From the IMG/VR virus record IMGVR_UViG_3300037483_000594, positions 96,001 through 160,000 of that record: DNA of 64,000 nucleotides. One strand, written 5' to 3'. The position numbers were made by a program, and so were the translations under genes. Source of the stretch: a virus. A model generated the notes under the pieces. It saw only the letters and a program-made list of their open reading frames with translations. It was not told where the DNA came from and did not search any database. This document shows positions 1 to 64,000 of this stretch, in pieces (position 1 is the stretch's first letter; each line of letters begins with the position of its first letter).

Positions 1-56
1 GCTGATGATCGACGGCTACCTGTCGTATCGCAATCGGCTTAAAACGGAGCAGACGG

Positions 57-1064
57 ATGTCCTCAAGCAAGCTGGACTACTTCGCGGAGATGATAGCTAG
101 CACCGCCGAGGCGGAGGCGGTCGAGAAGCTGGCGGCCCTGCCCCTGAGGGGGCTACGCCCGCTTATGCGAGAGCTGCGGGTGTCTGCCCCGAACACAGGG
201 CGGCTTGTAGGGCTAGGGGCCGGGGCTGCCGTGGGGGCCGGGGCTGGGGCGCTCGCCTCCCCAGAAGACAGGGCAGGGGGCGCGCTGAAAGGTGGGCTTA
301 TCGGTGGGGGCGCCGGGCTGGTCGGTGGTCAGTTTTTGACACGGGGAGGGGTAACCCAAGCCAAGAACTTCGGGTTGCGGCAGCTTCACGGGGCCACAGG
401 GTACCTTCCTGGGCAGGGGCTGGCGGGGGTGCACTCCATGACCCCAGCGCAACGCACGGCAGCCTTGGAGCAGATCGGTTGGAACGTGCCCAAGGGGCAC
501 GCCGTTGACCAAGCGGGGAAGCTGACCGCGGGCGCACTAGGCACCATGAAGTCGGACATCGCGGCCAAGCGCGGGGGCCTGGCCAAGTGGTTCTCCGGGA
601 CGGGGGTGGGCTCTCGGTGGGAAGGGAGCAAGGCGCGAGACCTTCTTCTCCGGAGCAGAGCCGCTTCGGAAAATGCGAACAGAGCTCTGGTGGAACAAGG
701 GCTCACGAATCTTCCGGGCGCGGCACGTGGGTACGCCCTGGGGGCCAAGGGCACGGGGCTCACCAGGTTGCAGCAGCTCAAAACGAACTTGATCGCCCCT
801 GGGATAGCCATGGGGGTGGGGCTCCCCGCTCTGTCGATCGCTGGCTCTGCTGCCGAGTCCTTGGAAAACAAAGACCCGCGCGGGTTCGCAAGCGACGTCG
901 TTGACACAGCGGGGTGGTCGGCGTTTGCTGGGTTGCCTATGCTGCCGGCACTGGCAGTAGGGCAGGGTATCGGGGCCGGGTCTAGGCTGCTTCTCGGGAA
1001 GCGTCCGAACCCCGCTGAGGTGCAACGGCTGGTGGGCAACGAGACCACGTGGGGTCCGCGATGA
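57..1064 (+). CDS. glycine-zipper virion/internal head protein (putative)
   Basis: N-terminal VEKLAA followed by GAGAAVGAGAGALASPEDRAGGALKGGLIGGGAG and further Gly/Ala hydrophobic helices; stop overlaps the portal start (ATGA). Confidence 0.5.
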   Translation: MSSSKLDYFAEMIASTAEAEAVEKLAALPLRGLRPLMRELRVSAPNTGRLVGLGAGAAVGAGAGALASPEDRAGGALKGGLIGGGAGLVGGQFLTRGGVTQAKNFGLRQLHGATGYLPGQGLAGVHSMTPAQRTAALEQIGWNVPKGHAVDQAGKLTAGALGTMKSDIAAKRGGLAKWFSGTGVGSRWEGSKARDLLLRSRAASENANRALVEQGLTNLPGAARGYALGAKGTGLTRLQQLKTNLIAPGIAMGVGLPALSIAGSAAESLENKDPRGFASDVVDTAGWSAFAGLPMLPALAVGQGIGAGSRLLLGKRPNPAEVQRLVGNETTWGPR

Positions 1065-2824
1065 GTCTGAACAACCCGCCGCAGGGCGGTTCCTACCGTG
1101 GAAGAGTCCGGGGAGGTTACACCGGGAGCCAGAGGTGGATCACCTACCCCGACCCGTTCTTTGACATAGCCGGGCTTTACCTTCCGGACAACATCAAAGA
1201 TCTGTTCCAGTGGTGTAGCTTTTACGCCACAGTTGACCCTATCGTCTCGTCCGCCGTGGGGTTCTTGGCCGAGTACCCTGTGACCAAGATTGGTGTCGAC
1301 GACGAAGACAAGTACGTGCGCGAGTTGTACGAAGACTACTTCAAGCAAGACCTGAACTTGCGTGCTCGCCTCATTGATGTTGGGCTGCACTACCAGACCT
1401 TTGGGAACGCGCTGGTGAGCTTGCTCTTCCCGTTTGTGAAGATGCTGACCTGCCCGAACTGCGGGGCCAGGGAGAAGGCGCGGGACGCTCAGTACAAGTT
1501 CCGGAACTTTCGGTTCCACCTGACCTGTCGTCGGTGTGGAGTCACTGGGGTCGCGGAAGCGCGCGACCAGTACTTGAAGACCACGAAGGGCGCTCGGTTG
1601 CTCGTGTGGGACATGACACGCATCGACAGCGTGCACAGTGAGATCACGGGGCGCTGCCGCTTCTACTACAACCCTCCTGTGGTGCTTGTCAACTCTTTGA
1701 AGTTGGGCACCGACCCGGACTTGGTTACCAGCACGCCGCAGGCGTTGATAGAGTCGGTGCAGAGGGGGGTGAAGCTCGCCCTCTCCGAAGAGAACGTCTA
1801 CCACATCCGACGCCCAACGGTCCTGAGCAGCCGGGCAAGGGGGCTGGGGGCACCCCCGCTCCTGCCTGTTCTGCGGAACCTGTTTCACATCACCCTGATG
1901 CGGAAGGCACAAGAGGCAGCACTCTCCGAAAAGTTGCTGCCTTTCCAAACCGTCTTTCCGCAGGCTGCCGCCGCTGGGGCCAGCCCGTTCGAGATGGTCA
2001 ACCTCGTGGACTGGGAGGACCGTGTCTACGACGAGATCATGAAGTGGCGGAGAGACCCGCTGCACATCGCTATCATGCCGATTCCCATGGGCTACCAGGC
2101 CCTGGGCGGAGAGGGCCGGGCGCTCCTGGTTACCAACGAGATTCGGAGCGAGTACGAGCTGGTGTTGGCCGGGATGGGTGTCTCTCCGGACATACCCTTT
2201 GGCGGTGCTTCGTACGCGGGGAGCAACGTCACTCTGCGGATGATGGAGAACAAGTTCCTGGCGTACCGCGCAGGGCTCGCGGAGATGATCGAGAGCTTCA
2301 TCATCCGGAGAACTGCGGCGTACATGGACTGGCCTCTGGTTCGTGCGCACGTACAGAACTTCAAGATGGCGGACGACCTCCAACGCAAGGCTTTCCTGTT
2401 GGAGCTGAACACCATGAAGAAGGTGTCCACCACAACCTTGCAGCGTGAAGCTGACCTGAACCCGGAAGAAGAGAACCGGCTTATCAAGGTTGAGGTCGCG
2501 CGTGATCTTGAGATCCTCCGGAAACAGCAGATGGGCGAAGCCGAGGTCATGGGAGAGGTGGGCCTGCTCCAGGCGAAGTACCAGGCCAAGGCCCAACAGC
2601 AGATGGCCCTGGAACAGCAACAGATGATGCAGGGGCAGTACGGCGTGGCCCCCGGGGAGTCCGGGGACGTGGGCGCACAGGCCCCTCTCGACCCAGCGAT
2701 GCTGCAGTCCATCCCCCAACTTCCGCAGGCTCCGCCCGAACAGTACCCCCAGGGCGGAGAAGGGGGTCTCCCCCTCCCGGAGGTGTACCCTCCGCGCCGT
2801 GGACCCGAGAGTGCCCTTATCTAG
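1061..2824 (+). CDS. phage portal protein with Zn-ribbon insertion
   Basis: 587 aa; portal-like segments (DPIVSSAV..LAEYP, HIRRP..GLGAPPLLPVLRNL, ELVLAGMGV); CPNC..CRRC insert; Q/P-rich tail. Confidence 0.7.
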   Translation: MSLNNPPQGGSYRGRVRGGYTGSQRWITYPDPFFDIAGLYLPDNIKDLFQWCSFYATVDPIVSSAVGFLAEYPVTKIGVDDEDKYVRELYEDYFKQDLNLRARLIDVGLHYQTFGNALVSLLFPFVKMLTCPNCGAREKARDAQYKFRNFRFHLTCRRCGVTGVAEARDQYLKTTKGARLLVWDMTRIDSVHSEITGRCRFYYNPPVVLVNSLKLGTDPDLVTSTPQALIESVQRGVKLALSEENVYHIRRPTVLSSRARGLGAPPLLPVLRNLFHITLMRKAQEAALSEKLLPFQTVFPQAAAAGASPFEMVNLVDWEDRVYDEIMKWRRDPLHIAIMPIPMGYQALGGEGRALLVTNEIRSEYELVLAGMGVSPDIPFGGASYAGSNVTLRMMENKFLAYRAGLAEMIESFIIRRTAAYMDWPLVRAHVQNFKMADDLQRKAFLLELNTMKKVSTTTLQREADLNPEEENRLIKVEVARDLEILRKQQMGEAEVMGEVGLLQAKYQAKAQQQMALEQQQMMQGQYGVAPGESGDVGAQAPLDPAMLQSIPQLPQAPPEQYPQGGEGGLPLPEVYPPRRGPESALI

Positions 2825-2849
2825 GTAAAAGAGAGCATTGCGCTCTCTG
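2825..2849 (-). terminator. intrinsic terminator of the minus-strand island
   Basis: AGAGAGC-GCAAT-GCTCTCT hairpin followed by a T run on the minus strand. Confidence 0.6.
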
Positions 2850-2868
2850 AGTATGTAGTGAGAGTACG

Positions 2869-3183
2869 CTACGCGGGATTGAAGTCCCACCCACCATGGG
2901 TGAGGATGGTCTCGATCCCCTCTCTGAGGGGCACGAAACTCTCCTCCTCACCGTATGCGCAGTAGCCGAACCCTGGGCTCCAGCTCTTCTTGACGAGGAA
3001 GCCCCTCTTTTCCCCGAGGTAAGCTGGCGTTACGGTCACGTCGTCGTGACCGTAATCTGAGTGATTCTCCTCGAAGGAGAATACGGAGAACTCCCCCACC
3101 AGGAGGGGAGTTTCGCAATCCTCGGGCTCCGACTGCGCTGTCGGACCCCTTCGCATCATAGATGTTTTTTCAACGAACTTCAT
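2869..3183 (-). CDS. hypothetical protein
   Basis: ORF overlapping the upstream island gene; start uncertain. Confidence 0.45.
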   Translation of the reverse strand: MKFVEKTSMMRRGPTAQSEPEDCETPLLVGEFSVFSFEENHSDYGHDDVTVTPAYLGEKRGFLVKKSWSPGFGYCAYGEEESFVPLREGIETILTHGGWDFNPA

Positions 3184-3593
3184 CTTTCTACCTCTCTGCA
3201 GACGTAACAGGCCGACCAGTTTCGGCCTTCACCAATGCAGTCCCCGGCGTTGTAGTAGACGATGCCGGGCCGAACGAACTGGACGAGACCGGCTCGTCCG
3301 GAAACACAGCCATTGTCCATGCTTGGAGGAGGGGACGCCACCGGGCACTCTCCGGAGGGGGAGGCCCATACACAAGCCCCGGAGTACCCCCCGGAGCCGA
3401 AGTACGAAGACCCCTCCTCGACGTGCACCACGTCGCCGACGGCGACTTCGACGCGCGGGTGGCGCTCGTCCTTCTCCGCGTCCCACCGACGAGTCGTCCC
3501 GTGCAGGTTCCCCGGGGGAACAATATTCCCCTGGTGGAGCGACTCCTCGATCGCCTTCTTCCATTCGTCAAATGAGAATTTCGATTTCTTCAT
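3180..3593 (-). CDS. hypothetical protein
   Basis: ATG after a purine-rich RBS (GAGGAAAGGA); MKKSKFSFDEW... Confidence 0.45.
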   Translation of the reverse strand: MKKSKFSFDEWKKAIEESLHQGNIVPPGNLHGTTRRWDAEKDERHPRVEVAVGDVVHVEEGSSYFGSGGYSGACVWASPSGECPVASPPPSMDNGCVSGRAGLVQFVRPGIVYYNAGDCIGEGRNWSACYVCREVER

Positions 3594-3704
3594 TCTCTTA
3601 TCCTTTCCTCGTCGATGATGAGGCACAAAGCCAACCAGGGGACTCCTCGCTCATCGCGGCACGTGTGCCACGCGAGCGTCTCCCCGTCCTCTGTTGAGGA
3701 CGGG

Positions 3705-3926
3705 TCATACCACCCCCGCTCGCTGAGGCGAACGGGGGGAGAAGTCGACAGTCCCGTAGCGGGACGATCGACCATCCGCCTGCACGCCGAACGGCGTGTT
3801 GGCAACTAGCACCACCCCGTCCTCGACGGGGTGACGCCGAAACACTGAAACCCCGTCTGGGCCGCAGAGCAGCCCGGACAAGATCTCGCAGCCTTCGGGG
3901 GCTGCGACCAGCTTTGCTTTTAGCAT
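3705..3926 (-). CDS. hypothetical protein
   Basis: AGGGAGG RBS then ATG (MLKAKLVAAPEG...), directly after the tRNA-like element. Confidence 0.5.
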   Translation of the reverse strand: MLKAKLVAAPEGCEILSGLLCGPDGVSVFRRHPVEDGVVLVANTPFGVQADGRSSRYGTVDFSPRSPQRAGVV

Positions 3927-3937
3927 TGGGCCTCCCT

Positions 3938-3994
3938 TGGCCCCTGTGCCAGGGCTCAACCTGGCGCACCCGCCCTACTGAGGGCGGCACAGGG
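3938..3994 (-). ncRNA. mini tRNA-like element (57 nt)
   Basis: CCCTGTG/CACAGGG 7-bp stem + G + CCA; hairpin CCGCCCT-CAGT-AGGGCGG; T-like arm CCAGG-TTGAGC-CCTGG. Confidence 0.5.
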
Positions 3995-4000
3995 GGCACT

Positions 4001-4090
4001 TCACAACTGAAGGCTGCGTAGTCCTAACCAGGCTGCCCACGCGAGGGCGCCTGCCAGGACTGCGCAGCCAAACATTCGGAGCAGAATCAC
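4001..4090 (-). CDS. 29-aa hydrophobic peptide
   Basis: MILLRMFGCAVLAGALAWAAWLGLRSLQL; GTGA overlap with the upstream ORF. Confidence 0.35.
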   Translation of the reverse strand: MILLRMFGCAVLAGALAWAAWLGLRSLQL

Positions 4091-4185
4091 TGCTCCGGCT
4101 CCGGCTCCGGTGGGGGGTCTACCTCCACCGGAGTTTGCAACTCCTCCAGGATTGCGTCCTGGAGAAGCTGCTGGTCGATGGTCAC
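4087..4185 (-). CDS. 32-aa acidic peptide
   Basis: AAGGAGG RBS, GTG start; MTIDQQLLQDAILEELQTPVEVDPPPEPEPEQ. Confidence 0.4.
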   Translation of the reverse strand: MTIDQQLLQDAILEELQTPVEVDPPPEPEPEQ

Positions 4186-4218
4186 ATGCAACCTCCTTGT
4201 ATGTGCTCCTCTATCAGA

Positions 4219-4228
4219 TTCTTATAAC
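4219..4228 (-). promoter_or_regulatory. candidate island promoter GTTATAAGAA
   Basis: Identical 10-mer at 21718 and 22166, each heading a minus-strand transcript unit. Confidence 0.55.
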
Positions 4229-4280
4229 CGCACATTGAGCCAGCCTTTCAGGGCTGATAGAGTTGGCGTAAGGAGCACGA

Positions 4281-7200
4281 ATGGCACGTCTCGACCCAGG
4301 GGAAACTTTTGAAGCGCTGAAGGGGGAGGTCACCAAGGCGATAAAGTCGCAGTTTCCGCAAGTGGGGTCGCAGCACGTTCTTGAGCTGCGCGATGTCGTG
4401 GTGGACGACAACGTCTCGTCGGACGAGGTTTCCACACAGGCCGCAGCGAAGCTAGACGGCAAAACGTTTGGTGTGCCCATAAAAGCGTCTTTGGTCCTCA
4501 GGGACAAGGCGTCCGGAAAGGTGCTCGACGAGCGTGTGCAACGGGTAGGCACCCTTCCGAAGATCACCAGCCGCTACTCTTGGATAGTCCGGGGCACAGA
4601 GTACCAGGTAGACAACCAGTTCAGGCTGCGCCCGGGCGTGTACACGACGGTCCACAAAGACGGAGGGCTCGAGAGCTTCTTGAACTTCGAGGGTATCCCC
4701 CTTCACATAAAGTTTGACCCCAAGTCCAAGAAGTTTGCGGTGAAACACAAGACCGCTTCTCCGCCTCTGTACCCTGTGATGCGTGCACTGGGGTTTTCGG
4801 ATGAACAGTTGCGGGATGCCTGGGGCAAGGAGATCTTGGCGGCGAACCAAGTGGACACCTCCGGGCGCCCTCTGCAGGTGGACAAACGGGCCATGGACTT
4901 CGCCCGAAAGCTCGTCCCTGCCGCAGAGGTGAACACGCTGGCCGAGGCTTCACGAGCCATTAAGACGTACCTCGGTGCCAAGACGTTGCACCCGGACGTG
5001 ACCGAGAAGACGTTGGGAGCTCGGTACGACACCATCACCCCCGACGTCTTTCGAGCCTCAACGGAGCGGCTGCTTGGGATAGCGCGCGGAGAGCAAAAAC
5101 CGGACACCCGTGACGCCCTGCACTTCAAGGAGCTGAACGGTGTCGAGGACCTGTTGTCAGAGCGGCTCGCGAAGAACGCCAAGATGAACGCGCGCCGGAT
5201 AGCCAACAACCTCGACAAGAAGACGGAGATTCGCCAGATCGTTGGGACGGGGCACTTTAACAGCCAGCTACACGGCTTTTTTGCCGACTCAACATTGGCG
5301 TCGCTGGCCCAGCAGACGAACCCCCTCCGCATGATCGATGGGCACACCCGCACCACCATCATGGGAGAGGGTGGGATCAAAAGCGCGAACGCCGTCACCG
5401 ATGAGGCAAAGCTTGTGGACCCCAGTCACTTTGGGGTGCTCGACCCCCTCGTGACTCCCGAGAGCGGGAAGGCCGGGGTCTCGTTGCAGCTCGCCATCGG
5501 CGCCAAGAAGGACGGAAAGACACTCGCCGTTCCCCTCATCAACGTGAAGACCGGGAAGGTCGAGTTCGTCAACACGGCCAAGGTAAACGACGTTGTGGTG
5601 GCCATGCCCGACGCCGTTACCTTCTCGCAAGGAAAGTTGGTGGCCAAGGACGGCGGGTCCACTGTCCGGGCGAGTGTCAAGGACAACGAGTTCCGGGAGG
5701 TCCCTCTCCGGGAAGTGCAGTACGTGGCCCCCAAGGCTACCCAGATGTTCTCCTTGTCGTCGAACTTGGTGCCGTTCCTGGCGTCGAACTCTCCGAACCG
5801 GGCTTCCATGAGCGGGAGGCACCAGGAGCAGGCGATCAGCTTGAAGTACCGGGAGCCCCCCCTGGTGCGCTCGGCCCTTGGGGACAAGAGCTTTGGGGAG
5901 ATCCTGGGGCAGTTCGCCGCGCAGCACTCTCCTGTCTCCGGAGAGGTGGTGGCTGTGGAGCCTGGGCTGATGAAGATCAAAGGCCCTGACGGAGTGAAAG
6001 AGGTACAGCTCTACAACCACTACCCGCTCAACGACAAGAAAGGCCAGTTGCACTCCACCCCCTCCGTGAAGGTAGGGGACAAGGTCAAGGCCGGGCAGCT
6101 CATCGCTGACACGAACTTCAGCGCTGACGGAATCTACGCCCCCGGGAAAAACCTGCAGGTTGCCTACCTACCATGGGGCGGCCAAAGTGTTAGCGGGGAT
6201 ACGTACGTTTATTGGGTTGACTCGCAGGGCGGGCACTTTGGACCAATCGGTAATATGCCGGCGCAGGGGGAAGTGTACGCCAACGTTCTGGATTCAGAAT
6301 CTGTAGAGGGCCGGTTGCATCGTGTTCACAGTTTTATAGGTCATTACACCGCCGAGCCTATGTTTGAAATCAAGATGTTAGAGCCGTTTCGAGTTAAAGC
6401 AACCGCATGTCACAGTTTTATTACAATTGATGAGACAGGGGGCTTTGTAAACATTACACCGGCCAAGATGATACCGCGAAAAACACTCTTGCCTGTTGTA
6501 CAGCCGACGTTGCGCTTCAGTAGTCAAATAGGGCAGATGTTTTGTAAATCAAAAACTGCTGGTGGTATTTCTGTGTCATTTCCTATGGATAAAGACGCGG
6601 GGTACGTTTTTGGTGTTTACACAGCAGAGGGGTGCTCCCTGGGAGGAACTAGGGGGTGTAAAGGACTTAGTATCTCGGTTACTGAGGGGGACCTATTAGA
6701 GCGATTAGAAAGTATTTTAGACAAGTGGGGTGTTAGCCATTCACGACGTTTGCGTGGGGTAAACATACACAATTCCGCAGTCGGCCGCATTGTTACAGAC
6801 GCCTGCGGCTGTCTTGCGCAATTTAAAAAGATACCCGACTTGCTGTGGTCTCAACATCCAGATTTTATTGATGGATTTTTGGACGGGTACTGGAGTGGCG
6901 ACGGTACTTGTTCTGATAAGCAGTTTACTGCGTCGACTGTATCTCGAGAACTGGCGGAGGGGTTGATATTTTTACTTGCGGCACGAGGAGTTAAGGCGCG
7001 GTACAGAACGTACAAGATCCCAGGACATCAAGACCAAAACCTGATAAATGTTTACAGAGAAACACTTGATAAATTTCCAGCACTGAGTTCTGGTCGAAAA
7101 GAACTTCTTCGACAGGAGTTAATAGCCAAGGGTACTGAGCACGGGCGGGATCGAATTCCTATCCCCGAGGCGTATCGCGACGAAGTAAAAAAAGCGCTGC

Positions 7201-10200
7201 GGAGCGTAGGAAGAGCGCTGGGGGGCAGCCCTTACGCTGCACGTCGTGTTTTGAAGCAAGTGCGAGAGCTACTGCCAGAAACGGTACGTCGGTTTGTTGA
7301 TGCTCCGATTTGGTGGGAAGTAGTTGACACGGTCAAGGAAGTGGAGCCGGAGGAGTACGTTTACGATTTGGATATGCGGCCGTTCGGCAATTTTATTGTG
7401 GGGCCCGGTCTTGTTGTACACAACACGTACGAAGACGGGGTGGTGATAAGCGAAGACGCAGCCCAAAAGTTGACGTCCACCCACCTGTACAAGAGCAAGC
7501 TCTCGACGCGTGACGCGCGCGTCGAGCCTGCCAAGCGGTACAAGAGCATCTTTGGGGCTACGATCCCGGCGGAGCGCATGGCAGGCTTGGGGGAAGACGG
7601 GGTAGTGCGGGAAGGGACGATGGTCAAGCCCGGAGATGTTCTCGTGGCGGGCTCTGCAGACCGCGTGTTCACTACCGAAGAGCAGAAGCTGCGTGCGATC
7701 CAGAAGTCCCTCGTGCCCACGAAGCGAAACGCTGCGGTGACGTGGGACGCCGAACACCCAGGGAAGGTCGTGGCCGTGCACCGCGGAAAGAGCGGGGTGG
7801 AGGTGCATGTCGAAACCGAGGAGCCTGCGCAGGTGGGTGACAAGATCAGCTCACACCACGCCGCCAAGGGCATCATCTCCGCGGTCTTGCCGTCTGCGGA
7901 GATGCCCCAGCGCCCGGACGGGAGCCCGATCGACATCGTCATGAACCCGGTTGGCACCGCCGGGCGTCTTAACGTTGGGCAGATCCTGGAAACCGCCGCG
8001 GCCAAGGTCGCGGAGAAGACCGGCAAGCCGTTCATCATCAAAAACTTCGAGACCGAGGATAACCACGGTCTCGTCGCAAAAGCACTGAAGGAGCACGGGC
8101 TCTCCGACACCGAGAACCTGATTGACCCCACCACGGGGAACACCATTCCGGGCATCCTTACGGGGCCGCAGTACATCATCAAGCTGGAGCACCAGGTCGA
8201 CAAGAAGATGAGCTCGAGGGACCGCGGTGCCTACGACCGAAACCTTATTCCGAAGGGCGGCGGGCACGACGGAGGGCAGGCCTTCGGAGCTCTGGGGACC
8301 TACGCACTCCTGAGCCACGGGGCGCGCGGAAAGATCCAGGAGGCGCAGACGCTGCTCTCGGACAAGGGGCAGGGTGGGCTGAACGACGAGTTGTGGGGTG
8401 CTATCCAGTCGGGGGAGCTTATCCCGCCTCCGAAAGCCACGTTTGCCACCAAGAAGTTCGAGGGCTACCTTCGCGGGCTCGGGGTCAACGTCGAGCAGGA
8501 CGGTAACCGGCTCTCGTTGATGCCTGTCACTGACGCGCAGACCCTGGCGCTCTCGAGCGGTGAGCTGCAAGACGCCGGGCGTACCGTGATCGTCAAGAAC
8601 AACCAGCTTGTTCCGGAGAAGGGCGGGCTCTTCGACAAGCGGGCCACTGGCGGGCTGGACGGTCAGAAGTGGGGGCATATCACCCTGGCGAAGCCCATGC
8701 CCAACCCGCTGTTCGAGTCCGGGATAAGGAGCCTCACGGGACTCAAGACCACCGAGTACCAGCAGCTCATCTCCGGAGAGCTTGGGGTAAGCCAGAGCGG
8801 GGCACTGGTCCCCGCGGACACGCGCGGGGCCGAGACAGGGCCCTCGGCTGTGGTGAAGCTCCTCGACAAAGTGGACGTGAAACGCGCACTGCAAGAGGAA
8901 GAAGGCCGCATCGGCGGTCTTCGTGGCCAAAAGCAGAATGAGGTTCGGAAGAAGATAAAGTACCTCAGGGCGCTGGACCGTCTGAAGCTTTCTCCAGCGG
9001 ATGCCTATACCACAAGGCACGTGCCTATTCTGCCGCCATCAATGCGCCCTGTGGCGCTTACCGAAGACGGGAAGCTGCAAAACGACGACCTGAACTACCT
9101 TTACCGCGATCTCGCGGTGCTCAATGACCAGGTGAAGAAGATCCCCGCGGACATGCCCAAGTCTTTGGTGCAAGACAAAGAGGCCTACCTGTACGACAGT
9201 CTCCGCGCCCTCACCGGGCTTGGGGGTACGGTCAACGACAAGTACCCCGGGCTCCTTCACCGGATAGCTGGAAAGACCTCTCCCAAACAGGGGTTCTTCC
9301 AGAACGTGCTGATGAAGCGTAAGCAGGACCTCTCGGGGCGCTCGACTATCATCCCGGACCCCACCTTGTCCTTGGACGAGGTAGGGCTTCCCATCGACAT
9401 GGCGCGCGTCATCTACAAGCCCTTTGTGGTTCGGGAGATGAAAAACTCGCTTGGGCTCAGCCCCCTGGCCGCAAAGAAGCTGATCGACGAGGACGACCCG
9501 CTTGCCCGGAAGGCGCTCGAGCGCGTTGTTTCCGAACGCCCTATCATGCTCAAGCGGGACCCCGCCCTGCACAAACACAGCGTGCAGGGGTTCAAGCCCA
9601 AACTGATTAAAGGGAGCGCCATCAAAATCCCACCGCTGGTCACCAGTGGCTTCAACGCCGATTTTGACGGTGACCAGTGCATCGGTGCTGTTGTTTTGTT
9701 CCTTGAAAGAGATGTATTCAATTATGATATATGCTATTGGACACCAAGGAGGATTACTTTGACAGCGCGGATGCGAGAGCAGATTGGTTATTGTGATGCG
9801 GACGGAGAGTTTGTTGTCTGTGACCTATCGGAAGTGCCCCACGCGGAGGAGTGTGTAACGAAGGGGCACATTGACTATCATCCTGTGTCGGGGGTTAGCG
9901 TGCTCACTCTTGACCCGACGAAGGGGGCATGTTTCGCGGAGGTGACGGGGTGGTCTTATCATCGGCAACGCTCGGTGGAGATAGTCACTCTTGCTAGCGG
10001 GCGGCAGATCGTTACAGACGATGACCCAAGGGCTGTGTTTGGCGTGGATGCTTCGTCGTTGGAGTGGTGTCGGCGTCGTCCGCGTGAGAGTGCAGACCAG
10101 TTTGTGCCTGTTTTGGACGAAGTTCCTGCGTCCTTTACCGAGTTGACAGCGCTCGCGCTACCAAGAGACAAGTCCGGGCGGATGAAGCCAGAGGTGCTTC

Positions 10201-13200
10201 TTGACGCTAAGTTTGGTTACTTTCTGGGTTGTTTGGTGGGGGACGGCTGGGTCACGGGTGATGAGACACTGCGGTTCACATGTATGGCCAGCAGCTTTCC
10301 GGAGGTGCTTGGTACGTGGGAGCGGTCTGCGTCATGCCTTTTCTCAGAGAATCCGCACTTCAGCGAGCAGTACTGCTGTGAGGGGACCTTCGAGAACTCA
10401 AAGGGGACTACGCGCGCAACTATTTCTTCGGTAGCGTTGGCTACGTTTCTGCAGCCACTTATCGGTCATGGCGCGCGCAATAAGCACCTCCCTCCGTTTT
10501 TCTTGTCGGCCCCTGAATCTTTCCGTGTTGGTCTTTTGGCTGGGTTGATGGACACAGACGGCTCGATGTCATGGTCGATGGCAAAAGGCAAGGCGCAGTT
10601 TATGTGCAGTGTTAGCTCCACCAGCATAAGGCTGCTACAGGAAACTCAGCATCTTCTCCGCACGCTTGGAATCACCGCGAGTATCACCACTACCACCACG
10701 CCAAAGGGAGCTGCGTCATGGGTGCTGTCTATCTCTTCTGTGGGGTTGTACGAGCACAGGCGTAAACTTGCTCGACCGGCGCACAGTGGGAAACGCGCTG
10801 TGTGGGAGGAGTTCTGTGCTGGGGACGGCCCGGCTTCCGGAGGTGCTTTTTCACGGTACCGGCTCGTACCGCTACCTTCCAAGCTTGCTGCCAGCCTGCG
10901 GAAGATTGTCACGGTGAACGAGGACCGCAGCGTGTACATGACGCTGTCCAAGGCGATCGATCGGCAGTACATGTCGAAGCTGCTGGCCGAAAAGACTGTT
11001 CGGATGGTGAACGAACGTGGAGGGTGTGCACACCCCTTCTACGCGCGCTGGGCACGGCTGGTCGAAACTCCTGGGATGCACTTTGAGCGTGTTGTGGACG
11101 TGCAGCAGACGAACATTCTAGAGGACGGGTATGACCTAACCGTCCCGGGCTACGAGACCTTTATGGCAGTAGACGGCGTTGTGCTGTCCAACACAATGTC
11201 GGCTTACGTGCCGGTGACCGAAAAGGCTGTTCAGGAAGCGTGGCAGATGATGCCGTCGAACAACCTGTTCAGCCCGGCTTCCGGGAAGCTGATGTACGCA
11301 CCCACCAACGAGATGCAGGTAGGGCTGTACATGGCCACCGAGGTCGGGAAGGACACGGACAAGAAGTTTGCTTCCCTCTCGGAGCTGCGACGGGCAGTGA
11401 ACTCCGGAAAGCTCCACGGGACCGATGTGGTCACGTTGAACGGGCAGCGCACCACCTTCCACCGCGCGGAACTCGTAGACGCACTTCCGGAGCAGGCGCG
11501 GGAGGGGAACAAGCACCTCCTCACGGACCTTGGGTACAGGCTGACCAAGGCCAAGCAAGGCGCGCTGTTCGAGTCGATGGCGCACTCTGGGGCCGACGGC
11601 AAAGAGTTCGGGGCGGCGATAAACGCCGTCAAGGACCTTGGGAACAAGGTGGTGAGCACAGGGGGCTTCTCGTTCGGGCTCAAAGACATCGCTCCTCAGA
11701 AGGCGCTGCGGGCCGCAGCCTTTGCCGATGCGGACAAGGCTGTCGCACAACTGCGTGGTGTCGAACGTGAGGAGAAGATCGTCGACCTCTACTCCAAGGC
11801 GACCACCGCGCTCGAGAAGGACGTGCAGCAGATGGCGCAAGAACGCGCGTCTGAGTCTGCACTGGCCAAGCTGCAGGTAGCTGCCGGGATCAAGGGGAAC
11901 GGTTACAGGCAGCTCGTGGCGGCCCCCGGGCTCTTCGTGGACGGGCTAGGGAGGGTAGTGCCCTCTCCGGTCAAGCGCTCTTACGCGGAGGGGCTGAAGA
12001 GCAGCGACTACTACGTCAGCACCTCTGGGGCGCGGAAGGGCATAATCCAGAAGGTACAGAGCGTGCGCGACCCAGGGTACCTCACCAAGCTCATGGTGAA
12101 CTCCACCATTTCCGAGATGGTGGACAGGGAGGACTGCGGCACCCATTACGGTATCTCCCTGTCCGTGGACGAACCGGATGTGCAAGGGCGCTTCACGGTG
12201 GTTGACCACAAGCTCAGCAACGGCTCGGTCATCCCCGCCGGCACCTTGCTCGACAGCTCTATTGTGACCCGGATACGCAACGACAAGCCCGGGGCCAAAC
12301 TGGTGGTGCGTTCTCCCATGCGATGCACTCACACCACTGGGCTCTGCGCAAAGTGCGCCGGGCTGCAGGCGGACGGGAAGCTTCCGGAAAAGGGCACCAA
12401 CATTGGTATCTTGGCTGCCCAGGCCCTTGGAGAACGTGGAACACAGCTAGCTCTGAAGTCCTTTCACTGTTCGCACGCCAAGACGTTGGTGGTCGTCTGC
12501 AGGCGGGATGACCAAACAGTCAGGGCTATGACACTCGAGGAACTCTACGAGAAGGCGGTCAACCCTGTGGCGGAGGGTTGGCTGATCTACGACGGGGCGT
12601 GGCAGGAGCTCTCCGCGGTGAGCAGGCACCGCCCAACCGACCGTATGATGTTTGTGAGCTGCTCCAGTGTGGCGACGGTCTGCCAGGACAATCATCCCCT
12701 GGCGACCTACGAAAACAGGGTTTCTTGCGAGAAGTGTGGTTACCACCGGCTGAAGAAACCAGGGGCGAACGCTTCCATAAAAAACGGCAAGTTGTACTGC
12801 CCAAAGTGCTTTACCTACCAATACCCTATGGTCCCGGCGGAGGGGGAGGTGAAGTTCCTTGCACCTCAAGAGGTGGAGTGCAAGCGTGTGTACTTGCAGC
12901 GCTGTCTCGACCTCCCGGTTTCTTGTGTTAGAAAAACACCGTGGCTTGATCCGTACCTCGCTGGTATGTACGTGGCAGAGGGGAGTCTGGGGTATGTAGC
13001 AACTGCCTCGGGGGTGAAGAAACCGTACTTCGTCACTATCAGTCAGAACCGCGGGGCCGTGCGCGACAAACTGGAGCAGAAGCTGCCCCCTGAGTGGTGT
13101 GCCAAGCTTGGGGGGCGTGGCGTTGTGATTAACAGAGTCGCGCTCGGTGAGCGACTTGAAACAACGTTCGGCCGCTACTCGCGAAACGTGGCGCTGCCCT

Positions 13201-14387
13201 CCGACTTCCTAGCCTACGAACAGGGGTGGCTCGCCGAGTTCTTGTGTGGGCTGATCGATGGGGACGGGACGATCAAGCCTGACAAGGACGGGGCGCAGCG
13301 TATCGCGATCGACACGACAAGTTTTGCGCTGGCGCAACAGGTCGTGTTTATCTGTTCTCTGTTGAACATCGTGCCTTCTGTCCTGGCTACGTCACACCGA
13401 AAGCTGACCAGACATCAGGGTTTCCGTGTTGTGCTGCGGGTGACAGCGGCAGTGAAAGACTTGTTGAAAGAATCCATAAAGGTCCAGAGTGTGGAGAAAC
13501 TGAGCCCGGACCAGGACTTTCAGAGAACAGGGCGCACGCTGCTCTCGACCAAAAAAGAGGTGTTGTACACAGACGAGTACGTCTACGACGTCACGACCTC
13601 TTCCGGTACGTTTCTCGCGGGTGGGGTGCTCAGTCACAACAGCGGGGGTGTTTACTCCCCTACGGACATGACCTCTTTGGCTGGGAGCGGGATCGAGAGA
13701 GCCATGACGCTCCTTCAGCTTCCGAAGACGGTGAAGGGCTCGGCCACCCTTTCCACGGTCGGGGGTGTGGTGCGAAAGGTCGAGAGGGACGCTGCCGGCG
13801 GGGTCAACATTTTTGTGGACGACGGAAAGGGCCTGCGAAAGCACTACGTGCCCGCGGGTCGCAAGCTCCTGGGCTCGGTTGGAGGGAAGGTGCGCCCCGG
13901 AGACCCCCTTTCTTCAGGGCCGGTGAACCCGCACGACCTGTTGCCGCTTGCCGGGGTAGCACGCACCCAGGGGTTCCTGGCAAACGAGCTGCACAGCATC
14001 TACGGGAAAGAGGGCGTCAGGCGTCGGCACTCCGAGGTTCTGGTGAGGGCTGTGAGCTCGGTGGCGAGGGTAGAGGACCCCGGAGATCACGCGACTCTTC
14101 TTCCGGGGGACTACGTGGACACGAACGCCACGGCGCAGTGGAACGACAAGCACAGGGGCAAGGCGCCTGTGCAGTACACTCCCGTGGTGCGTGGAGTCGA
14201 GCAGCTTCCGCTTGACGTGAGCGAGGACTGGTTGGCCCGCCTGAACCATGAGCGCGGAAGAAAGACCATTATCGAGGCTGCGCAACAAAACTGGTCCACG
14301 GACCTGCACGGTCGGCACCCTATTCCCGGACTTATCTATGGTGTAGAATTCGGAAAAGGAACGAAAGACAAACCCTGGCACTACTAG
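4281..14387 (+). CDS. fused beta-beta' DNA-directed RNA polymerase precursor with three inteins (~2058 aa spliced)
   Basis: Beta motifs (QFRLRPGVY, QTNPL, PSHFG..DP..TPES, YEDGVVIS, GDK..HHAAKG, GGQAFG) followed by beta' motifs (WGHITL, PILPPSMRP, RDPALHK, NADFDGD, GARKG, GYLT, RSPMRC..CAKC, GERGTQL..FH). Confidence 0.95.
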   Translation: MARLDPGETFEALKGEVTKAIKSQFPQVGSQHVLELRDVVVDDNVSSDEVSTQAAAKLDGKTFGVPIKASLVLRDKASGKVLDERVQRVGTLPKITSRYSWIVRGTEYQVDNQFRLRPGVYTTVHKDGGLESFLNFEGIPLHIKFDPKSKKFAVKHKTASPPLYPVMRALGFSDEQLRDAWGKEILAANQVDTSGRPLQVDKRAMDFARKLVPAAEVNTLAEASRAIKTYLGAKTLHPDVTEKTLGARYDTITPDVFRASTERLLGIARGEQKPDTRDALHFKELNGVEDLLSERLAKNAKMNARRIANNLDKKTEIRQIVGTGHFNSQLHGFFADSTLASLAQQTNPLRMIDGHTRTTIMGEGGIKSANAVTDEAKLVDPSHFGVLDPLVTPESGKAGVSLQLAIGAKKDGKTLAVPLINVKTGKVEFVNTAKVNDVVVAMPDAVTFSQGKLVAKDGGSTVRASVKDNEFREVPLREVQYVAPKATQMFSLSSNLVPFLASNSPNRASMSGRHQEQAISLKYREPPLVRSALGDKSFGEILGQFAAQHSPVSGEVVAVEPGLMKIKGPDGVKEVQLYNHYPLNDKKGQLHSTPSVKVGDKVKAGQLIADTNFSADGIYAPGKNLQVAYLPWGGQSVSGDTYVYWVDSQGGHFGPIGNMPAQGEVYANVLDSESVEGRLHRVHSFIGHYTAEPMFEIKMLEPFRVKATACHSFITIDETGGFVNITPAKMIPRKTLLPVVQPTLRFSSQIGQMFCKSKTAGGISVSFPMDKDAGYVFGVYTAEGCSLGGTRGCKGLSISVTEGDLLERLESILDKWGVSHSRRLRGVNIHNSAVGRIVTDACGCLAQFKKIPDLLWSQHPDFIDGFLDGYWSGDGTCSDKQFTASTVSRELAEGLIFLLAARGVKARYRTYKIPGHQDQNLINVYRETLDKFPALSSGRKELLRQELIAKGTEHGRDRIPIPEAYRDEVKKALRSVGRALGGSPYAARRVLKQVRELLPETVRRFVDAPIWWEVVDTVKEVEPEEYVYDLDMRPFGNFIVGPGLVVHNTYEDGVVISEDAAQKLTSTHLYKSKLSTRDARVEPAKRYKSIFGATIPAERMAGLGEDGVVREGTMVKPGDVLVAGSADRVFTTEEQKLRAIQKSLVPTKRNAAVTWDAEHPGKVVAVHRGKSGVEVHVETEEPAQVGDKISSHHAAKGIISAVLPSAEMPQRPDGSPIDIVMNPVGTAGRLNVGQILETAAAKVAEKTGKPFIIKNFETEDNHGLVAKALKEHGLSDTENLIDPTTGNTIPGILTGPQYIIKLEHQVDKKMSSRDRGAYDRNLIPKGGGHDGGQAFGALGTYALLSHGARGKIQEAQTLLSDKGQGGLNDELWGAIQSGELIPPPKATFATKKFEGYLRGLGVNVEQDGNRLSLMPVTDAQTLALSSGELQDAGRTVIVKNNQLVPEKGGLFDKRATGGLDGQKWGHITLAKPMPNPLFESGIRSLTGLKTTEYQQLISGELGVSQSGALVPADTRGAETGPSAVVKLLDKVDVKRALQEEEGRIGGLRGQKQNEVRKKIKYLRALDRLKLSPADAYTTRHVPILPPSMRPVALTEDGKLQNDDLNYLYRDLAVLNDQVKKIPADMPKSLVQDKEAYLYDSLRALTGLGGTVNDKYPGLLHRIAGKTSPKQGFFQNVLMKRKQDLSGRSTIIPDPTLSLDEVGLPIDMARVIYKPFVVREMKNSLGLSPLAAKKLIDEDDPLARKALERVVSERPIMLKRDPALHKHSVQGFKPKLIKGSAIKIPPLVTSGFNADFDGDQCIGAVVLFLERDVFNYDICYWTPRRITLTARMREQIGYCDADGEFVVCDLSEVPHAEECVTKGHIDYHPVSGVSVLTLDPTKGACFAEVTGWSYHRQRSVEIVTLASGRQIVTDDDPRAVFGVDASSLEWCRRRPRESADQFVPVLDEVPASFTELTALALPRDKSGRMKPEVLLDAKFGYFLGCLVGDGWVTGDETLRFTCMASSFPEVLGTWERSASCLFSENPHFSEQYCCEGTFENSKGTTRATISSVALATFLQPLIGHGARNKHLPPFFLSAPESFRVGLLAGLMDTDGSMSWSMAKGKAQFMCSVSSTSIRLLQETQHLLRTLGITASITTTTTPKGAASWVLSISSVGLYEHRRKLARPAHSGKRAVWEEFCAGDGPASGGAFSRYRLVPLPSKLAASLRKIVTVNEDRSVYMTLSKAIDRQYMSKLLAEKTVRMVNERGGCAHPFYARWARLVETPGMHFERVVDVQQTNILEDGYDLTVPGYETFMAVDGVVLSNTMSAYVPVTEKAVQEAWQMMPSNNLFSPASGKLMYAPTNEMQVGLYMATEVGKDTDKKFASLSELRRAVNSGKLHGTDVVTLNGQRTTFHRAELVDALPEQAREGNKHLLTDLGYRLTKAKQGALFESMAHSGADGKEFGAAINAVKDLGNKVVSTGGFSFGLKDIAPQKALRAAAFADADKAVAQLRGVEREEKIVDLYSKATTALEKDVQQMAQERASESALAKLQVAAGIKGNGYRQLVAAPGLFVDGLGRVVPSPVKRSYAEGLKSSDYYVSTSGARKGIIQKVQSVRDPGYLTKLMVNSTISEMVDREDCGTHYGISLSVDEPDVQGRFTVVDHKLSNGSVIPAGTLLDSSIVTRIRNDKPGAKLVVRSPMRCTHTTGLCAKCAGLQADGKLPEKGTNIGILAAQALGERGTQLALKSFHCSHAKTLVVVCRRDDQTVRAMTLEELYEKAVNPVAEGWLIYDGAWQELSAVSRHRPTDRMMFVSCSSVATVCQDNHPLATYENRVSCEKCGYHRLKKPGANASIKNGKLYCPKCFTYQYPMVPAEGEVKFLAPQEVECKRVYLQRCLDLPVSCVRKTPWLDPYLAGMYVAEGSLGYVATASGVKKPYFVTISQNRGAVRDKLEQKLPPEWCAKLGGRGVVINRVALGERLETTFGRYSRNVALPSDFLAYEQGWLAEFLCGLIDGDGTIKPDKDGAQRIAIDTTSFALAQQVVFICSLLNIVPSVLATSHRKLTRHQGFRVVLRVTAAVKDLLKESIKVQSVEKLSPDQDFQRTGRTLLSTKKEVLYTDEYVYDVTTSSGTFLAGGVLSHNSGGVYSPTDMTSLAGSGIERAMTLLQLPKTVKGSATLSTVGGVVRKVERDAAGGVNIFVDDGKGLRKHYVPAGRKLLGSVGGKVRPGDPLSSGPVNPHDLLPLAGVARTQGFLANELHSIYGKEGVRRRHSEVLVRAVSSVARVEDPGDHATLLPGDYVDTNATAQWNDKHRGKAPVQYTPVVRGVEQLPLDVSEDWLARLNHERGRKTIIEAAQQNWSTDLHGRHPIPGLIYGVEFGKGTKDKPWHY
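6186..7424 (+). mobile_element. intein 1 with LAGLIDADG endonuclease (413 aa)
   Basis: PWGGQ|SVSGDT...TACH...GVYTAEG...FLDGYWSGDG...VYDL...VVHN|TYEDG; AT-richer than flanks. Confidence 0.92.
9675..11192 (+). mobile_element. intein 2 with LAGLIDADG endonuclease (atypical, ~506 aa)
   Basis: NADFDGD|QCIGAV...FLGCLVGDG...LLAGLMDTDG...GYDLTVPGYETF...VLSN|TMSAYVP. Confidence 0.88.
12468..13640 (+). mobile_element. intein 3 with LAGLIDADG endonuclease and Zn-finger insert (391 aa)
   Basis: TQLALKSFH|CSHAKT...LAGMYVAEG...LCGLIDGDG...VYDVTT...SHN|SGG. Confidence 0.92.
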
Positions 14388-14395
14388 GAGCAGCT

Positions 14396-14767
14396 ATGAC
14401 CAATCTTGAAAAGCTGGCGTTCGCGATTCAGATGCAGGCATGCCTCGACACCATGTTCCAACTGGAAAAGGAGGCGATGCTCGAAGCCGCCGCCCTCGGA
14501 AAAGAGGCCGGGGTCTCCACGTTCTTCTCCGGGCTCGGGAAGGGGTTGAGCAAGCTGCGCGCCCCGGGTGGTATCGCGCAGACGGCAACCGACCTCACCG
14601 AGGCGTGGCGTAAGGGTGCGGGTGGTGGAGCTGGTGCCCTGGGCGGCCTCGGCGGGGTGCTCGGGACCAACCGGGGTAAGCTGCTTGCCGGTGGGGCGCT
14701 CGCGGGCGGGGCCCTCTTGGCTGGTGGCGGCTACTTGGCCGGGCGCAGCTCGCAGCCACGGGACTGA
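14396..14767 (+). CDS. small glycine-zipper protein
   Basis: AGGAG RBS; LEKLA/LEKEA/GKEA leader; C-terminal GGALAGGALLAGGGYLAG. Confidence 0.65.
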   Translation: MTNLEKLAFAIQMQACLDTMFQLEKEAMLEAAALGKEAGVSTFFSGLGKGLSKLRAPGGIAQTATDLTEAWRKGAGGGAGALGGLGGVLGTNRGKLLAGGALAGGALLAGGGYLAGRSSQPRD

Positions 14768-15861
14768 TGCACCGTCAGCAAAACTCGCCTGTGAGTTCCG
14801 GGTCCTCACCGATCCGGATCGAGAAGGCGCGGATCGTAAACGTCCACCAGAACGGGTGGCTCGTTGACGTGCGCACCCTGCACTCCGGGCGGACCTACAT
14901 GGACATCGAGGTGTTGAGCCCCTACTTCCACTACAGTTGGGGGGAGGGTGTCTACGCCATGCCCGAGATAGGGGCCACGGCGCAGGTTTGTGTCTCGTCC
15001 GACGGCACCCCCTTCTTGCTCGGGTTCACCGGAGCCTTCGAGCGGGAAGACGGCGACGCCAGTTTCCGCGGGGGGCGCCCCCGCGCGAAGCTCGGAGACA
15101 TCATCCTTCGCGGGCGCGACGGGAACAGGGTGTACCTGCACAGGGGTGGGGTGTTGGAGGTTGGGTCGGAGACGCTGCCACGCTCCTTTTACATTCCGTT
15201 ACAGGGGTTGATTCGCCACGTGGGAGTGAGACACGAGTCGCTCTACGCCGGGGGGTCGGTCAACTGGGACGTGCAGCGTAGCGACGAGGCCGACGAAGAA
15301 GGCCCCGATGCCGTGTTGACGCTCCTGGCTTTTTCCAAAGCTACCGAGGAGAAAGCCACGGTACGGCTAAGGCTGGGGAGGTTGGACGGAGGGGACGACC
15401 GGGTTGAGTTTCTTGTGGCCCCCACCGCGCTCGACAAGACGGGGGCGCCATCCGCGTCGGTGTTCTCGTTTCTTGTCGACAAAGACGGGGCTGCGGAGTG
15501 TGCTATCGCCGACAACCTGACCCTCACCGTTGAGGGGGAGCTGAGCTTCAGTGGGGAGGGGGCGGCCACGCTCTCTTTCGCGTCTGACTGTGACGTCAGC
15601 GTTGGTGGTGACAGCACCTTTGACGTGTCCGGAAGAGCAACATTTTCCGCTCAGGACTTTGTTGCGCGTGCAGCGTCGGTACTCCTTGACTCCTCCAACG
15701 TGCAGTTGGGCGGGGAGGGGGGCTCGAAGGTGGTCGTCGCCTCTCCGATGTTCGAGGCGTTTCTTTCGCACACGCACAGCGTGACCGGCACTGCCACGGG
15801 GCCACCGACCGTAGTTCCTCTGTCACTCGCGATGACCGCACAAAACGTAAGGGCTCGTTAA
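14767..15861 (+). CDS. baseplate spike (gp5/gpV-like)
   Basis: N-terminal OB-fold-like segment (YAMPEIGATAQV..DG.PFLLG), beta-helix-like repeats, C-terminal HTH metal-binding motif (SHTHSV). Confidence 0.7.
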   Translation: MHRQQNSPVSSGSSPIRIEKARIVNVHQNGWLVDVRTLHSGRTYMDIEVLSPYFHYSWGEGVYAMPEIGATAQVCVSSDGTPFLLGFTGAFEREDGDASFRGGRPRAKLGDIILRGRDGNRVYLHRGGVLEVGSETLPRSFYIPLQGLIRHVGVRHESLYAGGSVNWDVQRSDEADEEGPDAVLTLLAFSKATEEKATVRLRLGRLDGGDDRVEFLVAPTALDKTGAPSASVFSFLVDKDGAAECAIADNLTLTVEGELSFSGEGAATLSFASDCDVSVGGDSTFDVSGRATFSAQDFVARAASVLLDSSNVQLGGEGGSKVVVASPMFEAFLSHTHSVTGTATGPPTVVPLSLAMTAQNVRAR

Positions 15862-15895
15862 TTGTTTGGTGTACACTGCTGCTAAGGGTGAAAAG

Positions 15896-17911
15896 ATGTC
15901 AGAGCTTTTTCGCGAGGTAGCGCTCCCCGTTCTTCAAAAAACAGCCGGGAACTTTCGGTTGTCGAACTCCGCAGACAGTTGGCCGGAAGAGATCATGAAC
16001 TCGCTGTTGGAAGCGCACGCGTACCTGGCCGCCATGGACCTGCGTATGGACATGCAGAACGTGGACGGAGAGCAGGGCTTTGGCCTTGGCGTGTTCTATG
16101 TGTCCCCCCCGCACGTGATGCCCAACCAGGGCCCCGGGACAGAGACCTACAGGCAGCGTGACGGGGTGCGCGCTCTCCGGATTCCGATTCTTGTCAACGA
16201 GTACAAGCTCTGCCCGTTCGACATCGTTATTGACGAGCGCGGTAAGGTCTACCCACTGAACGAAGAGCGTGTGCGGAGGTTGCTGTACAGACCGCAGCTC
16301 TTTGACGCCACCACGCAAAAGAACGAGCGCAGTGCCATCGATCGTGTCTTCATGCCGTTGCTGCGGCAGGGCAACCTTTCTGGGGTCAGTGACTTCGCTG
16401 CCGACTACATGAAGTACGGCTCGGCTTTGGTGTCGATGCTCCCCGGGGCCGACCACCGACAGATAGAGGCCACGGTGCGCGAGCTGCAGGACGACAGCAC
16501 CCTGCTGAAGGCGGCGAGCCATGACCCAGTGATCTCCCGACTTTTGGCGGTGGTGGGAGCGGCCGGGGTGATAACCCCCTCCGAGAAGACGAAGTTGGCC
16601 AGCGAGATGCTGCGCCCAAACGTGGTGCAGTACCGGCGGGTGGGGGACTTCTACAAGGTCAAGATGGCCAACACCACGTCCTTTGCCCCTGCGGAGGCCA
16701 CGCTGGACTACCCAACGCTCGTGGAGGACATCGGACGCGAGAACGCGCACGAGGTCAACTCCAAGGGCACCCTGACCCTCACCGCGGACCCGGTGGTGGA
16801 CGAGGTGCTGGAAGAGGCGGCCGGGTCCCTCGTCACCCAGTTCGGAGAGTGGCGCGTGAAAGGCCGGAACGGCGTGGAGCGTGTGGGGTGGGTCTTTCCG
16901 GAAGTGCGCTCTTTCACGGGAGTAAGGCTCCCGGTCAAGATTTTCAACAACGGGGACAGTTGCGCGATCCAGGAAGAGATCGCTGGGAGCTTCGTGGGCG
17001 CCGGGGTCAACCTTGTTCGTGGTGCGGTGAAGGGGCGGGGGCTCTTCTACCGCATTACCAACAGCGGGACCGTGGTGGCTTTTGAGCCTTGCGAGATCCA
17101 GAACGGGTACACGCAGAACAACCAGCTTGTCTACGAGCTCACTACCGTGACCGACCCCCTGGTTGTGATCACGGTGCGCCAGGTCCCCGAGCTGAAGTTG
17201 ATCACAAAGCTGCGGGACCGAGAGTACGGTATCCCGGTGGACGTGCGGTGGATGCCCCTTGGTGCCTCGCTGGTGGAGCTCGTATCCACCCCCGAGGCCT
17301 TCGCCAAGCTCAGCTCGGCCCGCACCGAGGTCCGATGCAGGGGCGGCCGGTGGTCTTTCCAAGGTGCTGCCGTGGAAAAGATCGCTGGCGTGATGGCCAC
17401 CCGGGACCTCGATGGACCAGATGCGATGTTCGTCTCCGCCTGCCTGGGGCTGAGCCCCAGTGCGTCCATAAAGGCGCTCGAGAAAGCGGCCACGGGGCGC
17501 TCTGTACGAATTTTCGGATGTAGGTCTTGCGTGCTCCCAGCCGAGCGTGTAAAAACGGCGAGTGCTGTAGCGCGACCGGTTGCACAACACTACGTCAACG
17601 TCATGCCCTCCTCCCGCTCCCTGATCAAGGAGGCGCTACACCTTTCCAAGTTTGCGTTGGACGAACTTGGAATTGACACCCTTGATCAGGTCCTGTCCCT
17701 GGGGTACCTCAGCCCGTCGAACGCCGCGAGTGCCGTGGAGCACCTTCCGAGTTTCGAGGACAGCGTGAACAGGCTCGCTGCCCTGCTGTTGGACGTGCGG
17801 CTGGGTGCCAAGATCGGGACCGACGACGGGGAGATCGCGGTAAAGACGGCCATGGACTCCTTCGAGAAGGTCATTGCCGGGCTGCGAAAACTGGTGCGTA
17901 CGAGGAACTGA
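15896..17911 (+). CDS. K-x-A-rich putative head protein
   Basis: 671 aa with about 9 K-x-A sites (LQKTAG, LLKAAS, TKLAS, VEKIAG, VKTAS...). Confidence 0.55.
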   Translation: MSELFREVALPVLQKTAGNFRLSNSADSWPEEIMNSLLEAHAYLAAMDLRMDMQNVDGEQGFGLGVFYVSPPHVMPNQGPGTETYRQRDGVRALRIPILVNEYKLCPFDIVIDERGKVYPLNEERVRRLLYRPQLFDATTQKNERSAIDRVFMPLLRQGNLSGVSDFAADYMKYGSALVSMLPGADHRQIEATVRELQDDSTLLKAASHDPVISRLLAVVGAAGVITPSEKTKLASEMLRPNVVQYRRVGDFYKVKMANTTSFAPAEATLDYPTLVEDIGRENAHEVNSKGTLTLTADPVVDEVLEEAAGSLVTQFGEWRVKGRNGVERVGWVFPEVRSFTGVRLPVKIFNNGDSCAIQEEIAGSFVGAGVNLVRGAVKGRGLFYRITNSGTVVAFEPCEIQNGYTQNNQLVYELTTVTDPLVVITVRQVPELKLITKLRDREYGIPVDVRWMPLGASLVELVSTPEAFAKLSSARTEVRCRGGRWSFQGAAVEKIAGVMATRDLDGPDAMFVSACLGLSPSASIKALEKAATGRSVRIFGCRSCVLPAERVKTASAVARPVAQHYVNVMPSSRSLIKEALHLSKFALDELGIDTLDQVLSLGYLSPSNAASAVEHLPSFEDSVNRLAALLLDVRLGAKIGTDDGEIAVKTAMDSFEKVIAGLRKLVRTRN

Positions 17912-18831
17912 TGCTCGCGCACCCTGCCACCTACTGGGCCAAGTACCTGCTGTCTACACGGCAGTACGAGTACCAGCAGGTCGTTGAGGTGATGGAGTCA
18001 CGCGACCTGGCGGGGGTCACTGTCGAGCAGCTCACTCGACTCGACGAGCAGTTGGCCCGCCCCAAACAGTGGTTCCCCACGCTCAGTACCCACGCCCCCA
18101 GCGCCAACTTTTTGCGGGAAGAGGGCATCTACGAGCTCTGGCATCCGGACAAAGAGAGCCGGGATGCCGAGGCTGTCTTGTACCAGCCCAAAACGCGGAA
18201 GTTGGTAGAGACTCTGCTGCTCTCGCCCTTTCGCCCAGAGGCGGCGGTAGAACGTCTGAACAAGATCCTTCCGGAGAACCGTCGCCTGACGTTGCGTGCG
18301 TACCTGCTTTTCCAGCACTACTTTTGGTGCTCGGAGCACATGACCGGGGACGACTGGGGCACTTTCGTGCTTCAGCGGCGCGCGAACTCCCAGGCTTGGA
18401 TCAGCATGGCGTTGCACGCTACCAGCCCCGAGAGCACGAAGCTCCTTTTGTGGAAGATGGGGTTGGGCACCCTCAAGAACATGGACTCGTACTCCATCTT
18501 CAAGTCGGTGCGGGACAAGGCCGCCTTGGCAGTGGCCCAGCTTCCGGACGAGCCCTCGCTCGAGAACTCCCGGATGCTGGCGAACTATACCAAGGTGCTG
18601 CACTACGCTCAGGACGGGATGGAGCACACCGGAGCCGCCTCCGAGTCGTTGGCCGAGGCGTTCAAGACGTTTAGTCTGGAGTACGACGACGTTGAGATTC
18701 CGGCTGTGCACGCCGTGACCTACGGGCGCCTCTCCGTGCCGGACATCGGGCAGGACGAAGGAGACGCGGCAGACTTTTACAGTGACAGGCAGTCCCTCCT
18801 CTTGGCCCCCGAGGACGATGATGCCAATTAG
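17911..18831 (+). CDS. hypothetical protein
   Basis: 306-aa ORF translationally coupled (TGATG) to the upstream gene. Confidence 0.6.
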   Translation: MLAHPATYWAKYLLSTRQYEYQQVVEVMESRDLAGVTVEQLTRLDEQLARPKQWFPTLSTHAPSANFLREEGIYELWHPDKESRDAEAVLYQPKTRKLVETLLLSPFRPEAAVERLNKILPENRRLTLRAYLLFQHYFWCSEHMTGDDWGTFVLQRRANSQAWISMALHATSPESTKLLLWKMGLGTLKNMDSYSIFKSVRDKAALAVAQLPDEPSLENSRMLANYTKVLHYAQDGMEHTGAASESLAEAFKTFSLEYDDVEIPAVHAVTYGRLSVPDIGQDEGDAADFYSDRQSLLLAPEDDDAN

Positions 18832-19207
18832 GGAAGAGGAGTACCGCACTGCCCGTGAGACAATGGACAGCTCCGGGGTCTGGGACCACAAGTTCCAGAC
18901 CGAAGAGCGGGTGCTGGACCCGGTACCCTCCCGAAGGTTCGAGGCTTGTTGGCGACGTGAAGAGCAGACCCTGGAGCTCCAGGTCTACTACTTCGGGCGT
19001 GCCCTTGACTTTGTGTGGGACCACGTCCCGTTTGCCGTGGCCTTGTACGGGAAGCTGCTCGACTACCTTGGTCTGACCTTGTATCCGGAAAGGCTCCTTG
19101 TAGAGTTCGTTCCGGAAGTGAACGGGTGGTACGTCAAGGCCACCGTTCCGCGAGCGCGTGAGGTGCTCCCGGAGGTGCTGGCTCTTATCGTGGACGCAGC
19201 GGGGTAA
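18818..19207 (+). CDS. hypothetical protein
   Basis: GAGG RBS then ATG; fills the gap in the operon. Confidence 0.55.
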   Translation: MMPIREEEYRTARETMDSSGVWDHKFQTEERVLDPVPSRRFEACWRREEQTLELQVYYFGRALDFVWDHVPFAVALYGKLLDYLGLTLYPERLLVEFVPEVNGWYVKATVPRAREVLPEVLALIVDAAG

Positions 19208-19208
19208 T

Positions 19209-19760
19209 ATGCAGGTTTTTGCAGAGTCCTACACGGCGACCTTGCTCAAGTGCGCGGCGGACGTGCACCAGCTATACGCCGCCTCTCCTTGGCAAAAGGC
19301 GCGAGCAGCCCTGGGCAAGGCAGCCCCCTACGCCAAGGGTTCGGCGATTGGTGGCGGGTTTGGGGCTTTGACAGGCGCGACAGCCGCCCTCCCGGAGGAA
19401 GGGGAGGAGCCAGCGGGTCTAGCCCCTGTGTTGGTGGGGGCAGGGGCCGGGGCTCTCACCGGAGGGGTCTTGCTGGGGAGTGCCCTAAAAAGACTGGGCT
19501 CGAGCCCAGCGCGCGCACGCGCTACAGAGGCTGTGCAAGAGCTTGAGAGACGACGGAAGGGGCTCCCGGCCCCCGACTCAGGAAACGTGATAAACATGTT
19601 CTCAAGGCGGCCCACCCGTAACCTGGAAGCTGTCGGCACTCGTGCGGTTGACCAGATGCCAGACCCTTCACTTCTTGAGGTCCCCGCGGCGCTCCTCGGG
19701 ACAGTGGCCGCCCCGATGGTTCTCGCCCCGCTAGCCGCCCACCTGGCAAAGGAGGAATGA
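19209..19760 (+). CDS. glycine-zipper protein
   Basis: LLKCAA leader; GGGFGALTGATAA...GAGAGALTGG. Confidence 0.6.
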   Translation: MQVFAESYTATLLKCAADVHQLYAASPWQKARAALGKAAPYAKGSAIGGGFGALTGATAALPEEGEEPAGLAPVLVGAGAGALTGGVLLGSALKRLGSSPARARATEAVQELERRRKGLPAPDSGNVINMFSRRPTRNLEAVGTRAVDQMPDPSLLEVPAALLGTVAAPMVLAPLAAHLAKEE

Positions 19761-19975
19761 TGCCATTCGTCTCGGAGAGTCAGCGCCGAAAGTTCTACGC
19801 CATGAAAGAGCGCGGAGAGGTCAGCGCAAAGGTCGTCAAGGAGTTCGAGAAGGGCTCCCCGGAGGACCTCCCGGAACGTGTGAAGACCGCTGCCTACTGC
19901 GAAGCCTACGGGCTCGAGCTGCTCAAGGGGGCAGCCCCCCGCTGGAAACAGCTTCTCCGTGGCAAGGAGATCTGA
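19757..19975 (+). CDS. small basic phage protein
   Basis: AAGGAGG RBS; MPFVSESQRRKFYAM..RGE..LPERVKTAA. Confidence 0.65.
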   Translation: MMPFVSESQRRKFYAMKERGEVSAKVVKEFEKGSPEDLPERVKTAAYCEAYGLELLKGAAPRWKQLLRGKEI

Positions 19976-20499
19976 TGCGCGCGCTTCTGGTGCAGGGGGG
20001 AGCACTCGCTGACACGCTCCTGAAGCTTGCGGAGAAGCCTCTCCGTGAGCGCGTAGAGGTGTACGCTCTCAAAGACGGAAAGGTCCTGGCCGGCATCTAT
20101 CCGGACGGGTCAGTGGGTGTGCCTGGGGGAGGGGTGTCCTCCGGGGAGTCCCCCGAGCACGCGGCAAAGCGGGAGTACAAGGAAGAGGCAGGCCTGACCG
20201 TCAAGAACCTGCAGCCCCTTCCCGTGCCCCCACTTGTTGAAAAGTGGGAGAAGCGGAAGGACCTCACCGACAAGGAGAAGGAGCGGCGCAAGGAGTTCTC
20301 CGGGTCGCGCACTCACTTCTACATAGCCGACCTTTCCGGAAAAGGCGGGAAGGCGGTGGACCCCTCCGCGTTGAAGAGGCTCGTTCCGCGTTCGGTAGCG
20401 GCTCTTGTCGACAAGCTGCAAGAGCAAGCCGACTCCGGGAAGAAGCGGGACAAGGTACGCCTCAAGGTACTCGAGACTGTCCAGGAGTTAACCAGCTAA
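19975..20499 (+). CDS. Nudix hydrolase
   Basis: Complete Nudix box GGGVSSGESPEHAAKREYKEEAGL. Confidence 0.9.
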   Translation: MRALLVQGGALADTLLKLAEKPLRERVEVYALKDGKVLAGIYPDGSVGVPGGGVSSGESPEHAAKREYKEEAGLTVKNLQPLPVPPLVEKWEKRKDLTDKEKERRKEFSGSRTHFYIADLSGKGGKAVDPSALKRLVPRSVAALVDKLQEQADSGKKRDKVRLKVLETVQELTS

Positions 20500-20523
20500 A
20501 AAAGTGGGGGTTGCCCCCCACCG
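20494..20523 (-). terminator. intrinsic terminator
   Basis: GTGGGGG-GCAA-CCCCCAC-TTTTTTAGCT on the minus strand. Confidence 0.75.
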
Positions 20524-20529
20524 TGGCCG

Positions 20530-20760
20530 CTACTGCGGCCGAACCTCCTCCTCGCCGACGATGGTAGCGGTTCCGGTGCGGTCAAACCGCACCGTGGGGA
20601 TGCCGTCGTCGACTCCCTCGACGACGCCCACGTCCCCCGGTTCCGCGTGGATGTACGCGCCCTGGGGGAACTGGGCGTTGGGGTCTCCGGGGAGGCGACC
20701 GTTCTCGGTCACCTGCGCGGTGGCCATCAATCGCTGGCCCTTCTCAAACGGGTACGTCAT
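20530..20760 (-). CDS. small hypothetical protein (SH3-like beta fold possible)
   Basis: AAAGGAAAGG RBS; MTYPFEKGQRLMATAQV...GDVGVVEGVDDGIPTVRF. Confidence 0.6.
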   Translation of the reverse strand: MTYPFEKGQRLMATAQVTENGRLPGDPNAQFPQGAYIHAEPGDVGVVEGVDDGIPTVRFDRTGTATIVGEEEVRPQ

Positions 20761-20772
20761 GCCTTTCCTTTC

Positions 20773-20803
20773 TAGCAAAAAGTGATGGGAGTTTCCCACC
20801 ACT
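20773..20803 (-). terminator. intrinsic terminator after the tRNA-like element
   Basis: AGTGGTGGG-AAAC-TCCCATCACT-TTTTGCTA. Confidence 0.6.
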
Positions 20804-20805
20804 AG

Positions 20806-20874
20806 AGCCGAGACCTGGGCTTGCACCAGGATCTCCTCCTCAACGGAGGCGGGTTACCTTAACCCCATCTCGGC
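20806..20874 (-). ncRNA. tRNA-like cloverleaf with a 5-nt anticodon loop
   Basis: GCCGAGA/TCTCGGC acceptor; D arm GGGT-TAAGGTA-ACCC; CCTCC-GTTGA-GGAGG; T arm CCTGG-TGCAAGC-CCAGG; no encoded CCA. Confidence 0.7.
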
Positions 20875-20904
20875 GGTGGGTGCAGCGCTGGGCGCTGCGC
20901 CCCT

Positions 20905-21222
20905 CTAGTACTTGGACAGAACCTGCCCCACGGTCCAGCGGGGGTCGTGGGACACGGCGACTACGTACCCCTGGCACTTGGGGTCGTAGATCGCCGTTGC
21001 GCCGAACCGGTGCACCAAGAAGTGCACCAGTACGGCGCAGACAGGGAGGCTCATGGGCCCGCTTATGCGGACCAAGCCCCCGCCGATCTCGAGACCCTTC
21101 AAGGTCTCGTTCTCGAGCTCCGCCACGATCTGGGCGTTCGTGGCGGTCTCCCCGAAACCCACCGTCAGGTCGGTTACCTGATCGGTGGAGTGCGGCTCCC
21201 GCCGCACATGGAAAAGTGACAT
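20905..21222 (-). CDS. csx3: Csx3 (Crn3)-like cyclic oligoadenylate ring nuclease
   Basis: 105 aa; VGFGE..GGGLVRISGPMSLPVCAVLVHFLVHRF..IYDPK..GYVVAVSHDP.W.VG matches the Csx3 pattern; AAGGAGGTG RBS. Confidence 0.8.
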   Translation of the reverse strand: MSLFHVRREPHSTDQVTDLTVGFGETATNAQIVAELENETLKGLEIGGGLVRISGPMSLPVCAVLVHFLVHRFGATAIYDPKCQGYVVAVSHDPRWTVGQVLSKY

Positions 21223-21233
21223 TGTCACCTCCT

Positions 21234-21289
21234 TGGCGCAGGTGAGGGGGAGTCGAACCCCCTGACGCCGAAGCGTCTCCAACACCTGC
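21234..21289 (-). ncRNA. mini tRNA-like element (56 nt)
   Basis: GCAGGTG/CACCTGC + G + CCA; canonical T arm GGGGG-TTCGACT-CCCCC; a single GACGC-TTCG-GCGTC hairpin replaces the D and anticodon arms. Confidence 0.7.
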
Positions 21290-21486
21290 CCCAGGGTCAC
21301 GCCTTACCTGGATGGCGCTTCACTTTTTGTTTCCATCCAGAGTGTGAAGTCTCTGGACCGGGCTACTGCTCCACCAAAGAGAGGGCCGGGACAAAGGGCG
21401 CCGCTTCGCGCCGATTCGGACACCTCCTGCGGACCATGCGCTGCCCGTACCACGCAGAAGGCTGCGAGGGTTTCTTTGTACTCAGA

Positions 21487-21606
21487 TCAGCGCTTCCGCG
21501 CTGAGCGGAAGAACCCATAGGGGTCCTTCCCGGTTACGCCCTCGATCACGATGGCGAGAAGAACGCACACAGCCACAAGGGCGATGATGAGGAACAATGT
21601 TGTCAC
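21487..21606 (-). CDS. 39-aa single-pass membrane peptide
   Basis: GGAGGTG RBS, GTG start; MTTLFLIIALVAVCVLLAIVIEGVTGKDPYGFFRSARKR. Confidence 0.6.
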   Translation of the reverse strand: MTTLFLIIALVAVCVLLAIVIEGVTGKDPYGFFRSARKR

Positions 21607-21619
21607 GCTACACCTCCAG

Positions 21620-21690
21620 TGCCCCTGGCAGGAATCGAACCTGCTCCTCCTGGGTGTAAACCAGGCGCTCGTCCTTCGAGCTACAGGGGC
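21620..21690 (-). tRNA. tRNA-Val(TAC)
   Basis: GCCCCTG/CAGGGGC acceptor, GCTC/GAGC D stem, CCTGG-TTTACAC-CCAGG, GCAGG-TTCGATT-CCTGC, discriminator A; CCA not encoded. Confidence 0.9.
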
Positions 21691-21717
21691 GGAGTAGGAC
21701 AGGGGGTGTCCTACATA

Positions 21718-21728
21718 TTCTTATAACA
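21718..21728 (-). promoter_or_regulatory. candidate promoter TGTTATAAGAA
   Basis: About 27 nt upstream of tRNA-Val; TTGATA lies 18 nt upstream of TATAAG. Confidence 0.6.
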
Positions 21729-21732
21729 GAAG

Positions 21733-22146
21733 TCACTGAAATGTATCAACAATCTCCTTGTTGTGTTGGTAGATGGTATCCAGCAGGGCGTCGTACCGTT
21801 GGAGAAGGGCGCTGTCCCACGTGGTGATGAAGAAGCCCACCTCTCCGCCCGGGAAGGACACCCTGTACTCTCCGTCACAGTAGGCAGCGCAGCGAACGGG
21901 CTCGAGGGCCTCCCAGGCCTTCTCGAGCAGCGCCTCGGGCTCTGGGCCCACAAGGCGCTCGAGGGAGGGAAGGTTGTTGTCAACCACCCGTTGGAGCAGC
22001 CGGCCCACCTGCCGCATCGCCACGGCCTCTTCGAGGCTGATCTCTACCGGGGCTGCCCCCGGCAGCCGCAGGCTGACCTCGTAGACCCCTCGGGCCACTC
22101 CACCCCACCTCGGAGGGTCCATCAGTTTCCGGATAAGGGCTTTCAT
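21733..22146 (-). CDS. hypothetical protein
   Basis: GGAGG RBS, preceded by TGTTATAAGAA. Confidence 0.65.
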   Translation of the reverse strand: MKALIRKLMDPPRWGGVARGVYEVSLRLPGAAPVEISLEEAVAMRQVGRLLQRVVDNNLPSLERLVGPEPEALLEKAWEALEPVRCAAYCDGEYRVSFPGGEVGFFITTWDSALLQRYDALLDTIYQHNKEIVDTFQ

Positions 22147-22165
22147 CTCTAACCTCCATTGCGCC

Positions 22166-22176
22166 TTCTTATAACA
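22166..22176 (-). promoter_or_regulatory. candidate promoter TGTTATAAGAA
   Basis: Same 11-mer as at 21718; divergent from terL. Confidence 0.6.
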
Positions 22177-22243
22177 GCGGCTTTTTCTTATGTTCCAAGC
22201 GTCTGTGTTGATTAGCTTTTTCGGTTTGTGCTAGGTTAGGGTA

Positions 22244-24040
22244 ATGGACGACCTTTACAAGCGCGCGCAGGACAGTGTCAGCACCGGGTTGTCGGACGAA
22301 GAGACCGAGGCCTTGCTGGACGCGGAGATGGAAGAGGAGGAGCAGGACAGGTACGACGCTCTTCTGGAGGGGGAGGTGGCGGTGGGGAAGGCCCCGGTGG
22401 TACCGGTGTCGCTGAGCAAGTACACCGAGTTCAGTGTGCGGATAAACACCGGGTACGACATCGAACCTTTCTCGTTCAAAGGCAGGGAGCACTTCCGGAA
22501 GGTGTACGACACACCTGACAAGGACGTCCTAGTGCTAGCCAGTCGGCAGTCGGAGAAGTCGACGTTCCTGGGGAACAAGATCTTGGCGTTGTCGGCTATC
22601 ATCCCCGGGTTTCAGACGCTGTACGTTTCTTCTTCGGCAACGCAGTCCAAGGTCTTCTCGGAAGACCGGATACGCGAGCCTATCCTGAACTCTCCGCGAC
22701 TCCAGCAGAGTGTTGACCCGCGTGCCCAGAGTGTTTTTTCCAAGAGGTTTCGTAACAGCTCCATGATCAGGTTGCGCTACGCCTACCTGACAGCGGACCG
22801 AGCTCGTGGTGTGAAGTCAGACGGGATCTTTATCGACGAGATTCAGCACATCTTGCCGTCCAACATCCCTATTATCGAGCAGTGTGCGTTCCACTCGATT
22901 CACAAGTACCGCACGTACTCCGGGACCCCGTTGACCCTCGACAACACCATCGCTGTCCTGTGGGACTCCCACTCCACGCAGAACGAGTGGATCGTCCCCT
23001 GCCGGGCCTGTGGCCAGGAGAAGAAGCGGGACACCTGGTGGTGGAACGTCCTGGGTCCCGGGAACATCGGCAAGGAAGGACTGGTGTGCGAGCACTGTCA
23101 CCGTCCCATCAACGTGCGCGACCCCGATGCTCAGTGGGCGTCGATGCAGCCGGTGAACGCGGACAACGCTCTGCGGGTCAACTTCCGCGGTTTCCGGATT
23201 ACGCAGTTCATGGTCCCGTCGCTGAACTGGCGGAAAGACATCCTGGAGAAGAGGGAGGAGTACTCCACAGCGCAGTTCAACAACGAGGTGTGTGGGCTGA
23301 GCTACGACTCCGGGAGCCGGCCTATTTCCAAGCAGCAGCTTATCCGCGCCTCACGTGCGGACGTGGACATGTCCGAGATCGAGAAGAACGTGGCCCGGTG
23401 CACCGGAGGGGTGTTCGCTGGGGTCGACTGGGGCCAGGACACGGAGAACTCCTTTACCGTGCTCACCCTGGGCGGGTACATGACCCACGGCTTCCAGATC
23501 TTTTTTGCCCACCGGTTCGTGGGGGCCGACTGTGACCCCGATGTCCAGCGCGAGAAGGTTGCCAAGCTGCTGGGCGCCGTCCACTTCCGGGTGTGCGGAG
23601 CGGACTACGGCGGCGGCTTCGGGCGTAACGACTGGCTGATGCGCAAGTTCGGAATGAAAAAGTTTGTGCGGTTTCAGTACGCCCCCAACCCCGTGCGGAA
23701 GATCGTGTGGAACCCCAAGCTCCTGCGGTTTGTGCTCCACCGCTCGGAGGTGATGGGCGACTTTTTTAGCGCCTTAAAGGAGCATAGGATCAGCCTTCCG
23801 AACTGGAAACAGTTTTCCGAACCACACGGCCGGGACATCCGCAACATCTTCACTGAGTTCAACACCCAGCGCCTTCTCATGCAGTACAAGCACACCCATG
23901 GCAAAACCGACGACACCTTCCACTCCATCATCTACTGCGTCCTGGGGAGCATGCTCGTGAAACCCCGCCCTGACATCCTGATCCCCCTCAAGGAAGGGAA
24001 CGTCAGCTTTGACCGTGGCGGCCTAGACCTCGCTGCCTAG
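22244..24040 (+). CDS. terL: terminase large subunit
   Basis: Walker A variant ASRQSEKST, Walker B GIFIDEIQ, YSGTP coupling motif, CxxC..CxxC, nuclease GVDWG and DDTFHS. Confidence 0.9.
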   Translation: MDDLYKRAQDSVSTGLSDEETEALLDAEMEEEEQDRYDALLEGEVAVGKAPVVPVSLSKYTEFSVRINTGYDIEPFSFKGREHFRKVYDTPDKDVLVLASRQSEKSTFLGNKILALSAIIPGFQTLYVSSSATQSKVFSEDRIREPILNSPRLQQSVDPRAQSVFSKRFRNSSMIRLRYAYLTADRARGVKSDGIFIDEIQHILPSNIPIIEQCAFHSIHKYRTYSGTPLTLDNTIAVLWDSHSTQNEWIVPCRACGQEKKRDTWWWNVLGPGNIGKEGLVCEHCHRPINVRDPDAQWASMQPVNADNALRVNFRGFRITQFMVPSLNWRKDILEKREEYSTAQFNNEVCGLSYDSGSRPISKQQLIRASRADVDMSEIEKNVARCTGGVFAGVDWGQDTENSFTVLTLGGYMTHGFQIFFAHRFVGADCDPDVQREKVAKLLGAVHFRVCGADYGGGFGRNDWLMRKFGMKKFVRFQYAPNPVRKIVWNPKLLRFVLHRSEVMGDFFSALKEHRISLPNWKQFSEPHGRDIRNIFTEFNTQRLLMQYKHTHGKTDDTFHSIIYCVLGSMLVKPRPDILIPLKEGNVSFDRGGLDLAA

Positions 24041-24042
24041 GG

Positions 24043-24070
24043 AGCTAAGAAATGGCGCGGGGTGCGCCAT
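24043..24070 (-). terminator. intrinsic terminator
   Basis: ATGGCGC-ACCCC-GCGCCAT-TTCTTAGCT on the minus strand. Confidence 0.65.
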
Positions 24071-24083
24071 AGGGAGAGTTCGG

Positions 24084-24554
24084 TCAGGACAGGGGGGCTT
24101 CGGCGGGCTTTCCCTTCGTGTTCTTCTTGTTCTTGGTGTTGGGCGTGGTGTCATCCTCTGGCAGGTTGAGTTCTCGCAGGATCAGATCCAGTTTTCCGGC
24201 GACCGAGGTCGCGTTCTGAGCCGTTTCGTTCACCATCTGGTGGACGTAGGCGGTGTTCCTCGCCACCGCCGCAGCCAGCTCTTCGACGCCGGCGTCGGTG
24301 GTGCGAGCCATCGACACGGCGTGTGCGGCGTCCTCGGACGCCTGGCGGATCACTTCCGCCGTCGGGTTCTGGTCCAGCAAGCGGGACGCCACGTTCCCGC
24401 CGATGACCAGCGCCGTCGGGGCAGCAGCGACCGTGATCTGCGTCGCGAGAGACGCGCCAGGAACGAAGGAACGGACGAGTGCCAAGGACGCGCCACCAGC
24501 GGTGGCGCCAGACAGAACGCACTTCCCCCAGAACAGAACTTCAGTCTTCCACAT
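24084..24554 (-). CDS. hypothetical membrane-associated protein
   Basis: AGGAGG RBS; hydrophobic N-terminus, helical middle, Lys-rich tail; TGGGATAAG upstream. Confidence 0.6.
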   Translation of the reverse strand: MWKTEVLFWGKCVLSGATAGGASLALVRSFVPGASLATQITVAAAPTALVIGGNVASRLLDQNPTAEVIRQASEDAAHAVSMARTTDAGVEELAAAVARNTAYVHQMVNETAQNATSVAGKLDLILRELNLPEDDTTPNTKNKKNTKGKPAEAPLS

Positions 24555-24626
24555 AGCATAGCCTCCTGACAGCAAGGGCTATGTACTTGCTGTCATATAC
24601 TTATCCCACCGAAATGACTAGATATT

Positions 24627-25262
24627 TCACTTTTTGCGGGAGAGGGAGGCGACTTGCCGGGAGCCGGTACCTTCGGTGTTGCTGAGCCCTCCTGCTTTTT
24701 TAAAAGTGAGGGCAAGGGCATCGAAGGTGTCGATCTCTTCGAGGATGGCGTGGTTGAGGAACTGGCGGTGAGGGGGGGTGAGGGGGTCGCGGGTGGTGAA
24801 GAAGGCGGCGATCTTGGTGAGGTTCTTCCGGCCCATTTGGTACTTGACGTAGAGGGTGCGCAGGGGCTCGGACATGGAGAGCTCGGGGTCGTGGGTGATG
24901 ACCCTCATAGCGCGCACGCACACCCGGAAGAAGGTGAGCCAGGAGTCGGTGACCTGCAGGCTGGTGTTGATGCGTTCTATCTCGGCTTCGGTGAGGCGGA
25001 GAAGCACCTCTCCGAACTTGGCGAGCAAGAGGGCGTCGAACGTAGGCTCGGAGAGCACCCTTTCTGCGGTGGTGTAGAGCAGCGCGAGCTCAGCGTCTGT
25101 CATAGCGACGTAGGTTGTCGCGGCCAATTGGTTCAGCTCGTACAGAGTGTCCACAGAAGCCTGGAGCTTTTCAATGCGCTGCTCCAGCACCTGCACTTTT
25201 AACGAAAGGTCGGCGTCCATCGCTTGACTGTAGCCCAAGTTTGTGCCCTCGTCGATGATCAC
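24627..25262 (-). CDS. hypothetical protein with N-terminal coiled coil
   Basis: 211-aa ORF (start may be at 25220), divergent from the head operon. Confidence 0.6.
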   Translation of the reverse strand: MIIDEGTNLGYSQAMDADLSLKVQVLEQRIEKLQASVDTLYELNQLAATTYVAMTDAELALLYTTAERVLSEPTFDALLLAKFGEVLLRLTEAEIERINTSLQVTDSWLTFFRVCVRAMRVITHDPELSMSEPLRTLYVKYQMGRKNLTKIAAFFTTRDPLTPPHRQFLNHAILEEIDTFDALALTFKKAGGLSNTEGTGSRQVASLSRKK

Positions 25263-25322
25263 TATTTTTGTTTTTGTTTGTTATTGCCTACTTCAGTGTT
25301 ACTGTGGTTGTAGGTATACACG

Positions 25323-26093
25323 ATGGAAGTCGAGCCGCGGCGGTTAGAGGTGTTGGGTGATCAGGCCAGTGAGATGTTTGCGAACGGAGAGTGCTCGCTG
25401 AACGACGCGGTGGCTACCGTGGTAGGGCGGGGGAAGCTGGGTAGCGACCACGTGAAGCGAGTAGTGGAGTTTGCGAACAACAAGGCCTTTGGCCGGTTGT
25501 TCAAGAACACCAAGGCAAACAGCAGGCTTGTGAACTTCGCTGGAGGCCCGGCGAGCCCGGACGTGGTTCTGGGCAAGATGGAGGCTACCATGGTCAAGGC
25601 AGCCGAGTACAGGAGGGGGGCCGAGGGGTTTGAGTTCGCGGTTCTCGGCGAAGAGTTCGAGAAGGTGGCCCAGGCTCCCTCCCGGGACGAGGAGTTGCGC
25701 GACTACTTGCACCTCAAGCAGGAGCTGGAGAAGCTCAGCTTTGAGCTGGGGGTGCGTCTGTCGAGGTACGAACGCGCGGTGGACACCCTTTGCAAGGAGG
25801 CGCAGCGGGTGGTGCAGGGGGGCGGAAGCATCACTGACGTGGCGCAGGCCATCTCCGAGCTGTCTCCGAACTCTTCGGTGACCAAACTCGCGCTCAAGCA
25901 GCTCAGCGCTGCCCTTGGGGACACGCCAGCGGCTCACGTGAAGGTGGCGGGCGTCCGCGAGCTCGACGTGGCGCACCCGCTGTGCACTGCTTTCGAGAAG
26001 TTCGCCACTGCCGCTTTGGACTACTACTCCACCGCTGCTGACGCAGACGCGCTTCGTGGTATCCTGAAGGAAGCGCGAACGCTTCTACAGTAG
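25323..26093 (+). CDS. K-x-A-rich putative prohead core protein
   Basis: MVKAAE, FEKVAQ, LCKEAQ, TKLAL, VKVAG, FEKFAT. Confidence 0.55.
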   Translation: MEVEPRRLEVLGDQASEMFANGECSLNDAVATVVGRGKLGSDHVKRVVEFANNKAFGRLFKNTKANSRLVNFAGGPASPDVVLGKMEATMVKAAEYRRGAEGFEFAVLGEEFEKVAQAPSRDEELRDYLHLKQELEKLSFELGVRLSRYERAVDTLCKEAQRVVQGGGSITDVAQAISELSPNSSVTKLALKQLSAALGDTPAAHVKVAGVRELDVAHPLCTAFEKFATAALDYYSTAADADALRGILKEARTLLQ

Positions 26094-26101
26094 GAGGGCG
26101 C

Positions 26102-26458
26102 ATGTTCAGCTTACTCGACAAATCAGCCAAGTTGGCGAGTGTCCTTGGGACGGTGGGCCGAGGGGCCGCCGGTGCCTACGACGTGATCGGCTCGGGGACT
26201 GCCGGGATGGCCGACGCCATCAGGCGGCTCTCCGCGGCCGGGTCCGCTACCGGGCAAGCGTCTGGGGTGGCGAACACCGCAGCGGGGCTGGTGCGCGCGG
26301 CGCCGTGGCTGGCGGGCGGGGCCCTTGCAGCCAAGGGGGTCAACGACGTGGCCGGAGACCCCGTGGGGCGTGAGATCGAGTTCCAGAAGGAACAGATGCG
26401 CCAGCGGCTTGCCCAGACCAGGGCTGTCTGGGACCCGGACAGGGGGATGATGCTGTGA
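26102..26458 (+). CDS. small Gly/Ala-rich protein
   Basis: AGGAGG RBS; LDKSAKLAS leader. Confidence 0.6.
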   Translation: MFSLLDKSAKLASVLGTVGRGAAGAYDVIGSGTAGMADAIRRLSAAGSATGQASGVANTAAGLVRAAPWLAGGALAAKGVNDVAGDPVGREIEFQKEQMRQRLAQTRAVWDPDRGMML

Positions 26459-27042
26459 CACCAATCGACGAGTTCGCAGCGCTCGAAAAAACGGCTTTCA
26501 ACTGGGCACACCCGGCTGTAGGGGTAGCTTCCGCGGTGGCTGCCCCACTGGTGGTGACCGGGATCGCTGCCGGGCTGGGGGCTGCCAAGGACGCTATCGT
26601 CAAGGCTCGTGGATTTCGGCAGATGGTCGAGCGCAACCCGGAGCTGCAGGACCAGCCTGCCGCGCTTGTGAAGGAGCGGTACAACTCGCTCTACCGCATC
26701 TCCCCCACGATAATGAGCGACCCTGTCTCCGCAGGGGGGATCATGCGGGGCTTGGACACCTACGGCGGGATGCTTCATCCCAACGCGGTCAAGGAGCTGG
26801 CGGACGCGGAGAACAAGATGCACCGTCCCCTGTCCCCGATGATGAACCAGCTCATGTCGAGTACGACCCAGGCCATGGCAAACATGCCCGCTAGCTTCAT
26901 GGCCGCTGACCGGGATCGGTTGAAGGCCGAGGATATGCTTCAGGCGCAGCAGCTCGCCCGGCGCAAGGCCACCCTTGAGCAGGCGAAGTTCAAGCTGGAC
27001 AAAAAGCGGTTCAACCGCGATGAGCTCAGCTACTGGGACTAG
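26455..27042 (+). CDS. putative internal head protein with a hydrophobic helix
   Basis: LEKTAF leader then AVGVASAVAAPLVVTGIAAGLG. Confidence 0.6.
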   Translation: MTPIDEFAALEKTAFNWAHPAVGVASAVAAPLVVTGIAAGLGAAKDAIVKARGFRQMVERNPELQDQPAALVKERYNSLYRISPTIMSDPVSAGGIMRGLDTYGGMLHPNAVKELADAENKMHRPLSPMMNQLMSSTTQAMANMPASFMAADRDRLKAEDMLQAQQLARRKATLEQAKFKLDKKRFNRDELSYWD

Positions 27043-27043
27043 C

Positions 27044-27892
27044 ATGCTCTACAAAGTCGCCACGGTACTGAGTCACGGGGAGGAGGACGGGTACACCCGG
27101 CTTGTCTACCCGCGTGGGTACAACGACCATCTCGAAAAAACAGCGTCGGACCCTGTTGCCATCGAGGCGCTGCGTTCGTTTGCCCACGAGCACCTTCCGC
27201 AGGACTCGGACAAGGTGCACACGCTGATAAGTGCGATGGGCGCAAGCGAGTACTACGGGAGCAACTCCAACGGGGACATCTTTTCCGAGCGTGCCTTGCA
27301 GCACAAGCCCGAGCGGTGGGACACCATGTCCTACCAGCAGCAGAAGACCGAGGGGAAGCAGTGGGAGTGGGGGTTCCCCACCTTCTACAACGCGCTGCAG
27401 TTCATGCACCACGGCAACAAAGTGCCGGAGAAGGCCATCGGCACCGTAGAGTACACCACGTGGGACGACCACATGAAGCGTGTGCTCCTGATCGTGTCGT
27501 TTAGCCGTGGAGCAGCGGACAAGTTCGGGGGGTCCAACACCATCCGTAAGATCGACGCCGGGGAGCCCGTGGCCGTGTCCATGGGGGCTCGCCTGCTCTT
27601 CGACTACTGCTCGGTGTGTGTAGACTGGCCGCGCCTCGTGCCGTTCGGAGACAACCCCACCGCTATCTTGACCGAACACCACCGCAAGCCTATTCGGGGG
27701 GTGAGCACGGACAAGAACGGGTACTGTACCCATATCCGCACCCAGAACAACGCCATCCTCCCGAACGGAGTGCGGGTGGGCATGATCAACCCCTACCCAC
27801 GCTTCTTCGACATCTCCGCAGTCTACATCGGGGCGGACAAGACCTCCTTTGTGCTGGCCAAGCTGGCAAGCGCTCCTTTGTGGGTAGCGTGA
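27044..27892 (+). CDS. prohead maturation protease (HK97/herpes-type serine protease, putative)
   Basis: NSNGDIF, FMHHGNK (candidate His), AVSMGA (candidate Ser), CSVC..CTH, FFDISAV..GAD; upstream of scaffold and capsid genes. Confidence 0.7.
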   Translation: MLYKVATVLSHGEEDGYTRLVYPRGYNDHLEKTASDPVAIEALRSFAHEHLPQDSDKVHTLISAMGASEYYGSNSNGDIFSERALQHKPERWDTMSYQQQKTEGKQWEWGFPTFYNALQFMHHGNKVPEKAIGTVEYTTWDDHMKRVLLIVSFSRGAADKFGGSNTIRKIDAGEPVAVSMGARLLFDYCSVCVDWPRLVPFGDNPTAILTEHHRKPIRGVSTDKNGYCTHIRTQNNAILPNGVRVGMINPYPRFFDISAVYIGADKTSFVLAKLASAPLWVA

Positions 27893-29313
27893 GACGTGCG
27901 GTGGCCGAGGCGCTCGGGCTGTGCGGTGAGCTGCTGAAGCTTGCCAAGGAGTTCGCCCCGGGTATCCCCGCCCGCAAGATAGAAGACATCCCCACCGTGC
28001 CCCACGAAGGGGAGAACAAGACCTGGCAGTTTAGCGCAGCGAAGCACCCCGCTGCCGTCCGGGGTGACCACATCGACCTGAGGTTGGTCGACGAGCGCGG
28101 GCGCGCCCACTCCTGGGCTACCAACCGTCTCCCCGAGCCTGGAGAGGGCTCCTTTGCGGCACAGCAGCCAACGCACACAGGACGGTACGCCTTGCGGAAA
28201 AAGCCGTTTGCTATCCCTCCTGGGTACGGGGGTACGCGCCCGGGGGAGAAGGTGACCCCCCTCGTGGTGCAGCCCACCGAGGTGATCAGCGCCAACAACG
28301 AGCGTGTGCACCTGCTCCGACACCACGGCCAAGAGACTGACGAGCTCGTTCTCCGCAAGCTCCCGGTCACGGAGGGCAAGAAGCCACTGTGGATGTTGCG
28401 TAACGTCACCAAGCGCCGCGGGGACCTCCCCGACTACAAGCCGAAGTACAAGGACACACGCCCGGCGGACATAGACTTCGAGAACACCGACCAGGTCATG
28501 CTCCCGAAGCTGGACGGAAGCCATGCGCTCCTTGAGCTGAACAACGGAGAGATGATGCGCGTGTACTCCTACCGCCCCACTGCGCGCAAGACCGGGGTCA
28601 TCGAGCACACTTTCAAGTTCCCCGGTTTTCAAAATGTGAAGGGCACCCCCGAGACCGCAAGGACCTTGGTCCGGGCGGAGGTGTGGGGCTCGGACAAAGC
28701 GGGGAAGGCCATCTCGGCAGCGCAGTTGGGTGGTATCCTGAACTCGTCTGTCCCCAACGCCCGGCGCAAGCTGGACGAGGGTGTGCTCATGCGGCTGACC
28801 GGGATCGATGTGGTACGTCACAAAGGGAAGAACATGGAGGGTGCTCCCTTCGGGGAGAAGCTCAAGGTCCTCCAACAGGTCACCGACGCCACCAAGGGGG
28901 TCGTTGAACTCCCGGAGATGGCGCGCACCGCGGAAGAGAAACGGAAGCTCCTCTCCGCTATCGAGAGCGGCAGCTACCCAGCCACAAAAGAGGGAGTCGT
29001 TCTCCGCTCTTTAAAAAGTGGGGCTCCTCCAGTACGCTCCAAGTTCAGACCGGACACTGATGTTTACGTGACCGGGGTGTTTACGAAGCCGAGGGGGGAA
29101 GCGCGGGGGATGGCAGGGGGGTTCACGTACTCGCACGCCCCCGGGGGGCCGACGGTGGGCCGGGTGGGGACAGGGTTCACACAGGCGGAACGCCAGCGCA
29201 TGCTGCGTGCCCCAGAGGAGTACGTGGGGAGGGCAGCCAAGGTGCTAAGCCTTGGGAAGACGGAGGGTGCGCTCCGGGCACCGAGCTTTGCGGAGTGGCA
29301 TCTCGACAAGTAG
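27889..29313 (+). CDS. LigD-type 3'-phosphoesterase fused to ATP-dependent DNA ligase
   Basis: KHPAAVRGDHIDLRL..HSWA (phosphoesterase); PKLDG, EGVVL, RSKFRP, GRVGTGF, LRAPSF (ligase and OB fold); GTGA coupling to the protease gene. Confidence 0.85.
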   Translation: MRRAVAEALGLCGELLKLAKEFAPGIPARKIEDIPTVPHEGENKTWQFSAAKHPAAVRGDHIDLRLVDERGRAHSWATNRLPEPGEGSFAAQQPTHTGRYALRKKPFAIPPGYGGTRPGEKVTPLVVQPTEVISANNERVHLLRHHGQETDELVLRKLPVTEGKKPLWMLRNVTKRRGDLPDYKPKYKDTRPADIDFENTDQVMLPKLDGSHALLELNNGEMMRVYSYRPTARKTGVIEHTFKFPGFQNVKGTPETARTLVRAEVWGSDKAGKAISAAQLGGILNSSVPNARRKLDEGVLMRLTGIDVVRHKGKNMEGAPFGEKLKVLQQVTDATKGVVELPEMARTAEEKRKLLSAIESGSYPATKEGVVLRSLKSGAPPVRSKFRPDTDVYVTGVFTKPRGEARGMAGGFTYSHAPGGPTVGRVGTGFTQAERQRMLRAPEEYVGRAAKVLSLGKTEGALRAPSFAEWHLDK

Positions 29314-29322
29314 GAGGGTGTT

Positions 29323-30186
29323 GTGGCAAAGACAGCCGAGTACCTGGACTTCTCGTACATCCCGCCAGAGACCGAGGCAGAGCTGAACAGGGACCTGCGG
29401 AGAGCGCACAAGTTCATCGACACCTCCAAGCTGGCCTCACAGGAAAAAGAGGCCATCATCGACAAACAGGTGCGCAGCAACTTCGAGGGCAACCTGAACG
29501 CCTTTACCGCCGCCGAGCCCTCACTGCCCACAGGGCTCCTTAACACGCTCGGCTCTGCCCTCTCCGAAGCGCTCTCCTCTTCCGGCGGGATGGTCATCGT
29601 TATCAAGCCCCGGGAGTTCCAGCGTATGTACCTCGGCCACCTCGGCCGCCGCGACGTTGCTGACCAGCTCGACCAGTGTCACGGCATGTTCCGCCCCGGC
29701 GCTCCCCCAGACCCCGACTTTTTAATGGGTGACACCATCGTCCCCAAGATCCTGCAGGCGCTCATGCCCCTCATGCAGGACCGCAGTGCCATGGCCCCCT
29801 GCATCCACCGACGGGTCGTGCTCAGTGGAGTGATCAAACCCCGAGGGAACTCTGATCAGTTTATCGAACATCCGTTGATGGACAAGATTTCGAGCGCGTA
29901 CAGTGCGTACCGGCAGCAGCTTTTGTACAACCTTCCGGAGTTGGTAAAAAGCGCGTCGCGCACAGAAGAGATGCGACACTTTTTCAACGAGCTGTCCGGG
30001 GGTGATCACTCTTGGATTGCGAAGACGGCGTCTTCTATGATGGAATCAACGTTAACGATGTTGCCGATTTCGTATGTTAACTGTGCTCATCTCTCTGGTC
30101 CTGTGAGCCCCTTCGTGTCCGACAACTGCTCTTACAGGGGGCTGCAGAAGGCAGGAGCTTACGCACAGGCCAGTGGTTTGGTGTAG
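29323..30186 (+). CDS. K-x-A-containing head-associated protein
   Basis: AGGAGG RBS; MAKTAE, KLASQEKEA, VKSAS, AKTAS. Confidence 0.55.
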   Translation: MAKTAEYLDFSYIPPETEAELNRDLRRAHKFIDTSKLASQEKEAIIDKQVRSNFEGNLNAFTAAEPSLPTGLLNTLGSALSEALSSSGGMVIVIKPREFQRMYLGHLGRRDVADQLDQCHGMFRPGAPPDPDFLMGDTIVPKILQALMPLMQDRSAMAPCIHRRVVLSGVIKPRGNSDQFIEHPLMDKISSAYSAYRQQLLYNLPELVKSASRTEEMRHFFNELSGGDHSWIAKTASSMMESTLTMLPISYVNCAHLSGPVSPFVSDNCSYRGLQKAGAYAQASGLV

Positions 30187-30243
30187 GTCACGTCAGTGCC
30201 CGATGATCGCCAACAGTTAACAAGCGGCTAACAGGAGGAAACA

Positions 30244-31122
30244 ATGGACGAGACCTACGAGTGGCTCAAGGGATACTTTGGGATGGACAAAGAGGCGAGT
30301 GCGGCCAAGGAGCAGGAAGTCTCCGTGGCCCAAGAGAAGATCGCCTCGGACCTGCTGTTCGCGCGGAGTGCCGTCGAACAGCTCGAGAAGGACGCCGCGG
30401 CGTCCGGTGTCGACCTGACGCAGTACGATGATGACGCCATCCTGCAGCTCGCGCTCGAGCGGGCGCAGGGCACCCAGGAGAAGACCGCTGGTCAGCAGAT
30501 GACCCCGGAGCAGGAGTTCGTGGAGCTGCACAAGTTCGCCGGGCAGATCCAGGGCTTCTCCGCGTTCCAGACGCTGCAACAGCTCCTGAAGGAGGGCGCG
30601 GCGGCCGAAGAGGTGGCGAGCGCGAGTGGGAAGCTGAAGAATCTCGGCTCCAAGGCCTGGGACGCACTGAAGGGCGCGGAGCGCAAGGCCAGCGGCGCCG
30701 TGGGCGATGCCACCCGCACGTCCGGGCAGAAGAGCAAGGCGTGGGAAGACGCGGCCAAGTCGGTCAAGGAGGAAGAGTCCGCCCTGCTCTCACCTCGCGG
30801 GAAGATGAACCTGACGGAACAGCGGGTGAAGGACGAGCAGTTGTCCCGTGGCCGGAAGATCATCGGCGGCACGGCGGCAGCCCTGGGTGTCGGTGGAGCC
30901 GGTGCGGTGGCAGCCACCAAGAAGGACGGCAAGACCGCCGAGGCGTCCGCGGTGGAGAACCTGATCGAGCTCCGACAGATCGACATGCTCAAGGAGGCCG
31001 GGTACGTGGACCAAAACGGGAACGTCGTGGCCCCCGATGCGCCGCAGGAGAAGACTGCGGAGTTCATGTCCGCGATCGACGCGGAAGCGCTGCGCCGCTT
31101 GCACAAGCTCGGCTACCGCTAA
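30244..31122 (+). CDS. scaffold-like protein with an embedded glycine zipper
   Basis: Acidic helical sequence with many K-x-A sites; GGTAAALGVGGAGAVAA. Confidence 0.6.
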   Translation: MDETYEWLKGYFGMDKEASAAKEQEVSVAQEKIASDLLFARSAVEQLEKDAAASGVDLTQYDDDAILQLALERAQGTQEKTAGQQMTPEQEFVELHKFAGQIQGFSAFQTLQQLLKEGAAAEEVASASGKLKNLGSKAWDALKGAERKASGAVGDATRTSGQKSKAWEDAAKSVKEEESALLSPRGKMNLTEQRVKDEQLSRGRKIIGGTAAALGVGGAGAVAATKKDGKTAEASAVENLIELRQIDMLKEAGYVDQNGNVVAPDAPQEKTAEFMSAIDAEALRRLHKLGYR

Positions 31123-31137
31123 CCCAGGAGGTGTGAC

Positions 31138-32532
31138 ATGAATCGCATTGCAGAGCTTGTTCAACGGAGTCTTCACCGGACTTCTGGGATGCAGAAGCTG
31201 GCTGAGGACATCGTTGACAAGCGGTGTGAGCAGTGCGGGAAGGCGATCCCTCCGGACACCGAGCTTTGTGAAGAGTGCGCAGCCCAAAAGGCTGCCACAG
31301 AGGCGCAGAGCATGGGTGCCGAAGGGCCAGCACCCGCACTCGAGGTCACCGCAGGGCTCCTTGACCCGGCAAGGGTCGAGAAGCTGGCCATGGCGATGGA
31401 CTACCTGGCCGCGAACCCGCATACGGTCGACTGGGCTGACGTGATCAAACGGTCTTCGGACATGGGTGCGCCGATGACCGACGAGAACTCTCCGCCACCC
31501 CCGGCATCGACCATCGAGCTGGGCTCCTCCAAGGAGCACCCCACCCTGGACAACCCCCTGAAGCCCGGTGGGGAGCCTGGGGAGCTGCGCACCGACGAGA
31601 ACGTGGTGCCCGAGATGGCGCCAAAGACTGCTGCTATCAACCCGCACATAACCGACGTCCTCTCCACGATTCGTGGAGCTGCTATCCCGACAGGAGTTGG
31701 GGCGGGTACCCTGCTGGGCACGGGGGTTGGGGCTGCGACAGGTGCTCTTGCCGCTGGGGAAGACCAGCGTGGCGCAGGAGCGTTGCGTGGGGCACTCATC
31801 GGCGCCGGTACCGGTGCAGTCGGTGGTGGTCTTCAAGGGTTGGCGCTTCGGCGGGGCGCCGGGCACGCCATAGAGGGGTTGGAAACGATTTCGGACCCGG
31901 CGCTGCTCGCCCGGCTCGGGCAGGAAAAACTCCCGTCCAATGCGTTCAGGGATCTTATGAAGGACCCGGACATGGCGACGGCCATCATGGGGTCTGGCAT
32001 AGATGGCCGCATTGGCAAGGCAGGAGTTGCGCTCAGCGCAGCGGGGGCACTGGCAGGCGCTCCGCTCCTGGCGAGCCAGCTTCGTGGTGTCCCCGAGGAG
32101 ATGGAGGTCACGGCCTCCGCTTTGGTCCGCCGGATCATGAAAAAGGCGGAAGCAACACTCAACCCTGAGGACAGGCCACCTCAGGAACGTCCTGCAGAGG
32201 TAACACAGCAGGAAGCGTTGATCGCTCCGGTGGACGGAGCACTCAACCTCACCCCTGAGCAGGCGGCTGCGGTACCGAAGAAGCAAATGGGCGATTTGCT
32301 GGACGAGCCGATGCAGAGCGCACAGACCGACCCGGTCATCCAACAGGCGTTTAGCCCCGAGATGGTGGCCGACGCGGGCGCGAAGGTCGCGTCTTCCGCG
32401 TTGATCAGCAAGCTCGCGGCTGAGCTCTGTTCGTGTGGCGGGGCCGGGACCTGCGGTCCCTGCAAGATCAAGACGGCAGCCATGAAGAGCACTGCTGCAC
32501 AGGCCATGCGGCAGTCAGGAGGACGACGATGA
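31138..32532 (+). CDS. scaffold-like protein with Zn ribbon and glycine-zipper module
   Basis: CEQC..CEEC; PKTAA...GTGVGAATGALAAGEDQRGAGALRGALIGAGTG...; C-terminal CSC..CGPC. Confidence 0.6.
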   Translation: MNRIAELVQRSLHRTSGMQKLAEDIVDKRCEQCGKAIPPDTELCEECAAQKAATEAQSMGAEGPAPALEVTAGLLDPARVEKLAMAMDYLAANPHTVDWADVIKRSSDMGAPMTDENSPPPPASTIELGSSKEHPTLDNPLKPGGEPGELRTDENVVPEMAPKTAAINPHITDVLSTIRGAAIPTGVGAGTLLGTGVGAATGALAAGEDQRGAGALRGALIGAGTGAVGGGLQGLALRRGAGHAIEGLETISDPALLARLGQEKLPSNAFRDLMKDPDMATAIMGSGIDGRIGKAGVALSAAGALAGAPLLASQLRGVPEEMEVTASALVRRIMKKAEATLNPEDRPPQERPAEVTQQEALIAPVDGALNLTPEQAAAVPKKQMGDLLDEPMQSAQTDPVIQQAFSPEMVADAGAKVASSALISKLAAELCSCGGAGTCGPCKIKTAAMKSTAAQAMRQSGGRR

Positions 32533-32894
32533 ACAAGGTAGCATCGGAAAACGTCCTCGCTGTCCTGCGAGCTGCTGGCCCCACTCTCCGCAAGCTGGCT
32601 TCTGAGAACCAGAGGCTGCAGGCGGAGAACGGGCGTATGCGCCGGGTCATCGAGCAGAAGGAACTCGCAGAACGAGTGGAGAAGGTGGCCAGCGAAGCCT
32701 TTGCCAAGGACCTTTCGCTGGGTACTTTCGACGAGACTCGTGCTTTCTTCGCGAAGAAGGCAGCGGAAGGACAACTCTCCGAGTGGGAGAAGGCCACGAA
32801 GCTCGCGGCGCGACGGTTCGATTTGGGGCAGCCCGGGTCCACCCAGAACGGTGGGTCTGCGCTGGAACGGTTCCTACTGGAAGGTGAGGTTTAA
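32529..32894 (+). CDS. scaffolding protein (putative)
   Basis: Coiled coil with MNKVAS/RKLAS/EKVAS; ends ALERFLL; two genes upstream of the capsid gene. Confidence 0.55.
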   Translation: MNKVASENVLAVLRAAGPTLRKLASENQRLQAENGRMRRVIEQKELAERVEKVASEAFAKDLSLGTFDETRAFFAKKAAEGQLSEWEKATKLAARRFDLGQPGSTQNGGSALERFLLEGEV

Positions 32895-32896
32895 CA

Positions 32897-33361
32897 ATGG
32901 CAAAGGTCAGGACATTCGAGGTGCTTTCCCCTCTGAAGAGTCTCGAGATCAAGTCAGTGTCGGTCGACGACCCCGCACTGCTGGACTTCGAGAACGCGAA
33001 CCCGCTCGAGGAGGGGGAGTGGCTGGTGCTCAACACGGACGGTGAGGCAGTGCGCCCCACCGTGTCCCCGTCGATCGCTGAGGCAGGGCCCTACGCCCTG
33101 TTCGCGGAGAAGGGGCGCTCCGATACACAGATGGCGCGGAAGGTGCCGCTTATCATGGGCGGCTCTTTCCTCTTCCGCACCAAGATCTTCACGACGAACG
33201 CGCTGCTGGTCCCTGGGGCGGCAGTCGAAGTGGCCACCGTGGTCTATGACGGGCTTAACAGGGCCGGGTTGCAGCTTTTCACCGCTGGCAAGGCGGTTGG
33301 GCATGTCATTCGGGCGGAAGACGCCGATGGCTGGTTGACGGTGCAGTACACCGCTTCGTAA
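32897..33361 (+). CDS. capsid decoration/cement protein (putative)
   Basis: 154-aa beta-rich protein immediately upstream of the capsid gene. Confidence 0.55.
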   Translation: MAKVRTFEVLSPLKSLEIKSVSVDDPALLDFENANPLEEGEWLVLNTDGEAVRPTVSPSIAEAGPYALFAEKGRSDTQMARKVPLIMGGSFLFRTKIFTTNALLVPGAAVEVATVVYDGLNRAGLQLFTAGKAVGHVIRAEDADGWLTVQYTAS

Positions 33362-33371
33362 GGAGAAGAAC

Positions 33372-34496
33372 ATGTTGGACAGTAGGACTGCGCAGCTCAA
33401 CAACGCCTTCATGGAGAAGGTGGCCTCGGCCCCTGACAAGCTGGCGCGAGCAACTTCCTCGACGATCGAAGACCACATGCGGGAAGCCGCGTTCGTGCGC
33501 TCGATCCTCACGTTCAAGGACGTGAGCCCGGACGACCCGTTCATCAAGAACAGCACCCACACGGACACCCTGGTGGCGGTGGTCGGGATTCAGCCTGACT
33601 CTCGCGCCATGGTCGTCGACTTTCGTGGGCGGCCTGACGCACAGCTCGTGTCCGGACAGCGCGTGGAGGTCGGGTTCTTCACGATCTCCTCACAGCTCTT
33701 CCAGGCCTACGAGATCGAGCTCTTGGCCTACGACGAGTCGATCACCAAGCGGATCGAAGAGCAGAGCGCCCTGGACATCGAGGAGATCGAGGACCGGGAG
33801 TGGATCATCCACACCGACGCGGCCGTCCAGGCCATGCAGACCGAGTTCAACGGTGGGGCGGTCACCTCGCTGCACGAGACCACCATCACCGCCGGGACCG
33901 TCCGGGAGTACTCGGTGGCCAAGAGTGCGTGGGCGCGTGTGGACACCAACAACAACGCGTTCAAGTGGCCCACCCTCAAGCAGGACCTGGTGCGCGGGCA
34001 ACAGATGATGGTGGAGCGTCGTCTGCGGGCAGAGACCGTGCTGCTCCCGGACACCAACTACCTCGACCTGTTCCTGTGGACGGTCGACGAGACCGGGCAG
34101 CTCATCCCCAGCGAGACCGCCACCGACGGATGGAAGTCCGAGAAGGTGGTCGGGCTGAAGATGTTGCGGTCGATCAAGCACGACATCCTGCGCCCAGGGA
34201 ACGTGTACTTCTACCCCGCGGAGAAGTACTTGGGCGTGGCGTTCAGGCTGCAGAAGCTGCAGTTCTGGATCGACAAGGAGCAGGACCTCATCGAGTGGAG
34301 GTGCTGGGAGATCATCGCCATGGCGTTGATCAACATCGGTGCCCCCACCAAGATCGAGACCTACTCCGGGGATGCCACCACCCTCGACGCGAACGCTATC
34401 GCTGCCAACGTGCAGCCGGTGGCCGAGTCGGCAGTGGGCATCACCAACAACCGCGTCGAAGACGACCTCATCTTCCCCCAGATCAAGTTCTACTAG
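33372..34496 (+). CDS. major capsid protein
   Basis: 374 aa, strongly biased codon usage, AAGGAG RBS; HK97/encapsulin-like segments (REAAFVRSIL, IEEIEDREW); position after protease and scaffold. Confidence 0.8.
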   Translation: MLDSRTAQLNNAFMEKVASAPDKLARATSSTIEDHMREAAFVRSILTFKDVSPDDPFIKNSTHTDTLVAVVGIQPDSRAMVVDFRGRPDAQLVSGQRVEVGFFTISSQLFQAYEIELLAYDESITKRIEEQSALDIEEIEDREWIIHTDAAVQAMQTEFNGGAVTSLHETTITAGTVREYSVAKSAWARVDTNNNAFKWPTLKQDLVRGQQMMVERRLRAETVLLPDTNYLDLFLWTVDETGQLIPSETATDGWKSEKVVGLKMLRSIKHDILRPGNVYFYPAEKYLGVAFRLQKLQFWIDKEQDLIEWRCWEIIAMALINIGAPTKIETYSGDATTLDANAIAANVQPVAESAVGITNNRVEDDLIFPQIKFY

Positions 34497-34542
34497 TTGA
34501 AGTAGCCTCACCTCTTCAGTAGTATAAGAAGAGGAGGCTAGC

Positions 34543-35172
34543 TTGTTTATTATCGTTGGAAATCTGTGCCCCGGTGTACCCGCACCTCAGCAGTTGAGTT
34601 CGGTGAAAAGACCGCACAGCATTCGGCTCGGCGGGCAGATAACCGTTTCGGCGACGGGGGTGGTCGGGGTGACCGGGAAGTTTGTCCAAAGGTTCGCAAA
34701 GGAACTCGCTGCCCACACAGCCGCCAGGGTCCTGACGGTGCACAAAGACTATCTCCGGAGTCCGGCCCTGAGCAGTGCGGAGCTCCTGGCTCTCGGTGCC
34801 GAGTCACCCCCAAAGGTGGTGCTCCCCCTCGCAGAAAGCGTGGAACTCCAGGATGAGGTGTCCGCCGCCACGGAGTTTGTGGGGCAGCTCTCTTCGTCTG
34901 CGGCCCCAGCGCCTGTTGGGCAGCTTTTGGACATTGTGCCGGAGACTGTGGCGAGCGTCGGGCAGCTTCCGTTGTCGGAGACGGTAACCGAGGTTGCAGA
35001 TGCGCTCCCCGAGCCGCCCGACGCACCCCCAGCCGAGCCACAGGCTCCTGGTCTCGAGGACATGACACGCCCAGAGCTGATCGACTTCCTCGGCGCACAC
35101 GGTGTCGAGGTGAAGGAGATCCGGATGCTGAAAAAGGCTGAGCTGCTCGAAAAGGCAAAGGCCTTGTCATGA
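34543..35172 (+). CDS. hypothetical protein with C-terminal Rho-N/HeH-like motif
   Basis: LEDMTRPELIDFL...LKKAELLE. Confidence 0.5.
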   Translation: MFIIVGNLCPGVPAPQQLSSVKRPHSIRLGGQITVSATGVVGVTGKFVQRFAKELAAHTAARVLTVHKDYLRSPALSSAELLALGAESPPKVVLPLAESVELQDEVSAATEFVGQLSSSAAPAPVGQLLDIVPETVASVGQLPLSETVTEVADALPEPPDAPPAEPQAPGLEDMTRPELIDFLGAHGVEVKEIRMLKKAELLEKAKALS

Positions 35173-35432
35173 TCATCTTCAACCTCACCGACAGACTACC
35201 CGGCAGCTCGCCTATCCCGGTCAAGGTCGCAGGGCTCTGCATCCAGCCCGGGGAAAGCGGTCTGGTACCGGAGGGCAGGGTGCGTCGTGCGAAGCTCGCT
35301 GGCCTGGAACAGGCGGGGCTGATCAGCATAGGCGCCCTTCCGGAGTGGTACAAAACCTCGGTCAAGGCGGAGACCTTCAAGCCAAAGAAACGGCGGAGGG
35401 TAGAAGATGACCATTCAACAAGACGCGACTAG
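35169..35432 (+). CDS. hypothetical protein
   Basis: Coupled ORF (ATGA). Confidence 0.55.
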   Translation: MIIFNLTDRLPGSSPIPVKVAGLCIQPGESGLVPEGRVRRAKLAGLEQAGLISIGALPEWYKTSVKAETFKPKKRRRVEDDHSTRRD

Positions 35433-35919
35433 CTCTGCTCAAAAGATCGGGTCTTTTGTCGCGCTGGTGCGGAACTTCCTGCGGGACACCCCGGAACTGA
35501 ACCGCCTTGTAGCTGGGGTCGAGTCCAGTGATCGGGACATAGCGAGCGCCATGCTGGTGGTCCTGAGCGAGTTCAACTCCGAACCCCCTCCGCTGCGCCT
35601 GCACACCTTCGAGGACTTTCTGCAGCGCGGGTGGGTCTACCCGCTCATAAAGGGGGTGGTGGCCTACCTGCTGCGGTCTGTGTGCCTCTTGCAGACGCGG
35701 AACGAGCTTTCGTACAGTGACGGGGGCGTGTCCGTCAGTACCTCTAACCACGGACCCACGCTCATGGGCTACGCCGAGCGCTACAGTGCGGAGTGGGCGG
35801 ACTGGACCAAGAAAACGAAGATCAGTCTGAACATCCAGAACGCGCTCGGGCACTCCGGGGCGTCGAGTGTGTACGCCACTATCAACGGTCTCGACGAGTA
35901 TCTTGAGACACTCCCGTAG
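35407..35919 (+). CDS. head-tail adaptor (putative)
   Basis: VRNFLRDTPELNRL..SDRDI..RNELSYSDGGVSV; post-capsid position. Confidence 0.6.
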   Translation: MTIQQDATSSAQKIGSFVALVRNFLRDTPELNRLVAGVESSDRDIASAMLVVLSEFNSEPPPLRLHTFEDFLQRGWVYPLIKGVVAYLLRSVCLLQTRNELSYSDGGVSVSTSNHGPTLMGYAERYSAEWADWTKKTKISLNIQNALGHSGASSVYATINGLDEYLETLP

Positions 35920-35944
35920 GGTATGATGGGGGGCAGGAGAGCAC

Positions 35945-37084
35945 ATGTGGGTTCAAAGGCGTTTCGCACAGCACCAGGATCTTCTTAGCTTCCTAAACGG
36001 TGACCTGTTTGGGTCCACGGACATCACGGACGGAGTGGCCGTCGACGGTCTGACCTTCATCATTGACGTGGGGGCCGGGAACGTCACCACCACCTTCGCT
36101 CCCGCCCTGGGGCGTCCCTGGACCCCGGAAGAGGTGCTCACTGCCATAAACGCGGCGATGGGAGACACGGTGGCCACTCTCTGGGTCGGGAAGCCCGACC
36201 CGGTGGCCAGGACCACCCCCAGGCGCCTGCGCGTGAGCTACTCCCCCTCCGCTATCGTGCGGCTCGCCGGGACCGCCAACGCCCTGTTGGGGTTCAGTGC
36301 GGCGGCCGACACGGTACAGACCCCCGTGGACCCAGCCACGGTGCTGAGCGTCGACTTCGAGATCGAGACCCCAGGGCACACGTGGGTCGTGACGTACAAC
36401 GATCAGGGAGTGGGGGCCGGCGGGGATGTCAACCTTGTGGAGATCGCTGGCGCCCCTGTGGCCACCACCGTGCTCCCGGGGGTGCTCCCTGTGGTAGGGA
36501 CCGTGGCTCATGACTCTCCGGACGACGGCTCTGAGCCACTGAAGGTCGGTGGGACCGTGCGAGCCGTGCTACCCACGCTGGCCAACGGTGACAGGGCTGG
36601 CTTCTCTACCGACACGGAAACCAGGCTTCATGTCCGCAACCCCTCCTATGACTCCTTTGTCCAGGCTGACGCTGGGGTAAACCTCAACAACGATTCCCTC
36701 GCAGACAAGGGAGAGGTGCTAGCGGCCCTGACCAACCAGGCAGATGGTACGTACGACTACTACTTCAACCCGCGAGGCTACGGAAAGTTCGCTCTTCAGT
36801 ACCTGTTGAACGGCGGAACTGCCCCCGGCACGGGCGTGACGATGACCATTGCCGGGACCTGGCAAGACGACGGTACAGCGGACAGCGCTTGTGTCTACCA
36901 AGACGTGACTTCCACGCTGACTGGGTTGGCCTCGATCGTGGCGGCAACGGGGGCAACGAACAACGGGGTTATTCTCGACACCTGGGGAGTCTTGCGCGAA
37001 GCAAAGTACATCCGAGTCAAGATCGTTGCACAGTCTACGGGTGCCTCCGCCGACTGGACTCTCTGGGCGAGGAGCAAGTTCTAG
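35945..37084 (+). CDS. virion structural protein
   Basis: Thr/Gly/Val-rich beta sequence; shares a module with the sheath insert. Confidence 0.55.
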   Translation: MWVQRRFAQHQDLLSFLNGDLFGSTDITDGVAVDGLTFIIDVGAGNVTTTFAPALGRPWTPEEVLTAINAAMGDTVATLWVGKPDPVARTTPRRLRVSYSPSAIVRLAGTANALLGFSAAADTVQTPVDPATVLSVDFEIETPGHTWVVTYNDQGVGAGGDVNLVEIAGAPVATTVLPGVLPVVGTVAHDSPDDGSEPLKVGGTVRAVLPTLANGDRAGFSTDTETRLHVRNPSYDSFVQADAGVNLNNDSLADKGEVLAALTNQADGTYDYYFNPRGYGKFALQYLLNGGTAPGTGVTMTIAGTWQDDGTADSACVYQDVTSTLTGLASIVAATGATNNGVILDTWGVLREAKYIRVKIVAQSTGASADWTLWARSKF

Positions 37085-37131
37085 TGGTCTTAATCCGGTT
37101 GGTGACGATCGCTGGGTAAGGAGTAAACTCA

Positions 37132-37635
37132 ATGCCAGTTTTTAGCCCTCAGAGCCTTTTAGTTACCATACTCCGGCATCACCACAACCGTGAGCGGTGG
37201 TACGGTGACGCAGCCGCGCCCAACGCAGGAGTTCATGAGGCAGACCCAGTCGGGCCTAGCCTCGCTCCTTTTGCCCTCGATGCGGGTAACAACGCCTTCG
37301 GGGCGTGGGTTCCTATCAAGGGCTCTTCGGACGTGTTCGGGAAAGTCGGATCAGTGTACTTCGACATGCACAGAATCGGGGTCGTGGCCGCGGAAAGAAC
37401 GCAGCCTTACTTCATTCAGTTTGCTTTCGGTCCAGACCCCAACGCTGCTGTCGCCGCGGATGACTTCACGACGGTCGAGTACACTCCGGTCACGGGGGCT
37501 ATTGACTCTGCGCCTGTTGAAGTACTGTGTGAGCCCTTGCCGATAGCGACGGTGGTGAACGCGCGGTGTATCTGTCCAAACCAAGACACCGCAACCATCA
37601 GCTTCTTTGTGGGGGCTCATGGCTACCCGGATTGA
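37132..37635 (+). CDS. hypothetical virion protein
   Basis: AAGGAG RBS, 167 aa. Confidence 0.55.
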   Translation: MPVFSPQSLLVTILRHHHNRERWYGDAAAPNAGVHEADPVGPSLAPFALDAGNNAFGAWVPIKGSSDVFGKVGSVYFDMHRIGVVAAERTQPYFIQFAFGPDPNAAVAADDFTTVEYTPVTGAIDSAPVEVLCEPLPIATVVNARCICPNQDTATISFFVGAHGYPD

Positions 37636-37663
37636 TAAGCTGAAAAAAGGGGAGGTAACTCTC

Positions 37664-37954
37664 ATGTCCATGACACCAGCAGATGAATCCACTATCGCGG
37701 CCTGGGCGGCAAGCTTGACGGAAGACGATATCCCAGCTCCTCCCCCAGAACCACCACCACCAGACCCTATCACAGCAGGAACCCTCAACCGGGTGAGGAA
37801 TCAACTGAACAAGAGGAACGGGGTGAAAACCCCTTTAGAACTCCAAACCAGAGAAAAGGTGGAGTTCAATAAGCGCTACTCTCTGGAACAGATGGAAGCG
37901 GTCGTCGCCGCATTCTGGGCACGTATCGCTGAAATCCAGAACCCCCCGGAGTAG
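37664..37954 (+). CDS. hypothetical protein
   Basis: GGAGGT RBS; Pro-rich linker. Confidence 0.55.
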   Translation: MSMTPADESTIAAWAASLTEDDIPAPPPEPPPPDPITAGTLNRVRNQLNKRNGVKTPLELQTREKVEFNKRYSLEQMEAVVAAFWARIAEIQNPPE

Positions 37955-37957
37955 CCA

Positions 37958-39748
37958 ATGGGCTCGATAGCATCAGTCTCCGCTCTCTGGGAGAAAGCCG
38001 GTCTACTCTGGAGAGCACGCTACGATTCTCCCCAGTCTGTCGCCAGAGACGGCGGCACACTAGTCGGCTCCCCAACGTTTTCTTCAAGAGGCATTGAGCT
38101 CAACGGAGTGAATCAGCACGTCTCTTATGTCAACAAGCCTATCGGTCGCTTGAACGGCAAGGGTTTCATTGTCGTCAGGTTTACCCCGGAGTTTGCGTGG
38201 AACGAGGATGCGACCAGATACTTTTTCCGCTCCACTTCTGGTTACGCCAGCCCTAATCAGATTTCTTTCAGTAAAGGCAATTTGGCGGCTAGTAGCGCAG
38301 TGCTTTTGTACATAGGTACGGGGTACGCATATTGTGCTGGGGCTGACTTTTCCGCTTTCTGGTTGAACGGACAAGAGAATTGTTTTGTTATTTCGTTGAA
38401 TGGGATTTCAAGTGCTATGTGGTTGAATGGGAATAGTTTAGCCGTTTCAGATACGGCAATGGGCAATAATAGTCTCAGTGGAATTTTCATAGGTTTGGCA
38501 GGTAACTCGTACAAAGGTGCGATAAAAGAAATCCTGATCGGTAACAGATCACTCACGTCTGAGGACGCAGCCAGATTCTACGCCAACGACTGGGAGCAGC
38601 GGGCCGATAGTTCTCGTTTCATCGTCTCTTTGCCAAGCGAGCTGTCTTACAGGAAACCTACCGATCAGCAACTGTTGCCTGATGGTGACATGGAAGCAGT
38701 AGACGTTTTATCCTGGACAGTGGCAAATCTTGCCGTTCCAACTAAGCAGACAGCAAGCCCTCATGGTGGTGTGCGAAATCTTAGAGTTGCTTATGGCGGG
38801 GCGGGGAGCCCTTATGTATATCAGACTTTACTTACGGTCGGATATACTTATAGGGTCAGCGGCTGGGCTAGAGGAAACAACTTGCAACCGGGTCCGGCAG
38901 TTTATAATGCTGGAACTGCTTTGTGGACCGGCACAGCTTCTCCGATTTGGCAGTATTTTGATGTCACATTTGTCGCCACCGCAACTACCTTGCGATTGTA
39001 TTCTCGTGGGGTTGACGCTACTGATTATGCGGAATATGACGATATCTTCCTTGAGGAGATTCAAGCTGTCACTGAAACTGGTGGGCAGATCTCCTCAGTC
39101 TCTGGTGTGAAAGACGTTCTCCTCGGCTCTAATGGGCAGACTGCGTCGGAGTTTCCAACTGCGAAAGATTGCTGTCTCTCCTTCGATGGTGGGGATACCC
39201 TTACTATCCCGCACAACGACGCCCTGAGTTTCACAGACGGGATTACGGACAAGCCGTTTTCAATAGCGGTAATGTGCCAACTAGACACGGTTACTAGCAG
39301 AGCGATTGTGTCTAAAAACGGTACCAGCGGAATATTGGCAGGAGAATACTTTCTGGCCAGTGTTATAGCTGGAGGAACACGTATTTACTTTGCTACCGTT
39401 GATGAGGTAAATAACGCTTATATAGCCAGATATGGTCTCGTTCCCTTAGGTAGAAAGTATGTGTGCTTAGTCGGAACGTACAGTGGTTCCAAAACGCCAT
39501 CTGGGTTTCGAGTGTACACTGACGCACTGCGAATCGACACGACTGATGCTACAGCCGGGGCCTACGCAAGAATGAGAACCACCAACAAGAGTTTGCTCGT
39601 TGGTGGTTCTAACGCATCTTACACGGGCTATCTTGGCACTATGCCTGTTCGTCCAATCATTGAACCTGTCGAGTGGTCGCAGCTCGAGGTAGAGCAGATC
39701 ACTGAGAAACTCAAGTCGCTGTATGCCCCAGCTAGGAGGGTGAGATGA
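37958..39748 (+). CDS. LamG/concanavalin-A-like and carbohydrate-binding domain virion protein
   Basis: LVGSPTF..GIELNGVNQHV, LLPDGDME..W, YRVSGWARG, LSFDGGD.LTIPHNDALSF..PFSI; low GC. Confidence 0.7.
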   Translation: MGSIASVSALWEKAGLLWRARYDSPQSVARDGGTLVGSPTFSSRGIELNGVNQHVSYVNKPIGRLNGKGFIVVRFTPEFAWNEDATRYFFRSTSGYASPNQISFSKGNLAASSAVLLYIGTGYAYCAGADFSAFWLNGQENCFVISLNGISSAMWLNGNSLAVSDTAMGNNSLSGIFIGLAGNSYKGAIKEILIGNRSLTSEDAARFYANDWEQRADSSRFIVSLPSELSYRKPTDQQLLPDGDMEAVDVLSWTVANLAVPTKQTASPHGGVRNLRVAYGGAGSPYVYQTLLTVGYTYRVSGWARGNNLQPGPAVYNAGTALWTGTASPIWQYFDVTFVATATTLRLYSRGVDATDYAEYDDIFLEEIQAVTETGGQISSVSGVKDVLLGSNGQTASEFPTAKDCCLSFDGGDTLTIPHNDALSFTDGITDKPFSIAVMCQLDTVTSRAIVSKNGTSGILAGEYFLASVIAGGTRIYFATVDEVNNAYIARYGLVPLGRKYVCLVGTYSGSKTPSGFRVYTDALRIDTTDATAGAYARMRTTNKSLLVGGSNASYTGYLGTMPVRPIIEPVEWSQLEVEQITEKLKSLYAPARRVR

Positions 39749-41673
39749 GCGATTTCATCGAGTACGCACAGTCGCTCGCTCCGAACATGCTAAGAGTGTT
39801 TGCTCGAGGCGACACGCTTGCTTACGACCAACACAACAGATCAACTACTCCGGGTGCTGGAAACTTCTGGGTACCGAACGAGCATCAAGGTATTCAGTGC
39901 AAGACTGCTCCAATCACAATCGGCAAAGGGAATGAGCAGCTAACGACAGAGGGGACTCTATTCGTTGAGTGTACCCCGTTGAAAGACGCAGGGCCTAATC
40001 ACACTCAACGGATAATGGAGAAGCATGTCGGTGTTCCAGAGTCTTGGCGGTTTTACATTCTAAAAACTCCAGCTAGATATCTAGTTTTCGGGACTGCTGG
40101 AGTACTCCCAACCCTGACCTACGATTGGCGTGGCAAAACGTGTCTTGCTGTGGTGTTTAGGCCGGGGCAGGCTCCTTTGTTTTATGCTGAGGGAGCCTTC
40201 ATTGGTATCGGTAGCCTTGTTCATACCGTGGTCCCTGCCGATGTTGACATTAGTTTGGGGTCATATCATGTTCCGCAAGAACCCTTGTTGTCTCCTATGT
40301 ATGTTGCAGGTCTATTCCCTGTACTAACTGGTCAGCAAATCTTCAACTTACACAAGAAATTCTTGGCTATGCCCCCAGTTGACAGAACGTCTCCTGTGGT
40401 AGGCAGAAAGATAGCCTCAAGGCCACCTACACCAGAGCTCGACGCGAAGTGCACAGAAGTCTTTGCTATGTCCAAGAACCTTGACGACGGCAAGATTCAT
40501 GGTCTGAAGGGTGTTTCAGAGGGTACGATTGCTGGACATATTGGAGTAAAAAACGACGGGCTGATTTATCCTGGGGCAATTTCCTGTAACAGCGACGCCC
40601 CTGTCGTAACACTGTCGAATGCTGCACAGATGGTGACTTTAGATAACGGAGCAGTGGAGCAGATATTCACCCCGAAGTTTGACACAATACCGTCTCAGCG
40701 CTGGACGTTTGCTTGTAATGCAAGTCTTCGTTCATATATCTCGATGGCAGGCCCCACATTCTACGCCACTAAAGGCCAACCACTTCAGATTTTACCAAGT
40801 GTCACTGCTAACCCCCACGCAAGACACCTTACCAATTTGCTACTGACCTGGTGGCTAGATGGCGCTACTCGACGATTTCAGTTTTTTATTGATGGTGTCT
40901 CGCAAGGAACCGGGACATACACCGATAACACCGTTCCTTCTCAGGCTAGCTTGTTCTTAGCAACGCTATCTGCACCGGGGCAGCTTCATCTAACCCGAAC
41001 TTACAACACTCGAATCACCCCTGACGAAGCAAGGACTCTCTATCTCCAGCACGCCGTCATAGCCGACGAGTTGAATTCCAGAAACTTTCCTCCTGTCTCT
41101 CTTGCAAACGTGACAGCAGGTGACTGTGGGCCTTGGCGAGTTATGAGCGGTATTCTTACTTGGCAAGAAGATGGGGCAAAAAGGAAGCTCGTTTCTGGAC
41201 AAGTGAATAGTGCCGCTCGATACACGAGTCAGCAAGCTTATGGTGGTTGGTACTGGAAACTGAAGGGGCTAGATACCTACTATGTGCCTTTGTCCAGTGC
41301 TGCTGTCGCGGTTTCAGGATCATGGAATGGATACTACGTCTATCTGTCGGCTGCTGGAGCTGTCCGTTTGTATCGTAGAACGGGTGCTGCATCTGTACTG
41401 ATACAGAATACCGTCGATGGGTTTGTGGCTGCTGGAGTTGAATACTCGTTATTTCTCAGCAGACGGAGTGATGGACTGTTTACGCTGTGGGTAAAGGGTG
41501 GAGCTTACGCAGTGTGGACACAGGCGCTCACTGTCTTGGATGCCACACACACGGTTTCTGTTGCACACACTTGTTCTCTTCCTTCTGGAGCAGAGATTTC
41601 CAAGGTTCTTCGGTTCCCTCTCGGCGGAACACTGACACCAAATGAAGTGCCTGAGCTTAGGGACGCGGCGTAG
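39745..41673 (+). CDS. LamG-like virion protein
   Basis: FQFFIDGVSQG..YNTRITPDEARTLY; low GC; coupled to the previous gene. Confidence 0.6.
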   Translation: MSDFIEYAQSLAPNMLRVFARGDTLAYDQHNRSTTPGAGNFWVPNEHQGIQCKTAPITIGKGNEQLTTEGTLFVECTPLKDAGPNHTQRIMEKHVGVPESWRFYILKTPARYLVFGTAGVLPTLTYDWRGKTCLAVVFRPGQAPLFYAEGAFIGIGSLVHTVVPADVDISLGSYHVPQEPLLSPMYVAGLFPVLTGQQIFNLHKKFLAMPPVDRTSPVVGRKIASRPPTPELDAKCTEVFAMSKNLDDGKIHGLKGVSEGTIAGHIGVKNDGLIYPGAISCNSDAPVVTLSNAAQMVTLDNGAVEQIFTPKFDTIPSQRWTFACNASLRSYISMAGPTFYATKGQPLQILPSVTANPHARHLTNLLLTWWLDGATRRFQFFIDGVSQGTGTYTDNTVPSQASLFLATLSAPGQLHLTRTYNTRITPDEARTLYLQHAVIADELNSRNFPPVSLANVTAGDCGPWRVMSGILTWQEDGAKRKLVSGQVNSAARYTSQQAYGGWYWKLKGLDTYYVPLSSAAVAVSGSWNGYYVYLSAAGAVRLYRRTGAASVLIQNTVDGFVAAGVEYSLFLSRRSDGLFTLWVKGGAYAVWTQALTVLDATHTVSVAHTCSLPSGAEISKVLRFPLGGTLTPNEVPELRDAA

Positions 41674-41933
41674 CGCGAGGTAGCGATGAGAGCGATTGGA
41701 GGAACGGAGTCGGTGGTTACCTTCGGGTGGGTCGTGTGGGGCTACGCCATCGTGGCCGACACCACCCCCTGCGAGGACCTTGACCAACTTCGCGCAAAGC
41801 TGAAAGACGCCGAGCGGGACCCTTACGCCCCGGACAAGCGAGAGCAACGGCGGCTCTGGCGAGAGCGCCAGCGCCAACTTGGGCGCTAGTCGCCAAGGAG
41901 CCCCACAGCGTATACTGTGGTCAGGAGAGAGAG

Positions 41934-43064
41934 ATGCTTCCAAAAGTAGCCGCGTTTCGGACCATGCTTCGCCGCCCTCTGGTTGACGTTACACCACCTG
42001 TGCTGACCAAAGAGGCCGCCCGGGGGTTGAAGAAGCTGGCACAGCTTTATGAGCTGGCGAAGCTGGCGCGGACCCCTCAGGAGGAGTTCGAGGAGGCAGC
42101 GCTGACAGACCCGGAGATTAACGCGGCGTTGGACTACGAGCAGGCCATGGCGGAGAACGCTGTGCTGCGAGAGCAGGTGCTGGGGTTGCAGCAGTCACAT
42201 GGAGAGCTGCAACAGCAGATGGCAGCGCAGGAGCAGCAGTTCGCCGGGGCACAGCAGCAGATGGCCATGATGCAACAGCAGCTCGACGCCGAGACCCAAG
42301 GGCGGCAGAGCGCGGTGCAGCAGGCTCTCATGGCCAAGGACTCAGAGCTGGCACAGCAGGCGAGCCTGCAGCTCCAGCGCCAGCAGCTCGCTGCTGCCGC
42401 CGACTCTCTGGCACTCCAACTCAAGCAGCTCGCCGCCACCCCCCCAGAGGCCCAAATGGCGCAGGCGGCAGAGGCAGAGCAGGCCACCGCTATCCAGGGA
42501 GACCAGGCAGCACTGCAGACCCTGCCCTCCAATCTCCGCAAGCAGGTGGTGGAGGCGCAAAACGCGGAGCAGACGGCGGCTGTCCAAGGCCAACAGGCAG
42601 AGCAGGAAGCTGCCATGGAGGTCACCGGCTCGGACGTCAATGCTCTTCGCCAGGCTTTTCAGAAGACAGCGGCCAAGGTAGTACCCCCGCTCTCCGCGTT
42701 GGAAGAGTTGGCCCCCTTGCTCATCGCAACTCCGGCAGGTGCTGGGGTGGGGGCTGCACGGAGCCTGTTTCGGAAGTCGGACACCCCCACCGCGGCGGAG
42801 GGGCGGCTCGAGGCGCGGCTTGCAGAGCACGACGCGCAACTCGCGGAAAACGAAACCCCAGCACTCCGTGCCAGGAGAGAGATGATTTCTGCAGAACTCG
42901 CGGATAAGCGTGCGCTGCGCACCGACAGGGGGTACGCGCTAAAAAGCGATGCTGTGGGTGGTGCCTTAGCAGGCTTGAGTGTGGGTGGTATTGCCTCCGG
43001 GCTTCGTCAGATTGCCCGGGGTTCTGACGAGTACGTTAAGCGGTTCGGGAAGGAACTGGTGTGA
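41934..43064 (+). CDS. Gln-rich coiled-coil protein with C-terminal glycine zippers
   Basis: KVAA/KEAA/KLAR/KTAA; long Q/A heptads; GAGVGAA and GGALAGLSVGG. Confidence 0.6.
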   Translation: MLPKVAAFRTMLRRPLVDVTPPVLTKEAARGLKKLAQLYELAKLARTPQEEFEEAALTDPEINAALDYEQAMAENAVLREQVLGLQQSHGELQQQMAAQEQQFAGAQQQMAMMQQQLDAETQGRQSAVQQALMAKDSELAQQASLQLQRQQLAAAADSLALQLKQLAATPPEAQMAQAAEAEQATAIQGDQAALQTLPSNLRKQVVEAQNAEQTAAVQGQQAEQEAAMEVTGSDVNALRQAFQKTAAKVVPPLSALEELAPLLIATPAGAGVGAARSLFRKSDTPTAAEGRLEARLAEHDAQLAENETPALRARREMISAELADKRALRTDRGYALKSDAVGGALAGLSVGGIASGLRQIARGSDEYVKRFGKELV

Positions 43065-43930
43065 TCAGTATCCGAAAGTTCAGGGTGGTGTCCCTCACGG
43101 TGGGGACCTACGACCTGTTTTGGGAACTGGACGATACGGTCGAGGACGCCCTGGACTACGCGTTCACTGTAGAGCGCAGCGAGAGCCCGGGGGGGCCTTG
43201 GGACGTGGTGTCCCAGCCCTTCCGCGACAAGTACATGTTCCGGGATATGTCCGTGCCGGGGGTGAACAAGTGGAGGCAGCTCTTTTACCGGGTCAAGATC
43301 GAGGGGGCCGCGGGGACGGCCTACTCGGGGCTGGCCACCCAGGAGGCGCAGCCTGACCTCTCGGCCACCGAGGCGCGGAGGATGATGAACCTGGTCCTGA
43401 AAGAGGGGATCGGGAGGGTGGTGTGGCTCTTTCCCGTCCGCACTTTTGGGACACGCTGCCCTGTGTGCTTTGACCCCGTGCTCGGGAAGCGGGTCAGCTC
43501 CAACTGCCTGTCGTGCTACGGGACAGGGTACGCTCGTGGGTTCATGGCGCCCTTGGCCACCTACCTCCGGATTGACCCCACCGAGCGTGCGGACCAGCTC
43601 GGGCAGGTGGTGACCCAGCAGCAGACAACCCGGGCGCACACTGCCTATTACCCGCTGGTGAAGCCGCGGGACGTGCTCGTGGAGGCGGAGAACAGACGGT
43701 GGCGTGTGGTGTCTTCCCAGGCGCCAGAGCGCCTGCGTGCCCCCATCTGGCAGGGGCTCACGCTACACGAGATTCCGCCCACTGACATTGAGTACAGGCT
43801 GCCTATCAACATCGACGACCTGCGCCGTGTACAGCCCTCTCCGGAAAGGGCGTTCACGAACCCCCAGACCCCAGACGAGGCTGGGTCACGCCTCGCCACG
43901 CTGTTTGACGTGTTTAGGAGCTACGGATGA
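43061..43930 (+). CDS. neck/head-closure protein (putative)
   Basis: FN3-like N-terminus (VERSESPGGPW), CPVC..CLSCYGTG, PLVKPRDVLVE..RWRV. Confidence 0.55.
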   Translation: MISIRKFRVVSLTVGTYDLFWELDDTVEDALDYAFTVERSESPGGPWDVVSQPFRDKYMFRDMSVPGVNKWRQLFYRVKIEGAAGTAYSGLATQEAQPDLSATEARRMMNLVLKEGIGRVVWLFPVRTFGTRCPVCFDPVLGKRVSSNCLSCYGTGYARGFMAPLATYLRIDPTERADQLGQVVTQQQTTRAHTAYYPLVKPRDVLVEAENRRWRVVSSQAPERLRAPIWQGLTLHEIPPTDIEYRLPINIDDLRRVQPSPERAFTNPQTPDEAGSRLATLFDVFRSYG

Positions 43931-44340
43931 ACCACCTGCTCGACGCCCAGGTCCGCACGATGCTGAAACTGGCGCAGGACTTCCCCCCGCCCTACTCTCC
44001 GGATGTGCCTCCACCTGAGCGCCCGGGGCCGCACTACGTGGCGCGGTTGATCGGGGACGCCGCCCTCATAGCCGGGGGGACCACCCTGGGCATGGCCGGC
44101 GCCGACATGGGGCTGAAGAGGCTGGCAGCCACCGAACGGTGGAAGAACATCTCCCCCACCGGGAAGAAAGCGATCGTGGGGACAGGGGCCGCTGCGGCTG
44201 GGGCGCTCACCTCTCTTGTGACAGGGCTCATGCGTCAAGACCGTAACCGCCGGATCGCGGAGGGCATAGCCCTGGACGAGGCACGGCGACAGCCCGTGCG
44301 CACCCCGCGTATCGTGCAGACGATCGAGGACGCGGAGTGA
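43927..44340 (+). CDS. small glycine-zipper protein
   Basis: MLKLAQ leader; two Gly/Ala hydrophobic helices. Confidence 0.55.
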   Translation: MNHLLDAQVRTMLKLAQDFPPPYSPDVPPPERPGPHYVARLIGDAALIAGGTTLGMAGADMGLKRLAATERWKNISPTGKKAIVGTGAAAAGALTSLVTGLMRQDRNRRIAEGIALDEARRQPVRTPRIVQTIEDAE

Positions 44341-45182
44341 GCGGCCAACCCCTGAGCGGTGCTATCCGCAACCTGCAGGCGCTGTGGGAAGACGAGCCCT
44401 TGCGCAAGTTGATGCGGGCAACGATCTTGTTTTTGCAGAGGGTGTACGCCTCTGCCCCGGAGACGGGGTACAGGTGGGCCGGGAACGACCCGTCTGCCAG
44501 CCGGATAGCGATCACCGCAGACCTCCCTGTCCCGGCCGAGGCTATCGGGGCACGCCCCCACATAGCGGTCTACTTCGGAGGGCTGCAGTGGAGCGGTCTC
44601 GGAATGGACCAGCTCCGTTCCGCGAGCTTCTTTAGTGATCAGCGTGAGCACCAAGACCTCATCACGGGGGTGCTCACCTTCGCTACCCTGTCCCGAAACT
44701 CGGAAGAGGCTGCGTACATCGCTTGGCACACCGCTAAGTTTTTGTGGCTTCTCCGCCGTATCTTGCTGGTGGTGGGGTTCCACGACATAGGGCAGAACAT
44801 CAGCATGTCCGCCCCCTCCACCCCCGGGTCCCTGATCCAGGGGGACGGGGGGGAAGAGCTCACCGTGGTTTACCTCACCGCACCCTTTTCTTTTGCCTGG
44901 GGGGCCACGGTGGTCCCTGTCAGTGACCACACAATCGAGGAGTTCGAGATCGCCGTGGCCACTGAACTAGGGGAGTCGCTCACCCCCACTATCCCGGTCG
45001 CTCGGGTGGGGAGCGGGACAGTGGACACCGAGGGGCGTCGCTTGTTTGTGAAGGCCGACCCCATGGCCGCCCTGGGCTCGGTGGCAGAGCGGCGGAAGTG
45101 GCGGGCTGTCCCCCTCGACAACCCGCCCGTAATTACTCCTTCTGAGGAGCTGGTGTCCCTTGTTATAGTAGAGGATGAATAG
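44337..45182 (+). CDS. tail completion/terminator protein (putative)
   Basis: Immediately upstream of the sheath gene; RPHIAV..GGLQW. Confidence 0.45.
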   Translation: MSGQPLSGAIRNLQALWEDEPLRKLMRATILFLQRVYASAPETGYRWAGNDPSASRIAITADLPVPAEAIGARPHIAVYFGGLQWSGLGMDQLRSASFFSDQREHQDLITGVLTFATLSRNSEEAAYIAWHTAKFLWLLRRILLVVGFHDIGQNISMSAPSTPGSLIQGDGGEELTVVYLTAPFSFAWGATVVPVSDHTIEEFEIAVATELGESLTPTIPVARVGSGTVDTEGRRLFVKADPMAALGSVAERRKWRAVPLDNPPVITPSEELVSLVIVEDE

Positions 45183-45200
45183 GTCACCCTGGAGGAAATT

Positions 45201-48200
45201 ATGGCCGCAGCTATCCCAGAGCTTCTCCCGCCCGGAGTCACGTTTCGTCAAGAGTTCGAGGAGGAGGATCTTGTCACCGTCCTCCCTTCACTTCCTCCGG
45301 TTGTCGTTGGCGTGTGCAACGAGATCAACGAGCTGTACGACGCGGACGGCGCGCTGAACGCCGACGTGCTTGTCACGGGGCCTGCCCTCGCGACCGCGCC
45401 CAACGACGAGGCAAGCTACACCGTCATGGCCAGCTTGACCCTCGAGCTGCGCGTGAACGGTGGGGCGATCCAGACGTTCGAGTTCGCGGCGTCCGCCGGG
45501 ACCTTGACCGCCCAACAGGCCGCGTCGGCGATCAACGGGGCCTCCCCGGCCCCCATCGACTTCGCTGCCTACGTGTACGAGGACAGTGGCGGGCTGAAGC
45601 ACCTGCAGCTCAGGACGCTCGCCGCAGGCTCGTCCAAGACCATCCAGGTGCTCGGGGGCACGTCTCTCTCCAAGTTCGGTTGGGGAGAGGGGCAGACCTT
45701 CTACGGACTGGGCACCTACGTGCAAGACGACGTGTGGCTCAAACAAGAGGCCTTCCCGGACCCGAAGGCCATCGGCGCGGACTACCGCGACATCGACGAG
45801 GACTCGATCCGCGTGTTCCTCGACCTCGGCACCGTGGTCCCCGAGGTCCTGCGCACCCAGACCTTTCTCCGGAAGGGTGCTACCATCGCTATCCACAACG
45901 ACGGGGACGGAGATCAGCGCACCCCTTACGTTGACCTGAGCGAGAATCTGATCAGCGCAGCCTCTTCGGCAGCGGTCACCGGTATCGTCAACATCATTGC
46001 CACCCCCTCTCCGGTGCACGGGCGCACCCTCATCCTTCAGGTGGACGGTGGTGGGAAGCAGAGCGTGACCTTCGTGGGGCAGCCCATCCTCTCGGTGGAC
46101 ATGTCCGGATGGGTGGCGCAGTGGGCGGCCACGATCCAAAACGGAACGATGGTGTTCACGGTGAACGGGGTGACCGTTACCGTGACCTTCGGTGCCGGCA
46201 CTGCCACGATCGACGCGCTCATCACCGACATCAACACTCAGGCGGTAGCCACCGTGGGAGCCAACATCGCTTACCGGTGTGACGACCACGGCAAGGCCGA
46301 CGCCGGTGGTGGGTACGCCGGCTTCTTCTACGGGGCACTCCCGGCTACCACCGTGGTGGAGAACACCTCGGTTGTGGTCCCGGCGCAGGCACACGCCGCG
46401 GCAAACCTGGTCATGGGCGCGGCCACGGCGTTCACGCAGACCAACTGGGGTACGAAGCCCCACGCGGACTGGCCCATCGACTCCATCGTCACCCAGATCA
46501 ACGAGCTGTTCGACACCACCGTGGCCTCGATGTCGACGAACTTCCTGCGGTTGACCAGCCCGGGGCGCGGGTACGAGTCCAAGATCGAGATCGACACAGC
46601 GAGCTCGGCGGTGGGCGCCCCCCAGCCGACCCCGGTGACCCTGCTCGGTCTCGACATCGGGGCCACCAACGTCTTCTACGGCAACCCCTTCCCGGTGCGG
46701 GTAGGGGACAGCCTGTACGCCGGAGGTGCCTTCCTCGGGAACGTGCTCGAGGTGCACTCTGGCGCGGTCTCCGGAAGGCTTCGCCTCGACACCGAGGTCT
46801 TGATCACCGCAACCTGGTCGTCCTGGTACATCATCGCCAAAAACCTGAACGCGTTTTCGTCCTCGGCATGGGGCGTGACCGTGCCCACGCCGGACCTGAT
46901 CCTGGACTCGAACAACGACGTGTTGGTGAAGCACGACATCGTTCGGGACATCACCGGGACCGCCGTGGAGACGGTCTCGGCCTCGATGTACGTGATCTTC
47001 ACAGCCCTGCGGAAGGACGTGACCGCGCAGGGGAACAACACCGAGCTGGTGACCTACGCTGACGAGACGTCGTTGGCTGCGGCGCTCGGCCCACTCACCC
47101 CCGAGAACCCCCTGGGGTACGGGATGTGGCTGGCCATGCAAGAGGCGCCCACCGTGTCGGTCTACGGTCTGGGGGTCGCGGACAAGAGCGAGGACTATCC
47201 GGAGGGAACCCTGGAAGGGTTCACCGAAGCGTTCTCGTTCCTGGAGTCCAAGCCTGTCTACGCCATCGCAGCGTTGACCAGCCAGACGGCGGTGCACTCT
47301 GTGGGGAGCGTCCACGTCCAAGCGCTCAGCGCACCCACGGGGCGCAAGCCGTGTGTGTACGTGGGGCACGTGGACCGTCCTTCCGAACTGTCCCCGACCA
47401 TCGTCGGGAGCGGAAACGACGGTGACCTGATCCCCGGAGGGCCTCCCTGGACCTTCGACACCAAGCTCGTGACGCTGTCGCAGCTCCTGTTGGACGCGGA
47501 CGTGGACCCTGCGTCTATCACCGTGGCTGACGGGGTGTACCTCGACTTCGGGGACGACGCCCACCACTGGAACGTGACGGGGGCAGTGACCGCGGGCACG
47601 GTGCTCACTCTGAACTTCACCTTTGCTGCCGGAGAGAACGATGACGGCTACTACGCTGCACTGGCTGACCTCACGGTTGCCTTGCAGCAAGCGTTGGTCA
47701 GCGCGTCCTTCTCGGTCGTGATTCGTGGAGCGGCGGTGAGCAGCACCAATGACGAGGTGGTCACCCTTTACAACAACGGGAAGGCGTTGGGCACCCGAAG
47801 GGCGTGGCTGCTGTTCTGTGACCAGCTCAAGGCGACGGTGAACAGTGTCGAGCAGCTCATCCCGGGGTACTTCGCCCCTGCGCTCAAGGTCGGGAAGGTC
47901 GGCGGGAACGTGCCGGGTGCTCCCATGACCGGAGCTCCCTACGCGGTCGTCACCGACGCTACCGGTGTGGCCTCGGTGTTCACCGACTCGCAACTGAACA
48001 AGATCGCTGCTGGCGGGATCGACATCACCTGGGTCCCGGCAAAGGGAGCGGCTGTCCAGAGCCGCCACCAGCTCACCACCGACGTGACCACAGCGCAACG
48101 GGCGGAGCAGTCCATCACCGTAGCGCTCGACTACTGCGAGATCTTCGTGCGGACGAACCTCAGCCCACTGTCCGGAAGGTACAACCTCACCCCGACCAGG

Positions 48201-48386
48201 CTCGCGGCCTTCTCCGCGATCTTTGCCGGGCTCGCGCTGACCCTCGTGGACGTGCTGAAGGTGGTCGCCGCGGCCACGCCGTCTTCGATCACGCAGGACG
48301 CTTCTGACCCACGCAAGATGCGGGGAACGCTGCGTGTAACCCCGGTGTACCCAGGAAACGAATTCGATATCACCATGGTGATCTAG
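45201..48386 (+). CDS. contractile tail sheath protein with inserted domains
   Basis: N-terminal LLPPGVTFRQE; C-terminal QLNKIAAGG..SRHQLTTD..EQSI..LDY..GRYN..VTPVYPGNEF. Confidence 0.85.
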   Translation: MAAAIPELLPPGVTFRQEFEEEDLVTVLPSLPPVVVGVCNEINELYDADGALNADVLVTGPALATAPNDEASYTVMASLTLELRVNGGAIQTFEFAASAGTLTAQQAASAINGASPAPIDFAAYVYEDSGGLKHLQLRTLAAGSSKTIQVLGGTSLSKFGWGEGQTFYGLGTYVQDDVWLKQEAFPDPKAIGADYRDIDEDSIRVFLDLGTVVPEVLRTQTFLRKGATIAIHNDGDGDQRTPYVDLSENLISAASSAAVTGIVNIIATPSPVHGRTLILQVDGGGKQSVTFVGQPILSVDMSGWVAQWAATIQNGTMVFTVNGVTVTVTFGAGTATIDALITDINTQAVATVGANIAYRCDDHGKADAGGGYAGFFYGALPATTVVENTSVVVPAQAHAAANLVMGAATAFTQTNWGTKPHADWPIDSIVTQINELFDTTVASMSTNFLRLTSPGRGYESKIEIDTASSAVGAPQPTPVTLLGLDIGATNVFYGNPFPVRVGDSLYAGGAFLGNVLEVHSGAVSGRLRLDTEVLITATWSSWYIIAKNLNAFSSSAWGVTVPTPDLILDSNNDVLVKHDIVRDITGTAVETVSASMYVIFTALRKDVTAQGNNTELVTYADETSLAAALGPLTPENPLGYGMWLAMQEAPTVSVYGLGVADKSEDYPEGTLEGFTEAFSFLESKPVYAIAALTSQTAVHSVGSVHVQALSAPTGRKPCVYVGHVDRPSELSPTIVGSGNDGDLIPGGPPWTFDTKLVTLSQLLLDADVDPASITVADGVYLDFGDDAHHWNVTGAVTAGTVLTLNFTFAAGENDDGYYAALADLTVALQQALVSASFSVVIRGAAVSSTNDEVVTLYNNGKALGTRRAWLLFCDQLKATVNSVEQLIPGYFAPALKVGKVGGNVPGAPMTGAPYAVVTDATGVASVFTDSQLNKIAAGGIDITWVPAKGAAVQSRHQLTTDVTTAQRAEQSITVALDYCEIFVRTNLSPLSGRYNLTPTRLAAFSAIFAGLALTLVDVLKVVAAATPSSITQDASDPRKMRGTLRVTPVYPGNEFDITMVI

Positions 48387-48411
48387 TTCCGCAAAAGAAG
48401 GAGCAAAAGAG

Positions 48412-49128
48412 ATGTCACTCGCAAGTTGGGACCCAATGAACCACCTGGTACAAGGTGGGCTGCGGAACGGGCGGTATGTCAACGGAGGGTTGACCCTGAT
48501 CGCTGCCGGACCCCCGGAGCTGTCAACCATGGCTGCGCTGGCGAGCGCGCTGGGGTCGTCGGAGACCTCTCACTCTGACATCGTGTGGCCCCTGGGCATC
48601 ACGCAGAGCGCCGGGATCTCGCAACAGCGCCAGTTCTCCAGGATCTACGAGCTCGGCTCCGAGCGCTCCATCTGGGTGGCCGGGCGGACCATGGGGTCGT
48701 TGAACATCGCGCGTATCTGGGTGGACGGGCCGTCGATGCTGCGGGCGCTGTATGCCTACTACCAGGACCTGCTGCCCCCCACGCAGGTGCCATGGCTGTT
48801 TCCGAACCAGGCGGCTACCGCGCTGGCGAACCCGCACAACGTGCGTATCCCCCCGGGGTACGAGAACCTGTACCTGAACCTCGGGAGCGACCTGTTCACG
48901 CAGCCTATCGGGTTCATGCTCATGACCCTGAACTCGAACCTGCAGACGATGGGCGTCGTGTACCTGGAGAACAGCGTGGTCCCCCAGCACCAGTGGGCAA
49001 CCGATGCTCAGGGAACGCTGGTCCAGGAGTCGGCTGGTATTCAGTACGAAAGAATGGTACCAGTTAACGTAAGCGCGGTGCCTGTGATCACCGGTGAGGA
49101 AGAAACCACTGCAGCTCTGGCAGCATGA
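48412..49128 (+). CDS. tail tube protein
   Basis: Follows the sheath gene; LGITQSAGISQQRQFSRIYELGSER..ESAGIQYE. Confidence 0.75.
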   Translation: MSLASWDPMNHLVQGGLRNGRYVNGGLTLIAAGPPELSTMAALASALGSSETSHSDIVWPLGITQSAGISQQRQFSRIYELGSERSIWVAGRTMGSLNIARIWVDGPSMLRALYAYYQDLLPPTQVPWLFPNQAATALANPHNVRIPPGYENLYLNLGSDLFTQPIGFMLMTLNSNLQTMGVVYLENSVVPQHQWATDAQGTLVQESAGIQYERMVPVNVSAVPVITGEEETTAALAA

Positions 49129-49886
49129 GGCCTTTCGTGGCTGATCCACTCATTGATTTTCTGGTACAAGAGAGCCTTCGGTACTGCCAGAAGGTGGCGG
49201 CCTACCAGACCAAGGCTGTGGCAGCGCAGCGCATCGGGGCGGCGCAGGTCAAGACCGCCGCACCTTTTGCACGAGGACTGGTAAGCCGGCTGCTCCCCCG
49301 TCGCGCCAACACCCTGTTGCGTGGCCCTGGTGTAAACAAGGTGCAGACGTCGCCGGGGGTGTTCGCGCGTTCCGTGTCACCCACAGCGTCCACGGTGGCG
49401 AAGCCTCGCACGGCGGTGAGTACGCCGATGTCGTCCACGGCGAACACAGTGGCAGGCACTCCGGCGGCCATGGGGCCTTACCGTGCGGCCCCACCACCCT
49501 CCGGAAAGACCCCCCTTCCGACCCCACCACCCCCAATGCAGAACCCTCCGGTTCCGGCGGCACCTCCCAAGCCGCTTGTGACCAACGAGGAGTTGGCCGC
49601 GGCGCAGCAACGTGGGCGGGACAGGGCTGCCCAGAACGCTGGGTACGCGGACTCGGCGTCATCTCCGCAGTCCGTGGCAGACGCGCAGAACATGGCAGCG
49701 GCCAAGGCACCAAAGCGCAAGGGGTGGAGCCCGTGGGGGACCGCTGCTGTCGTCAGCTCTCTGGGTCTCCCGCTTCTCGGCGGAGCTGCCTTACTAGGGA
49801 CGCAAGCTCTGACTCAGCGCCCCCCGGGCTCGTACCAGTTTGGTGGTGGGGCGCCGGCTCCTTGGATGTCTCCGCAGCAGATGTGA
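49125..49886 (+). CDS. Pro-rich protein with C-terminal hydrophobic helix
   Basis: QKVAA/VKTAA leader; C-terminal AAVVSSLGLPLLGGAALLG. Confidence 0.55.
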   Translation: MRPFVADPLIDFLVQESLRYCQKVAAYQTKAVAAQRIGAAQVKTAAPFARGLVSRLLPRRANTLLRGPGVNKVQTSPGVFARSVSPTASTVAKPRTAVSTPMSSTANTVAGTPAAMGPYRAAPPPSGKTPLPTPPPPMQNPPVPAAPPKPLVTNEELAAAQQRGRDRAAQNAGYADSASSPQSVADAQNMAAAKAPKRKGWSPWGTAAVVSSLGLPLLGGAALLGTQALTQRPPGSYQFGGGAPAPWMSPQQM

Positions 49887-50256
49887 TATCGAGGTGCTTC
49901 CACCAGTCGTCCAGTCCCTTCTGGGGCGGTTTGAAAAGCGTCACGCGCTTTTGCTTGGCGGGCTTGTCGACCCCCTTCTCGTAAGCCTCGACAAGGTCAA
50001 ACAGGTCGTCTTCGTGGAGCTGCCCTTTCTCCGCGAGTTCTAGTGCTTCTTCCCCCTTCTTGTTCCAGAAGTCTTCCTGCTTTGCCTTCTTCAGAAAGTC
50101 CTCGGGGGACATGTGGAACCGCTGCTCAAACCGTGACTTCTGCGGGCGCTCTTCTGGCGGAGGGGCCACCAGCTTCCGCTTCCCGGGGCGGATGTAGGCG
50201 CGCAGCTCTCGCAGCGACAGGGTAGGGGGCGGGGGGCCGTTCCAAAAGTCAGTCAT
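49753..50256 (-). CDS. hypothetical protein
   Basis: Last gene of a minus-strand trio; 3' end overlaps the opposing gene. Confidence 0.45.
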   Translation of the reverse strand: MTDFWNGPPPPTLSLRELRAYIRPGKRKLVAPPPEERPQKSRFEQRFHMSPEDFLKKAKQEDFWNKKGEEALELAEKGQLHEDDLFDLVEAYEKGVDKPAKQKRVTLFKPPQKGLDDWWKHLDITSAAETSKEPAPHHQTGTSPGGAESELASLVRQLRREAGDPES

Positions 50257-50506
50257 CTTCACTCCAAAGGGACGCCAGGGGGTCCACGTACCTGTCTAGC
50301 GCAAGCTGCTCCGGCAGCGGCCGGGCGTACCTGGTGATACGTTTGTAGTCCAAGAGCCAGAGTAACAGCACGACAAGCACCTCCTGCCTCGAGAAGGAGC
50401 GGCCTTCGGGATCGAGCATGGTCAGGTGTCTCCGCACTTTGTCGAGCCGCTTGGCCAGGGCCACGGGCACCTTCACGCTGATAGTGACGTGCGTGTCCGG
50501 AGGCAT
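50249..50506 (-). CDS. ribbon-helix-helix-like DNA-binding protein
   Basis: VTISVKVPVALAKRLDK..SRQEVL. Confidence 0.55.
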   Translation of the reverse strand: MPPDTHVTISVKVPVALAKRLDKVRRHLTMLDPEGRSFSRQEVLVVLLLWLLDYKRITRYARPLPEQLALDRYVDPLASLWSEDD

Positions 50507-50961
50507 CAGCCGCCCTCCAAGAGCTGCTCAACGTCGTCGACATCAAGCATCGGGGACCCTGGGGTCTGTTTCCAGTCGGAGTACACTGGTACCTTCATGG
50601 CCTTTTCGTTTTCTCGGATCATTGTAGCCGCGAGTAACAGCTCCTCGACGAAGTTTAGCCAGCACGGGATGCCCAGGAGCTGCATGCTGAGCCCGACCCT
50701 GTCCGGAGTGCTGGACAAGATCGTCAGGTTGAGAGTGGTCTGGACCACCGAGATGCGTGGGTCCTTGCCCACCTGCACAAACGGGGCAGAGGTCTTCTCC
50801 GTGTGCTGGCGGTAGCTGTCCACCAGGTCAAGAACGCTCGCCGCCACGGTTTCGCACCCCGTGGCTCCGTGGAGTACAAAACCGCCCAGAGCACCCTCAC
50901 GCCGGGTAACAGCGGGGCTGATCACCGCCCTGTTGCCAGTAACCTGTACAAAGTTGGCCAT
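50506..50961 (-). CDS. hypothetical protein
   Basis: GAGG RBS, coupled to the next gene. Confidence 0.55.
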   Translation of the reverse strand: MANFVQVTGNRAVISPAVTRREGALGGFVLHGATGCETVAASVLDLVDSYRQHTEKTSAPFVQVGKDPRISVVQTTLNLTILSSTPDRVGLSMQLLGIPCWLNFVEELLLAATMIRENEKAMKVPVYSDWKQTPGSPMLDVDDVEQLLEGG

Positions 50962-51058
50962 GCCTCATGTTTAGCAAGTATCTGCACCAACTTCCAGCGT
51001 ACTGATCATTTCTGTAAGAACTGATCAAACTTTGCTATAAGTTTGCTGAGGGTTTTAG

Positions 51059-51304
51059 ATGGTAATCATCTGCCGAAGTTGTCAACGACCGCTGTACGAG
51101 AACAACAAGGTTGACCATCTTTTTGCTGGGGCGGTGGTGGAGCAAGAGCACTTCACCCCCCTCGAAGGAGTTGGCGCCGTAGATCTGGAGGTATGCGCGT
51201 TCTGCGGAGGAGAAGTGGTGTACGTGGACAAGCTGCAGCATGTTTTTTTCATGGTTGAGGGTGGCCTTTGGTGGCCCTCGTTGCCGCGGGAGACTCTGGC
51301 GTGA
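51059..51304 (+). CDS. small Zn-binding protein
   Basis: CRSC..CAFC; TGCTATAAG upstream. Confidence 0.5.
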   Translation: MVIICRSCQRPLYENNKVDHLFAGAVVEQEHFTPLEGVGAVDLEVCAFCGGEVVYVDKLQHVFFMVEGGLWWPSLPRETLA

Positions 51305-51684
51305 CGGAAAAGTCGTTGGAGCTCCGGCGGCGGTTGGCCGCTGCTCGGGAGCGTTACAACGGAAGCGTCCCGGAGGCTGCGGTATCCGGAAGGCAGTGCA
51401 GGGTGGTGCGGGAGCCACTGCCGGTCTTGGCGGCTTTGTCGGGGGTAAAGCTTTCTTTTCTCCAAGAAAGGGTCCTCAACTGGTTTACCGGTAAGAGCGG
51501 TGCGTACTCGGTGCGAGAGATCGCGGAAGGGGTGCTCGACAGTGTGGCCCTCTCCGCAGTCCGAGAGGACAAGGAAACTGGGTACCGTGACCTCTCGGGG
51601 CCGCGCGCCGTGCGGAACGGGCTTCGTAGGCTCGTCAAGCTCGGCTATCTTCACAAGGAAGGGGCGAGGTTTAGGAGCGTATGA
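51301..51684 (+). CDS. winged-helix DNA-binding protein (putative)
   Basis: LSFLQERVLNW..SVREIAE..RAVRNGLRRLVKLGYLHKEG. Confidence 0.6.
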   Translation: MTEKSLELRRRLAAARERYNGSVPEAAVSGRQCRVVREPLPVLAALSGVKLSFLQERVLNWFTGKSGAYSVREIAEGVLDSVALSAVREDKETGYRDLSGPRAVRNGLRRLVKLGYLHKEGARFRSV

Positions 51685-52106
51685 GTCAGGACGTCGACCT
51701 ACGGGTCATTGACTACGAGAAGCTTATTAAAGCGCTGCACCAGGTCATTCCGGAACACGGAGACAGCGAGCGCTCCGCGAGGATCGAGAGGGTCGACTTC
51801 ATTCTCGACAAGGTCACGTCGGGGATCGTCATGCAGGAGGGGAAGCGGTGGTGCATCGTTCTGAACAACGAGCACCTGGACGGCTACGAGGAGAACCCGT
51901 GGCATGAGTTGAGCACCCTGTTGTGCAAGGCACTGGGTGTCGAGGAGGACGCCAGCTTCAGGAGCAGCACTTACGACGACGAAGTTTTCGAGGTTCTTCT
52001 CGACTCCGCGGAGGACCTTGTAAGCTCGGTCGAGGACCCCGAAGCTCTGGTTGCGGAGATGGACCAGTGCTTGCCGCTTCCGAAGTCAGGGAGTGTGCAG
52101 ACGTGA
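51681..52106 (+). CDS. acidic hypothetical protein
   Basis: Coupled ORF with AGGAG RBS. Confidence 0.55.
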   Translation: MSQDVDLRVIDYEKLIKALHQVIPEHGDSERSARIERVDFILDKVTSGIVMQEGKRWCIVLNNEHLDGYEENPWHELSTLLCKALGVEEDASFRSSTYDDEVFEVLLDSAEDLVSSVEDPEALVAEMDQCLPLPKSGSVQT

Positions 52107-52331
52107 ACATTCTAACCTCGGCGCTGCTTGATAGGGGCCTGGCCTGTATCGCTGACGGAGGGTCTGCACACAGGTACTTCATCCGGGCGTTCGGCCCAGG
52201 GAGCCCCGATTACATGTACCCCCACGAGGTCCGAAGGCTGGTGCGTGGAGCGGAGGCCGTGCTCAAGGGTGTCCCTGCTAGCGGGGTGTGTAGCGAAGGG
52301 CGAGCGTCCTTTTTCGCAGCAGGAGGGCCCT

Positions 52332-52772
52332 ATGCCAAAGCTTCCTGACGAACGGTGTGGTGTCACCCACAAGTTTTCGATCGCTGGGCACGAGGGGTAC
52401 CTCACCGTCAACACCTTTGACGACGGCACCCCCGGAGAGATCTTCATCGTGATGGCAAAGGTGGGGTCCTCCCTGTCCGGGTTCGTCGACAGCTTTGCCA
52501 TGGCCACCAGCATGCTCCTGCAGAGCGGGACCCCCCTGCAAGAGCTGGTCGACAAGTTCTCGTACACGCGCTTCGAGCCCGCGGGGTACACCACCAACAG
52601 CAGTATCCCGCAGGCGACCTCCGTGCTCGACTACGTGTTCCGGTGGTTGGCCCAACGGTTCTTGGAGCCTTGCCTCGAGCCAAAAGAGTCAGAGTCGGCA
52701 CCCCCCTGCCCCGTCTGTGGCACGCTGTTGCTCCGGGCAGGGGACTCGTTCACGTGTCCAACCTGCAGATAG
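52332..52772 (+). CDS. stand-alone TSCPD domain (class II ribonucleotide reductase C-terminal part)
   Basis: LPDER.GVTHKFSIAGHEGYLTV..DGTPGEIFI.MAK.GS..RFEPAG..ATSVLDYVFRWL; CPVC..CPTC. Confidence 0.85.
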   Translation: MPKLPDERCGVTHKFSIAGHEGYLTVNTFDDGTPGEIFIVMAKVGSSLSGFVDSFAMATSMLLQSGTPLQELVDKFSYTRFEPAGYTTNSSIPQATSVLDYVFRWLAQRFLEPCLEPKESESAPPCPVCGTLLLRAGDSFTCPTCR

Positions 52773-52781
52773 GAGCGAAAA

Positions 52782-53789
52782 ATGTCCATGATCTCGCACG
52801 ACGCGTTACGCGTCCTTGCGCGCGCCAATGTTCCTGCTGTCGTATTGTACCACTCGGCCGACAACGACGGGAAGCTCAGCGGCTACCTCTCCGCTCGGCT
52901 GCTGCAAGCCCTGGGCTTTTGCGTCCGCGCATTTGGTGTGAACTACGGTGAGTACGACTATGTCGCACTGCGTCGCTATTGCCACGGGGCTGTGGTGATG
53001 TTGGTCGACTTCAGTTTCAAGGCCGAGGAGATGGTAGAGCTGACCCGGGTGTCCCGCAGCTTCATCTGGGTCGATCACCACGCGTCCTCTGCCCCTTTGG
53101 TTGGAAGCGTGGCCTCTTCCTGGGTGCACGCTACCGAGTTGGGGAGAAAGGTAGCAGCTTGCCAACTGGTCTCTGAGTTGCTGCGTGGGTCTGGGGTTCA
53201 TGTGACGACGCAGGTGGTTGATCTCGTGGACGCATGGGACACGTGGAAGACTCAGGGTCCTTTCTGGGACACGGAGGACCCGGCCTACCTTTTTCACTGT
53301 GGGTTGAGTGAGCAGGACACCAGCCCTTTTGTCCCTCTTTCGACAGAGGAGCTGGACGTCGCGCACAGCCTGGGGTGTTCGGCCGAAGAGTTGGATGTGG
53401 AGTGCAGTCCTTTTTGGACGGCACTCCTTACCGAGAATGAGGAAGTCTCCGACACTATCGAGCAAGGCCGTCAGGTGGCCGCGAGGTTCGAGCGCGAAAA
53501 CGAACGGTTGGTACAAGAGGCGTTTACCCTGCACTGGGAAGAGCGCACGTGGTTGGCAATCAACGCCAACATCCCAGGCTCCCAGGTGTTCGCCAAGGTG
53601 TTTGACCCCCAGCGGCACGACTCCATGCTGTCGTTTGCGTACTCTCCGCAGGCAAAAGCCTGGAAGGTCCACCTACGCGCCTACGACGAGGTAGCATTCC
53701 CCGTTGACAAGATCGCTGTACAGTACGGAGGCGGAGGGCACCGTGGTGCCGCCGGGTTCGCGTGCAAACAACTCCCGTTCGTGCTGTGA
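52782..53789 (+). CDS. DHH/DHHA1 phosphoesterase (NrnB-like)
   Basis: YHSADNDG, LVDFS, WVDHH, GGGGHRGAAGF. Confidence 0.88.
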   Translation: MSMISHDALRVLARANVPAVVLYHSADNDGKLSGYLSARLLQALGFCVRAFGVNYGEYDYVALRRYCHGAVVMLVDFSFKAEEMVELTRVSRSFIWVDHHASSAPLVGSVASSWVHATELGRKVAACQLVSELLRGSGVHVTTQVVDLVDAWDTWKTQGPFWDTEDPAYLFHCGLSEQDTSPFVPLSTEELDVAHSLGCSAEELDVECSPFWTALLTENEEVSDTIEQGRQVAARFERENERLVQEAFTLHWEERTWLAINANIPGSQVFAKVFDPQRHDSMLSFAYSPQAKAWKVHLRAYDEVAFPVDKIAVQYGGGGHRGAAGFACKQLPFVL

Positions 53790-54331
53790 TGGAACTCGGT
53801 ATCGACGAGGCCGGGCGTGGCTGCTGGGCCGGGCACATGGTTGTGGCCTTGGCCGCGGTGCCGGAGGGCACCGTTATCCCGGGGGTTCGCGACTCCAAAA
53901 AGATCAGCAGTGCGGAGAGGAGGGGGCTGCGCAACCTCCTCATAGCAGACCTCCCCTTCTGGGCGGTGCACTGCAGCTCTCCGCAAGACATCGACGCCCT
54001 CGGGCTCGGGGTATGCTGGGACAAGGCAGTGCGTGGTCTGGTCGAAGTGGCACGCAGGTTCTTTCCGGACAAGATCATCGTGGACGGCAATGTCGTACCC
54101 AAGGGGCTCCACAACGTTGTCTCTGTCGTGCGTGCCGACTCCCTGTACCAGTCCGTGGCCGCTGCCTCCATCATCGCCAAGGTCCTGCACGATGGCCTGC
54201 TCTCCGGGCATGCCTTCCCGGCCTTCTCCTTCGACAAGCACCAAGGCTACGGTACCCAGGCCCACCGCAAAGAGCTCCTTGCCAACGGACTCACCCCTTT
54301 GCACAGAAAATCCTTTGTGCACTTTCTCTGA
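53789..54331 (+). CDS. rnhB: ribonuclease HII
   Basis: GIDEAGRG, RDSKK, VDG, SVAAASIIAKV, KHQGYGT..H, HRKSF. Confidence 0.92.
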   Translation: MELGIDEAGRGCWAGHMVVALAAVPEGTVIPGVRDSKKISSAERRGLRNLLIADLPFWAVHCSSPQDIDALGLGVCWDKAVRGLVEVARRFFPDKIIVDGNVVPKGLHNVVSVVRADSLYQSVAAASIIAKVLHDGLLSGHAFPAFSFDKHQGYGTQAHRKELLANGLTPLHRKSFVHFL

Positions 54332-54360
54332 AAATAGGGTAACCCCCTATTTTCTTAGCT
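54330..54360 (+). terminator. intrinsic terminator
   Basis: GAAAATAGGG-TAACC-CCCTATTTTC-TTAGCT. Confidence 0.7.
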
Positions 54361-54430
54361 AGTTACGAGATAGGTGGCAACTTGCCACCTATCTCATTGA
54401 CTCTTCGGCGGTGCGGTGTACTATGGAGGC

Positions 54431-55069
54431 ATGGGAAATGGCGCTCCAGCACTACCACCAGGACACTCGCTAGAGACGTTGGCGCAGCGTGCAGCACCGC
54501 AAGACAAGGTGCAAGAGGCGATCGCTGCGATTCGCCAAGCGGGTACACAGCCAGAGGAGGCTCCCCCCGAGCCCAAGGAAGACACAGCGGAGAAGGAGGA
54601 AGAGAAGCAAGACGAACGACTATACGCTAATGACCCGCTACGGAACCATGCGCGGAAACGCCGGCTTGAGAAACTACTGCGCCCGCTGTCGATGACGGAC
54701 ATGGACGACACGTTTGAGTTGCGGCAGCTTGTGCCGACGGAGTCGTTGCGCTTTGAGTTCCGGACCCCTTCGCAAGGAGAGATGGAGCAGGTTCTTCGCC
54801 TGATCACGATGGAGGACGTAGGGGGATCGTACTCAACCAACAAGTACGTGGCTATGGTGGCCGCACTCGCGACCTTGGCTATCGGGAACGTCCGCCTTCC
54901 GGACCATCGCAACGGTGATGGGGACTACACTGCAGAGTCTATCCAGAAAAAGTACGCGCACTTCTGCAAGATCAACCAAAAGGTGGTTGAGGACTGCTGT
55001 GTGCAGTACGCGTGGTTCGACGCTCGTGTTGCCAAGCTGATTGCTGGTGGAGACGTGGGAAATGGTTAG
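54431..55069 (+). CDS. tail assembly chaperone-like protein (pre-frameshift product)
   Basis: GGAGG RBS; ends in G-GGA-AAT slippery site just before the stop. Confidence 0.55.
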   Translation: MGNGAPALPPGHSLETLAQRAAPQDKVQEAIAAIRQAGTQPEEAPPEPKEDTAEKEEEKQDERLYANDPLRNHARKRRLEKLLRPLSMTDMDDTFELRQLVPTESLRFEFRTPSQGEMEQVLRLITMEDVGGSYSTNKYVAMVAALATLAIGNVRLPDHRNGDGDYTAESIQKKYAHFCKINQKVVEDCCVQYAWFDARVAKLIAGGDVGNG

Positions 55070-55530
55070 CGACCCCGTCAGGATGGGCTCGAGCAAATGT
55101 TGCTTACGATGCCCTCCCGCGGCCTCCTCGACGAGGGTCGCTTCTCGAGCTTCTGATGGTCCTTGTACAGATACGACGGGAAGCTGCGGAGATGTTCCAC
55201 TTGCACACCCTTGTCCAGGCGATTCGATCGAAGGACGGGGACACGGAGTTGGTCAAGAAAGCGTACGAAAACTATGTACACGCCCGGGCTCCTTTCCTGA
55301 AGGAGTTTGCGGAGAAGGAAACTGCCGCTGTAAAAGAGCACCTGAAGAGGTGGACCCACCAGGGACCTCTCCGCGTGACAATGGCGAAGGCAGGGAGTGA
55401 TGTCGGTAGTTTGCCCGAAGTGCGGAGCTCCCTATCCGAACTCAGCAGCCGTAATCGGCAACCGGAGCATCGAGTGCGACCACTGCCGCTGGGCGGGGGA
55501 GTCCAAAGACCTCATCAACGTCGAAGGTGA
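55057..55530 (+). CDS. -1 frameshift extension of the upstream chaperone
   Basis: Open -1 frame (GKWLATPSGWARAN...) with no convincing independent start. Confidence 0.55.
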   Translation, partial: GKWLATPSGWARANVAYDALPRPPRRGSLLELLMVLVQIRREAAEMFHLHTLVQAIRSKDGDTELVKKAYENYVHARAPFLKEFAEKETAAVKEHLKRWTHQGPLRVTMAKAGSDVGSLPEVRSSLSELSSRNRQPEHRVRPLPLGGGVQRPHQRRR

Positions 55531-55918
55531 GGTCAAAGACCCGCGCGCCTTCGATGAGCTGCGGCGTTGGTTCGCTGCGGAGATGGGCAGCCCCTTTGCT
55601 CTTTTTTTGCACGAGTACGGCACCCTTCCAGAAAAGGATCTCGTCGCTTTTTTTCAGAGAGCGGCGCGGACGTACCTGGCTGGGCTACTTGAGGGTGTTC
55701 TCGAGCCAGCGTGCCTAGACAACCTCACACCGGTGTACAACACCGCGGCCCTCGCTTTCACCAAGAGCATCACCCCTGAAGTCTTGCAGAAGATGGTGCA
55801 GTTGGGGATTTTCCAGCGGGTGAACGACGCGGACAACCTACGGTTTATAGGATCGGTGTCTGTGCACGGCTTCCGGAAGCTCTGGGAGTTTTTGCACGAG
55901 CAGGAGGAGGCAAATTGA
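55400..55918 (+). CDS. Zn-ribbon hypothetical protein
   Basis: CPKC..CDHC. Confidence 0.55.
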   Translation: MSVVCPKCGAPYPNSAAVIGNRSIECDHCRWAGESKDLINVEGEVKDPRAFDELRRWFAAEMGSPFALFLHEYGTLPEKDLVAFFQRAARTYLAGLLEGVLEPACLDNLTPVYNTAALAFTKSITPEVLQKMVQLGIFQRVNDADNLRFIGSVSVHGFRKLWEFLHEQEEAN

Positions 55919-56223
55919 TTCTCAAGATCACAAGCTTGGTGACCGCTCTCACCCAAGAGGGGGCGGTGCACGCGATGGAGGTAGAGCGTCTTGACGGTGT
56001 GCAGGAGACCCTTCGGATCTCCGCGGACATTCATGACGCGCTAGTGGAGCTTGTTTCACGGCAGGTGCGCGTGGAGCCTGTTCTGCGCCGCAAGACGACC
56101 AATCAGATGTTTCAGCCAGCGCCGCCGGACACGCAGTGGGACCTCGGGTCGCAAGAGAGTTCTGAGCCGTTCAACATCGGTGAGGCGTTGCAGTCCGGGG
56201 TTCTTGGGGTGAGGCAGCTCTAA
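55915..56223 (+). CDS. hypothetical protein
   Basis: GGAGG RBS, TTG start. Confidence 0.5.
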   Translation: MILKITSLVTALTQEGAVHAMEVERLDGVQETLRISADIHDALVELVSRQVRVEPVLRRKTTNQMFQPAPPDTQWDLGSQESSEPFNIGEALQSGVLGVRQL

Positions 56224-56630
56224 TGCACGTGTACGGGTTCATGTGCACGGCCTGCGGGCACCAGACCGCGCTTGAGGAGAAGGTCACCCTCGCCGCCGAG
56301 GCTCTGTTGACCGACATCCTCGCCGGGAAGAACCTGCGCTGTGCGTCGTGCGGACGTCGCCCAGTGTCCTTCCGGCTGTGCTTTGACCCCGTGGCCACGG
56401 CCCCCACGACCGCAGAAGCGGCACTCCAGTCGGTGCACGGGTACGAAGCCACCCCTGTGGAGAAAGACGTTCTCCGGTTTTTCGAGGGTAGCGGTGTCAC
56501 CCCGGCCCTTGTGCTGAGGCACGCGCACCGAGTGCATCTTCAGCAGCTTACGTACAAAGGTCAGGTACTCGTTTTGGGGGAAGACCCCCCGCTCATCAAG
56601 GCAATAGGAGCAGCAAGTGGCACAAGGTAA
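56223..56630 (+). CDS. Zn-binding hypothetical protein
   Basis: CTAC..CASC. Confidence 0.5.
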   Translation: MHVYGFMCTACGHQTALEEKVTLAAEALLTDILAGKNLRCASCGRRPVSFRLCFDPVATAPTTAEAALQSVHGYEATPVEKDVLRFFEGSGVTPALVLRHAHRVHLQQLTYKGQVLVLGEDPPLIKAIGAASGTR

Positions 56631-56958
56631 GGGGTTTGTCCGGTCGCATATGCGTGAGAACATCTCGCCTTCCGACTACGGTCGGTTGGTAGGGGTCAAC
56701 AGGGTTGTGAGCAGCGTGCTGTACAACTATGTTGATTCCAAAGGCAAACGTAGGATAAACCTGGCGTTTATCCTACAGGACGAGACAGTCTTGGAGCTGC
56801 CGACGGATGTGCAACCGAGCTCGGTGACTGCCTCGAACCCAGAGTTGGCCAAGGCTATCTTGGCCAAGGTGGCGTCGTTCTCGATTCAAGAGGTGGCTAA
56901 GCCGATCCCGGTGAAGCGTGGCCGACCCAAGAAGGAAGAAGAGAGTGGCACTCCCTAA
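56617..56958 (+). CDS. hypothetical protein with AT-hook-like tail
   Basis: KRGRPKK. Confidence 0.5.
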   Translation: MAQGKGFVRSHMRENISPSDYGRLVGVNRVVSSVLYNYVDSKGKRRINLAFILQDETVLELPTDVQPSSVTASNPELAKAILAKVASFSIQEVAKPIPVKRGRPKKEEESGTP

Positions 56959-57268
56959 CCTACGGCTGTTCGGCGGGCGGGTGCTCGTGCAGCTCGTGCG
57001 TGACGAGGACATCGCACAACTGCTCGGAAACTCCACTGTGCTGGTGGTGCCCAACAAGGGCTACGCACTCGCGAAAGTGCTGCTGGTCGGCCCCGGGGTC
57101 CGGAAGGGGACGGCGGTTGTTCCTGTGGACGTTGCCCCCGGGGACCGAGTTGTCATAGCGCCACAGTGGGTAAAAACGAAACAGGCCTGGATACTCGGGG
57201 AGGTGTTTGGCGACCACGACACGGTCATCATCCAAGCGGAGGACATCCTGTGCGTGATCGACGAGTAG
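56945..57268 (+). CDS. GroES-like co-chaperonin
   Basis: LRLFGGRVLV..AKVLLVGPG..VDVAPGDRVV..IIQAEDILCVI. Confidence 0.8.
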   Translation: MALPNLRLFGGRVLVQLVRDEDIAQLLGNSTVLVVPNKGYALAKVLLVGPGVRKGTAVVPVDVAPGDRVVIAPQWVKTKQAWILGEVFGDHDTVIIQAEDILCVIDE

Positions 57269-57443
57269 GCCGGCTGTCACAGCACCCGTATCGGACGTGG
57301 GGAAGGCTGAGTTGTCGGATAGACCCGCAGCTCCACCAGTGGCTCAGCGACCACTCGGTGGACAAAGGCACCCCGATACGAGAACTCGTGGAGACCTTGT
57401 TGTACGCGTACCAAAAGCAGTGTGTGCGTGAAGGAGGACAACT

Positions 57444-57956
57444 GTGACCACGCGAACGATCACACGCGTTTTCAACCTGCCCCCCGGGGCCGACGCAGAG
57501 TACGTGGCGCACGTCGTTCAAGACATCATCTCCGCCGCCATCAGCACCGAGCGCATCATCTGCGAGTTCACGGAAGGACCTCCGCGCATCGAGGCGACCA
57601 TCCAGCTCCCGGCGTCTCCTGAGGCGGACCCGAACCCATCGACGATGTGGTCGCTGTGGGACAGGCTCAAGAACACCGTACAGCTCACCGAGCTGGGCGA
57701 TGAGGATGGTATCAACATCAACCGGTTGGTCTCAGCGTTCTTGTTTCTGCAGGAGAAGCGCCTGGTACCCACCGGGGTTCTTGTCACCGACAGAGCTGCC
57801 TTCGCCAAGCATGTTGGCGTCTCCGCCGAAGCGTACTTTCTGGGGGTGCCTGTTTTTGAAATAGCTGAACTTCCGGTGGCGGTCGTCGTTGTCGGCGGGA
57901 GCTCCGGGTCGATCCCACTCCAAGACAGCAGCCTTGGAGTCATAGTGAGGGAGTGA
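57444..57956 (+). CDS. hypothetical protein
   Basis: AAGGAGG RBS. Confidence 0.55.
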   Translation: MTTRTITRVFNLPPGADAEYVAHVVQDIISAAISTERIICEFTEGPPRIEATIQLPASPEADPNPSTMWSLWDRLKNTVQLTELGDEDGININRLVSAFLFLQEKRLVPTGVLVTDRAAFAKHVGVSAEAYFLGVPVFEIAELPVAVVVVGGSSGSIPLQDSSLGVIVRE

Positions 57957-58158
57957 TGGAAACACATACGGTAGACCAAATCGTTCGGACACCCAGCAAG
58001 GTTCGCCACTTCCTGCGGAACGTGGACTGCGGGACGTCCCCAGTTTTTATGATGGCTGTGTCGGACAGTGGGCTGGAAGTCGTAAGCCAGTACAGAGAGT
58101 CTCACCTGCGTATGAACGTGGAGTGGGACGACCTCCACGAACTCTTCCGGAGGCGGTA

Positions 58159-58638
58159 ATGGAACACGTAGAAGCACTTTGTGCTGCGCTCGAGACCCTT
58201 GACGTGGTGGTGCGCAGCAAGGACGTCTCGGAAACCACCTTTACCGCGTTGCTCCGTGTCCCCGAGGGGGGAAACGACCCGCGGGGGGTAGAGTACACGG
58301 TTTGGCACGAGCTGGTGCACTCCATCATCTCCGCGGCCAGCACAGCGACCTGGGAACAGCACATCTGCCGAAAGAGCGCCATCGAAAACGGTGTGTACGG
58401 GTACGTGTGGCACTTCATGCTCTACGCCGCGACCGAGGACGAGTTTGTCGAGGCGCTACAGACCGTGACAGGCCTGGCCACCAAGACCGAAGAGCCTGCC
58501 GTGCGGCTGGAGAGTGTGCCCCTCATAGGCGGTGCTGGGCGTAACGTGCCAAAGGACAGGATGGGGAAAGCCCCGCACGGTGGGTCAAAGCTGCTGGTGG
58601 GTGGGTCACGGGGAGCGGAATACGGAGCCACGAAGTGA
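58159..58638 (+). CDS. hypothetical protein
   Basis: GGAGG RBS, TAATG coupling. Confidence 0.55.
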   Translation: MEHVEALCAALETLDVVVRSKDVSETTFTALLRVPEGGNDPRGVEYTVWHELVHSIISAASTATWEQHICRKSAIENGVYGYVWHFMLYAATEDEFVEALQTVTGLATKTEEPAVRLESVPLIGGAGRNVPKDRMGKAPHGGSKLLVGGSRGAEYGATK

Positions 58639-59315
58639 CGAAGCAAGCGTCTCGAGCAGACCTAGAGCTGCCTTATCTCGCGTCTCCGCTTGAGTCTCCG
58701 GAACTCGCGGCGCTTGAGGCCAAGCGCCAAGAGCTGCGCCAACGGGTGCAGCTCGCCGCGGTTGAGAGCTTGCGCGCGCAGCACCTCGTAGAAGTGCACT
58801 TCGGGGAGGAGCGGAGCGCGTTCAAGCCTTACGTCGGGGTCGTGGTGACACTGACCAGGGCGAGGCTGGAAAACGGAGAGGACGTGTTCGGAGGAGGGGC
58901 CTTGACCTCCCTGTACCCTTGCCCGGACGACCACTGCCCTCAGTTCATCCACCCCAGCCTGGTTTCCCCCACCCTGGGGGTCACGGTGTGCCCTCGTTGC
59001 CAGCGGCAATGGCCTGTCCGGGACATGAGTTGTGAGCGTGGGTTCAGGCTTACCACCCAGAACTGGGCGTTTGTCTTGGCGCGCATTGTTCTGCGTGCTG
59101 AACTCAACACTGACATCCGGGTGAACTACACGCCCAAAAACCTCATCAAAGCCACCTTGCTGTCGCGGGAGCGCGGAAAGCTCTCTCATGGGGACGAGGT
59201 GAACGCAGTGCGCGCGTCTTTGAAGGCCGTGGTCTACCCCATGTCCAGGTTGCTCACCGACCTGAGTTCTGGGGCAGAGCTCGAGACCTGTCTCCGCGCG
59301 TTTTTGGAGGCGTGA
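58635..59315 (+). CDS. Zn-binding hypothetical protein
   Basis: CPDDHC..CPRC. Confidence 0.55.
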   Translation: MTKQASRADLELPYLASPLESPELAALEAKRQELRQRVQLAAVESLRAQHLVEVHFGEERSAFKPYVGVVVTLTRARLENGEDVFGGGALTSLYPCPDDHCPQFIHPSLVSPTLGVTVCPRCQRQWPVRDMSCERGFRLTTQNWAFVLARIVLRAELNTDIRVNYTPKNLIKATLLSRERGKLSHGDEVNAVRASLKAVVYPMSRLLTDLSSGAELETCLRAFLEA

Positions 59316-59733
59316 TGGAAAGCGCAACCTTGGGGCAGCTCATGGACAAGATCGGGGATCTGCGCGCCACGGCGTCCCTGTGGGAGTCCGTGCTCACCTT
59401 TTTGCAAACCGAGGCAGCTGGGTTCCCAGCGGCGCAGTTAGCCGTGGTCGTGAACAAGGTCGAGGCTGAGAGGCAGGCTGTGCAAGACGAGATCACAAGG
59501 CTCAGAGGGTTGGTGTACCGTGGATGAAGGAAATGTGCTGAACTCCATTGCGATACAGTTCTTGAAGTCGGAGGTGACGCTGGACATTCTTGTCCGTGCG
59601 GGGCTGACCACCTACGACGAGTACGCGACGCTTCTTGCTGCCAAGAAGGAGCTGTTGCAAGGGCTTTCTCGTCAGACGCACCTCGAGAAAGACAAGGTAG
59701 AGGCACCGCGTGTGTTCGTGCTCGAGGCACCCC

Positions 59734-60339
59734 ATGAAAAAGGCTAAGAACGTAGTGCTGATCGTTGTGACCTGCGTGGCTGTGACAGGAGCGGTGGCAC
59801 TGACCGTGTTCGCTGTGCTGCGACAACCTTCTGCCTCCCCTCTCCGGGTCTGTCCGGTGGAGGGGCGCCCCTCTCCTATCAGTGACGAGTGCCCCGAGCT
59901 CGTCCGGAAGAGCACCGCTTTCCCGCTGTCGGTGCGGGCCAACGTCCCCCCAGACTCGTCCGAGTTCAAGACACTGCGGTCGGCCTGCGCGACAGTGAAC
60001 CGCGTGAAAGCGGTGCTCACGCTGTTCGACACGGAGGTCGAATCTCCGGATGTGGATGTGCTCTTTCGGGAGCCTCACGACCCCGACGCCTTCTCCGCGA
60101 CCGAGACCACCTCCTTCATGCGGCGTGGTGAGCGCTGGCTGGTCACGATCCGGGTCGGAAACACGCCCGATGACACTGTCCTGTACGTCGTTCTTGTGCA
60201 CGCCCTAGGGCACGCGCTTAGCCTACGGCACAGCACAGACCAGTCCTCGTTCATGTACCCCACCGTCGACCCTGAGCTAGAACCACCGTTTTTGCCGCGC
60301 TTTACTGACCCCGAGACAGCCCTCCTGCAAAGTCTGTAA
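59734..60339 (+). CDS. membrane-anchored matrixin-like (metzincin) protein lacking the catalytic Glu
   Basis: N-terminal TM helix; HALGHALSLRH and Met-turn SFMYP. Confidence 0.7.
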   Translation: MKKAKNVVLIVVTCVAVTGAVALTVFAVLRQPSASPLRVCPVEGRPSPISDECPELVRKSTAFPLSVRANVPPDSSEFKTLRSACATVNRVKAVLTLFDTEVESPDVDVLFREPHDPDAFSATETTSFMRRGERWLVTIRVGNTPDDTVLYVVLVHALGHALSLRHSTDQSSFMYPTVDPELEPPFLPRFTDPETALLQSL

Positions 60340-60600
60340 TTCTTCACGTTTGGCGGCAGTCAGTAACCTTGTATAGTTGAACTATGACCGATGAAGAAAC
60401 TGCGCAGGTTGCTAAGTTGCTAACTCTGCTCGAGGAGAATCTGCTCCGGAAAGTGGAGGCCCAGGTCACTGCTCTCCTAAAGCCGTTAAGTGATGAGCTG
60501 CGTTTGACGCGGCGGGCCATCGCGTCACAGGGTAAGCACGTCGGAGAGCTTCTTAGCGTCGTGGACAAGTGCGTCATGTGTACGCGTGCGGAGGGTGAAA

Positions 60601-61341
60601 ATGAATGAAAAGGAGAAGGCTTCCCGGGCGGCCCGCACGGAGTTCCAGACTCCGAGACCCAAAGACATCCCTCCGGAGGGGGGTGCACTCGCTGCGTACC
60701 TGCGCACCATAGAACGACTCGACAGCCAGGGCAGGCACCACGGGCAAGCGCTAGAGCGGATAGAGGCGACGCTAGACGCGCAGAGCGCGCTTCTCAAAGA
60801 GGTGCGTGTGCCGCACGTCTGCTTGAAAGAGGATACGTTCTACGATGTCAAGGACGACCTCAAGACGGTTGGGGCGACGCTGGCCACAGTCTCCGACGCC
60901 CTTAGCCAGACGCACAGCTCGATCACCGTGCTCGCTAACTCGGTCGAGGAGTTTGAAAAAAAAGAGAATGGGCGTCGTGGATTTCTTATCGCCATATTCC
61001 TTACGGTACTGCTGGCCGTGGTCACCGGGGTCTTCTACCTCGGGGGGTTGAACGAGCGTGTGAAGGCTGGGTCGGGTGCGGTCGAACTCGCCCGGCAAGT
61101 GGACGGCAAACTGCAGCGGCTTCAAGACAGCTTTTCAAGGATCGAAGGCGAGCGGGAGAAGGTTCGTCCGCTCGACAAAGAGGTGGTGCAGGCCCTGCGT
61201 GCTATCCGGCCTTCTCAGAATTTCTGCCAGAGTCTTGCGCCGATCATCCAGCGGATAAAGCAGCGGGTGGCCAAGGAAGACCTGCCGAACTGCCCGCAGT
61301 TTGTGGAGGAAAATGAGAAGTCTTCTACTGAGGGTGACTGA
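60601..61341 (+). CDS. coiled-coil membrane protein (holin/spanin-like?)
   Basis: Single TM helix FLIAIFLTVLLAVVTGVFYLG between coiled coils. Confidence 0.45.
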   Translation: MNEKEKASRAARTEFQTPRPKDIPPEGGALAAYLRTIERLDSQGRHHGQALERIEATLDAQSALLKEVRVPHVCLKEDTFYDVKDDLKTVGATLATVSDALSQTHSSITVLANSVEEFEKKENGRRGFLIAIFLTVLLAVVTGVFYLGGLNERVKAGSGAVELARQVDGKLQRLQDSFSRIEGEREKVRPLDKEVVQALRAIRPSQNFCQSLAPIIQRIKQRVAKEDLPNCPQFVEENEKSSTEGD

Positions 61342-62233
61342 CCCCGACGCCCTGCTCTTGGAGTTCTCCGCGATTGAGATCCTGCGGGGTGAGGTGGGAG
61401 CTCCGTTTTTCCCGATTACTGCCCCTGCCGCGGAGCCGGGGCAAGTGGAGTGTTCGGCTGGCCCGTACGACGTTGGTGGGCTGACCCTCTCGCTCGCGGT
61501 CGATGCGGGGGCGACCCAGCACGTGCTCCTGACGTCCCACGATCCGGTTACCGCCGCCGATCTCGCGGACGAGGTGAACACGAAGTTCACGGGGATGGCA
61601 GCCTCGGCGGTCGGGGACACCCTTGTGTTGGCTAGCGCCACCATAGGCACTGGCTCGAAACTGACGGTGGTGACAGGCACGTCCCTTTCCGCACTTGGGT
61701 TGACTGTCGGCGATCACTTTGGGAAAGCGGCGCACCTTCCGCTGGTCACTATGGTCTACGACTACACCCTTGAAGACACGCTCGGAGGGGCTACGCACTC
61801 CTACGTGGCCCGCGCCACAAACGCGGAGGGTGGAGTTGGGGGCACGTACATACCGGTGTACGACGAGGCAAACCTGGCAGTGGACCCAGGTGACCTAGCG
61901 CTGCTCACCGTGGACCTCGCCTCGGTCAACGGTGTGGCCGCTGCCGGCCAGCGGGTCGCCCTTTCCCTGGCCAACCCCGCCGCTGTAACGGTTGTCTCCG
62001 GACTGATGGTCGGCAACGAGCCCCCCGTGCTCCTGACCACCGACGAGTTCGGACACGCGGAGACGCTGGTCGTGAAAGGCATCACCGTGGACGTGCACGT
62101 CTCCGGGACAAGCCTTGCTCGCCGGATCACCGTTCCCTCCGCAGACTTTGCCCTGGGAGACGCTGTGGCCACTGCCGAAGACCTGTTCCAAATCCACGTG
62201 CTAGCGCTCCCTGCCGCCCCCCACCACACATGA
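61313..62233 (+). CDS. virion structural protein
   Basis: TAADLADEVN..LVLASATIGTGSKLTV..GTSLSALGL module shared with the sheath. Confidence 0.5.
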   Translation: MRSLLLRVTDPDALLLEFSAIEILRGEVGAPFFPITAPAAEPGQVECSAGPYDVGGLTLSLAVDAGATQHVLLTSHDPVTAADLADEVNTKFTGMAASAVGDTLVLASATIGTGSKLTVVTGTSLSALGLTVGDHFGKAAHLPLVTMVYDYTLEDTLGGATHSYVARATNAEGGVGGTYIPVYDEANLAVDPGDLALLTVDLASVNGVAAAGQRVALSLANPAAVTVVSGLMVGNEPPVLLTTDEFGHAETLVVKGITVDVHVSGTSLARRITVPSADFALGDAVATAEDLFQIHVLALPAAPHHT

Positions 62234-62276
62234 ATTGATCAGGGTGTATGCTGGTATAAGAGGAGGTACCATTTAG

Positions 62277-63128
62277 ATGGATACGAAAGCACTGGTGAGA
62301 GATGTGTCGTTGGGGGCGTGGGTCGATATCCCCAAGAGAAAGATCCTCACGCCGAAGTTCGTCGAGCATTACGCGTCGCTGAACTTCGACATGATGGCGG
62401 TTATGATTGACCAGTCGGACAGCGACCCCACCCTCAGCTTTAGCCCGAAGGACGTGGAAGTGCTCTCCGCGCTTCTGGACCCTTTTGCTATCGAGCTGGT
62501 GCTGACCACCTGGGCTTACCCGCGTCGCGGGCAGATCGATGCCCTGTGCCGACAGATGCGTGAGCTGATGCGTGCTGGGCCCGTGGTGGGCTGGGAGAAC
62601 GACGTGGAGTTCAACTGGAACTCCCGGGTGGCGGTCGTGGGGTTCCCCTCTCTGGACGCTGCGGGAGACTACCTGATAGAGCAGGTAACCGCTGTGTGCA
62701 AGGAGCAGGACGCTCGAGCGGAGTTCACCACGTTCACCGAACACGCGGAGAACTCGGCACGTGCTGACGTGACACCCCACGCAGACCGTATCAGCCTGCA
62801 GGCCTACTCAGTGAGCTCTCGCAAAGACAGCGAGGGGCGCAGCCGCCCGGTGGCCTGGTCCGGCAACGAGGGCCCCGGGAAGATGCAGGTGCGCACCCTG
62901 GACAGAGCCGCCCTGATCCCGGGGATCGCGGACGGGCAGCCACAGGTGTGCGTGGGGCTGGCCTCTTACCTTCAGAACTTTCCAGGGCACTCGGTAGACG
63001 AGGCCATGCGCTTGGCGGTGCACACCGCCTGCTCCCACAAGGTCCCGGTGGTAGAGCTGCGCTGGTGGTCCATAAAGCACATCCTCGACAACAGCACCTA
63101 CGAAGACTTCTTCCGAAGTCTCCGCTAA
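62277..63128 (+). CDS. putative TIM-barrel glycoside hydrolase-like protein
   Basis: Alternating beta/alpha pattern with WAYP, WENDVE, LQAY, RWWS; TGGTATAAG and AGGAGG upstream. Confidence 0.35.
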   Translation: MDTKALVRDVSLGAWVDIPKRKILTPKFVEHYASLNFDMMAVMIDQSDSDPTLSFSPKDVEVLSALLDPFAIELVLTTWAYPRRGQIDALCRQMRELMRAGPVVGWENDVEFNWNSRVAVVGFPSLDAAGDYLIEQVTAVCKEQDARAEFTTFTEHAENSARADVTPHADRISLQAYSVSSRKDSEGRSRPVAWSGNEGPGKMQVRTLDRAALIPGIADGQPQVCVGLASYLQNFPGHSVDEAMRLAVHTACSHKVPVVELRWWSIKHILDNSTYEDFFRSLR

Positions 63129-63143
63129 CCAAAAGGAGAGAAA

Positions 63144-63650
63144 ATGCTACGAAGGCGCAAGGCGTCATGGGAGAGGTGTCACCCGGCGGTGAGCAGGAGG
63201 CAGCCTTTCGGGCTGCTGTGCAGCAACCCGGTGTTGGACGCGCTCACGGCAGAAGCGGCCCTTGCCGCCGTGTGTCTGCGTGAGTGCGCCCGAAGCGGGC
63301 TTATCCACTGCCCTGGGTGTGATCTGCCGATCAGCCCCGCAGACCTGCTGGGGCCAGCGGCTGCCGGGAGCCTGCTGCTGGGTGCTGTGCCGGGCCACCC
63401 GTTCTGCGGCGTGGTCCCGGAACCGCTGGCCCCCGACTACTGGAAGCGTGAAAACGCAAAGGAGGTGAAGCGGTGCAAAGCCGCCGCGGAAGACAGCTAC
63501 TTCGAGTGGGTGGAGTCCCGCACAGACAAAGACTGTCTGAGCTACTGCCCCGTGTGTGACAGGCCGTTTGACCCCCTAACACCACATGCCATGGCGTGCT
63601 TTTTAAACGGTGGGGTGCCTGGGCATCCCTGCAGACTGGAGGAGCAATGA
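63144..63650 (+). CDS. hypothetical protein with a duplicated Cys/His module
   Basis: CPGCDLPISP..GAVPGHPFC and CPVCDRPFDP..GGVPGHPC. Confidence 0.5.
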   Translation: MLRRRKASWERCHPAVSRRQPFGLLCSNPVLDALTAEAALAAVCLRECARSGLIHCPGCDLPISPADLLGPAAAGSLLLGAVPGHPFCGVVPEPLAPDYWKRENAKEVKRCKAAAEDSYFEWVESRTDKDCLSYCPVCDRPFDPLTPHAMACFLNGGVPGHPCRLEEQ

Positions 63651-64000
63651 ATCTCGCAGACTTGACGAAACTCGTGCGGACGTGCGTGGAGACCAGGGTC
63701 CCGGTGATGTTGAGCGGGCCGCCTGGGGCGGCCAAGACCGAGTCTTTGGAGCAGCTTTCCACGGAGCTGGAAGCGGGGTTTGTCCCGGTGGCGGTGGCGA
63801 CACGTCCGGCTGAGGACTTCTCGGGGATCGCTGTCCCCGAGAACATGGTGACGACCTTGGTGACCAAGGTCGCCTCCAACTTTGCGGAGACAGGGGAGGT
63901 TCAGTGGGGAAAGATCGCCGCTGAACTCCAGAAGCCCTCGGCTTCGCAGGGGGTGCGCCAAGAGCCTATGTCCTGGCTCACCCGCGCTATCCGGTTGGGG
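63647..64000 (+). CDS. MoxR-like AAA+ ATPase (truncated by the window end)
   Basis: GGAG RBS; MNLADL..PVMLSGPPGAAKT..EDFSGI. Confidence 0.7.
   Translation, partial: MNLADLTKLVRTCVETRVPVMLSGPPGAAKTESLEQLSTELEAGFVPVAVATRPAEDFSGIAVPENMVTTLVTKVASNFAETGEVQWGKIAAELQKPSASQGVRQEPMSWLTRAIRLG

Follow-up and report, generated by a model that had tools for sequence, protein, structure and literature searches.

Two proteins encoded in the structural gene block of a 170-kb uncultured phage, ORF 57 and ORF 31138, carry hairpins confirmed by sequence profiles as one real module, in which five Gly, a short charged loop and four Gly follow one another and Gly are spaced by four residues. Such glycine-zipper hairpins also occur in hundreds of relatives of this phage. 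The best reading of the proteins that carry them, with a probability of about 0.55, is that they are T4-style capsid cargo, which would be cut at K-x-A motifs and ejected. A published description of such leader-plus-glycine-zipper sets was not found in the literature searched.

Glycine-zipper genes of the structural block

The phage belongs to a large clade of phages, uncultured and known from contigs of about 170–200 kb, whose morphology is probably that of myoviruses, judging solely from the distant relative Arash. In the window, i.e., the whole 64,000-nt stretch of DNA that was analyzed, the initial annotation had reported about ten ORFs with GxxxG-rich hydrophobic helices. Indeed, ten ORFs with Gly-rich uncharged hydrophobic segments were counted on the + strand of the structural block (57, 14396, 19158/19209, 26102, 26455, 30244, 31138, 41934, 43927 and 49125; Table 1), in frames backed by a codon-usage caller. 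The ten genes are co-oriented and interleaved with those of the portal, the protease, the scaffold and the major capsid protein (MCP). Five of the ten ORFs contain a generic single Gly-rich helix and nothing more, the segment of ORF 26102 is weak, and that of ORF 26455 is an Ala/Val-rich transmembrane (TM) segment. ORFs 19158 and 49125 are doubtful as genes, given their low coding scores and the lack of detected orthologues. Coding scores per codon were 0.107 for ORF 19209 and 0.084 for ORF 49125, and the search in the relatives G001 and G003 returned neither a glycine-zipper orthologue of the former nor an orthologue of the latter. The RNA polymerase gene sits in the same structural block.

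Table 1. Coordinates and characters of the ORFs discussed (window positions).
Feature	Coordinates (nt)	Strand	Glycine-zipper or hydrophobic segment	Other characters
Pre-portal glycine-zipper protein, 335 aa	57–1064	+	Hairpin aa 46–97, nt 192–347	Overlaps portal gene start; leader helix ends E-K-L-A (K24–A26)
Small protein directly after RNA polymerase gene	14396–14767	+	C-terminal segments aa 74–116, nt 14615–14743	N-terminal L-E-K-L-A leader; 4 K-x-A vs 1.2 expected
Lineage-specific ORF	19209–19760	+	Hairpin-like Gly-rich pair nt 19338–19487; third hydrophobic helix	
Small head-module protein	26102–26458	+		N-terminal K-x-A leader
Small head-module protein	26455–27042	+	Hydrophobic Gly/Ala helix aa 20–44	N-terminal K-x-A leader
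Prohead (capsid maturation) protease, predicted	27044–27892	+		T4 gp21/herpesvirus assemblin fold
Acidic scaffold-like protein	30244–31122	+	Single helix nt 30859–30918	Net charge -9; 9 K-x-A vs 4.4 expected
Acidic scaffold-like protein	31138–32532	+	Hairpin nt 31675–31833	Net charge -13; N-terminal zinc ribbon; C-terminal 130 aa conserved; KTA aa 163–165, nt 31624–31632; KKA aa 335–337, nt 32140–32148
Major capsid protein	33372–34496	+		phrog_2522; more than 340 homologues
Gln-rich coiled-coil protein	41934–43064	+	C-terminal helix nt 42951–43004	N-terminal K-x-A motifs
Small protein	43927–44340	+	Two Gly/Ala-rich helices, nt 44059–44103 and about 44170–44230	M-L-K-L-A leader
Basic Pro/Ala-rich ORF, uncertain gene	49125–49886	+	One Gly-rich hydrophobic segment nt 49722–49802	

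Besides the hairpin, the pre-portal protein (ORF 57) has a conserved, all-alpha body with the motifs FGxRQxHGxTG and GLTxxPG. Its AF2 model (pLDDT 76.5), in which helices H45-65 and H69-94 make the hairpin, gave no match in a fold search. The family was found 5' of the portal gene in about 70 loci and its hairpin is nearly universal, being missing in two members (L128 and L141) and doubled in others. Among the smaller ORFs, 14396 has a syntenic counterpart of 121 aa in G001, also with a leader and a glycine zipper. The genes syntenic to ORF 43927 in G001 and G003 encode small glycine-zipper proteins as well; those of G001, where three such proteins are adjacent, share the leader FSDELQKIA. The counterpart of ORF 41934 in G003 (G3_70191) reaches 867 aa; of its six glycine-zipper segments, one is matched by the hairpin profile described below.

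A hairpin module related to bacterial glycine zippers

Glycine-zipper motifs were more numerous than in within-protein shuffles in ORF 57 (14 vs 4.5) and ORF 31138 (9 vs 2.4), as well as in ORFs 41934 and 19158. In the window, Gly-Gly spacing was enriched at i+4 (z = 3.4); the orthologue sets showed an enrichment at i+4 as well as at i+8 (z = 9.6 to 12.2). ORFs 57 and 31138 have hairpins that align in register, in an alignment with invariant Gly at positions 3, 11, 15, 19, 38, 42 and 46, and that reach a Smith-Waterman z of 7.5 against shuffles. A hairpin profile constructed without any window sequence scored 21.1 bits for ORF 31138, 28.9 for G3_70191 and 17.6 for a further hit (L006), the maximum among 2200 locally shuffled decoys being 6.0; the hairpin profile score of ORF 57 was 42.1 bits. 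Because composition-adjusted BLASTP gave no significant pairwise match among the window hairpins, this similarity is visible only with profiles. ORFs 57, 31138 and 19209 had been proposed to share one hairpin; this holds for the first two, whereas ORF 19209 is marginal and its family membership unsupported, with 3.0 bits to the profile and a Smith-Waterman z of 5.9 to ORF 31138. A helical hairpin was predicted with a pLDDT of about 70–79, and the glycine-zipper helices are on average less hydrophobic (KD 0.9–1.5) than the classical TM threshold demands.

The phage hairpin profile matched 120 of 1.84 billion protein representatives, and among these 120 are bacterial proteins that exceed the Pfam cut-offs for Gly-zipper_YMGG (PF13441), Gly-zipper_Omp (PF13488) and Rick_17kDa_Anti (PF05433). 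In the reverse direction, Pfam profiles matched the phage hairpins over their full length, under the gathering thresholds. These reciprocal links place the phage module as a divergent branch of the Pfam glycine-zipper 2TM families, one that bears a K-x-A leader rather than a signal peptide. Like the bacterial proteins (SlyB, YfgH, OsmB, YiaD), the phage copies have two GxxxG helices and a short charged loop; unlike them, they have a K-x-A leader, remain below the Pfam cut-offs and lack a signal peptide, a lipobox and periplasmic domains. Sequence searches started from the phage hairpins reached neither SlyB nor any solved chain. The 2TM glycine zippers are membrane-embedded, and the 2TM domain of SlyB oligomerises into lipid-surrounding rings (bioRxiv 10.64898/2025.12.22.696046).

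Variable cassettes in scaffold-like proteins

According to the initial annotation, the module sits in ORFs 30244 and 31138 inside acidic scaffold-like proteins, bracketed by K-x-A-like sites in a polyprotein-like layout. Both proteins are indeed acidic, and the hairpin of ORF 31138 lies inside a variable middle insert flanked by KTA and KKA (Table 1). In ORF 30244, the single helix lies between basic residues, directly 5' of a K-T-A site and of the conserved C-terminal domain. The gain and loss of the module among orthologues, which had been suggested as a check, bore out this layout: the module is gained, lost or multiplied between K-x-A/S motifs in both families. At least one glycine-zipper helix was found in 22 of the 30 distinct orthologues of ORF 30244 and none in the other 8, its position being just ahead of a conserved K-x-S/SAxDxLAExRA site. 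At the 47 loci with ORF 31138 orthologues, the number of glycine-zipper segments ranged from 0 to 14 and the protein length from 345 to 1105 aa. Presence, absence and number of modules vary freely even in close relatives with nearly identical MCPs. Besides, the hairpin of ORF 31138 weakly matches a tape measure protein (TMP) PHROG (E = 0.024).

K-x-A leaders and the prohead protease

The leaders comprise about 20 N-terminal residues and end in (L/M)-E-K-x-A, the next residue being usually S, A, G or E. No signal peptide was detected in the glycine-zipper ORFs, as initially noted; instead, every one of them shows a K-x-A inside the first 35 residues. An N-terminal K-x-A was present in 19 of 38 head-block proteins vs 19 of 164 elsewhere (p = 7e-7). 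Within the head block, when counted in the first 35 residues, it was present in all eight proteins selected by the glycine-zipper criteria of the scan vs 11 of the 30 others (p = 0.003). K-x-A was enriched in the head block only (110 vs 72.8 expected, z = 4.7), controls being flat, and K-x-A[SAE] reached z = 7.9 there. In cassette linkers and inserts, K-x-[AS] was likewise enriched (84 vs 44.8 expected, z = 7.3) whereas R-x-[AS] was flat. K-x-A could alternatively be a binding or helix-capping motif rather than a cut site.

Structure modeling identifies ORF 27044–27892 as a T4 gp21-like prohead protease. Its AF2 model (pLDDT 76.7) aligned with T4 gp21 (5jbl; Z 10.9, rmsd 2.9 over 147 aa) and with assemblins (Z about 5); H122, H123 and S179 are invariant, K32 is nearly so, and conserved K-x-A motifs are found in both disordered flanks, N- and C-terminal. 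The MCP also has a conserved N-terminal K-x-A, with K23 invariant and A25 in at least 90% of sequences. Herpesvirus assemblin maturation and release sites are (V/L/I)-x-A↓S. As in the phage motif, P2 is free, with Ala in P1 and often Ser in P1', and their protease belongs to the same fold family; P3 is Lys here vs aliphatic in herpesviruses, and the phage cut position is putative.

For Arash, a distant cultured relative, the LC-MS list of virion proteins includes three glycine-zipper proteins, Gp213, Gp221 and Gp224 (PMC10585845). ORF 26455 is homologous to gp221 of this proteome (phmmer E = 1e-8) and the protease to Arash gp222 (E = 5e-27). However, since metabolic enzymes are among its 116 proteins, this list is not specific (PMC10585845). 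Besides, Gp221, Gp223 and Gp224 were reported at 100% coverage (PMC10585845), which does not fit a complete removal of leader or scaffold.

Proposed capsid cargo and alternative explanations

The proposed cargo proteins inside the capsid would consist of two parts, an N-terminal K-x-A leader and one or several glycine-zipper hairpins. The leader would load the protein into the prohead, most likely like the T4 capsid-targeting sequence, and would then be cut by the gp21/assemblin-type protease of the phage, probably after Ala, as in herpesviruses; the same motif is found near the MCP N-terminus, around the protease core and throughout the scaffold-like proteins. The module is carried either free behind a leader, in the pre-portal and small proteins, or as variable-number cassettes in ORFs 30244 and 31138. 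As these cassettes are bracketed by K-x-A/S, hairpin peptides would be set free within the head during maturation. On infection, the hairpins would be ejected along with DNA and virion RNA polymerase, the packaging of the polymerase being established for Arash only. Once inserted into the host membrane, they would help macromolecules to cross it, as those of the T6SS DNase effector Tde1 do. If released, the peptides could open the host membrane at infection. We infer cleavage, packaging, ejection and membrane action, and the entry conduit or early membrane compartment initially suggested is speculation; overall, the interpretation of the initial annotation is partly and indirectly supported. 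Points against the cargo reading are the low hydropathy of the helices, the BLASTP result, the hairpin scores under the Pfam thresholds, the non-specific Arash list with its full coverage of three proteins, the generic single helix of five ORFs and the two doubtful genes.

The propeptide logic of T4 and SPN3US provides a precedent (PMC10052503). T4 IPI-III, Alt, gp67 and gp68, whose capsid-targeting sequence is cleaved by the prohead protease gp21, and the propeptide-bearing ejection proteins of SPN3US and phiKZ likewise have a short leader that ends in a three-residue protease motif with a free middle position (PMC3012670; PMC10052503). As in these phages, the motif recurs in the MCP, the scaffold and a gp21-fold protease, among head-module genes. 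In contrast, the putative cut is at (L/M)-E-K-x-A instead of L/I-x-E or A-x-E, the cargo consists of glycine-zipper hairpins instead of enzymes or DNA-binding proteins, variable-number cassettes also occur in scaffold-like polyproteins, and sequence homology to T4 proteins is lacking. Continuous GxxxG repeats, as here, are found in the translocation region of Tde1 and in the C-terminal TM region of phage TMPs, which resemble each other (PMC10240207). Tde1 reaches its target through a contractile tail-like machine, and its glycine zippers permeabilise the cytoplasmic (inner) membrane there so that a macromolecule is translocated (PMC10240207). This is a likeness of pattern, and the zippers here, rather than belonging to an effector or a TMP, form proteins of their own in the capsid module or cassettes in scaffold-like proteins.

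An internal structural role without any contact with a membrane, in which zipper helices would pack against each other to form or fill the core of a scaffold or an inner body, or would adjust the pressure in the head, is unlikely. It would agree with the general tendency of GxxxG faces to drive helix-helix packing, with the acidic scaffold-like hosts encoded 5' of the MCP and with the large internal protein masses of related giant phages (PMC10052503), but the module is kin to membrane-embedded 2TM domains, it is also borne by small free leader-bearing proteins, and its freely varying number among relatives with near-identical MCPs would be odd for a structural core. It is quite unlikely, too, that the hairpins are membrane anchors tethering the portal/scaffold initiation complex to the producer's cytoplasmic membrane, as T4 gp20-gp40, with K-x-A cutting freeing the prohead and no delivery to the next host. 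A copy number of 0 to 14 within a single scaffold protein suits cargo better than a fixed anchor, as do the numerous small hairpin proteins with leaders elsewhere in the block; the pre-portal leader site precedes the hairpin, so that cutting there would not detach it; a signal or insertion sequence is absent; and the Arash glycine-zipper proteins are present in particles. An anchor would nevertheless account for the nearly universal hairpin of a gene overlapping the portal gene, for hairpins within scaffold-like proteins adjoining the protease and for the membrane-embedded nature of 2TM glycine zippers.

That these genes merely lie inside the structural operon and encode host-cell membrane proteins with a role in the infection cycle (holin-like, receptor-masking or superinfection exclusion) is highly improbable. 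Small size and hydrophobicity, together with the TM-grade helix near the N-terminus of ORF 26455, are what such proteins would show; however, the ten co-oriented genes lie among those of the portal, protease, scaffold and MCP, their leader motif is common to the MCP and protease, Arash homologues occur in a particle preparation, and the stronger TM proteins that lysis genes typically encode map elsewhere (59710–61341). Most improbable as a general explanation is a compositional artefact, i.e., Gly/Ala-rich stretches expected at 60% GC without common ancestry or function. The i+4/i+8 periodicity, the profile scores far above those of locally shuffled decoys, the scarcity of database matches and the clade-wide conservation at syntenic positions all argue against it, whereas the BLASTP result, the modest genome-wide excess of glycine-zipper motifs (162 vs 128.7 expected) and the poor support for ORFs 19158 and 49125 speak for it. 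An artefact may apply to ORFs 19158, 26102 and 49125, and is largely refuted for ORFs 57, 31138 and 30244.

Genomic context and relatives

The window covers bases 96001-160000 of a single phage contig of 170,135 bp with 60% GC. The + strand ORFs of the initial annotation, named hereafter by their start positions, were recovered as coding frames by a codon-usage gene caller; for 19158 and 49125 the support was weak. The gene of the fused RNA polymerase contains domains of inteins and homing endonucleases (Intein_splicing, LAGLIDADG_3, Hom_end), and because its orthologue in the complete relative G001 has 2076 aa, about 1300 aa of the version encoded here are inserts. Searching the major capsid protein (MCP) as a single protein against viral contigs returned no match, and an alignment query was required to find the related loci. 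More than 340 MCP relatives, sharing 43-59% identity, were located on uncultured contigs, many of them of 170-200 kb. The nearest isolates are very distant (23% MCP identity), namely Salmonella phage Arash (myovirus, 181 kb) and three Vibrio phages. Comparisons drew on 80 MCP loci, 80 portal loci and, from the complete relatives G001 and G003, the entire structural region. The clade was not equated with the described lineage of RNAP-encoding Caudovirales, since that lineage has a T4-type MCP (PF07068) (PMC7481178).

Features of the window discussed in the text (start position only where a single coordinate is given)
Feature	Coordinates	Uncharged Gly-rich hydrophobic segment	Remark
Pre-portal protein	57	yes
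Portal	1049-2824
RNA polymerase, fused beta-beta' multisubunit type	4281-14387		3368 aa; inside the structural block, portal on one side, baseplate-like genes on the other
ORF 14396	14396	yes
Conserved protein	15866-17911		681 aa
ORF 19158/19209	19158 or 19209	yes	counted as one of the ten
NUDIX hydrolase	19975-20499		in the structural block
Terminase	22244-24040		only ~25% identity to any isolate
Small head-module protein	26102	yes
Small head-module protein	26455	yes
Prohead protease	27044-27892
ATP-dependent-ligase-like ORF	27616-29313		follows the protease directly, in a different frame; the two overlap at the 3' end of the protease gene
Acidic scaffold-like protein	30244	yes
Acidic scaffold-like protein	31138-32532	yes
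MCP	33372-34496
ORF 41934	41934	yes
ORF 43927	43927	yes
ORF 49125	49125	yes

A hairpin module shared by the pre-portal and a scaffold-like protein

About ten ORFs had been credited with glycine-rich hydrophobic helices, and ten indeed hold such segments (table). Glycine-zipper patterns exceeded those of within-protein shuffles in ORF 57 (14 versus 4.5) and ORF 31138 (9 versus 2.4), as well as in 41934 and 19158. Distances of 4 and 8 residues between glycines were enriched and those of 1-3 depleted (z = 3.4 for i+4 in the window; z = 9.6-12.2 for i+4 and i+8 in two orthologue sets), a spacing that places the glycines on one face, as in a true zipper. As in translocation regions of the tape-measure/Tde1 type, continuous GxxxG repeats overlap a TM-like segment, according to the glycine spacing and to A5, the alignment of hairpin copies. 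When scanned at full length against Pfam and PHROG, none of the ten ORFs was assigned to a family or showed homology to T4 IPs, Alt, gp67 or gp68.

The hairpins of ORFs 57, 31138 and 19209 had been proposed to form one family, which holds for the first two only. A rival explanation is that the likeness is a compositional artefact, and the similarity, which was expected to withstand low-complexity masking, did so in part: pairwise BLASTP with composition adjustment found nothing significant among the three ORFs, whereas Smith-Waterman scores were high relative to shuffles (z 7.5 for 57-31138 and 5.9 for 31138-19158) and a profile HMM also detected the module. This HMM, which was built on ten ORF 57 relatives and excluded the window's own sequences, gave 42.1 bits to ORF 57, 21.1 to ORF 31138, 17.6 to the 31138 orthologue of locus L006 and 28.9 to a different protein of G003; among 2200 locally shuffled decoys, the maximum was 6.0 bits. 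With 3.0 bits, ORF 19158/19209 was ruled out as a third member at the profile level and is hairpin-like only. In A5, the scaffold-embedded copies are in register with the pre-portal copies, glycines occupying positions 3, 7, 11, 15, 19 and 34, 38, 42, 46, and being invariant at 3, 11, 15, 19, 38, 42 and 46. From the Smith-Waterman scores, the HMM bits above decoys and this register, ORFs 57 and 31138 carry one module; the segments other than these two hairpins and that of 19209 are generic single helices. A recent duplication was also ruled out, as DNA comparison shows short, out-of-register GC-rich matches only. AF2 predicts an all-alpha pre-portal protein whose hairpin consists of helices 45-65 and 69-94; the model had no significant fold match in PDB and BFVD, and weak leads only in the ESM Atlas.

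Kinship with the glycine-zipper 2TM superfamily

The Pfam clan considered here comprises Gly-zipper_YMGG, Gly-zipper_Omp and Rick_17kDa_Anti ("2TM"), and its defining arrangement, two GxxxG-repeat helices separated by a short loop, is found in the module in view of A5, the i+4/i+8 enrichment and the AF2 helices. Pfam scans of the hairpin segments gave nearly full-length matches to Gly-zipper_YMGG (E 0.0024; 0.00085 for L006) and Gly-zipper_Omp that stayed below the gathering threshold, the best scores being 18.0 bits (ORF 31138) and 14.7 bits (ORF 57) against cut-offs of 28.9 and 25. At E <= 1e-3, the A5 profile matched only 120 of 1.84 billion proteins, in three groups: members of the pre-portal family, many other proteins bearing a leader, and bacterial proteins with a signal peptide or lipobox. 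Outside the pre-portal class, delimited by a strict FGQRQxHxxTG pattern, 52 of the 104 matches have an N-terminal hydrophobic-x-K-x-A/S leader. The bacterial proteins were reached from the phage hairpin profile at library-wide E values of 1e-6 to 1e-3; all seven that were scanned lie above the curated Pfam cut-off of a glycine-zipper family, six of them for two or three of the families and P0188 for Rick_17kDa_Anti only. Judging from these bacterial matches together with the sub-threshold Pfam matches, the module is a divergent phage branch of the superfamily. Unlike Pfam 2TM members, the phage ORFs are devoid of export signal or lipobox: in agreement with the initial annotation, no N-terminal signal was found in any of the ten, each of which has an acidic K-x-A (Lys-x-Ala) leader instead. 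The glycine-zipper 2TM domain is membrane-embedded, and SlyB rings enclose lipid (bioRxiv 10.64898/2025.12.22.696046). Among PDB sequences, the hairpin profile matched no solved chain, SlyB included. Besides, residues 185-274 of ORF 31138 weakly match phrog_167 TMP (E 0.024).

A prohead protease and a putative cleavage code

As in T4-type systems, the head module encodes a prohead protease of gp21/assemblin fold. The model (pLDDT 76.7) adopts the T4 gp21 fold (5jbl, Z 10.9, rmsd 2.9 A over 147/164 residues), followed by herpesvirus assemblins (Z ~5), and His122, His123 and Ser179 are invariant in the family. The fold search was needed, since the protease profile had no match among PDB sequences. 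Both T4 gp21-type and assemblin proteases recognize three-residue motifs with a free middle position, and the assemblin site is V/L/I-x-A|S; K-x-A|S is therefore a plausible cut site. The G003 homologue (L019; 59813-62749 of the assembled region) has 978 aa, its protease domain being split by an insertion of ~390 residues (query residues 177 to 567), possibly an intein.

In the genome of the window, K-x-A is enriched in the head block only, with 110 occurrences versus 72.8 expected (z 4.7), and K-x-A[SAE] occurs there 49 times versus 17.9 (z 7.9). No enrichment was seen for R-x-A, E-x-A, A-x-K, KA or K-xx-A, nor for K-x-A in the remaining genome. The motif, whose context reads (L/M)-E-K-(T/L/E/V)-A-(S/A/G/E), is present in the first 35 residues of 19/38 head-block proteins versus 19/164 elsewhere (p 7e-7). 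All eight head-block ORFs that satisfy the glycine-zipper scan have it at the N-terminus, versus 11/30 other head-block proteins (p 0.003). In G001, an identical leader, FSDELQKIA, starts three adjacent small hairpin proteins. Across the MCP family, K23 never varies and A25 is kept in at least 90%; the protease family has a nearly invariant K32 and, within a disordered tail, a C-terminal K-x-A. A short N-terminal leader ending in a motif common to MCP, scaffold and protease, another T4-type trait, is thus present.

Gain, loss and multiplication of the module

Orthologues of 30244 and 31138 had been suggested to gain or lose the module between K-x-A sites, and this was borne out in both families. 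The 31138 orthologues have in common the N-terminal part and the C-terminal 130 residues, while the middle varies: forms of 345-380 aa have no glycine-zipper segment, some have one, ORF 31138 and its L006 counterpart have three, and a 1105-aa form has up to 14. The units are separated by K-x-A/S sites, e.g., P-K-E-A-S or R-K-T-A-G, and the inserts of 12 expanded orthologues contain 84 K-x-[AS] versus 44.8 expected (z 7.3), R-x-[AS] being flat. In the 30244 family, at least one glycine-zipper helix directly precedes the conserved K-x-S/SAxDxLAExRA site in 22/30 distinct orthologues; five of the eight without helix come from loci with a heavily expanded 31138-type protein. A reciprocal pattern was observed, as L033, L036, L052, L061 and L080 combine a many-hairpin 31138-type protein with a 30244-type protein without helix, and L001-L004, L057 and L076 combine a bare 31138-type protein with a helix kept in the 30244-type protein. 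The pre-portal family follows the order leader, hairpin, conserved body; its members L128 and L141 have no hairpin, and in several others it is doubled. Syntenic positions in G001 and G003 again hold glycine-zipper proteins. The 31138 protein also carries Cys motifs towards both ends, an N-terminal zinc ribbon (CxxC...CxxC) and a C-terminal cluster (CSC...CGPC), which are conserved in its closest relatives only.

Link to phage Arash and interpretation

The same head-module logic was found in Arash: gp222 is homologous to the protease (E 5e-27), and gp213, gp221 and gp224 are glycine-zipper proteins, of which gp221 is homologous to ORF 26455 (E 1e-8). In the Arash region (L172, 136720-165568), the acidic proteins gp220, gp223 and gp225 and the MCP each repeat K-x-A-S many times, so that the putative cleavage code extends to a cultured, genetically tractable phage. 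The LC-MS list of the Arash virion, 116 proteins in total, includes Gp213, Gp221 and Gp224 with a coverage of 93-100%, and RNA polymerase subunits are among the most abundant proteins (PMC10585845). The coverage of 100% for several proteins does not fit complete leader removal. This proteome is an indirect link to the virion presence of the cargo, as support and not as proof.

The findings are best explained by a T4-like cargo system in which both the code, K-x-A, and the cargo, the glycine-zipper hairpins, would be new. The leader would bring the protein into the prohead, where the gp21-type protease would cleave at K-x-A; the hairpin peptides would be retained in the head and might then exit with DNA and polymerase. 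An action of the hairpins on membranes is suggested by their superfamily and by the precedent of Tde1, whose glycine zippers are similar to tape-measure protein C-termini and make the inner membrane permeable for translocation (PMC10240207). Rival explanations give the hairpins another place. They could anchor the prohead to a membrane during assembly, which the kinship with membrane-embedded domains would also suit, or have a packing role wholly inside the head; a further rival, cell-membrane proteins of the infection cycle, is less readily reconciled with the Arash virion list. Under the cargo explanation, it is conceivable, albeit improbable, that released hairpins would do more than perforate the membrane: oligomerising round host lipid like SlyB rings, they would form at the entry site a protein-belted membrane patch or vesicle in which the genome and the virion RNA polymerase injected with it would be sheltered from host defences. 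Such a structure would correspond to the early infection vesicle of nucleus-forming jumbo phages, but be genetically encoded and tunable through copy number.

Literature searches found no published description of such a system combining leader and glycine zipper. The transit of large-phage DNA and of a virion RNA polymerase of 2000-3400 residues over the cytoplasmic membrane is poorly understood. The clade offers a defined candidate toolkit recognisable by sequence, comprising a putative leader/cleavage code (hydrophobic-E-K-x-A), a specific two-helix module akin to membrane-embedded bacterial domains and natural variants with 0 to 14 copies, which makes this question directly testable. A general rule is also suggested, namely that a leader together with a glycine zipper means capsid cargo; it could improve the annotation of many "hypothetical" phage proteins, and the leader is a possible tag to load proteins into capsids.

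Other proteins with K-x-A motifs

Outside the scaffold region, the strongest per-protein enrichment in K-x-A (10 versus 2.7 expected) was found in the conserved 681-aa protein. The NUDIX hydrolase, a weak Nudt16-like decapping match, has L-L-K-L-A at residues 15-19 and could be another leader-tagged cargo. In G001 and G003, the ligase-like ORF is absent and the protease gene has other C-terminal extensions. In the window, this ORF has a K-L-D-G motif, a ligase OB domain (phrog_114) and an L-L-K-L-A motif close to its likely start, and it is a candidate packaged enzyme.

Follow-up and report, generated by a model that had tools for sequence, protein, structure and literature searches.

Why would a phage place tRNA-shaped sequences between a handful of short genes, and what might they do beside a homologue of a ring nuclease of type III CRISPR? 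The question is raised by minus-strand positions 20497-22198, a 1.7-kb leftward island of an uncultured phage of ~170 kb, which lies in a window of 64,000 nt (positions 96,001 to 160,000 of IMG/VR record IMGVR_UViG_3300037483_000594). An earlier note had proposed that tRNA-processing enzymes cut the island transcript into separate mRNAs and release decoy or replacement RNAs, in what would be a counter-defence unit made of both RNA and protein. Our preferred reading, to which we give about an even chance, is an early accessory operon that carries an anti-type III CRISPR ring nuclease and is cut at tRNA-type signals.

Layout and setting of the island

Read along the minus strand, the island comprises the following elements, together with two hairpins:

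22168..22198, minus: P1, promoter-like; TTGGAA, 19-nt spacer, extended -10 TGTTATAAG inside the 12-mer CTGTTATAAGAA
21733..22146, minus: ORF137, 137 aa; GGAGG 6 nt ahead of ATG
21720..21749, minus: P2, promoter-like; TTGATA, 18-nt spacer, extended -10 TGTTATAAG; overlaps the end of ORF137
21694..21714, minus: 8-bp hairpin, 3 nt ahead of tRNA-Val; an inverted repeat also picked up by a scan, which reported it on the plus strand
21620..21690, minus: tRNA-Val(UAC), canonical, A73, without encoded CCA; ARAGORN and Rfam RF00005 (64.2 bits)
21487..21606, minus: hydrophobic ORF of 39 aa, candidate membrane peptide; GTG start, RBS GGAGGTG at 21617-21611
21290..21486, minus: spacer of 197 nt
21234..21289, minus: anticodon-less mini-tRNA of 56 nt; pairing, fold z, Rfam and pattern scan
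20905..21222, minus: csx3/crn3 homologue, 105 aa; Pfam, homologues, alignments, model and Foldseek
20882..20898, minus: 7-bp hairpin, G+C-rich, past the csx3 stop codon and ahead of the cloverleaf, identified by folding; candidate 3'-end protector of the csx3 mRNA
20807..20874, minus: anticodon-defective cloverleaf of four stems; fold z, geometry scan and relaxed ARAGORN
20776..20803, minus: T1, intrinsic-terminator-like; hairpin 20803-20781, then a T run, 3 nt past the cloverleaf
20530..20760, minus: ORF76, 76 aa; small beta-barrel of NifZ/NdhO-like shape
20497..20522, minus: T2, terminator-like; hairpin 20522-20503, then a T run, separating the island from a convergent Nudix gene

This order agrees, element by element, with the one claimed in the earlier note, except for what had been called a structured spacer: the segment contains local hairpins, but its fold z values of -0.07 and +0.35 are no better than those of shuffles, and it has neither significant overall structure nor an Rfam match. 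A ribozyme inside the island was also rejected, as Rfam scans for self-cleaving types (Pistol, twister, hammerhead and others) were empty at E up to 10 in the island, and at E up to 0.05 in the whole window.

The island is inserted where gene content is hypervariable, in a slot that lies upstream of terL and is bounded on its other side by the virion-gene block. Relatives identified by terL (50-60% identity) retain the flanking genes, with the slot either filled by other ORFs or empty, and it contained no tRNA in them, relaxed settings included. Synteny in relatives had been suggested as a check in the earlier note; the island has no homologue at the terL-relative loci examined. Searches by sequence were similarly sparse: blastn of the island against phage records gave matches at the level of tRNA only, an exact 25-mer of the mini-tRNA had no match in IMG/VR, IMG/VR scans with Csx3, TerL and the Csx3 proteins of loci L012 and L013 (see below) yielded nothing new, and a word-index protein search with Csx3 returned only itself.

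The island is probably an early-type accessory operon. The exact 12-mer CTGTTATAAGAA is common to P1 and P2 and occurs nowhere else in the 170-kb genome without a mismatch. Moreover, the genome has 9 copies of the motif TGnTATAA[GT], where shuffles give 3.65, with several copies (5/9, read from printed flanks) lying 15-35 nt ahead of an RBS and start codon. A generic sigma-70 scan called no promoter at P1 or P2; from their sequence, both are plausible as promoters. ORF76 lacks its own promoter, so that its expression would depend on transcription running through T1.

A phage-encoded Csx3/Crn3 homologue

Several lines of evidence support the membership of the 105-aa protein in the Csx3/Crn3 family. 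It matches Pfam PF09620 with 31.1 bits (cut-off 21; E 2.2e-7), and scores 24.1 against the NCBIfam equivalog TIGR02579, under the cut-off of 55.4. HMMER retrieved 226 homologues with full-length coverage, and a profile built from 50 Csx3 homologues matches the chains of AfCsx3 with an E of ~1.5e-5. An AlphaFold model (pLDDT 95.5, pTM 0.86) superimposes on the AfCsx3-cA4 complex 6YUD with a Foldseek TM of 0.72-0.75, and the top 10 Foldseek matches are all AfCsx3 (TM 0.63-0.77, probability 1.00).

In AfCsx3, catalytic or binding roles are assigned to H57, H60, D69, R71 and H80, with R71 described as 'absolutely conserved' (PMC7371418). The first three and the last align with H67, H71, D80 and H92 of the island protein, which are nearly invariant across its branch. 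In the place of R71 the island protein has K82, also nearly invariant in the branch. AfCsx3 (Crn3, AF_1864; PDB 3WZG/3WZI/6YUD/6VJG; PF09620) thus resembles the island protein in fold and approximate size, and by analogy its Mn-dependent cleavage of cyclic tetra-adenylate (cA4) by head-to-tail dimers would be expected of the island protein too. The two differ in that the island protein is only ~20-24% identical to AfCsx3, has Lys for Arg71 and is phage-encoded, while its branch has a conserved N-terminal FG-x-PA-x-N motif that distinguishes it from AfCsx3.

The window contains no cas genes, near csx3 or elsewhere, and belongs to a phage genome and not to a type III CRISPR-Cas locus. The closest relatives of the protein are also found in phage-like contexts, and some relatives adjoin Cas10 (5 of the 95 neighbouring ORFs that were scanned). 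As judged from sequence and model, the island protein most likely degrades cA4, which would blunt type III CRISPR signalling. The protein half of the counter-defence role claimed in the earlier note is therefore reasonable, given a sound csx3 call from Pfam, homologues, alignments and structure match.

Activity has been shown for AcrIII-1 and for a viral SAVED protein, and homologues of Csx16 and Csx20 occur in a few phage genomes. A 2025 survey of 28,114 phage genomes reported as ring nucleases AcrIII-1, Csx20 and Csx16 only; Crn3 was searched for and is not listed (PMC12409355). The job proposed here for Csx3 is that of AcrIII-1 (DUF1874), a small viral enzyme that clears cA4 and thereby disarms type III CRISPR effectors (PMC12409355). 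However, AcrIII-1 is unrelated to Csx3 in fold and family, and it needs no metal, in contrast to the Mn-dependent Csx3 (PMC7371418). If the island protein cleaves cA4, it would add a family to the ring nucleases reported in phages, and by implication the host of this phage would rely on cA4-based type III CRISPR signalling.

tRNA-like folds at the gene boundaries

The tRNA-like folds of the island are far beyond chance, and two of them adjoin the next RBS, as the earlier note had stated. Only tRNA-Val(UAC) qualifies as a canonical tRNA (full cloverleaf, 7-nt anticodon loop, score above cut-off); its fold z is -4.2, and the genome as a whole contains no other tRNA. GUA accounts for 12% of the Val codons of the phage, which is neutral on a codon-supplement role. 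The GGAGGTG of the 39-aa ORF begins 3 nt past the discriminator base of tRNA-Val.

The mini-tRNA consists of a 7-bp acceptor stem (21289-21283 paired with 21244-21238), a 5-bp UUCG hairpin (21277-21264) and a T arm (21263-21245) with a 6-bp stem and the loop UUCGACU, followed by G73 at 21237 and an encoded CCA at 21236-21234. Directly after the CCA, with 0 nt between, comes AGGAGGTG, and then the csx3 ATG at 21222. The fold z is -2.6, and the best-scoring Rfam model is tRNA-Sec (28.5 bits, E 0.009). A strict pattern scan found a single match in the genome, where chance would give ~0.1 matches per 413 kb. We rejected the reading of this element as the tRNA-like domain of a tmRNA: it has A3-U70 and G73 and lacks a D-loop analogue, unlike tmRNA alanine acceptors, which have G3:U70 and A73. 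ARAGORN found no tmRNA in the genome.

In the cloverleaf, the acceptor stem measures 7 bp, the loop of the D arm contains GG, the loop of the T arm is UGCAAGC, and CCA is absent; its anticodon arm has a 5-bp stem and a loop of only 5 nt, GUUGA. The fold z is -3.3, with none of 200 shuffles as good, and a scan for four-stem tRNA geometry matched the genome twice, at the cloverleaf and at tRNA-Val, and 10 shuffled genomes not at all. Relaxed settings were required for ARAGORN to detect it, and neither the cloverleaf nor the mini-tRNA was called by ARAGORN at default settings or by the Rfam tRNA model. These two elements cannot decode. As neither has a normal anticodon loop, they would also be poor decoys for anticodon nucleases.

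Mini-tRNAs in other phages

We found mini-tRNAs near csx3 in three other phages, on contigs with unrelated terL that have csx3 alone in common; their distance from csx3 is 27-510 nt, and their strand is that of csx3. At locus L011, csx3 is followed by a long hairpin and a mini-tRNA. At locus L012, csx3 is followed by a Pistol ribozyme, an ORF, a mini-tRNA and another ORF, the ribozyme (Rfam 62.5 bits, cut-off 34.5) taking an equivalent slot between genes. The mini-tRNA of locus L013 gives a weak match to the mascRNA model (19.3 bits).

Whole-record scans revealed a family of mini-tRNAs of ~47 nt in two of the unrelated phages with csx3, with two copies in one (G001) and four in the other (G003). 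Its members differ by compensatory changes in each of their helices (acceptor stem, stub hairpin, T stem), according to pairs tabulated by script; the four csx3-linked mini-tRNAs differ in register (6-bp against 5-bp T stem). A hairpin precedes at least four of these six copies, as read from printed flanks, and three of the six have an RBS-like stretch and a start codon within ~60 nt downstream. The layout of hairpin, mini-tRNA, RBS and ORF recurs in unrelated phages. ARAGORN found no tRNA genes in the phages with recurring mini-tRNAs, and Rfam gave one match above its tRNA cut-off (in G002).

At several other phage-like csx3 loci (L005/L006, L007, L014 and L015), no tRNA-like element is present. 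When the T-loop criterion was relaxed, a comparison across 88 loci gave no excess of tRNA-like matches near csx3 (0.039 against 0.027 per kb). With a strict T arm, 4 of 10 matches lay within ~0.65 kb of csx3 and on its strand, and three of the others were ordinary tRNAs. We therefore dropped the idea of the mini-tRNA as a specific partner of csx3, given this lack of excess and the mini-tRNAs found elsewhere in the whole-record scans. Since the latter sit in operons away from csx3, the RNA elements look like a general operon device.

A proposed model of tRNA-type punctuation

The positions of the folds, and the layout that recurs in unrelated phages, fit punctuation of the transcript, in which the tRNA shapes most likely mark cut sites of host tRNA-trimming enzymes. 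We infer promoter use, cleavage at the folds, cA4 hydrolysis and an anti-CRISPR effect, the cleavage from the known substrate range of RNase P and 3'-processing enzymes.

According to this model, two extended -10 promoters of host type would drive leftward and probably early transcription. On the 5' side of tRNA-Val, the mini-tRNA and the cloverleaf, the cut would be made by host RNase P. The 3' side, or a site just past it, would be left to host 3'-processing enzymes: an RNase Z-type cut would follow the CCA-less tRNA-Val, while the CCA-bearing mini-tRNA would be processed by an endonuclease and exonucleases. Upstream messages would be left ending in the hairpins 21714-21694 (ORF137 mRNA) and 20898-20882, the RBSs at 21617 and 21233 would form the start of the downstream messages, and the small tRNA-like RNAs would be set free as by-products. 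The effect of the Csx3/Crn3-type ring nuclease would resemble that of AcrIII-1 and make it an anti-CRISPR.

Acceptor/T-arm minihelices are substrates of RNase P, and an RNA-based RNase P would be expected in a bacterial host. An encoded CCA, in turn, is an anti-determinant for RNase Z. As the CCA of the mini-tRNA would block this enzyme, the 3' cut beside the csx3 RBS would need another nuclease. A cut at this place could also harm the RBS, which counts against punctuation. At the other end of csx3, T1 lies within 3 nt of the cloverleaf, which makes a processing site at this fold seem redundant in part.

Our literature searches found no report of tRNA-like punctuation in phages. A comparable arrangement is that of the plant-mitochondrial t-elements, tRNA-like folds that form mRNA ends (PMC1920247). 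There, as in mitochondrial tRNA punctuation, tRNAs or tRNA-like folds between coding regions serve as signals for RNase P and 3'-processing, which generate the 5' and 3' ends of mRNAs (PMC1920247). In the island, too, the folds mark the borders of ORFs, following hairpins and preceding RBSs; the island differs in being a bacteriophage system and in its 'top-half' mini-tRNA with encoded CCA. A second parallel is the MALAT1-mascRNA system, where an RNase P cut makes the 3' end of the upstream RNA and frees a small tRNA-like RNA. The order csx3, hairpin, cloverleaf in the island, and csx3, long hairpin, mini-tRNA in L011, similarly places a tRNA-like fold 3' of a stabilising structure, although MALAT1-mascRNA is eukaryotic, nuclear and without homology to the island.

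If the folds are processing signals, phages would borrow host tRNA maturation to split multi-gene messages, which would explain many of the 'orphan' tRNA-like sequences and pseudo-tRNAs of phage genomes and provide compact, host-independent parts for operon design. The island is small (1.7 kb) and fits one construct.

Other readings of the folds

The folds might instead be remnants of a decaying phage tRNA cluster in which one tRNA still functions, the mini-tRNA and the cloverleaf being pseudogenes with an internal deletion or a damaged loop, any processing incidental, and csx3 having landed among them. Clusters of tRNAs with interspersed small ORFs are frequent in large phages, and the slot is hypervariable and the island unique to this phage. 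The Rfam alignment reads the mini-tRNA as a class II/Sec-type tRNA with ~35 nt deleted, and the cloverleaf keeps the GG of the D loop and a T loop one base off consensus. However, all stems are mismatch-free Watson-Crick helices (7+5+6 bp in the mini-tRNA, 7+4+5+5 bp in the cloverleaf), which argues against decay because neutral decay should erode pairing. Moreover, the architecture of acceptor, stub hairpin and T arm recurs in unrelated phages without ARAGORN tRNA genes, compensatory changes maintain one multi-copy family, and the folds of the island adjoin RBSs. We consider decay unlikely.

The RNA half of the unit proposed in the earlier note would require the mini-tRNA, the cloverleaf or both to work in trans once released, titrating a host factor in an RNA and protein counter-defence unit, and this appears rather improbable to us. 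The same low probability attaches to the candidate targets, namely SmpB, Cas10-Csm or its accessory RNases, and any enzyme or toxin by which the acceptor/CCA end is recognised. There are precedents for such activity. AcrIIIA1 of Staphylococcus phage Twillingate is a protein-RNA complex in which tRNA/tmRNA fragments reach Cas10-Csm and RNase R, tying tRNA-derived small RNAs to inhibition of type III CRISPR (PMC11662646); its RNAs, however, are host fragments bound by a protein unrelated to Csx3, whereas those of the island are phage-encoded. The 'TLD-only' tmRNA of mycobacteriophage DS6A, suggested to titrate SmpB, is like the mini-tRNA a phage-encoded acceptor and T arm without an anticodon arm (PMC4131195). 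The mini-tRNA itself has G73-CCA, a 13-bp acceptor/T stack, a hairpin at the place of a long extra arm and its best score with tRNA-Sec, and its co-location with csx3 is repeated in the three other phages. Yet without G3:U70 and A73 it is not a tmRNA-like alanine acceptor, and the two folds are poor anticodon-nuclease decoys for want of a normal anticodon loop. Furthermore, the mini-tRNAs of G001 and G003 also occur far from csx3, in several copies and beside unrelated ORFs, which fits a generic cis device better. A narrower version, in which the mini-tRNA, once released, would mimic a tRNA (possibly serylatable or CCA-end-presenting) and form an anti-type III unit with Csx3, we judge very improbable, and so too the actions it might have, either occupying Cas10-Csm or accessory RNases or soaking up a defence toxin that attacks acceptor ends.

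Alternatively, the folds could remain attached as end protectors, the mini-tRNA as a cap-like 5' structure and the cloverleaf as a 3' structure that slow the decay, 5'-end-dependent or 3'-exonucleolytic, of an anti-defence mRNA that has to act early. The CCA of the mini-tRNA is fused to the RBS, leaving no room for a clean 3' cut, CCA blocks RNase Z, and hairpin, cloverleaf and terminator together form a triple 3' structure. A canonical T loop and exact tRNA geometry would, however, be superfluous for simple protection, and L012, with a Pistol ribozyme in the equivalent slot, speaks for cleavage as the function under selection. The chance that we accord to end protection is small.

Finally, att scars left by insertion of a cassette into tRNA genes, in keeping with a slot that is a gene-exchange hotspot and with the frequent use of tRNA 3' ends as att sites, are exceedingly improbable and were rejected, because such scars keep the 3' part of a tRNA only, while in the island each stem retains its two strands, perfectly paired, and no integrase was found among the nearby ORFs (ORF map and family searches of the neighbours).

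The remaining reading frames

ORF137 has no Pfam, PHROG or NCBIfam match and no homologue at related loci, and no Atlas structure matches it with a TM above 0.5. The putative 39-aa ORF gave a sub-threshold Pfam match only, and belongs to no Pfam, PHROG or NCBIfam family. ORF76 likewise has no family in these three collections, and its predicted structure resembles a NifZ cluster of the Atlas (TM 0.73), which we take as a lead only.

A lineage-specific insertion upstream of terL

The source virus record measures 170,135 bp, with an estimated completeness of 94% and a G+C content of ~62%. Nearly all long ORFs of the window run rightward, and the island (window 20497-22198) is a leftward block set between two rightward genes:

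22244-24040, plus strand: large terminase gene terL (GpA_ATPase)
19975-20499, plus strand: gene of a Nudix hydrolase; it and the island converge

These flanking genes are kept on both sides in terminase relatives (45-60% identity), and the slot upstream of terL could be compared among them:

Window 20500-22243: the island
L002:3315-3384: empty, in the closest relative
L003:4863-5922: unrelated leftward ORFs
L004:4536-5920: unrelated leftward ORFs
L008:6393-7896: unrelated leftward ORFs

No tRNA was found in this slot in the terminase relatives, even with relaxed settings. Gene turnover in this phage group has a hotspot at this slot. As the slot is either empty or occupied by unrelated ORFs without a tRNA in the relatives, the island represents an insertion specific to its lineage at a variable site. 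In PHROG, the neighbouring Nudix gene best matches a Nudix-like stretch within a 'portal protein' family; RNA pyrophosphohydrolases are among its weak NCBIfam matches. Elsewhere in the window, a single ORF of 3368 aa (4281-14387, plus strand) presumably encodes a giant virion or injected protein.

Order of elements, promoters and terminators

An earlier note had read on the minus strand the succession promoter, ORF, promoter, tRNA-Val, membrane peptide, structured spacer, mini-tRNA, csx3, cloverleaf, terminator, ORF, terminator. This order holds when the strand is read together with ARAGORN, Rfam, the ORF list and a promoter/terminator scan, which also calls both terminators. The 197-nt spacer, by contrast with its description as structured, folds no better than its shuffles. 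Support for the two promoters, P1 (22168-22198) and P2 (21720-21749), is divided: they share the identical 12-mer CTGTTATAAGAA, unique to these two sites and including an extended -10 motif, but are not called by the generic promoter scan. The extended -10 motif recurs before other genes of the same phage, and TGnTATAA[GT] occurs nine times in the genome versus 3.65 expected, several copies lying 15-35 nt upstream of a ribosome-binding site (RBS) and start codon. These copies (starting at window 40717, 51033 and 62252, plus strand; genome positions 4938, 17036, 40717, 43810 and 68847) are candidates for an early-promoter set of the phage.

The tRNA-type folds

Three folds of tRNA type lie in the island:

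21690-21620, minus strand: tRNA-Val(UAC), canonical, 64.2 bits
21289-21234, minus strand: 56-nt mini-tRNA without anticodon (7-bp acceptor, 5-bp UUCG hairpin, T arm, G-CCA)
20874-20807, minus strand: non-decoding cloverleaf with four mismatch-free stems, a 5-nt anticodon loop and the T loop UGCAAGC

The tRNA-Val is the sole tRNA called by ARAGORN in the whole genome. A scan by stem geometry only gave exactly two matches in the genome, the tRNA-Val and the cloverleaf, and none in ten shuffled genomes. The acceptor stem of the mini-tRNA is a perfect 7 bp and its T loop reads UUCGACU; its full pattern occurs once in the genome, against ~0.1 chance matches per 413 kb. The strict T-arm pattern has three occurrences on both strands of the genome (0.75 expected), two of which are inside the island. 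Two folds had been said to end close to the next RBS, and this is indeed the case: GGAGGTG begins 3 nt past the 3' end of tRNA-Val, and the CCA of the mini-tRNA abuts the csx3 RBS (0 nt), with AGGAGGTG and the csx3 start directly 3' of it. Particular to the window are this fusion of CCA and RBS, a cloverleaf that is complete yet does not decode, and the candidate anti-CRISPR gene that forms the flanked cargo.

Mini-tRNAs are not confined to the surroundings of csx3. Scanning whole records, we found a family of ~47 nt with two copies in phage record G001 and four in G003:

L103:774-822, minus strand: family copy
L103:9075-9123, minus strand: family copy
L113:776-822, minus strand: family copy
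L113:2100-2146, minus strand: family copy
L120:12627-12674, minus strand: family copy
L120:13173-13220, minus strand: family copy

Each is built from an acceptor stem, a stub hairpin of 4 bp and a T arm (GCCCG/CGGGC). A hairpin lies before most of the copies, and 3 of the 6 have an RBS-like stretch and start codon within ~60 nt downstream. The stub hairpin shows compensatory variants across copies (CUGG/CCAG, CCAG/CUGG, CCAU/AUGG, AUGG/CCAU), while acceptor pair 7 varies between C-G and U-A and T-stem pair 4 between C-G and A-U. Because of these compensatory changes, the G001 and G003 copies provide direct evidence that a fold of the mini-tRNA type is kept by selection and lies at gene boundaries.

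Proposed punctuation and alternative readings

An acceptor stem stacked on a T arm is nearly all that RNase P requires. Excision of tRNAs from within longer transcripts is also established (see also PMC2190699, PMC1920247), and transcripts from P1 and P2 should therefore be cut at 21690; further cuts would very probably fall at 21289 and 20874. The message of ORF137, the ORF between P1 and tRNA-Val, would then end in the hairpin 21714-21694 and that of csx3 in the hairpin 20898-20882, while the messages of the 39-aa ORF and of csx3 would start at their own ribosome-binding sites. The encoded CCA of the mini-tRNA disfavours an RNase Z cut: either another nuclease would be needed beside the csx3 RBS, or the mini-tRNA would stay as a 5' stabiliser. 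A terminator directly after the cloverleaf is a further uncertain point. Overall, we give about even chances that the tRNA-type folds punctuate the island transcript; no report of such punctuation in phages was found in the literature searched.

Alternatively, the folds might be trans-acting mimics, with precedents in AcrIIIA1 with tRNA fragments (PMC11662646) and in the TLD-only RNA of DS6A (PMC4131195); co-location is the one point in the window sequence that speaks for it. They could about as well be end-protectors that stay attached. Somewhat likelier than either is that they are tRNA relics, whereas att scars are improbable.

A phage-borne Csx3

The 105-aa product called Csx3 passes the Pfam Cas_csx3 cut-off, and scores below the NCBIfam equivalog cut-off. 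An exhaustive HMMER search gave 226 relatives, mostly ~100 aa and aligning over their full length, in which H67, H71, D80, K82 and H92 are nearly invariant. The profile pairs these with H57, H60, D69, R71 and H80 of the Archaeoglobus fulgidus ring nuclease AfCsx3, which are needed for cleavage of cyclic tetra-adenylate (cA4) (PMC7371418); Arg71 is replaced by Lys (K82) in the window protein. The predicted model (pLDDT 95.5) has AfCsx3 entries as its best structural matches, the cA4 complex among them (TM 0.72-0.75).

The closest relatives lie in phage-like contexts (for example SSB, HNH-AP2 and NADAR neighbours; a neighbouring CCA-adding enzyme gene; IMG/VR contigs of 74-155 kb), and some others adjoin Cas10. 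A survey of 28,114 phage genomes searched for Crn3 and lists only AcrIII-1, Csx20 and Csx16 as ring nucleases (PMC12409355), and we found no report of a phage-encoded Crn3 in the literature searched.

tRNA-like elements at other csx3 loci

Five IMG/VR contigs that lack a terL similar to that of the window encode Csx3 relatives, csx3 being the only gene common to them. Three of the five have, on the strand of csx3, a tRNA-like element without anticodon, and L012 in addition has a ribozyme:

L011, csx3 strand: tRNA-like element 27 nt past the csx3 stop codon, behind a long hairpin
L012:4753-4799, csx3 strand: mini-tRNA ~510 nt downstream of csx3
L013, csx3 strand: tRNA-like element ~150 nt downstream of csx3, with D arm and encoded ACCA
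L012:4298-4362, plus strand: self-cleaving ribozyme of the Pistol class (RF02679), scoring 62.5 bits, well above the Rfam cut-off of 34.5

In L012, from an unrelated phage (136 kb, IMG/VR), the ribozyme lies ~40 nt past the csx3 stop codon and is followed by a 121-aa ORF, the mini-tRNA and, 21 nt later, the start of a 143-aa ORF. Taken over all 88 csx3 loci, of which many are cellular, tRNA-like folds are not enriched near csx3 in general, and several phage-like loci have none.

Other observations concern single contigs. L013 has, ~3 kb from csx3, a Twister-P1-like match (7316-7367, plus strand) that scores 39.9 bits and does not reach the cut-off of 67.2. In L011 (phage G001), an ORF with a SAVED domain (2215-2706, plus strand; PF18145, E 3e-7) lies ~1.3 kb upstream of csx3 and may represent a second cyclic-oligonucleotide-directed counter-defence gene, for which a viral SAVED ring nuclease (PMC12751052) offers a comparison. 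About 1 kb downstream of another csx3 homologue, L044 carries a 78-nt element (approximately 1741-1818, plus strand) that resembles a 'TLD-only' tmRNA: its 5' end is tmRNA-like, it has a G3:U70 pair, its T arm is canonical and its CCA is encoded, but it lacks a message part. L007, contig of the second-closest homologue, encodes a CCA-adding enzyme (3471-4799, plus strand; PolyA_pol, HD, tRNA_NucTran2_2) ~1.2 kb upstream of csx3, and no tRNA is detectable on this contig. Finally, in the contig of the closest homologue (L005:5940-6560, plus strand), the motif AAAGGGGATCG[T/C]G... is repeated before each of the three genes of this stretch (csx3, a 40-aa ORF and the next gene) and is probably a promoter of the phage; two of these genes also follow a terminator-like hairpin; the 40-aa ORF after csx3 is hydrophobic and echoes the 39-aa ORF of the window.

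Follow-up and report, generated by a model that had tools for sequence, protein, structure and literature searches.

The phage analysed here carries a stand-alone csx3 gene, and its product is probably a viral ring nuclease for cyclic tetra-adenylate (cA4) that blunts the type III CRISPR signalling, that is, a type III anti-CRISPR. The window, a stretch of 64,000 nucleotides, is bases 96001–160000 of a 170,135-bp IMG/VR record rated 94% complete by CheckV. The original prediction had proposed this role from the letters of the window, and it is now supported by the Pfam match, the fold of Archaeoglobus fulgidus Csx3 (AfCsx3) and the lack of a type III system in the phage; from there, we infer the activity. 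Demonstrated below are the family, the fold, the conservation of the core residues, the cas-free phage context and the recurrence in viral contigs near ring-nuclease genes. Further support is that the subfamily is linked to type III loci in cells, and that viral relatives lie near AcrIII-1 and SAVED genes.

The csx3/crn3-like coding sequence (P0001) is an intact frame of 105 aa on the minus strand at 20905..21222 including the stop codon, and starts with the ATG at 21220–21222. The Shine-Dalgarno sequence AAGGAGGTGA was read at 21225..21234 on the same strand, its GGAGG core lying 5 nt upstream of the start codon, and the short gene with a strong ribosome-binding site had been called correctly. 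An alternative start, the GTG at 21300, would give a 131-aa form, but this form is unneeded because the homologues share the same starting Met, M1 being nearly invariant in the alignment. The gene has a GC3 of 0.86, typical for the genes of the same phage genome. In the alignment, its product keeps all near-invariant family positions but two, P26T and L83C.

The product belongs to the Cas_csx3 family. It scores 31.1 bits with Pfam PF09620 (E 2.2e-7), where the gathering score is 21, and the six-frame search of the phage genome with the same profile gives 30.8 bits. With phmmer, run exhaustively against 1.84 billion representatives, 226 relatives turn up at E<=1e-3, the closest with 47–52% identity. 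Hence, the match is not due to chance. The word-indexed homologue search returned the protein itself and nothing else. The NCBIfam equivalog TIGR02579 has a cut-off of 55.4 bits, which the protein misses with 24.1, so by its sequence the phage protein is a divergent branch of the family without an equivalog-level match.

The fold agrees with the family. A profile from the alignment of 76 single-domain relatives (A1) matches the A. fulgidus Csx3 structures in the PDB at E about 1e-5, whereas the single-sequence phmmer search of the PDB had CHMP4b as its sole and spurious match, so that the profile search was needed instead. The AlphaFold model from the A1 alignment has a pLDDT of 96 and a pTM of 0.86, and supersedes a poor single-sequence AF2 model with a pLDDT of 57. 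All ten top PDB matches of the model in Foldseek are AfCsx3. The predicted fold is thus that of Csx3, a CARF-related, STAS-like alpha/beta domain, and not that of DUF1874. Both checks of the family, by profile and by fold, therefore came out in favour of Csx3, with the equivalog level of TIGR02579 missed.

The Csx3 domain also occurs in fused forms within the subfamily. Tandem Csx3 proteins of about 235 aa and an FGE-sulfatase-Csx3 protein of 406 aa are among P0005, P0013, P0020, P0082 and P0006/P0030. Another fusion of 371 aa has a weak GNAT match, below the cut-off, N-terminal to its Csx3-like stretch. Those of about 440 aa have Csx3 at the N-terminus and a remainder without an assigned family.

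The characterised relative is A. fulgidus Crn3/Csx3 (AF_1864; PDB 3WZG/3WZI/6YUD/6VJG; Athukoralage et al. 2020, PMC7371418), and the phage copy shares about 22% identity with it. The AfCsx3 dimer requires H57, H60 and H80 on one face and D69 and R71 on the opposite face, and binds cA4 by S44-G45-R46 and I49 (PMC7371418). In our alignments of the two proteins, Af H57, H80, D69-P70 and S44-G45 are conserved as phage H67, H92, D80-P81 and S54-G55, respectively, and the position of Af I49 is called conserved as L59. Af R71 is changed conservatively to K82 and Af R46 to P56. Af H60 is not conserved, its equivalent being V70, and the second phage His, H71, aligns with Af H61.

The motifs pointed out beforehand are there, YDPK at residues 79–82 and VVAVSH at 87–92. 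The predicted His pair is also present, but its spacing is H67-x3-H71 and not H-x2-H. G55, H67, H71, D80, P81, H92 and G99 are invariant among the phage, the viral and the type III-adjacent copies and the AfCsx3 fragment. Among the 107 subfamily sequences with a recognisable pattern (153 screened, 46 unmatched by the motif search), 96 have HxxxH and 93 have HxxxH and DPK together. Both motifs are invariant in the subfamily copies inside type III loci, and K replaces Af R71 in nearly all subfamily members, the type III-adjacent ones included. Therefore, the phage differences from AfCsx3 are subfamily traits and not decay.

For the substrate, the catalysis, the timing and a host with type III immunity, we infer the following course. 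As in AfCsx3, cA4 would be enclosed by phage Csx3 dimers that are stacked head to tail. One dimer face would bring D80 and K82, and the other the His cluster of H67, H71 and H92, presumably with Mn2+. By the same analogy, cA4 would be cleaved to linear di-adenylate. Early in the infection of a type III host, the Cas10-made cA4 would be removed or sequestered before the CARF-type effectors get activated, which would make the protein a type III anti-CRISPR.

Nine other IMG/VR contigs, viral by the IMG/VR classification and a few PHROG matches, carry csx3 relatives with 43–57% identity. They came from an alignment-based pattern scan of IMG/VR, in which a direct protein pattern gave nothing and two further pattern sets gave no more; since the count is set by the short peptide patterns used, nine is a lower bound. 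Three of them (L005, L006 and L007) are close kin of one another. Cas10 and RAMPs are absent from all nine. The flanks of their csx3 genes have no synteny with the query phage and mostly none among themselves.

Kinship of these contigs with the query phage was ruled out, as they have no TerL or other gene in common with it. A Terminase_6C family search was uninformative here and overlooked even the phage's own TerL. With neither TerL nor flanks in common with the phage, and few among the contigs, the viral csx3 behaves as a mobile accessory gene. Outside IMG/VR, tblastn found no match to the product in 50,697 GenBank phage records, PHROGs have no matching family, and BFVD has no fold similar to the model.

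Two of the viral contigs carry other ring-nuclease genes. One is IMGVR_UViG_3300041964_000083 (L009), a 154-kb contig with 98% completeness, where a three-gene island at 5965–8049 consists of the Csx3 ORF, an AcrIII-1/DUF1874 homologue and an HD_4 phosphohydrolase in this order. The AcrIII-1 homologue begins 119 nt past the Csx3 ORF and matches PF08960 with 52 bits and AFV3-109 at E 1.9e-9. The Csx3 ORF there has 226 aa including a 126-aa C-terminal extension, with which the Atlas search returned nothing usable.

The other is IMGVR_UViG_3300005573_000055 (L002), where a row at 3311–6252 holds a radical SAM protein, a stand-alone SAVED-family protein of 164 aa, an unknown ORF of 121 aa and the Csx3-like gene. 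The SAVED gene is 1.1 kb upstream of Csx3, and the contig also has an AcrIII-1 homologue at a distance of about 18 kb. The SAVED protein also has an SGP...HH...FDP stretch similar to the Csx3 core motifs. Thus AcrIII-1 is present in two of the ten Csx3-bearing viral records, the query phage counted in, as compared with 36 of 28,114 phages in a published HMM survey.

These contigs bear on the next reading, that the head-to-tail filaments merely trap cA4 or other cyclic oligoadenylates (cOA) with little or no turnover, and that the phage protein is an anti-CRISPR by sequestration. AfCsx3 sandwiches cA4 between its dimers in a pseudo-filament (PMC7371418), and in Cat1 a domain of the Csx3 type serves as a non-catalytic, filament-forming cA4 sensor. 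Af H60 and R71 are not kept letter for letter. Moreover, these two contigs already have the fast cA4 nuclease AcrIII-1, which would make another plain cA4 nuclease redundant. However, D80, H67, H71 and H92 are invariant in the subfamily including the type III-linked cellular copies, for which enzyme activity is expected, and a pure sponge is thus rather unlikely. The viral Csx3 may be a sponge and a nuclease for cA4 combined, complementing AcrIII-1 rather than duplicating it.

In cells, the subfamily occurs next to the genes for Cas10 and RAMPs, in loci of types III-A and III-D. Of the 113 Csx3 relatives from a metagenome scan, the best 80 loci were kept, and their neighbour proteins were clustered and annotated. 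Among these best 80 of 113, Cas10 adjoins the subfamily gene in two clusters of 6 and 4 loci, RAMPs adjoin it in 9 loci, and a WYL protein and an HD_4 protein recur near it in 6 and 7 loci, respectively. L053, of type III-D, has Csx10 (400 bits) together with Csx7 and a CARF protein, and L041 has a Csm1-type Cas10 with Csm5. In all, the type III association covers at least 11 metagenome loci and one Nostoc plasmid.

This plasmid, NZ_CP151101.1 of Nostoc sp. UHCC 0302, encodes the nearest named relative, the Csx3 WP_341531926.1 with 46% identity. Its gene is directly upstream of a second Csx3 gene followed by cas10-csm2-5, and the genes for a WYL protein (TIGR03985) and an HD protein diverge from Csx3. 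The Nostoc protein, of the type III-A/III-D type, and the phage protein have the same length and the NGPxSLPV, HxxxH, DPK and SH motifs in common. The cyanobacterial-type copies in cells lie immediately upstream of cas10 with the WYL (TIGR03985) and HD genes, whereas the phage copy lacks these neighbours. The Cas10/RAMP metagenome loci and the Nostoc locus together place the phage protein in a truly type III-associated Csx3 lineage, while the phage csx3 gene itself has no association with type III genes in the 170-kb record.

An HD_4-type protein is a companion of Csx3 in type III loci and viral contigs alike. It has about 190–240 aa and accompanies Csx3 in L009, L010, L030, L038, L053, L080 and L083, and the Nostoc plasmid encodes an HD domain-containing protein at L093:9917-10489. 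The HD_4 protein may be a Csx3 partner that degrades the linear products.

The family has a second, non-CRISPR context. A MoxR (bpMoxR PF20030) and vWA pair lies 1–3.5 kb from Csx3 relatives in four distinct loci without cas genes (L012, L042/L043, L057 and L078/L079). The scan of genome contigs yielded just two Csx3 loci, both in Patescibacteria MAGs and neither with cas genes, and one of them has the MoxR-vWA pair.

The record that carries csx3 is a real, uncultured phage, read here as a large tailed one. Besides being 94% complete, it encodes a terminase large subunit at 22244–24040, 1 kb from csx3 and with about 25% identity to annotated TerLs, and a major head protein at 33372–34493. The original prediction had noted neither cas genes nor an array in the window, and this holds for the whole 170,135-bp record. 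Searched throughout, the record has no CRISPR-like spaced repeats and no match for Csm1 or the Cas10 palm domain, RAMP genes, SAVED or PF08960 (AcrIII-1/Crn2, DUF1874), while control genomes gave a signal in every cas-gene search. The rest of the genome is therefore free of a type III locus by repeats, Csm1/Cas10 and RAMPs. A cOA system of the phage's own was ruled out, with no Cas10, RAMP or SAVED.

The csx3 gene is part of a short minus-strand cluster flanked by plus-strand structural genes. The cluster runs from a 137-aa ORF (21733..22146) through tRNA-Val, a tRNA-like element, csx3 and a terminator-like hairpin to a 76-aa ORF and a second terminator, all on the minus strand. The 137-aa ORF from the ORF list has no Pfam or PHROG match, and the Atlas search with it gave nothing usable. 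The tRNA-Val(TAC) at 21619..21690 was found by ARAGORN and matches the Rfam tRNA with 64.2 bits. A relaxed Rfam search detected the tRNA-like element at 21238..21289, directly upstream of the csx3 ribosome-binding site. It has an acceptor stem, a T arm with GGTTCGA and one extra hairpin but lacks an anticodon arm, and scores 28.5 bits against the Rfam tRNA-Sec (E 0.0027), below the gathering score.

Downstream, a consensus scan found the terminator-like hairpin with a T-run at 20781..20803, about 100 nt past the csx3 stop; a pattern match, it has a 10-bp stem and a TTTT tail. The roughly 100 nt in between (20826–20905, minus strand) are GC-rich and prone to hairpins, and have no Rfam match at E<=1. 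The 76-aa ORF of the ORF list at 20530..20760, with its ATG at 20760, has no Pfam or PHROG match, and the terminator scan places the second terminator-like hairpin 3′ of it at 20503–20522. No anti-defence gene is recognisable among the csx3 neighbours by Pfam, PHROG or Atlas.

Other genes of the window deserve mention. The sole immediate neighbour with a Pfam or PHROG match is a Nudix hydrolase at 19975–20499 on the plus strand (Pfam 42.3 bits), which adjoins the cluster and among PHROGs best matches a 'portal protein' family in its Nudix-like part. The plus strand at 52128–53789 encodes a TSCPD-domain protein (Pfam 45.9 bits) and, after it, a DHH phosphoesterase, the latter matching phrog_4771 at E 7.5e-26 and Pfam DHH with 26.6, slightly short of the cut-off. 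Since short oligoribonucleotides are degraded by enzymes of the DHH type, the phage DHH phosphoesterase might conceivably be tied to the products of the ring nuclease. A single ORF of 3368 aa occupies 4281–14387 on the plus strand.

The surroundings raise another reading, that the target lies outside type III, either CBASS-like cyclic nucleotides or RNA 3′ ends, perhaps via the flanking tRNA-like elements. AfCsx3 was first described as an Mn-dependent RNA deadenylase (PMC7371418), and the phage csx3 is surrounded by the tRNA-Val, the tRNA-like element and the hairpins. Some relatives have the MoxR-vWA pairs and the HD_4 proteins as neighbours and no cas genes nearby, and Csx15 sets a precedent for ring nucleases able to cross over to CBASS signals. 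Against these, cA4 cleavage is the activity characterised for the family, whose cleavage of RNA is slow and questionable in its relevance (PMC7371418). Besides, the nameable viral neighbours, AcrIII-1 and SAVED, point to cOA signalling. A target outside type III therefore appears improbable.

A maximum-likelihood tree was built from 76 Csx3 domains with few columns. With 1.8 changes per site, the branch of the query is very long, and the query groups with the viral L002, L003 and L004 and three short contigs (ultrafast bootstrap 97, not fully converged; SH-aLRT 87). The type III-adjacent copies all fall outside this set, in other clades. The tree thus fits a virus-borne Csx3 clade, as in AcrIII-1 and Crn2. 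Since the query groups with viral copies and not inside a CRISPR-linked clade, the phage csx3 can be no more firmly than presumably called a capture from a host.

The long branch, the single copy in the phage lineage and the lack of any relative above 52% identity among the 1.84 billion representatives might suggest a recently acquired, drifting passenger without current function, but this is very unlikely given the intact frame, the strong ribosome-binding site, the near-invariant positions kept except for P26T and L83C, and the genome-typical GC3.

The cA4 ring nuclease reading has several points counting against it. They are the TIGR02579 shortfall, the differences at H60, R71 and R46, the very long branch, the neighbours of the phage csx3 among which no anti-defence gene is recognisable, a recent preprint arguing that ring nucleases that form filaments have a slow turnover and rarely serve viruses, and the Cat1-type sensors. 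As judged from the alignments, the H60, R71 and R46 differences are found also in the CRISPR-linked relatives. Overall, the ring nuclease is the most likely role and the sponge comes next, while another substrate and a passenger are less likely.

Crn3 was in the HMM panel of the survey of 28,114 phage genomes, which reported AcrIII-1, Csx20 and Csx16 but no phage match for Crn3. Later papers add vSAVED/AcrIII-2 (PMC12751052), Crn4b and rare Csx15 in phages, and homologues of Crn4b, Csx16 and Csx20 in phages are described (PMC12830947, PMC12409355). None of the published phage surveys has Crn3/Csx3. The viral ring nuclease concept and the Csx3 family are thus already known, and what is new is their combination and the hint of a viral clade.

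AcrIII-1 (DUF1874), with Crn2 as its cellular counterpart, has the same role as that proposed here, as a small virus-encoded enzyme that destroys cA4. In AcrIII-1/Crn2 as in Csx3, one family is divided between viral and CRISPR-linked copies. Their folds are unrelated, and AcrIII-1 is a metal-independent dimer whereas Csx3 is Mn-dependent with a dimer-of-dimers active site (PMC7371418). AcrIII-2, the viral SAVED, resembles Csx3 in that both stack head to tail around cA4. AcrIII-2 and the phage Crn4b, Csx16 and Csx20 are of other families, with folds known from cellular ring nucleases or sensors, and are rare stand-alone phage genes that are read as anti-CRISPRs. The phage Csx3 differs from AfCsx3 in the HxxxH His pair, K for R71 and P for R46, and in residing in a genome without a CRISPR locus.

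Viral ring nucleases are the viruses' main known route against the cyclic-oligoadenylate signalling. The families reported in viruses are AcrIII-1, AcrIII-2 (vSAVED), Crn4b and a few homologues of Csx16, Csx20 and Csx15. Crn3/Csx3 is a classic cellular family with its viral counterpart unreported. The finding of csx3 in a near-complete 170-kb phage and nine viral contigs suggests that this fold is recruited by viruses too.

We tentatively regard the virus-borne Csx3 clade, comprising this phage, three IMG/VR phages of 136–155 kb and short contigs, as a possible further family of metal-dependent, filament-forming type III anti-CRISPRs. If true, it would contradict the recent view of the filament-forming ring nucleases as unsuited to viruses. 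The sequences bear on whether Mn dependence and a shared active site are compatible with an enzyme working as an anti-CRISPR, on the function of the HxxxH/DPK active-site variant and on why certain phages have two or three cA4-directed proteins.

Follow-up and report, generated by a model that had tools for sequence, protein, structure and literature searches.

Which kind of RNA lies directly in front of the csx3 gene of this phage, and what might it do there? In the window, by which we mean the whole stretch of 64,000 nt analysed here, a 56-nt element combines a tRNA acceptor stem, a T arm and one UUCG hairpin. The original prediction saw in it a mini-tRNA that is either charged by a host synthetase, with seryl-tRNA synthetase (SerRS) as the favoured candidate, or acts in cis as a processing element controlling csx3 translation. 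The sequence as read there matches the reverse complement of 21234-21289 base for base, and sequence and RNAfold agree on a canonical T loop, an encoded CCA and no anticodon. The CCA is also joined to the ribosome-binding site as described, since the Shine-Dalgarno (SD) sequence starts at the very next base (the 3' flank after the CCA reads AGGAGGTG-ACA-ATG). The element and the gene behind it are composed as follows.

21234..21289, (-) strand: the 56-nt mini-tRNA (sequence and RNAfold)
21289-21283, (-) strand: 5' strand of the acceptor stem, GCAGGTG
21282-21278, (-) strand: linker UUGGA
21277-21264, (-) strand: UUCG hairpin, GACGC-UUCG-GCGUC
21263-21245, (-) strand: 6-bp T arm, AGGGGG-TTCGACT-CCCCCT
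21244-21238, (-) strand: 3' strand of the acceptor stem, CACCTGC
21237, (-) strand: discriminator base G73
21236-21234, (-) strand: encoded CCA
21226..21233, (-) strand: SD of csx3, AGGAGGUG
20905..21222, (-) strand: csx3, Crn3-type ring nuclease of 105 aa (Pfam Cas_csx3, PF09620)

A three-way junction is both the minimum free energy (MFE) and the centroid structure calculated by RNAfold. It consists of a 7-bp acceptor stem, a 5-bp cUUCGg hairpin and a 6-bp T stem, which stacks flush onto the acceptor stem and carries the T loop UUCGACU. As the T stem has 6 bp, the acceptor/T stack comes to 13 bp instead of the canonical 12. All of the 18 pairs (18/18) are Watson-Crick pairs, and neither a mismatch nor a G-U pair occurs. 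The folding energy is -30.2 kcal/mol (z = -3.4), and only 1 of 200 shuffles folded equally well. In a context of 141 nt the fold is kept (z = -3.6). Chance occurrence was assessed on the 170-kb genome after first-order Markov shuffling. A loose descriptor, which asked for an acceptor of 7 bp with G-U pairs permitted, a T stem of 5 bp, a TTCRANY loop and a 5' strand no more than 40 nt away, gave 0.13 matches per shuffled genome. When only Watson-Crick pairs were accepted, 1 match was obtained in 400 shuffled genomes, and with the CCA in addition there were 0 in 400, compared to 1 in the real genome. The shape of the mini-tRNA is non-random, far beyond chance.

With canonical tRNAs the element shares the 7-bp acceptor stem, the UUCRANY T loop, the discriminator and the CCA. 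However, its T stem has 6 instead of 5 bp, and it contains neither a D arm nor a 7-nt anticodon loop. ARAGORN, applied to the window and to the genome, did not call the mini-tRNA and reported tRNA-Val as the sole tRNA, and its tmRNA mode returned nothing. With the Rfam tRNA model (RF00005, E<=10) tRNA-Val was matched and the mini-tRNA was not. The Rfam search recommended in the original prediction did return a best match, the selenocysteine tRNA (tRNA-Sec, RF01852), but its score of 28.5 bits stays below the gathering score of 47 (E = 0.008), and 35 model positions are skipped in the alignment. The likeness to tRNA-Sec includes the 13-bp acceptor/T stack, G73, the UUCGACU T loop and a hairpin resembling an extra arm. 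In contrast to tRNA-Sec, the mini-tRNA lacks both a D arm and a UCA anticodon arm, and its stack is built from 7+6 and not from 8+5 bp. The tRNA-like domain (TLD) of tmRNA is characterized by G3:U70 and A73, which confer alanine identity and precede the CCA, and by a D-loop analogue. TLD-only ('CDS-less') tmRNAs occur in mycobacteriophage DS6A and in some organelles; like the mini-tRNA they have no anticodon, end in CCA and can be phage-encoded. The mini-tRNA differs from tmRNA by A3:U70 and G73 and has no D-loop analogue. It is a genuine tRNA-derived acceptor/T-arm minihelix outside the tRNA, tRNA-Sec and tmRNA families, and it cannot decode. Further identities were considered and rejected. 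A hidden 7-nt anticodon loop is not available, as the UUCG loop grows to no more than 6 nt when its closing C-G pair is opened. For a D-armless decoder of the mitochondrial type, an arm of 4-5 bp would be too short to reach from the decoding centre to the peptidyl-transferase centre. An attP fragment was dismissed because the 5' acceptor strand is also present.

The mini-tRNA is part of a putative transcription unit on the (-) strand, which is arranged in the order promoter-like motif, leader hairpin, tRNA-Val, SD and peptide ORF, spacer, mini-tRNA, SD and csx3, hairpin, aberrant cloverleaf and terminator. The features not listed above are the following.

21718..21729, (-) strand: promoter-like motif CTGTTATAAGAA, putative start of the unit (noticed by its recurrence; promoter function presumed)
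21718-21729, ~22175 and ~4228 of the window and 92700 of the genome, (-) strand: AT-rich GTTATAAGAA sites
21694..21714, (-) strand: leader hairpin GUAGGACA-CCCCC-UGUCCUAC, just 5' of tRNA-Val (sequence; inverted-repeat detection)
21619..21690, (-) strand: tRNA-Val(UAC) (ARAGORN; Rfam tRNA, 64.2 bits)
21487..21606, (-) strand: ORF of a 39-aa hydrophobic (membrane) peptide with GTG start, SD GGAGGTG at 21611-21617
21290..21486, (-) strand: 197-nt spacer separating peptide ORF and mini-tRNA
20806..20874, (-) strand: aberrant cloverleaf (descriptor match; MFE in context, z = -5.0)
20781..20803, (-) strand: intrinsic-terminator-like hairpin closing the unit, with TTTTT behind its 10-bp stem

The 12-mer CTGTTATAAGAA has a second copy at ~22175, ahead of a 137-aa ORF. 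The sequence GTTATAAGAA occurs 4 times in the 170-kb genome (60% GC), always on the (-) strand and always upstream of genes. It is a candidate promoter for the fused beta/beta' RNA polymerase of the phage, an enzyme type that is encoded by several members of the phage family among those fetched with gene tables. A search for a sigma-70-type promoter found none. The tRNA-Val(UAC) is the only canonical tRNA of the phage. It is without an encoded CCA and borders at its 3' end on the SD GGAGGUG of the 39-aa ORF, which is probably coding to judge by this SD and its hydrophobic sequence. A structured non-coding RNA in the 197-nt spacer was considered and rejected (z = -0.75; 39 of 200 shuffles fold as well; no Rfam match). 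The distance between the mini-tRNA and tRNA-Val is 330 nt. Downstream of csx3, a further hairpin is followed by the aberrant cloverleaf, which is 69 nt long and located 360 nt from the mini-tRNA. Its acceptor stem is Thr-like (GCCGAGA/UCUCGGC), a D arm is present, the anticodon loop has 5 nt (GUUGA), and the T loop UGCAAGC is not of the canonical type; the discriminator is U73, and a CCA is absent. Its pairs are Watson-Crick throughout (21/21), and it was called neither by ARAGORN nor by Rfam. Three tRNA-type folds punctuate this one putative transcript, and two of them end 0-3 nt from the next SD. Since the mini-tRNA belongs to such a unit, one would naturally expect it to be processed by tRNA enzymes. 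A NUDIX hydrolase gene (window 19975-20499, (+) strand, Pfam E = 9.6e-11) converges on the csx3 unit.

The identification of the downstream gene as csx3 was confirmed by Pfam (31.1 bits against a cut-off of 21, E = 2.2e-7) and by its homologues, 226 of which were found at E<=1e-3 with an identity of up to 52%, several in phage-like contexts. From its sequence the product is a candidate anti-CRISPR ring nuclease. The closest homologue (L086) is found in a phage-like context together with SSB, HNH and NADAR genes. Another close homologue (L088, 2502-3830 and 5001-5300) is located 1.2 kb from a gene for a CCA-adding enzyme (PolyA_pol and HD) on a 6.5-kb contig. In the predicted fold, the SD of the phage gene and the G of its AUG are paired with codons 2-5, GGAGGUGAC-AAU-GUCACUUUUCC (window 21190-21233, (-) strand), leaving the A and the U of the start codon in the loop of the hairpin. 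This structure may function as a translational brake of csx3 that is independent of the mini-tRNA. In five modelled processing states, including unprocessed RNA, RNase P-cut RNA and RNA cut after the CCA, the predicted probability for the SD to be unpaired is 0.15-0.17. It is constant because the SD is held by the separate hairpin with codons 2-5. The proposed control of csx3 translation by the mini-tRNA is not supported by this model, in which the processing state makes no difference.

The virus record from which the window was taken comprises 170,135 bp with 60% GC and is estimated to be 94% complete. Its large terminase shows ~25% identity to terminases of cultured phages and 42-60% identity to the terminases of uncultured phages that form a large family, the most complete records of which have a size of 168-197 kb. 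Neither a CCA-adding enzyme nor a class-II aminoacyl-tRNA synthetase core nor RtcB was found to be encoded by the phage. Therefore, only host tRNA enzymes can act on the mini-tRNA.

Our leading interpretation, which we put forward tentatively, is that the mini-tRNA represents a tRNA-derived processing signal comparable to the t-elements of plant mitochondria. T-elements are tRNA-like structures which direct cleavage by RNase P or RNase Z and thus lead to mRNA ends (Forner et al., 2007, PMC1920247). The motif GGTTCRANYCC together with an acceptor stem was used to find them, and their ends fall together with mRNA ends that have been mapped (PMC1920247). In the mini-tRNA, GGTTCGACTCC fits GGTTCRANYCC, and 4 nt separate the end of the acceptor stem from the SD of csx3. 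As in t-elements, a non-canonical and non-decoding tRNA-like fold of T arm and acceptor is placed inside a longer transcript beside an mRNA. In contrast, t-elements are organellar and their ends were mapped by experiment, whereas the mini-tRNA is phage-borne and known from sequence. It is also far more compact, with 56 nt and no D or anticodon arm, and its CCA is encoded.

According to this interpretation, a tRNA-derived minihelix with an acceptor of the Gly/Asn type, which would have lost the D arm and the anticodon loop, is presumably co-transcribed with tRNA-Val, the small peptide gene, csx3 and the anticodon-defective cloverleaf. Host tRNA-processing enzymes would recognise it inside the polycistronic RNA. 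A stem-loop minihelix with a 3' CCA is a minimal substrate of RNase P, and this enzyme would cut between 21290 and 21289, by which the upstream RNA would be parted from csx3. In Bacillus subtilis, CCA is an anti-determinant for RNase Z. Cleavage of the RNase Z type at the 3' side would be disfavoured because the CCA is encoded, and the base-paired minihelix may then remain on the csx3 mRNA, whose 5' end it would protect, or be set free as a stable RNA of 56 nt with a CCA end. The transcription of the unit, any cleavage and any effect on the expression of csx3 are what we infer.

A processing signal of this kind is consistent with the exact structure and its perfect Watson-Crick pairing, which are far beyond chance, with the presence of the T-arm motif next to an acceptor stem, and with the promoter-to-terminator layout in which two tRNA-type folds stand 0-3 nt from the next SD. 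It also fits a phage that was found without the tRNA enzymes searched for, so that only host enzymes can act. On the other hand, N(-1) of the mini-tRNA is G, and the leader UGG (-4..-2) is able to pair with the CCA across a G-G mismatch, both of which are suboptimal for bacterial RNase P. The equal predicted accessibility of the SD in every processing state offers no translational pay-off in silico. Moreover, a simple hairpin would suffice for processing or stabilisation, which leaves the T loop, the UUCG arm and the retention of the CCA unexplained.

Two other known systems are similar to the mini-tRNA. MALAT1-type modules such as mascRNA are tRNA-like folds in a long transcript, where a cut by RNase P is expected, a small CCA-ended RNA arises and the end of the neighbour is defined. 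These are eukaryotic and form a full cloverleaf to which the CCA is added, whereas the CCA of the mini-tRNA is encoded and its neighbour is a downstream mRNA. Synthetic acceptor/T minihelices, which serve as substrates of RNase P, the CCA-adding enzyme, EF-Tu, some synthetases and FaRel2, have the same architecture with discriminator and CCA. Compared to them, the mini-tRNA is natural and genome-encoded, it has an additional UUCG side hairpin and a 5-nt linker, which create the three-way junction, and its stack measures 13 instead of 12 bp. In the way it would work, the mini-tRNA comes closest to a t-element or to a naturally occurring counterpart of the laboratory minihelix.

The distribution of the element is narrow. 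The same phage was identified in a second JGI metagenome (L090), where 1 mismatch in 1844 bp is located inside csx3 and the mini-tRNA is identical, and also in a Logan assembly with matching gene order. Samples with this phage are JGI 3300037424 and those of the study behind SRR12684493. When the 841-nt region was compared by blastn with 50,697 records of cultured phages, tRNA-Val alone was matched, namely to tRNA-Arg genes of Gordonia phages. The exact 3' half of the mini-tRNA gave 0 matches in IMG/VR. A csx3-based search for the locus in IMG/VR found none, and the word-based protein search returned the query alone. Upstream of the three closest csx3 homologues (P0122, P0123 and P0124; 47-52% identity) there is neither a tRNA nor a minihelix. 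The terminase relatives were scanned at nine assembly loci and 80 IMG/VR loci with ARAGORN, the descriptor and a covariance model (R1) of the mini-tRNA. No homologue was found at these loci, and the best non-self matches were two unrelated minis which had been chosen by their common acceptor stem. Model R1 was also applied to the whole records of 47 relatives, 10 of which are >=90% complete, and nothing was found below E = 0.18. This absence from 47 relatives, from 80 terminase neighbourhoods and from the upstream regions of the three csx3 homologues argues against the processing signal. So does the variability among relatives of the island in which it lies, the stretch from a conserved 306-aa gene to the terminase gene. 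Conservation is confined to near-identical copies of the same phage, which comes close to the deleted tRNA unique to one genome that the original prediction had set against its own reading. Because the mini-tRNA is limited to one phage lineage, there is no covariation and no proof of selection. The element is thus a real, clean structure in a suggestive context, from a singleton lineage.

The narrow distribution suits the first alternative, which we consider possible but somewhat unlikely. In this case the mini-tRNA would be the neutral relic of a Gly- or Asn-like tRNA gene with internal deletions in a lineage losing its tRNAs, maybe still clipped by RNase P but unselected. The number of tRNA genes in the phage family varies widely, with 33 and 27 at the upper end and 5, 2 and 1 at the lower (G054 = L177, G061 = L178-179, G043, G004), which shows that gain and loss of tRNAs are ongoing and that tRNAs are a rapidly changing accessory of these phages. 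Further odd or truncated pieces resembling tRNAs are present in the tRNA clusters of relatives, and the aberrant cloverleaf provides a second defective tRNA-like fold at a distance of 360 nt. In a pattern scan of metagenomes for minis with the GCAGGUG acceptor, three matches were obtained, two of which are unrelated truncated tRNAs and likewise compatible with a relic. The third match, in DNA of 70% GC, looks like chance and was rejected. The positions of the two truncated tRNAs and of the odd genes in relatives are given below.

L094 2048-2098, (-) strand: unrelated anticodon-less mini of 51 nt with GCAGGUG/CACCUGC, beside tRNA-Met
L077 3042-3098, (-) strand, equal to L093 47-103, (+) strand: unrelated mini of 57 nt with GCAGGUG/CACCUGC and a 6-bp T stem, from an AT-rich phage
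L148 8066-8142 and 8155-8223, both (+) strand: odd tRNA-like genes beside the terminase gene
L163 12637-12704, (+) strand, and 17126-17198, 17204-17315 and 17314-17398, all (-) strand: odd tRNA-like genes beside the terminase gene

Among the tRNA-like genes of L148 and L163, three share the 9-nt anticodon loop NGUAAUGAC, in one the loop has 6 nt, and another combines a 4-base 'anticodon' (ggag) with an encoded ACCA. An additional RNA of 112 nt is composed of acceptor and T arm and ends in ACCA. However, decay should give mismatches, and the pairs of mini-tRNA and cloverleaf taken together are all of the Watson-Crick type (39/39). The way from a 72-nt tRNA to the mini-tRNA needs several separate deletions, each of which would have to leave a perfect helix, the cUUCGg hairpin and flush junctions. 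The CCA is present in the mini-tRNA but absent from the functional tRNA-Val, which is also difficult to reconcile with a relic. The identity of the two sampled copies over the element points in the same direction but says little at an overall difference of 1/1844.

In IMG/VR, 66 of the 76 matches to GCAGGUG/CACCUGC are tRNA-Gly genes, and two tRNA-Asn genes also have G73. Two members of the phage family contain tRNA-Gly genes with the GCAGGUG acceptor. When the mini-tRNA was aligned to the tRNA-Gly and tRNA-Thr genes of relatives, similarity was seen in the acceptor stems only, so that the parent tRNA cannot be named. The second alternative is a decoy, which appears unlikely to us. The processed 56-nt CCA-ended RNA would mimic the part of tRNA that is read by defence enzymes attacking the CCA end. 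Proposed targets are toxSAS pyrophosphokinases such as FaRel2 and CapRel, the MenT/AbiEii nucleotidyltransferases and Cas12a3, for which it would compete with host tRNAs while decoding stays undisturbed. The mini-tRNA and the Thr-type cloverleaf could then be purpose-built non-decoding decoys that form an anti-defence cassette with Csx3, an extension that we regard as doubtful. FaRel2 selects tRNA-Gly and tRNA-Thr via G1-C72, C2-G71, G4-C69 and R5-Y68 (bioRxiv 10.1101/2024.07.05.602228). A synthetic tRNA-Gly minihelix is efficiently modified by this enzyme (bioRxiv 10.1101/2024.07.05.602228).

By sequence match, GCAGGUG/CACCUGC and the CCA of the mini-tRNA correspond to the FaRel2 determinants. 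All four are present in the mini-tRNA and also in the cloverleaf (GCCGAGA) but not in tRNA-Val (GCCCCUG), and they occur in only 7 of 64 tRNAs (11%) of related phages, mostly for Gly, Thr and Leu. In line with a decoy, exactly the acceptor, the T arm and the CCA are retained, and the mini-tRNA shares its putative transcript with a candidate anti-CRISPR ring nuclease. However, the match of the determinants was noticed post hoc and follows automatically from an ancestry of the tRNA-Gly/Thr type, and therefore serves as a lead rather than as evidence of a function. To compete, a decoy would have to attain the abundance of a tRNA, and release of its CCA 3' end would leave csx3 without a leader 5' of the SD. 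In addition, the mini-tRNA has G73 where tRNA-Gly has U73, and the element is not conserved in relatives.

Charging of the mini-tRNA and a switch at the SD are both less likely than a relic or a decoy. As a chargeable mimic, the mini-tRNA would be aminoacylated by a host synthetase, and the charged minihelix would engage EF-Tu or another user; we consider this very improbable. Minihelices are weak substrates of several synthetases. G73, A3:U70 and the 5-bp hairpin beside the T stem, which resembles an extra arm, agree with the SerRS favoured earlier. A pattern scan of 185k genomes for this arm gave at least 120 matches, mostly outside tRNAs, with one tRNA-Ser among the matches listed. This tRNA-Ser(GCU), from a Parcubacteria MAG (L295), has an extra arm, T loop and G73 identical to those of the mini-tRNA, a small point toward serine. 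Nevertheless, a serine identity is not supported, since the acceptor is of the phage tRNA-Gly type and the pair 2:71 is C2:G71 in place of the G2:C71 of E. coli tRNA-Ser. There is also no tRNA core that could orient the arm. For an acceptor that looks Gly- or Asn-like, G73 does not suit GlyRS, and recognition by AsnRS depends on the anticodon. A class-II synthetase core was not found in the phage, the 13-bp stack is atypical of EF-Tu ligands, and conservation is again missing. Least likely of all is a structural switch in which UCACCU of the acceptor 3' strand would pair with AGGUGA of the SD and gate csx3 translation until folding or processing resolves it. These 6 bp could form in principle, and GCAGGUG, the 5' strand of the acceptor, is similar to the SD GGAGGUG. 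However, the tRNA-like fold (-30 kcal/mol) dominates, and the SD, with the same predicted accessibility in all five states, is taken by the downstream hairpin.

In published work, acceptor/T-arm minihelices appear almost exclusively as synthetic model substrates, and our literature search found no paper on phage-encoded anticodon-less minihelices. The mini-tRNA is natural and genomically encoded. With its perfect helices, the cUUCGg hairpin, the encoded CCA and its place in a putative unit with a candidate anti-CRISPR ring nuclease, it is a clean example of such an RNA. If it were a true decoy for immunity that targets CCA ends, it would make up a new class of anti-defence RNAs, a form of RNA-based counter-defence that has so far gone undescribed. 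If the mini-tRNA is only a processing signal, as we tentatively prefer, it would extend the idea of the t-element from plant mitochondria to phages.
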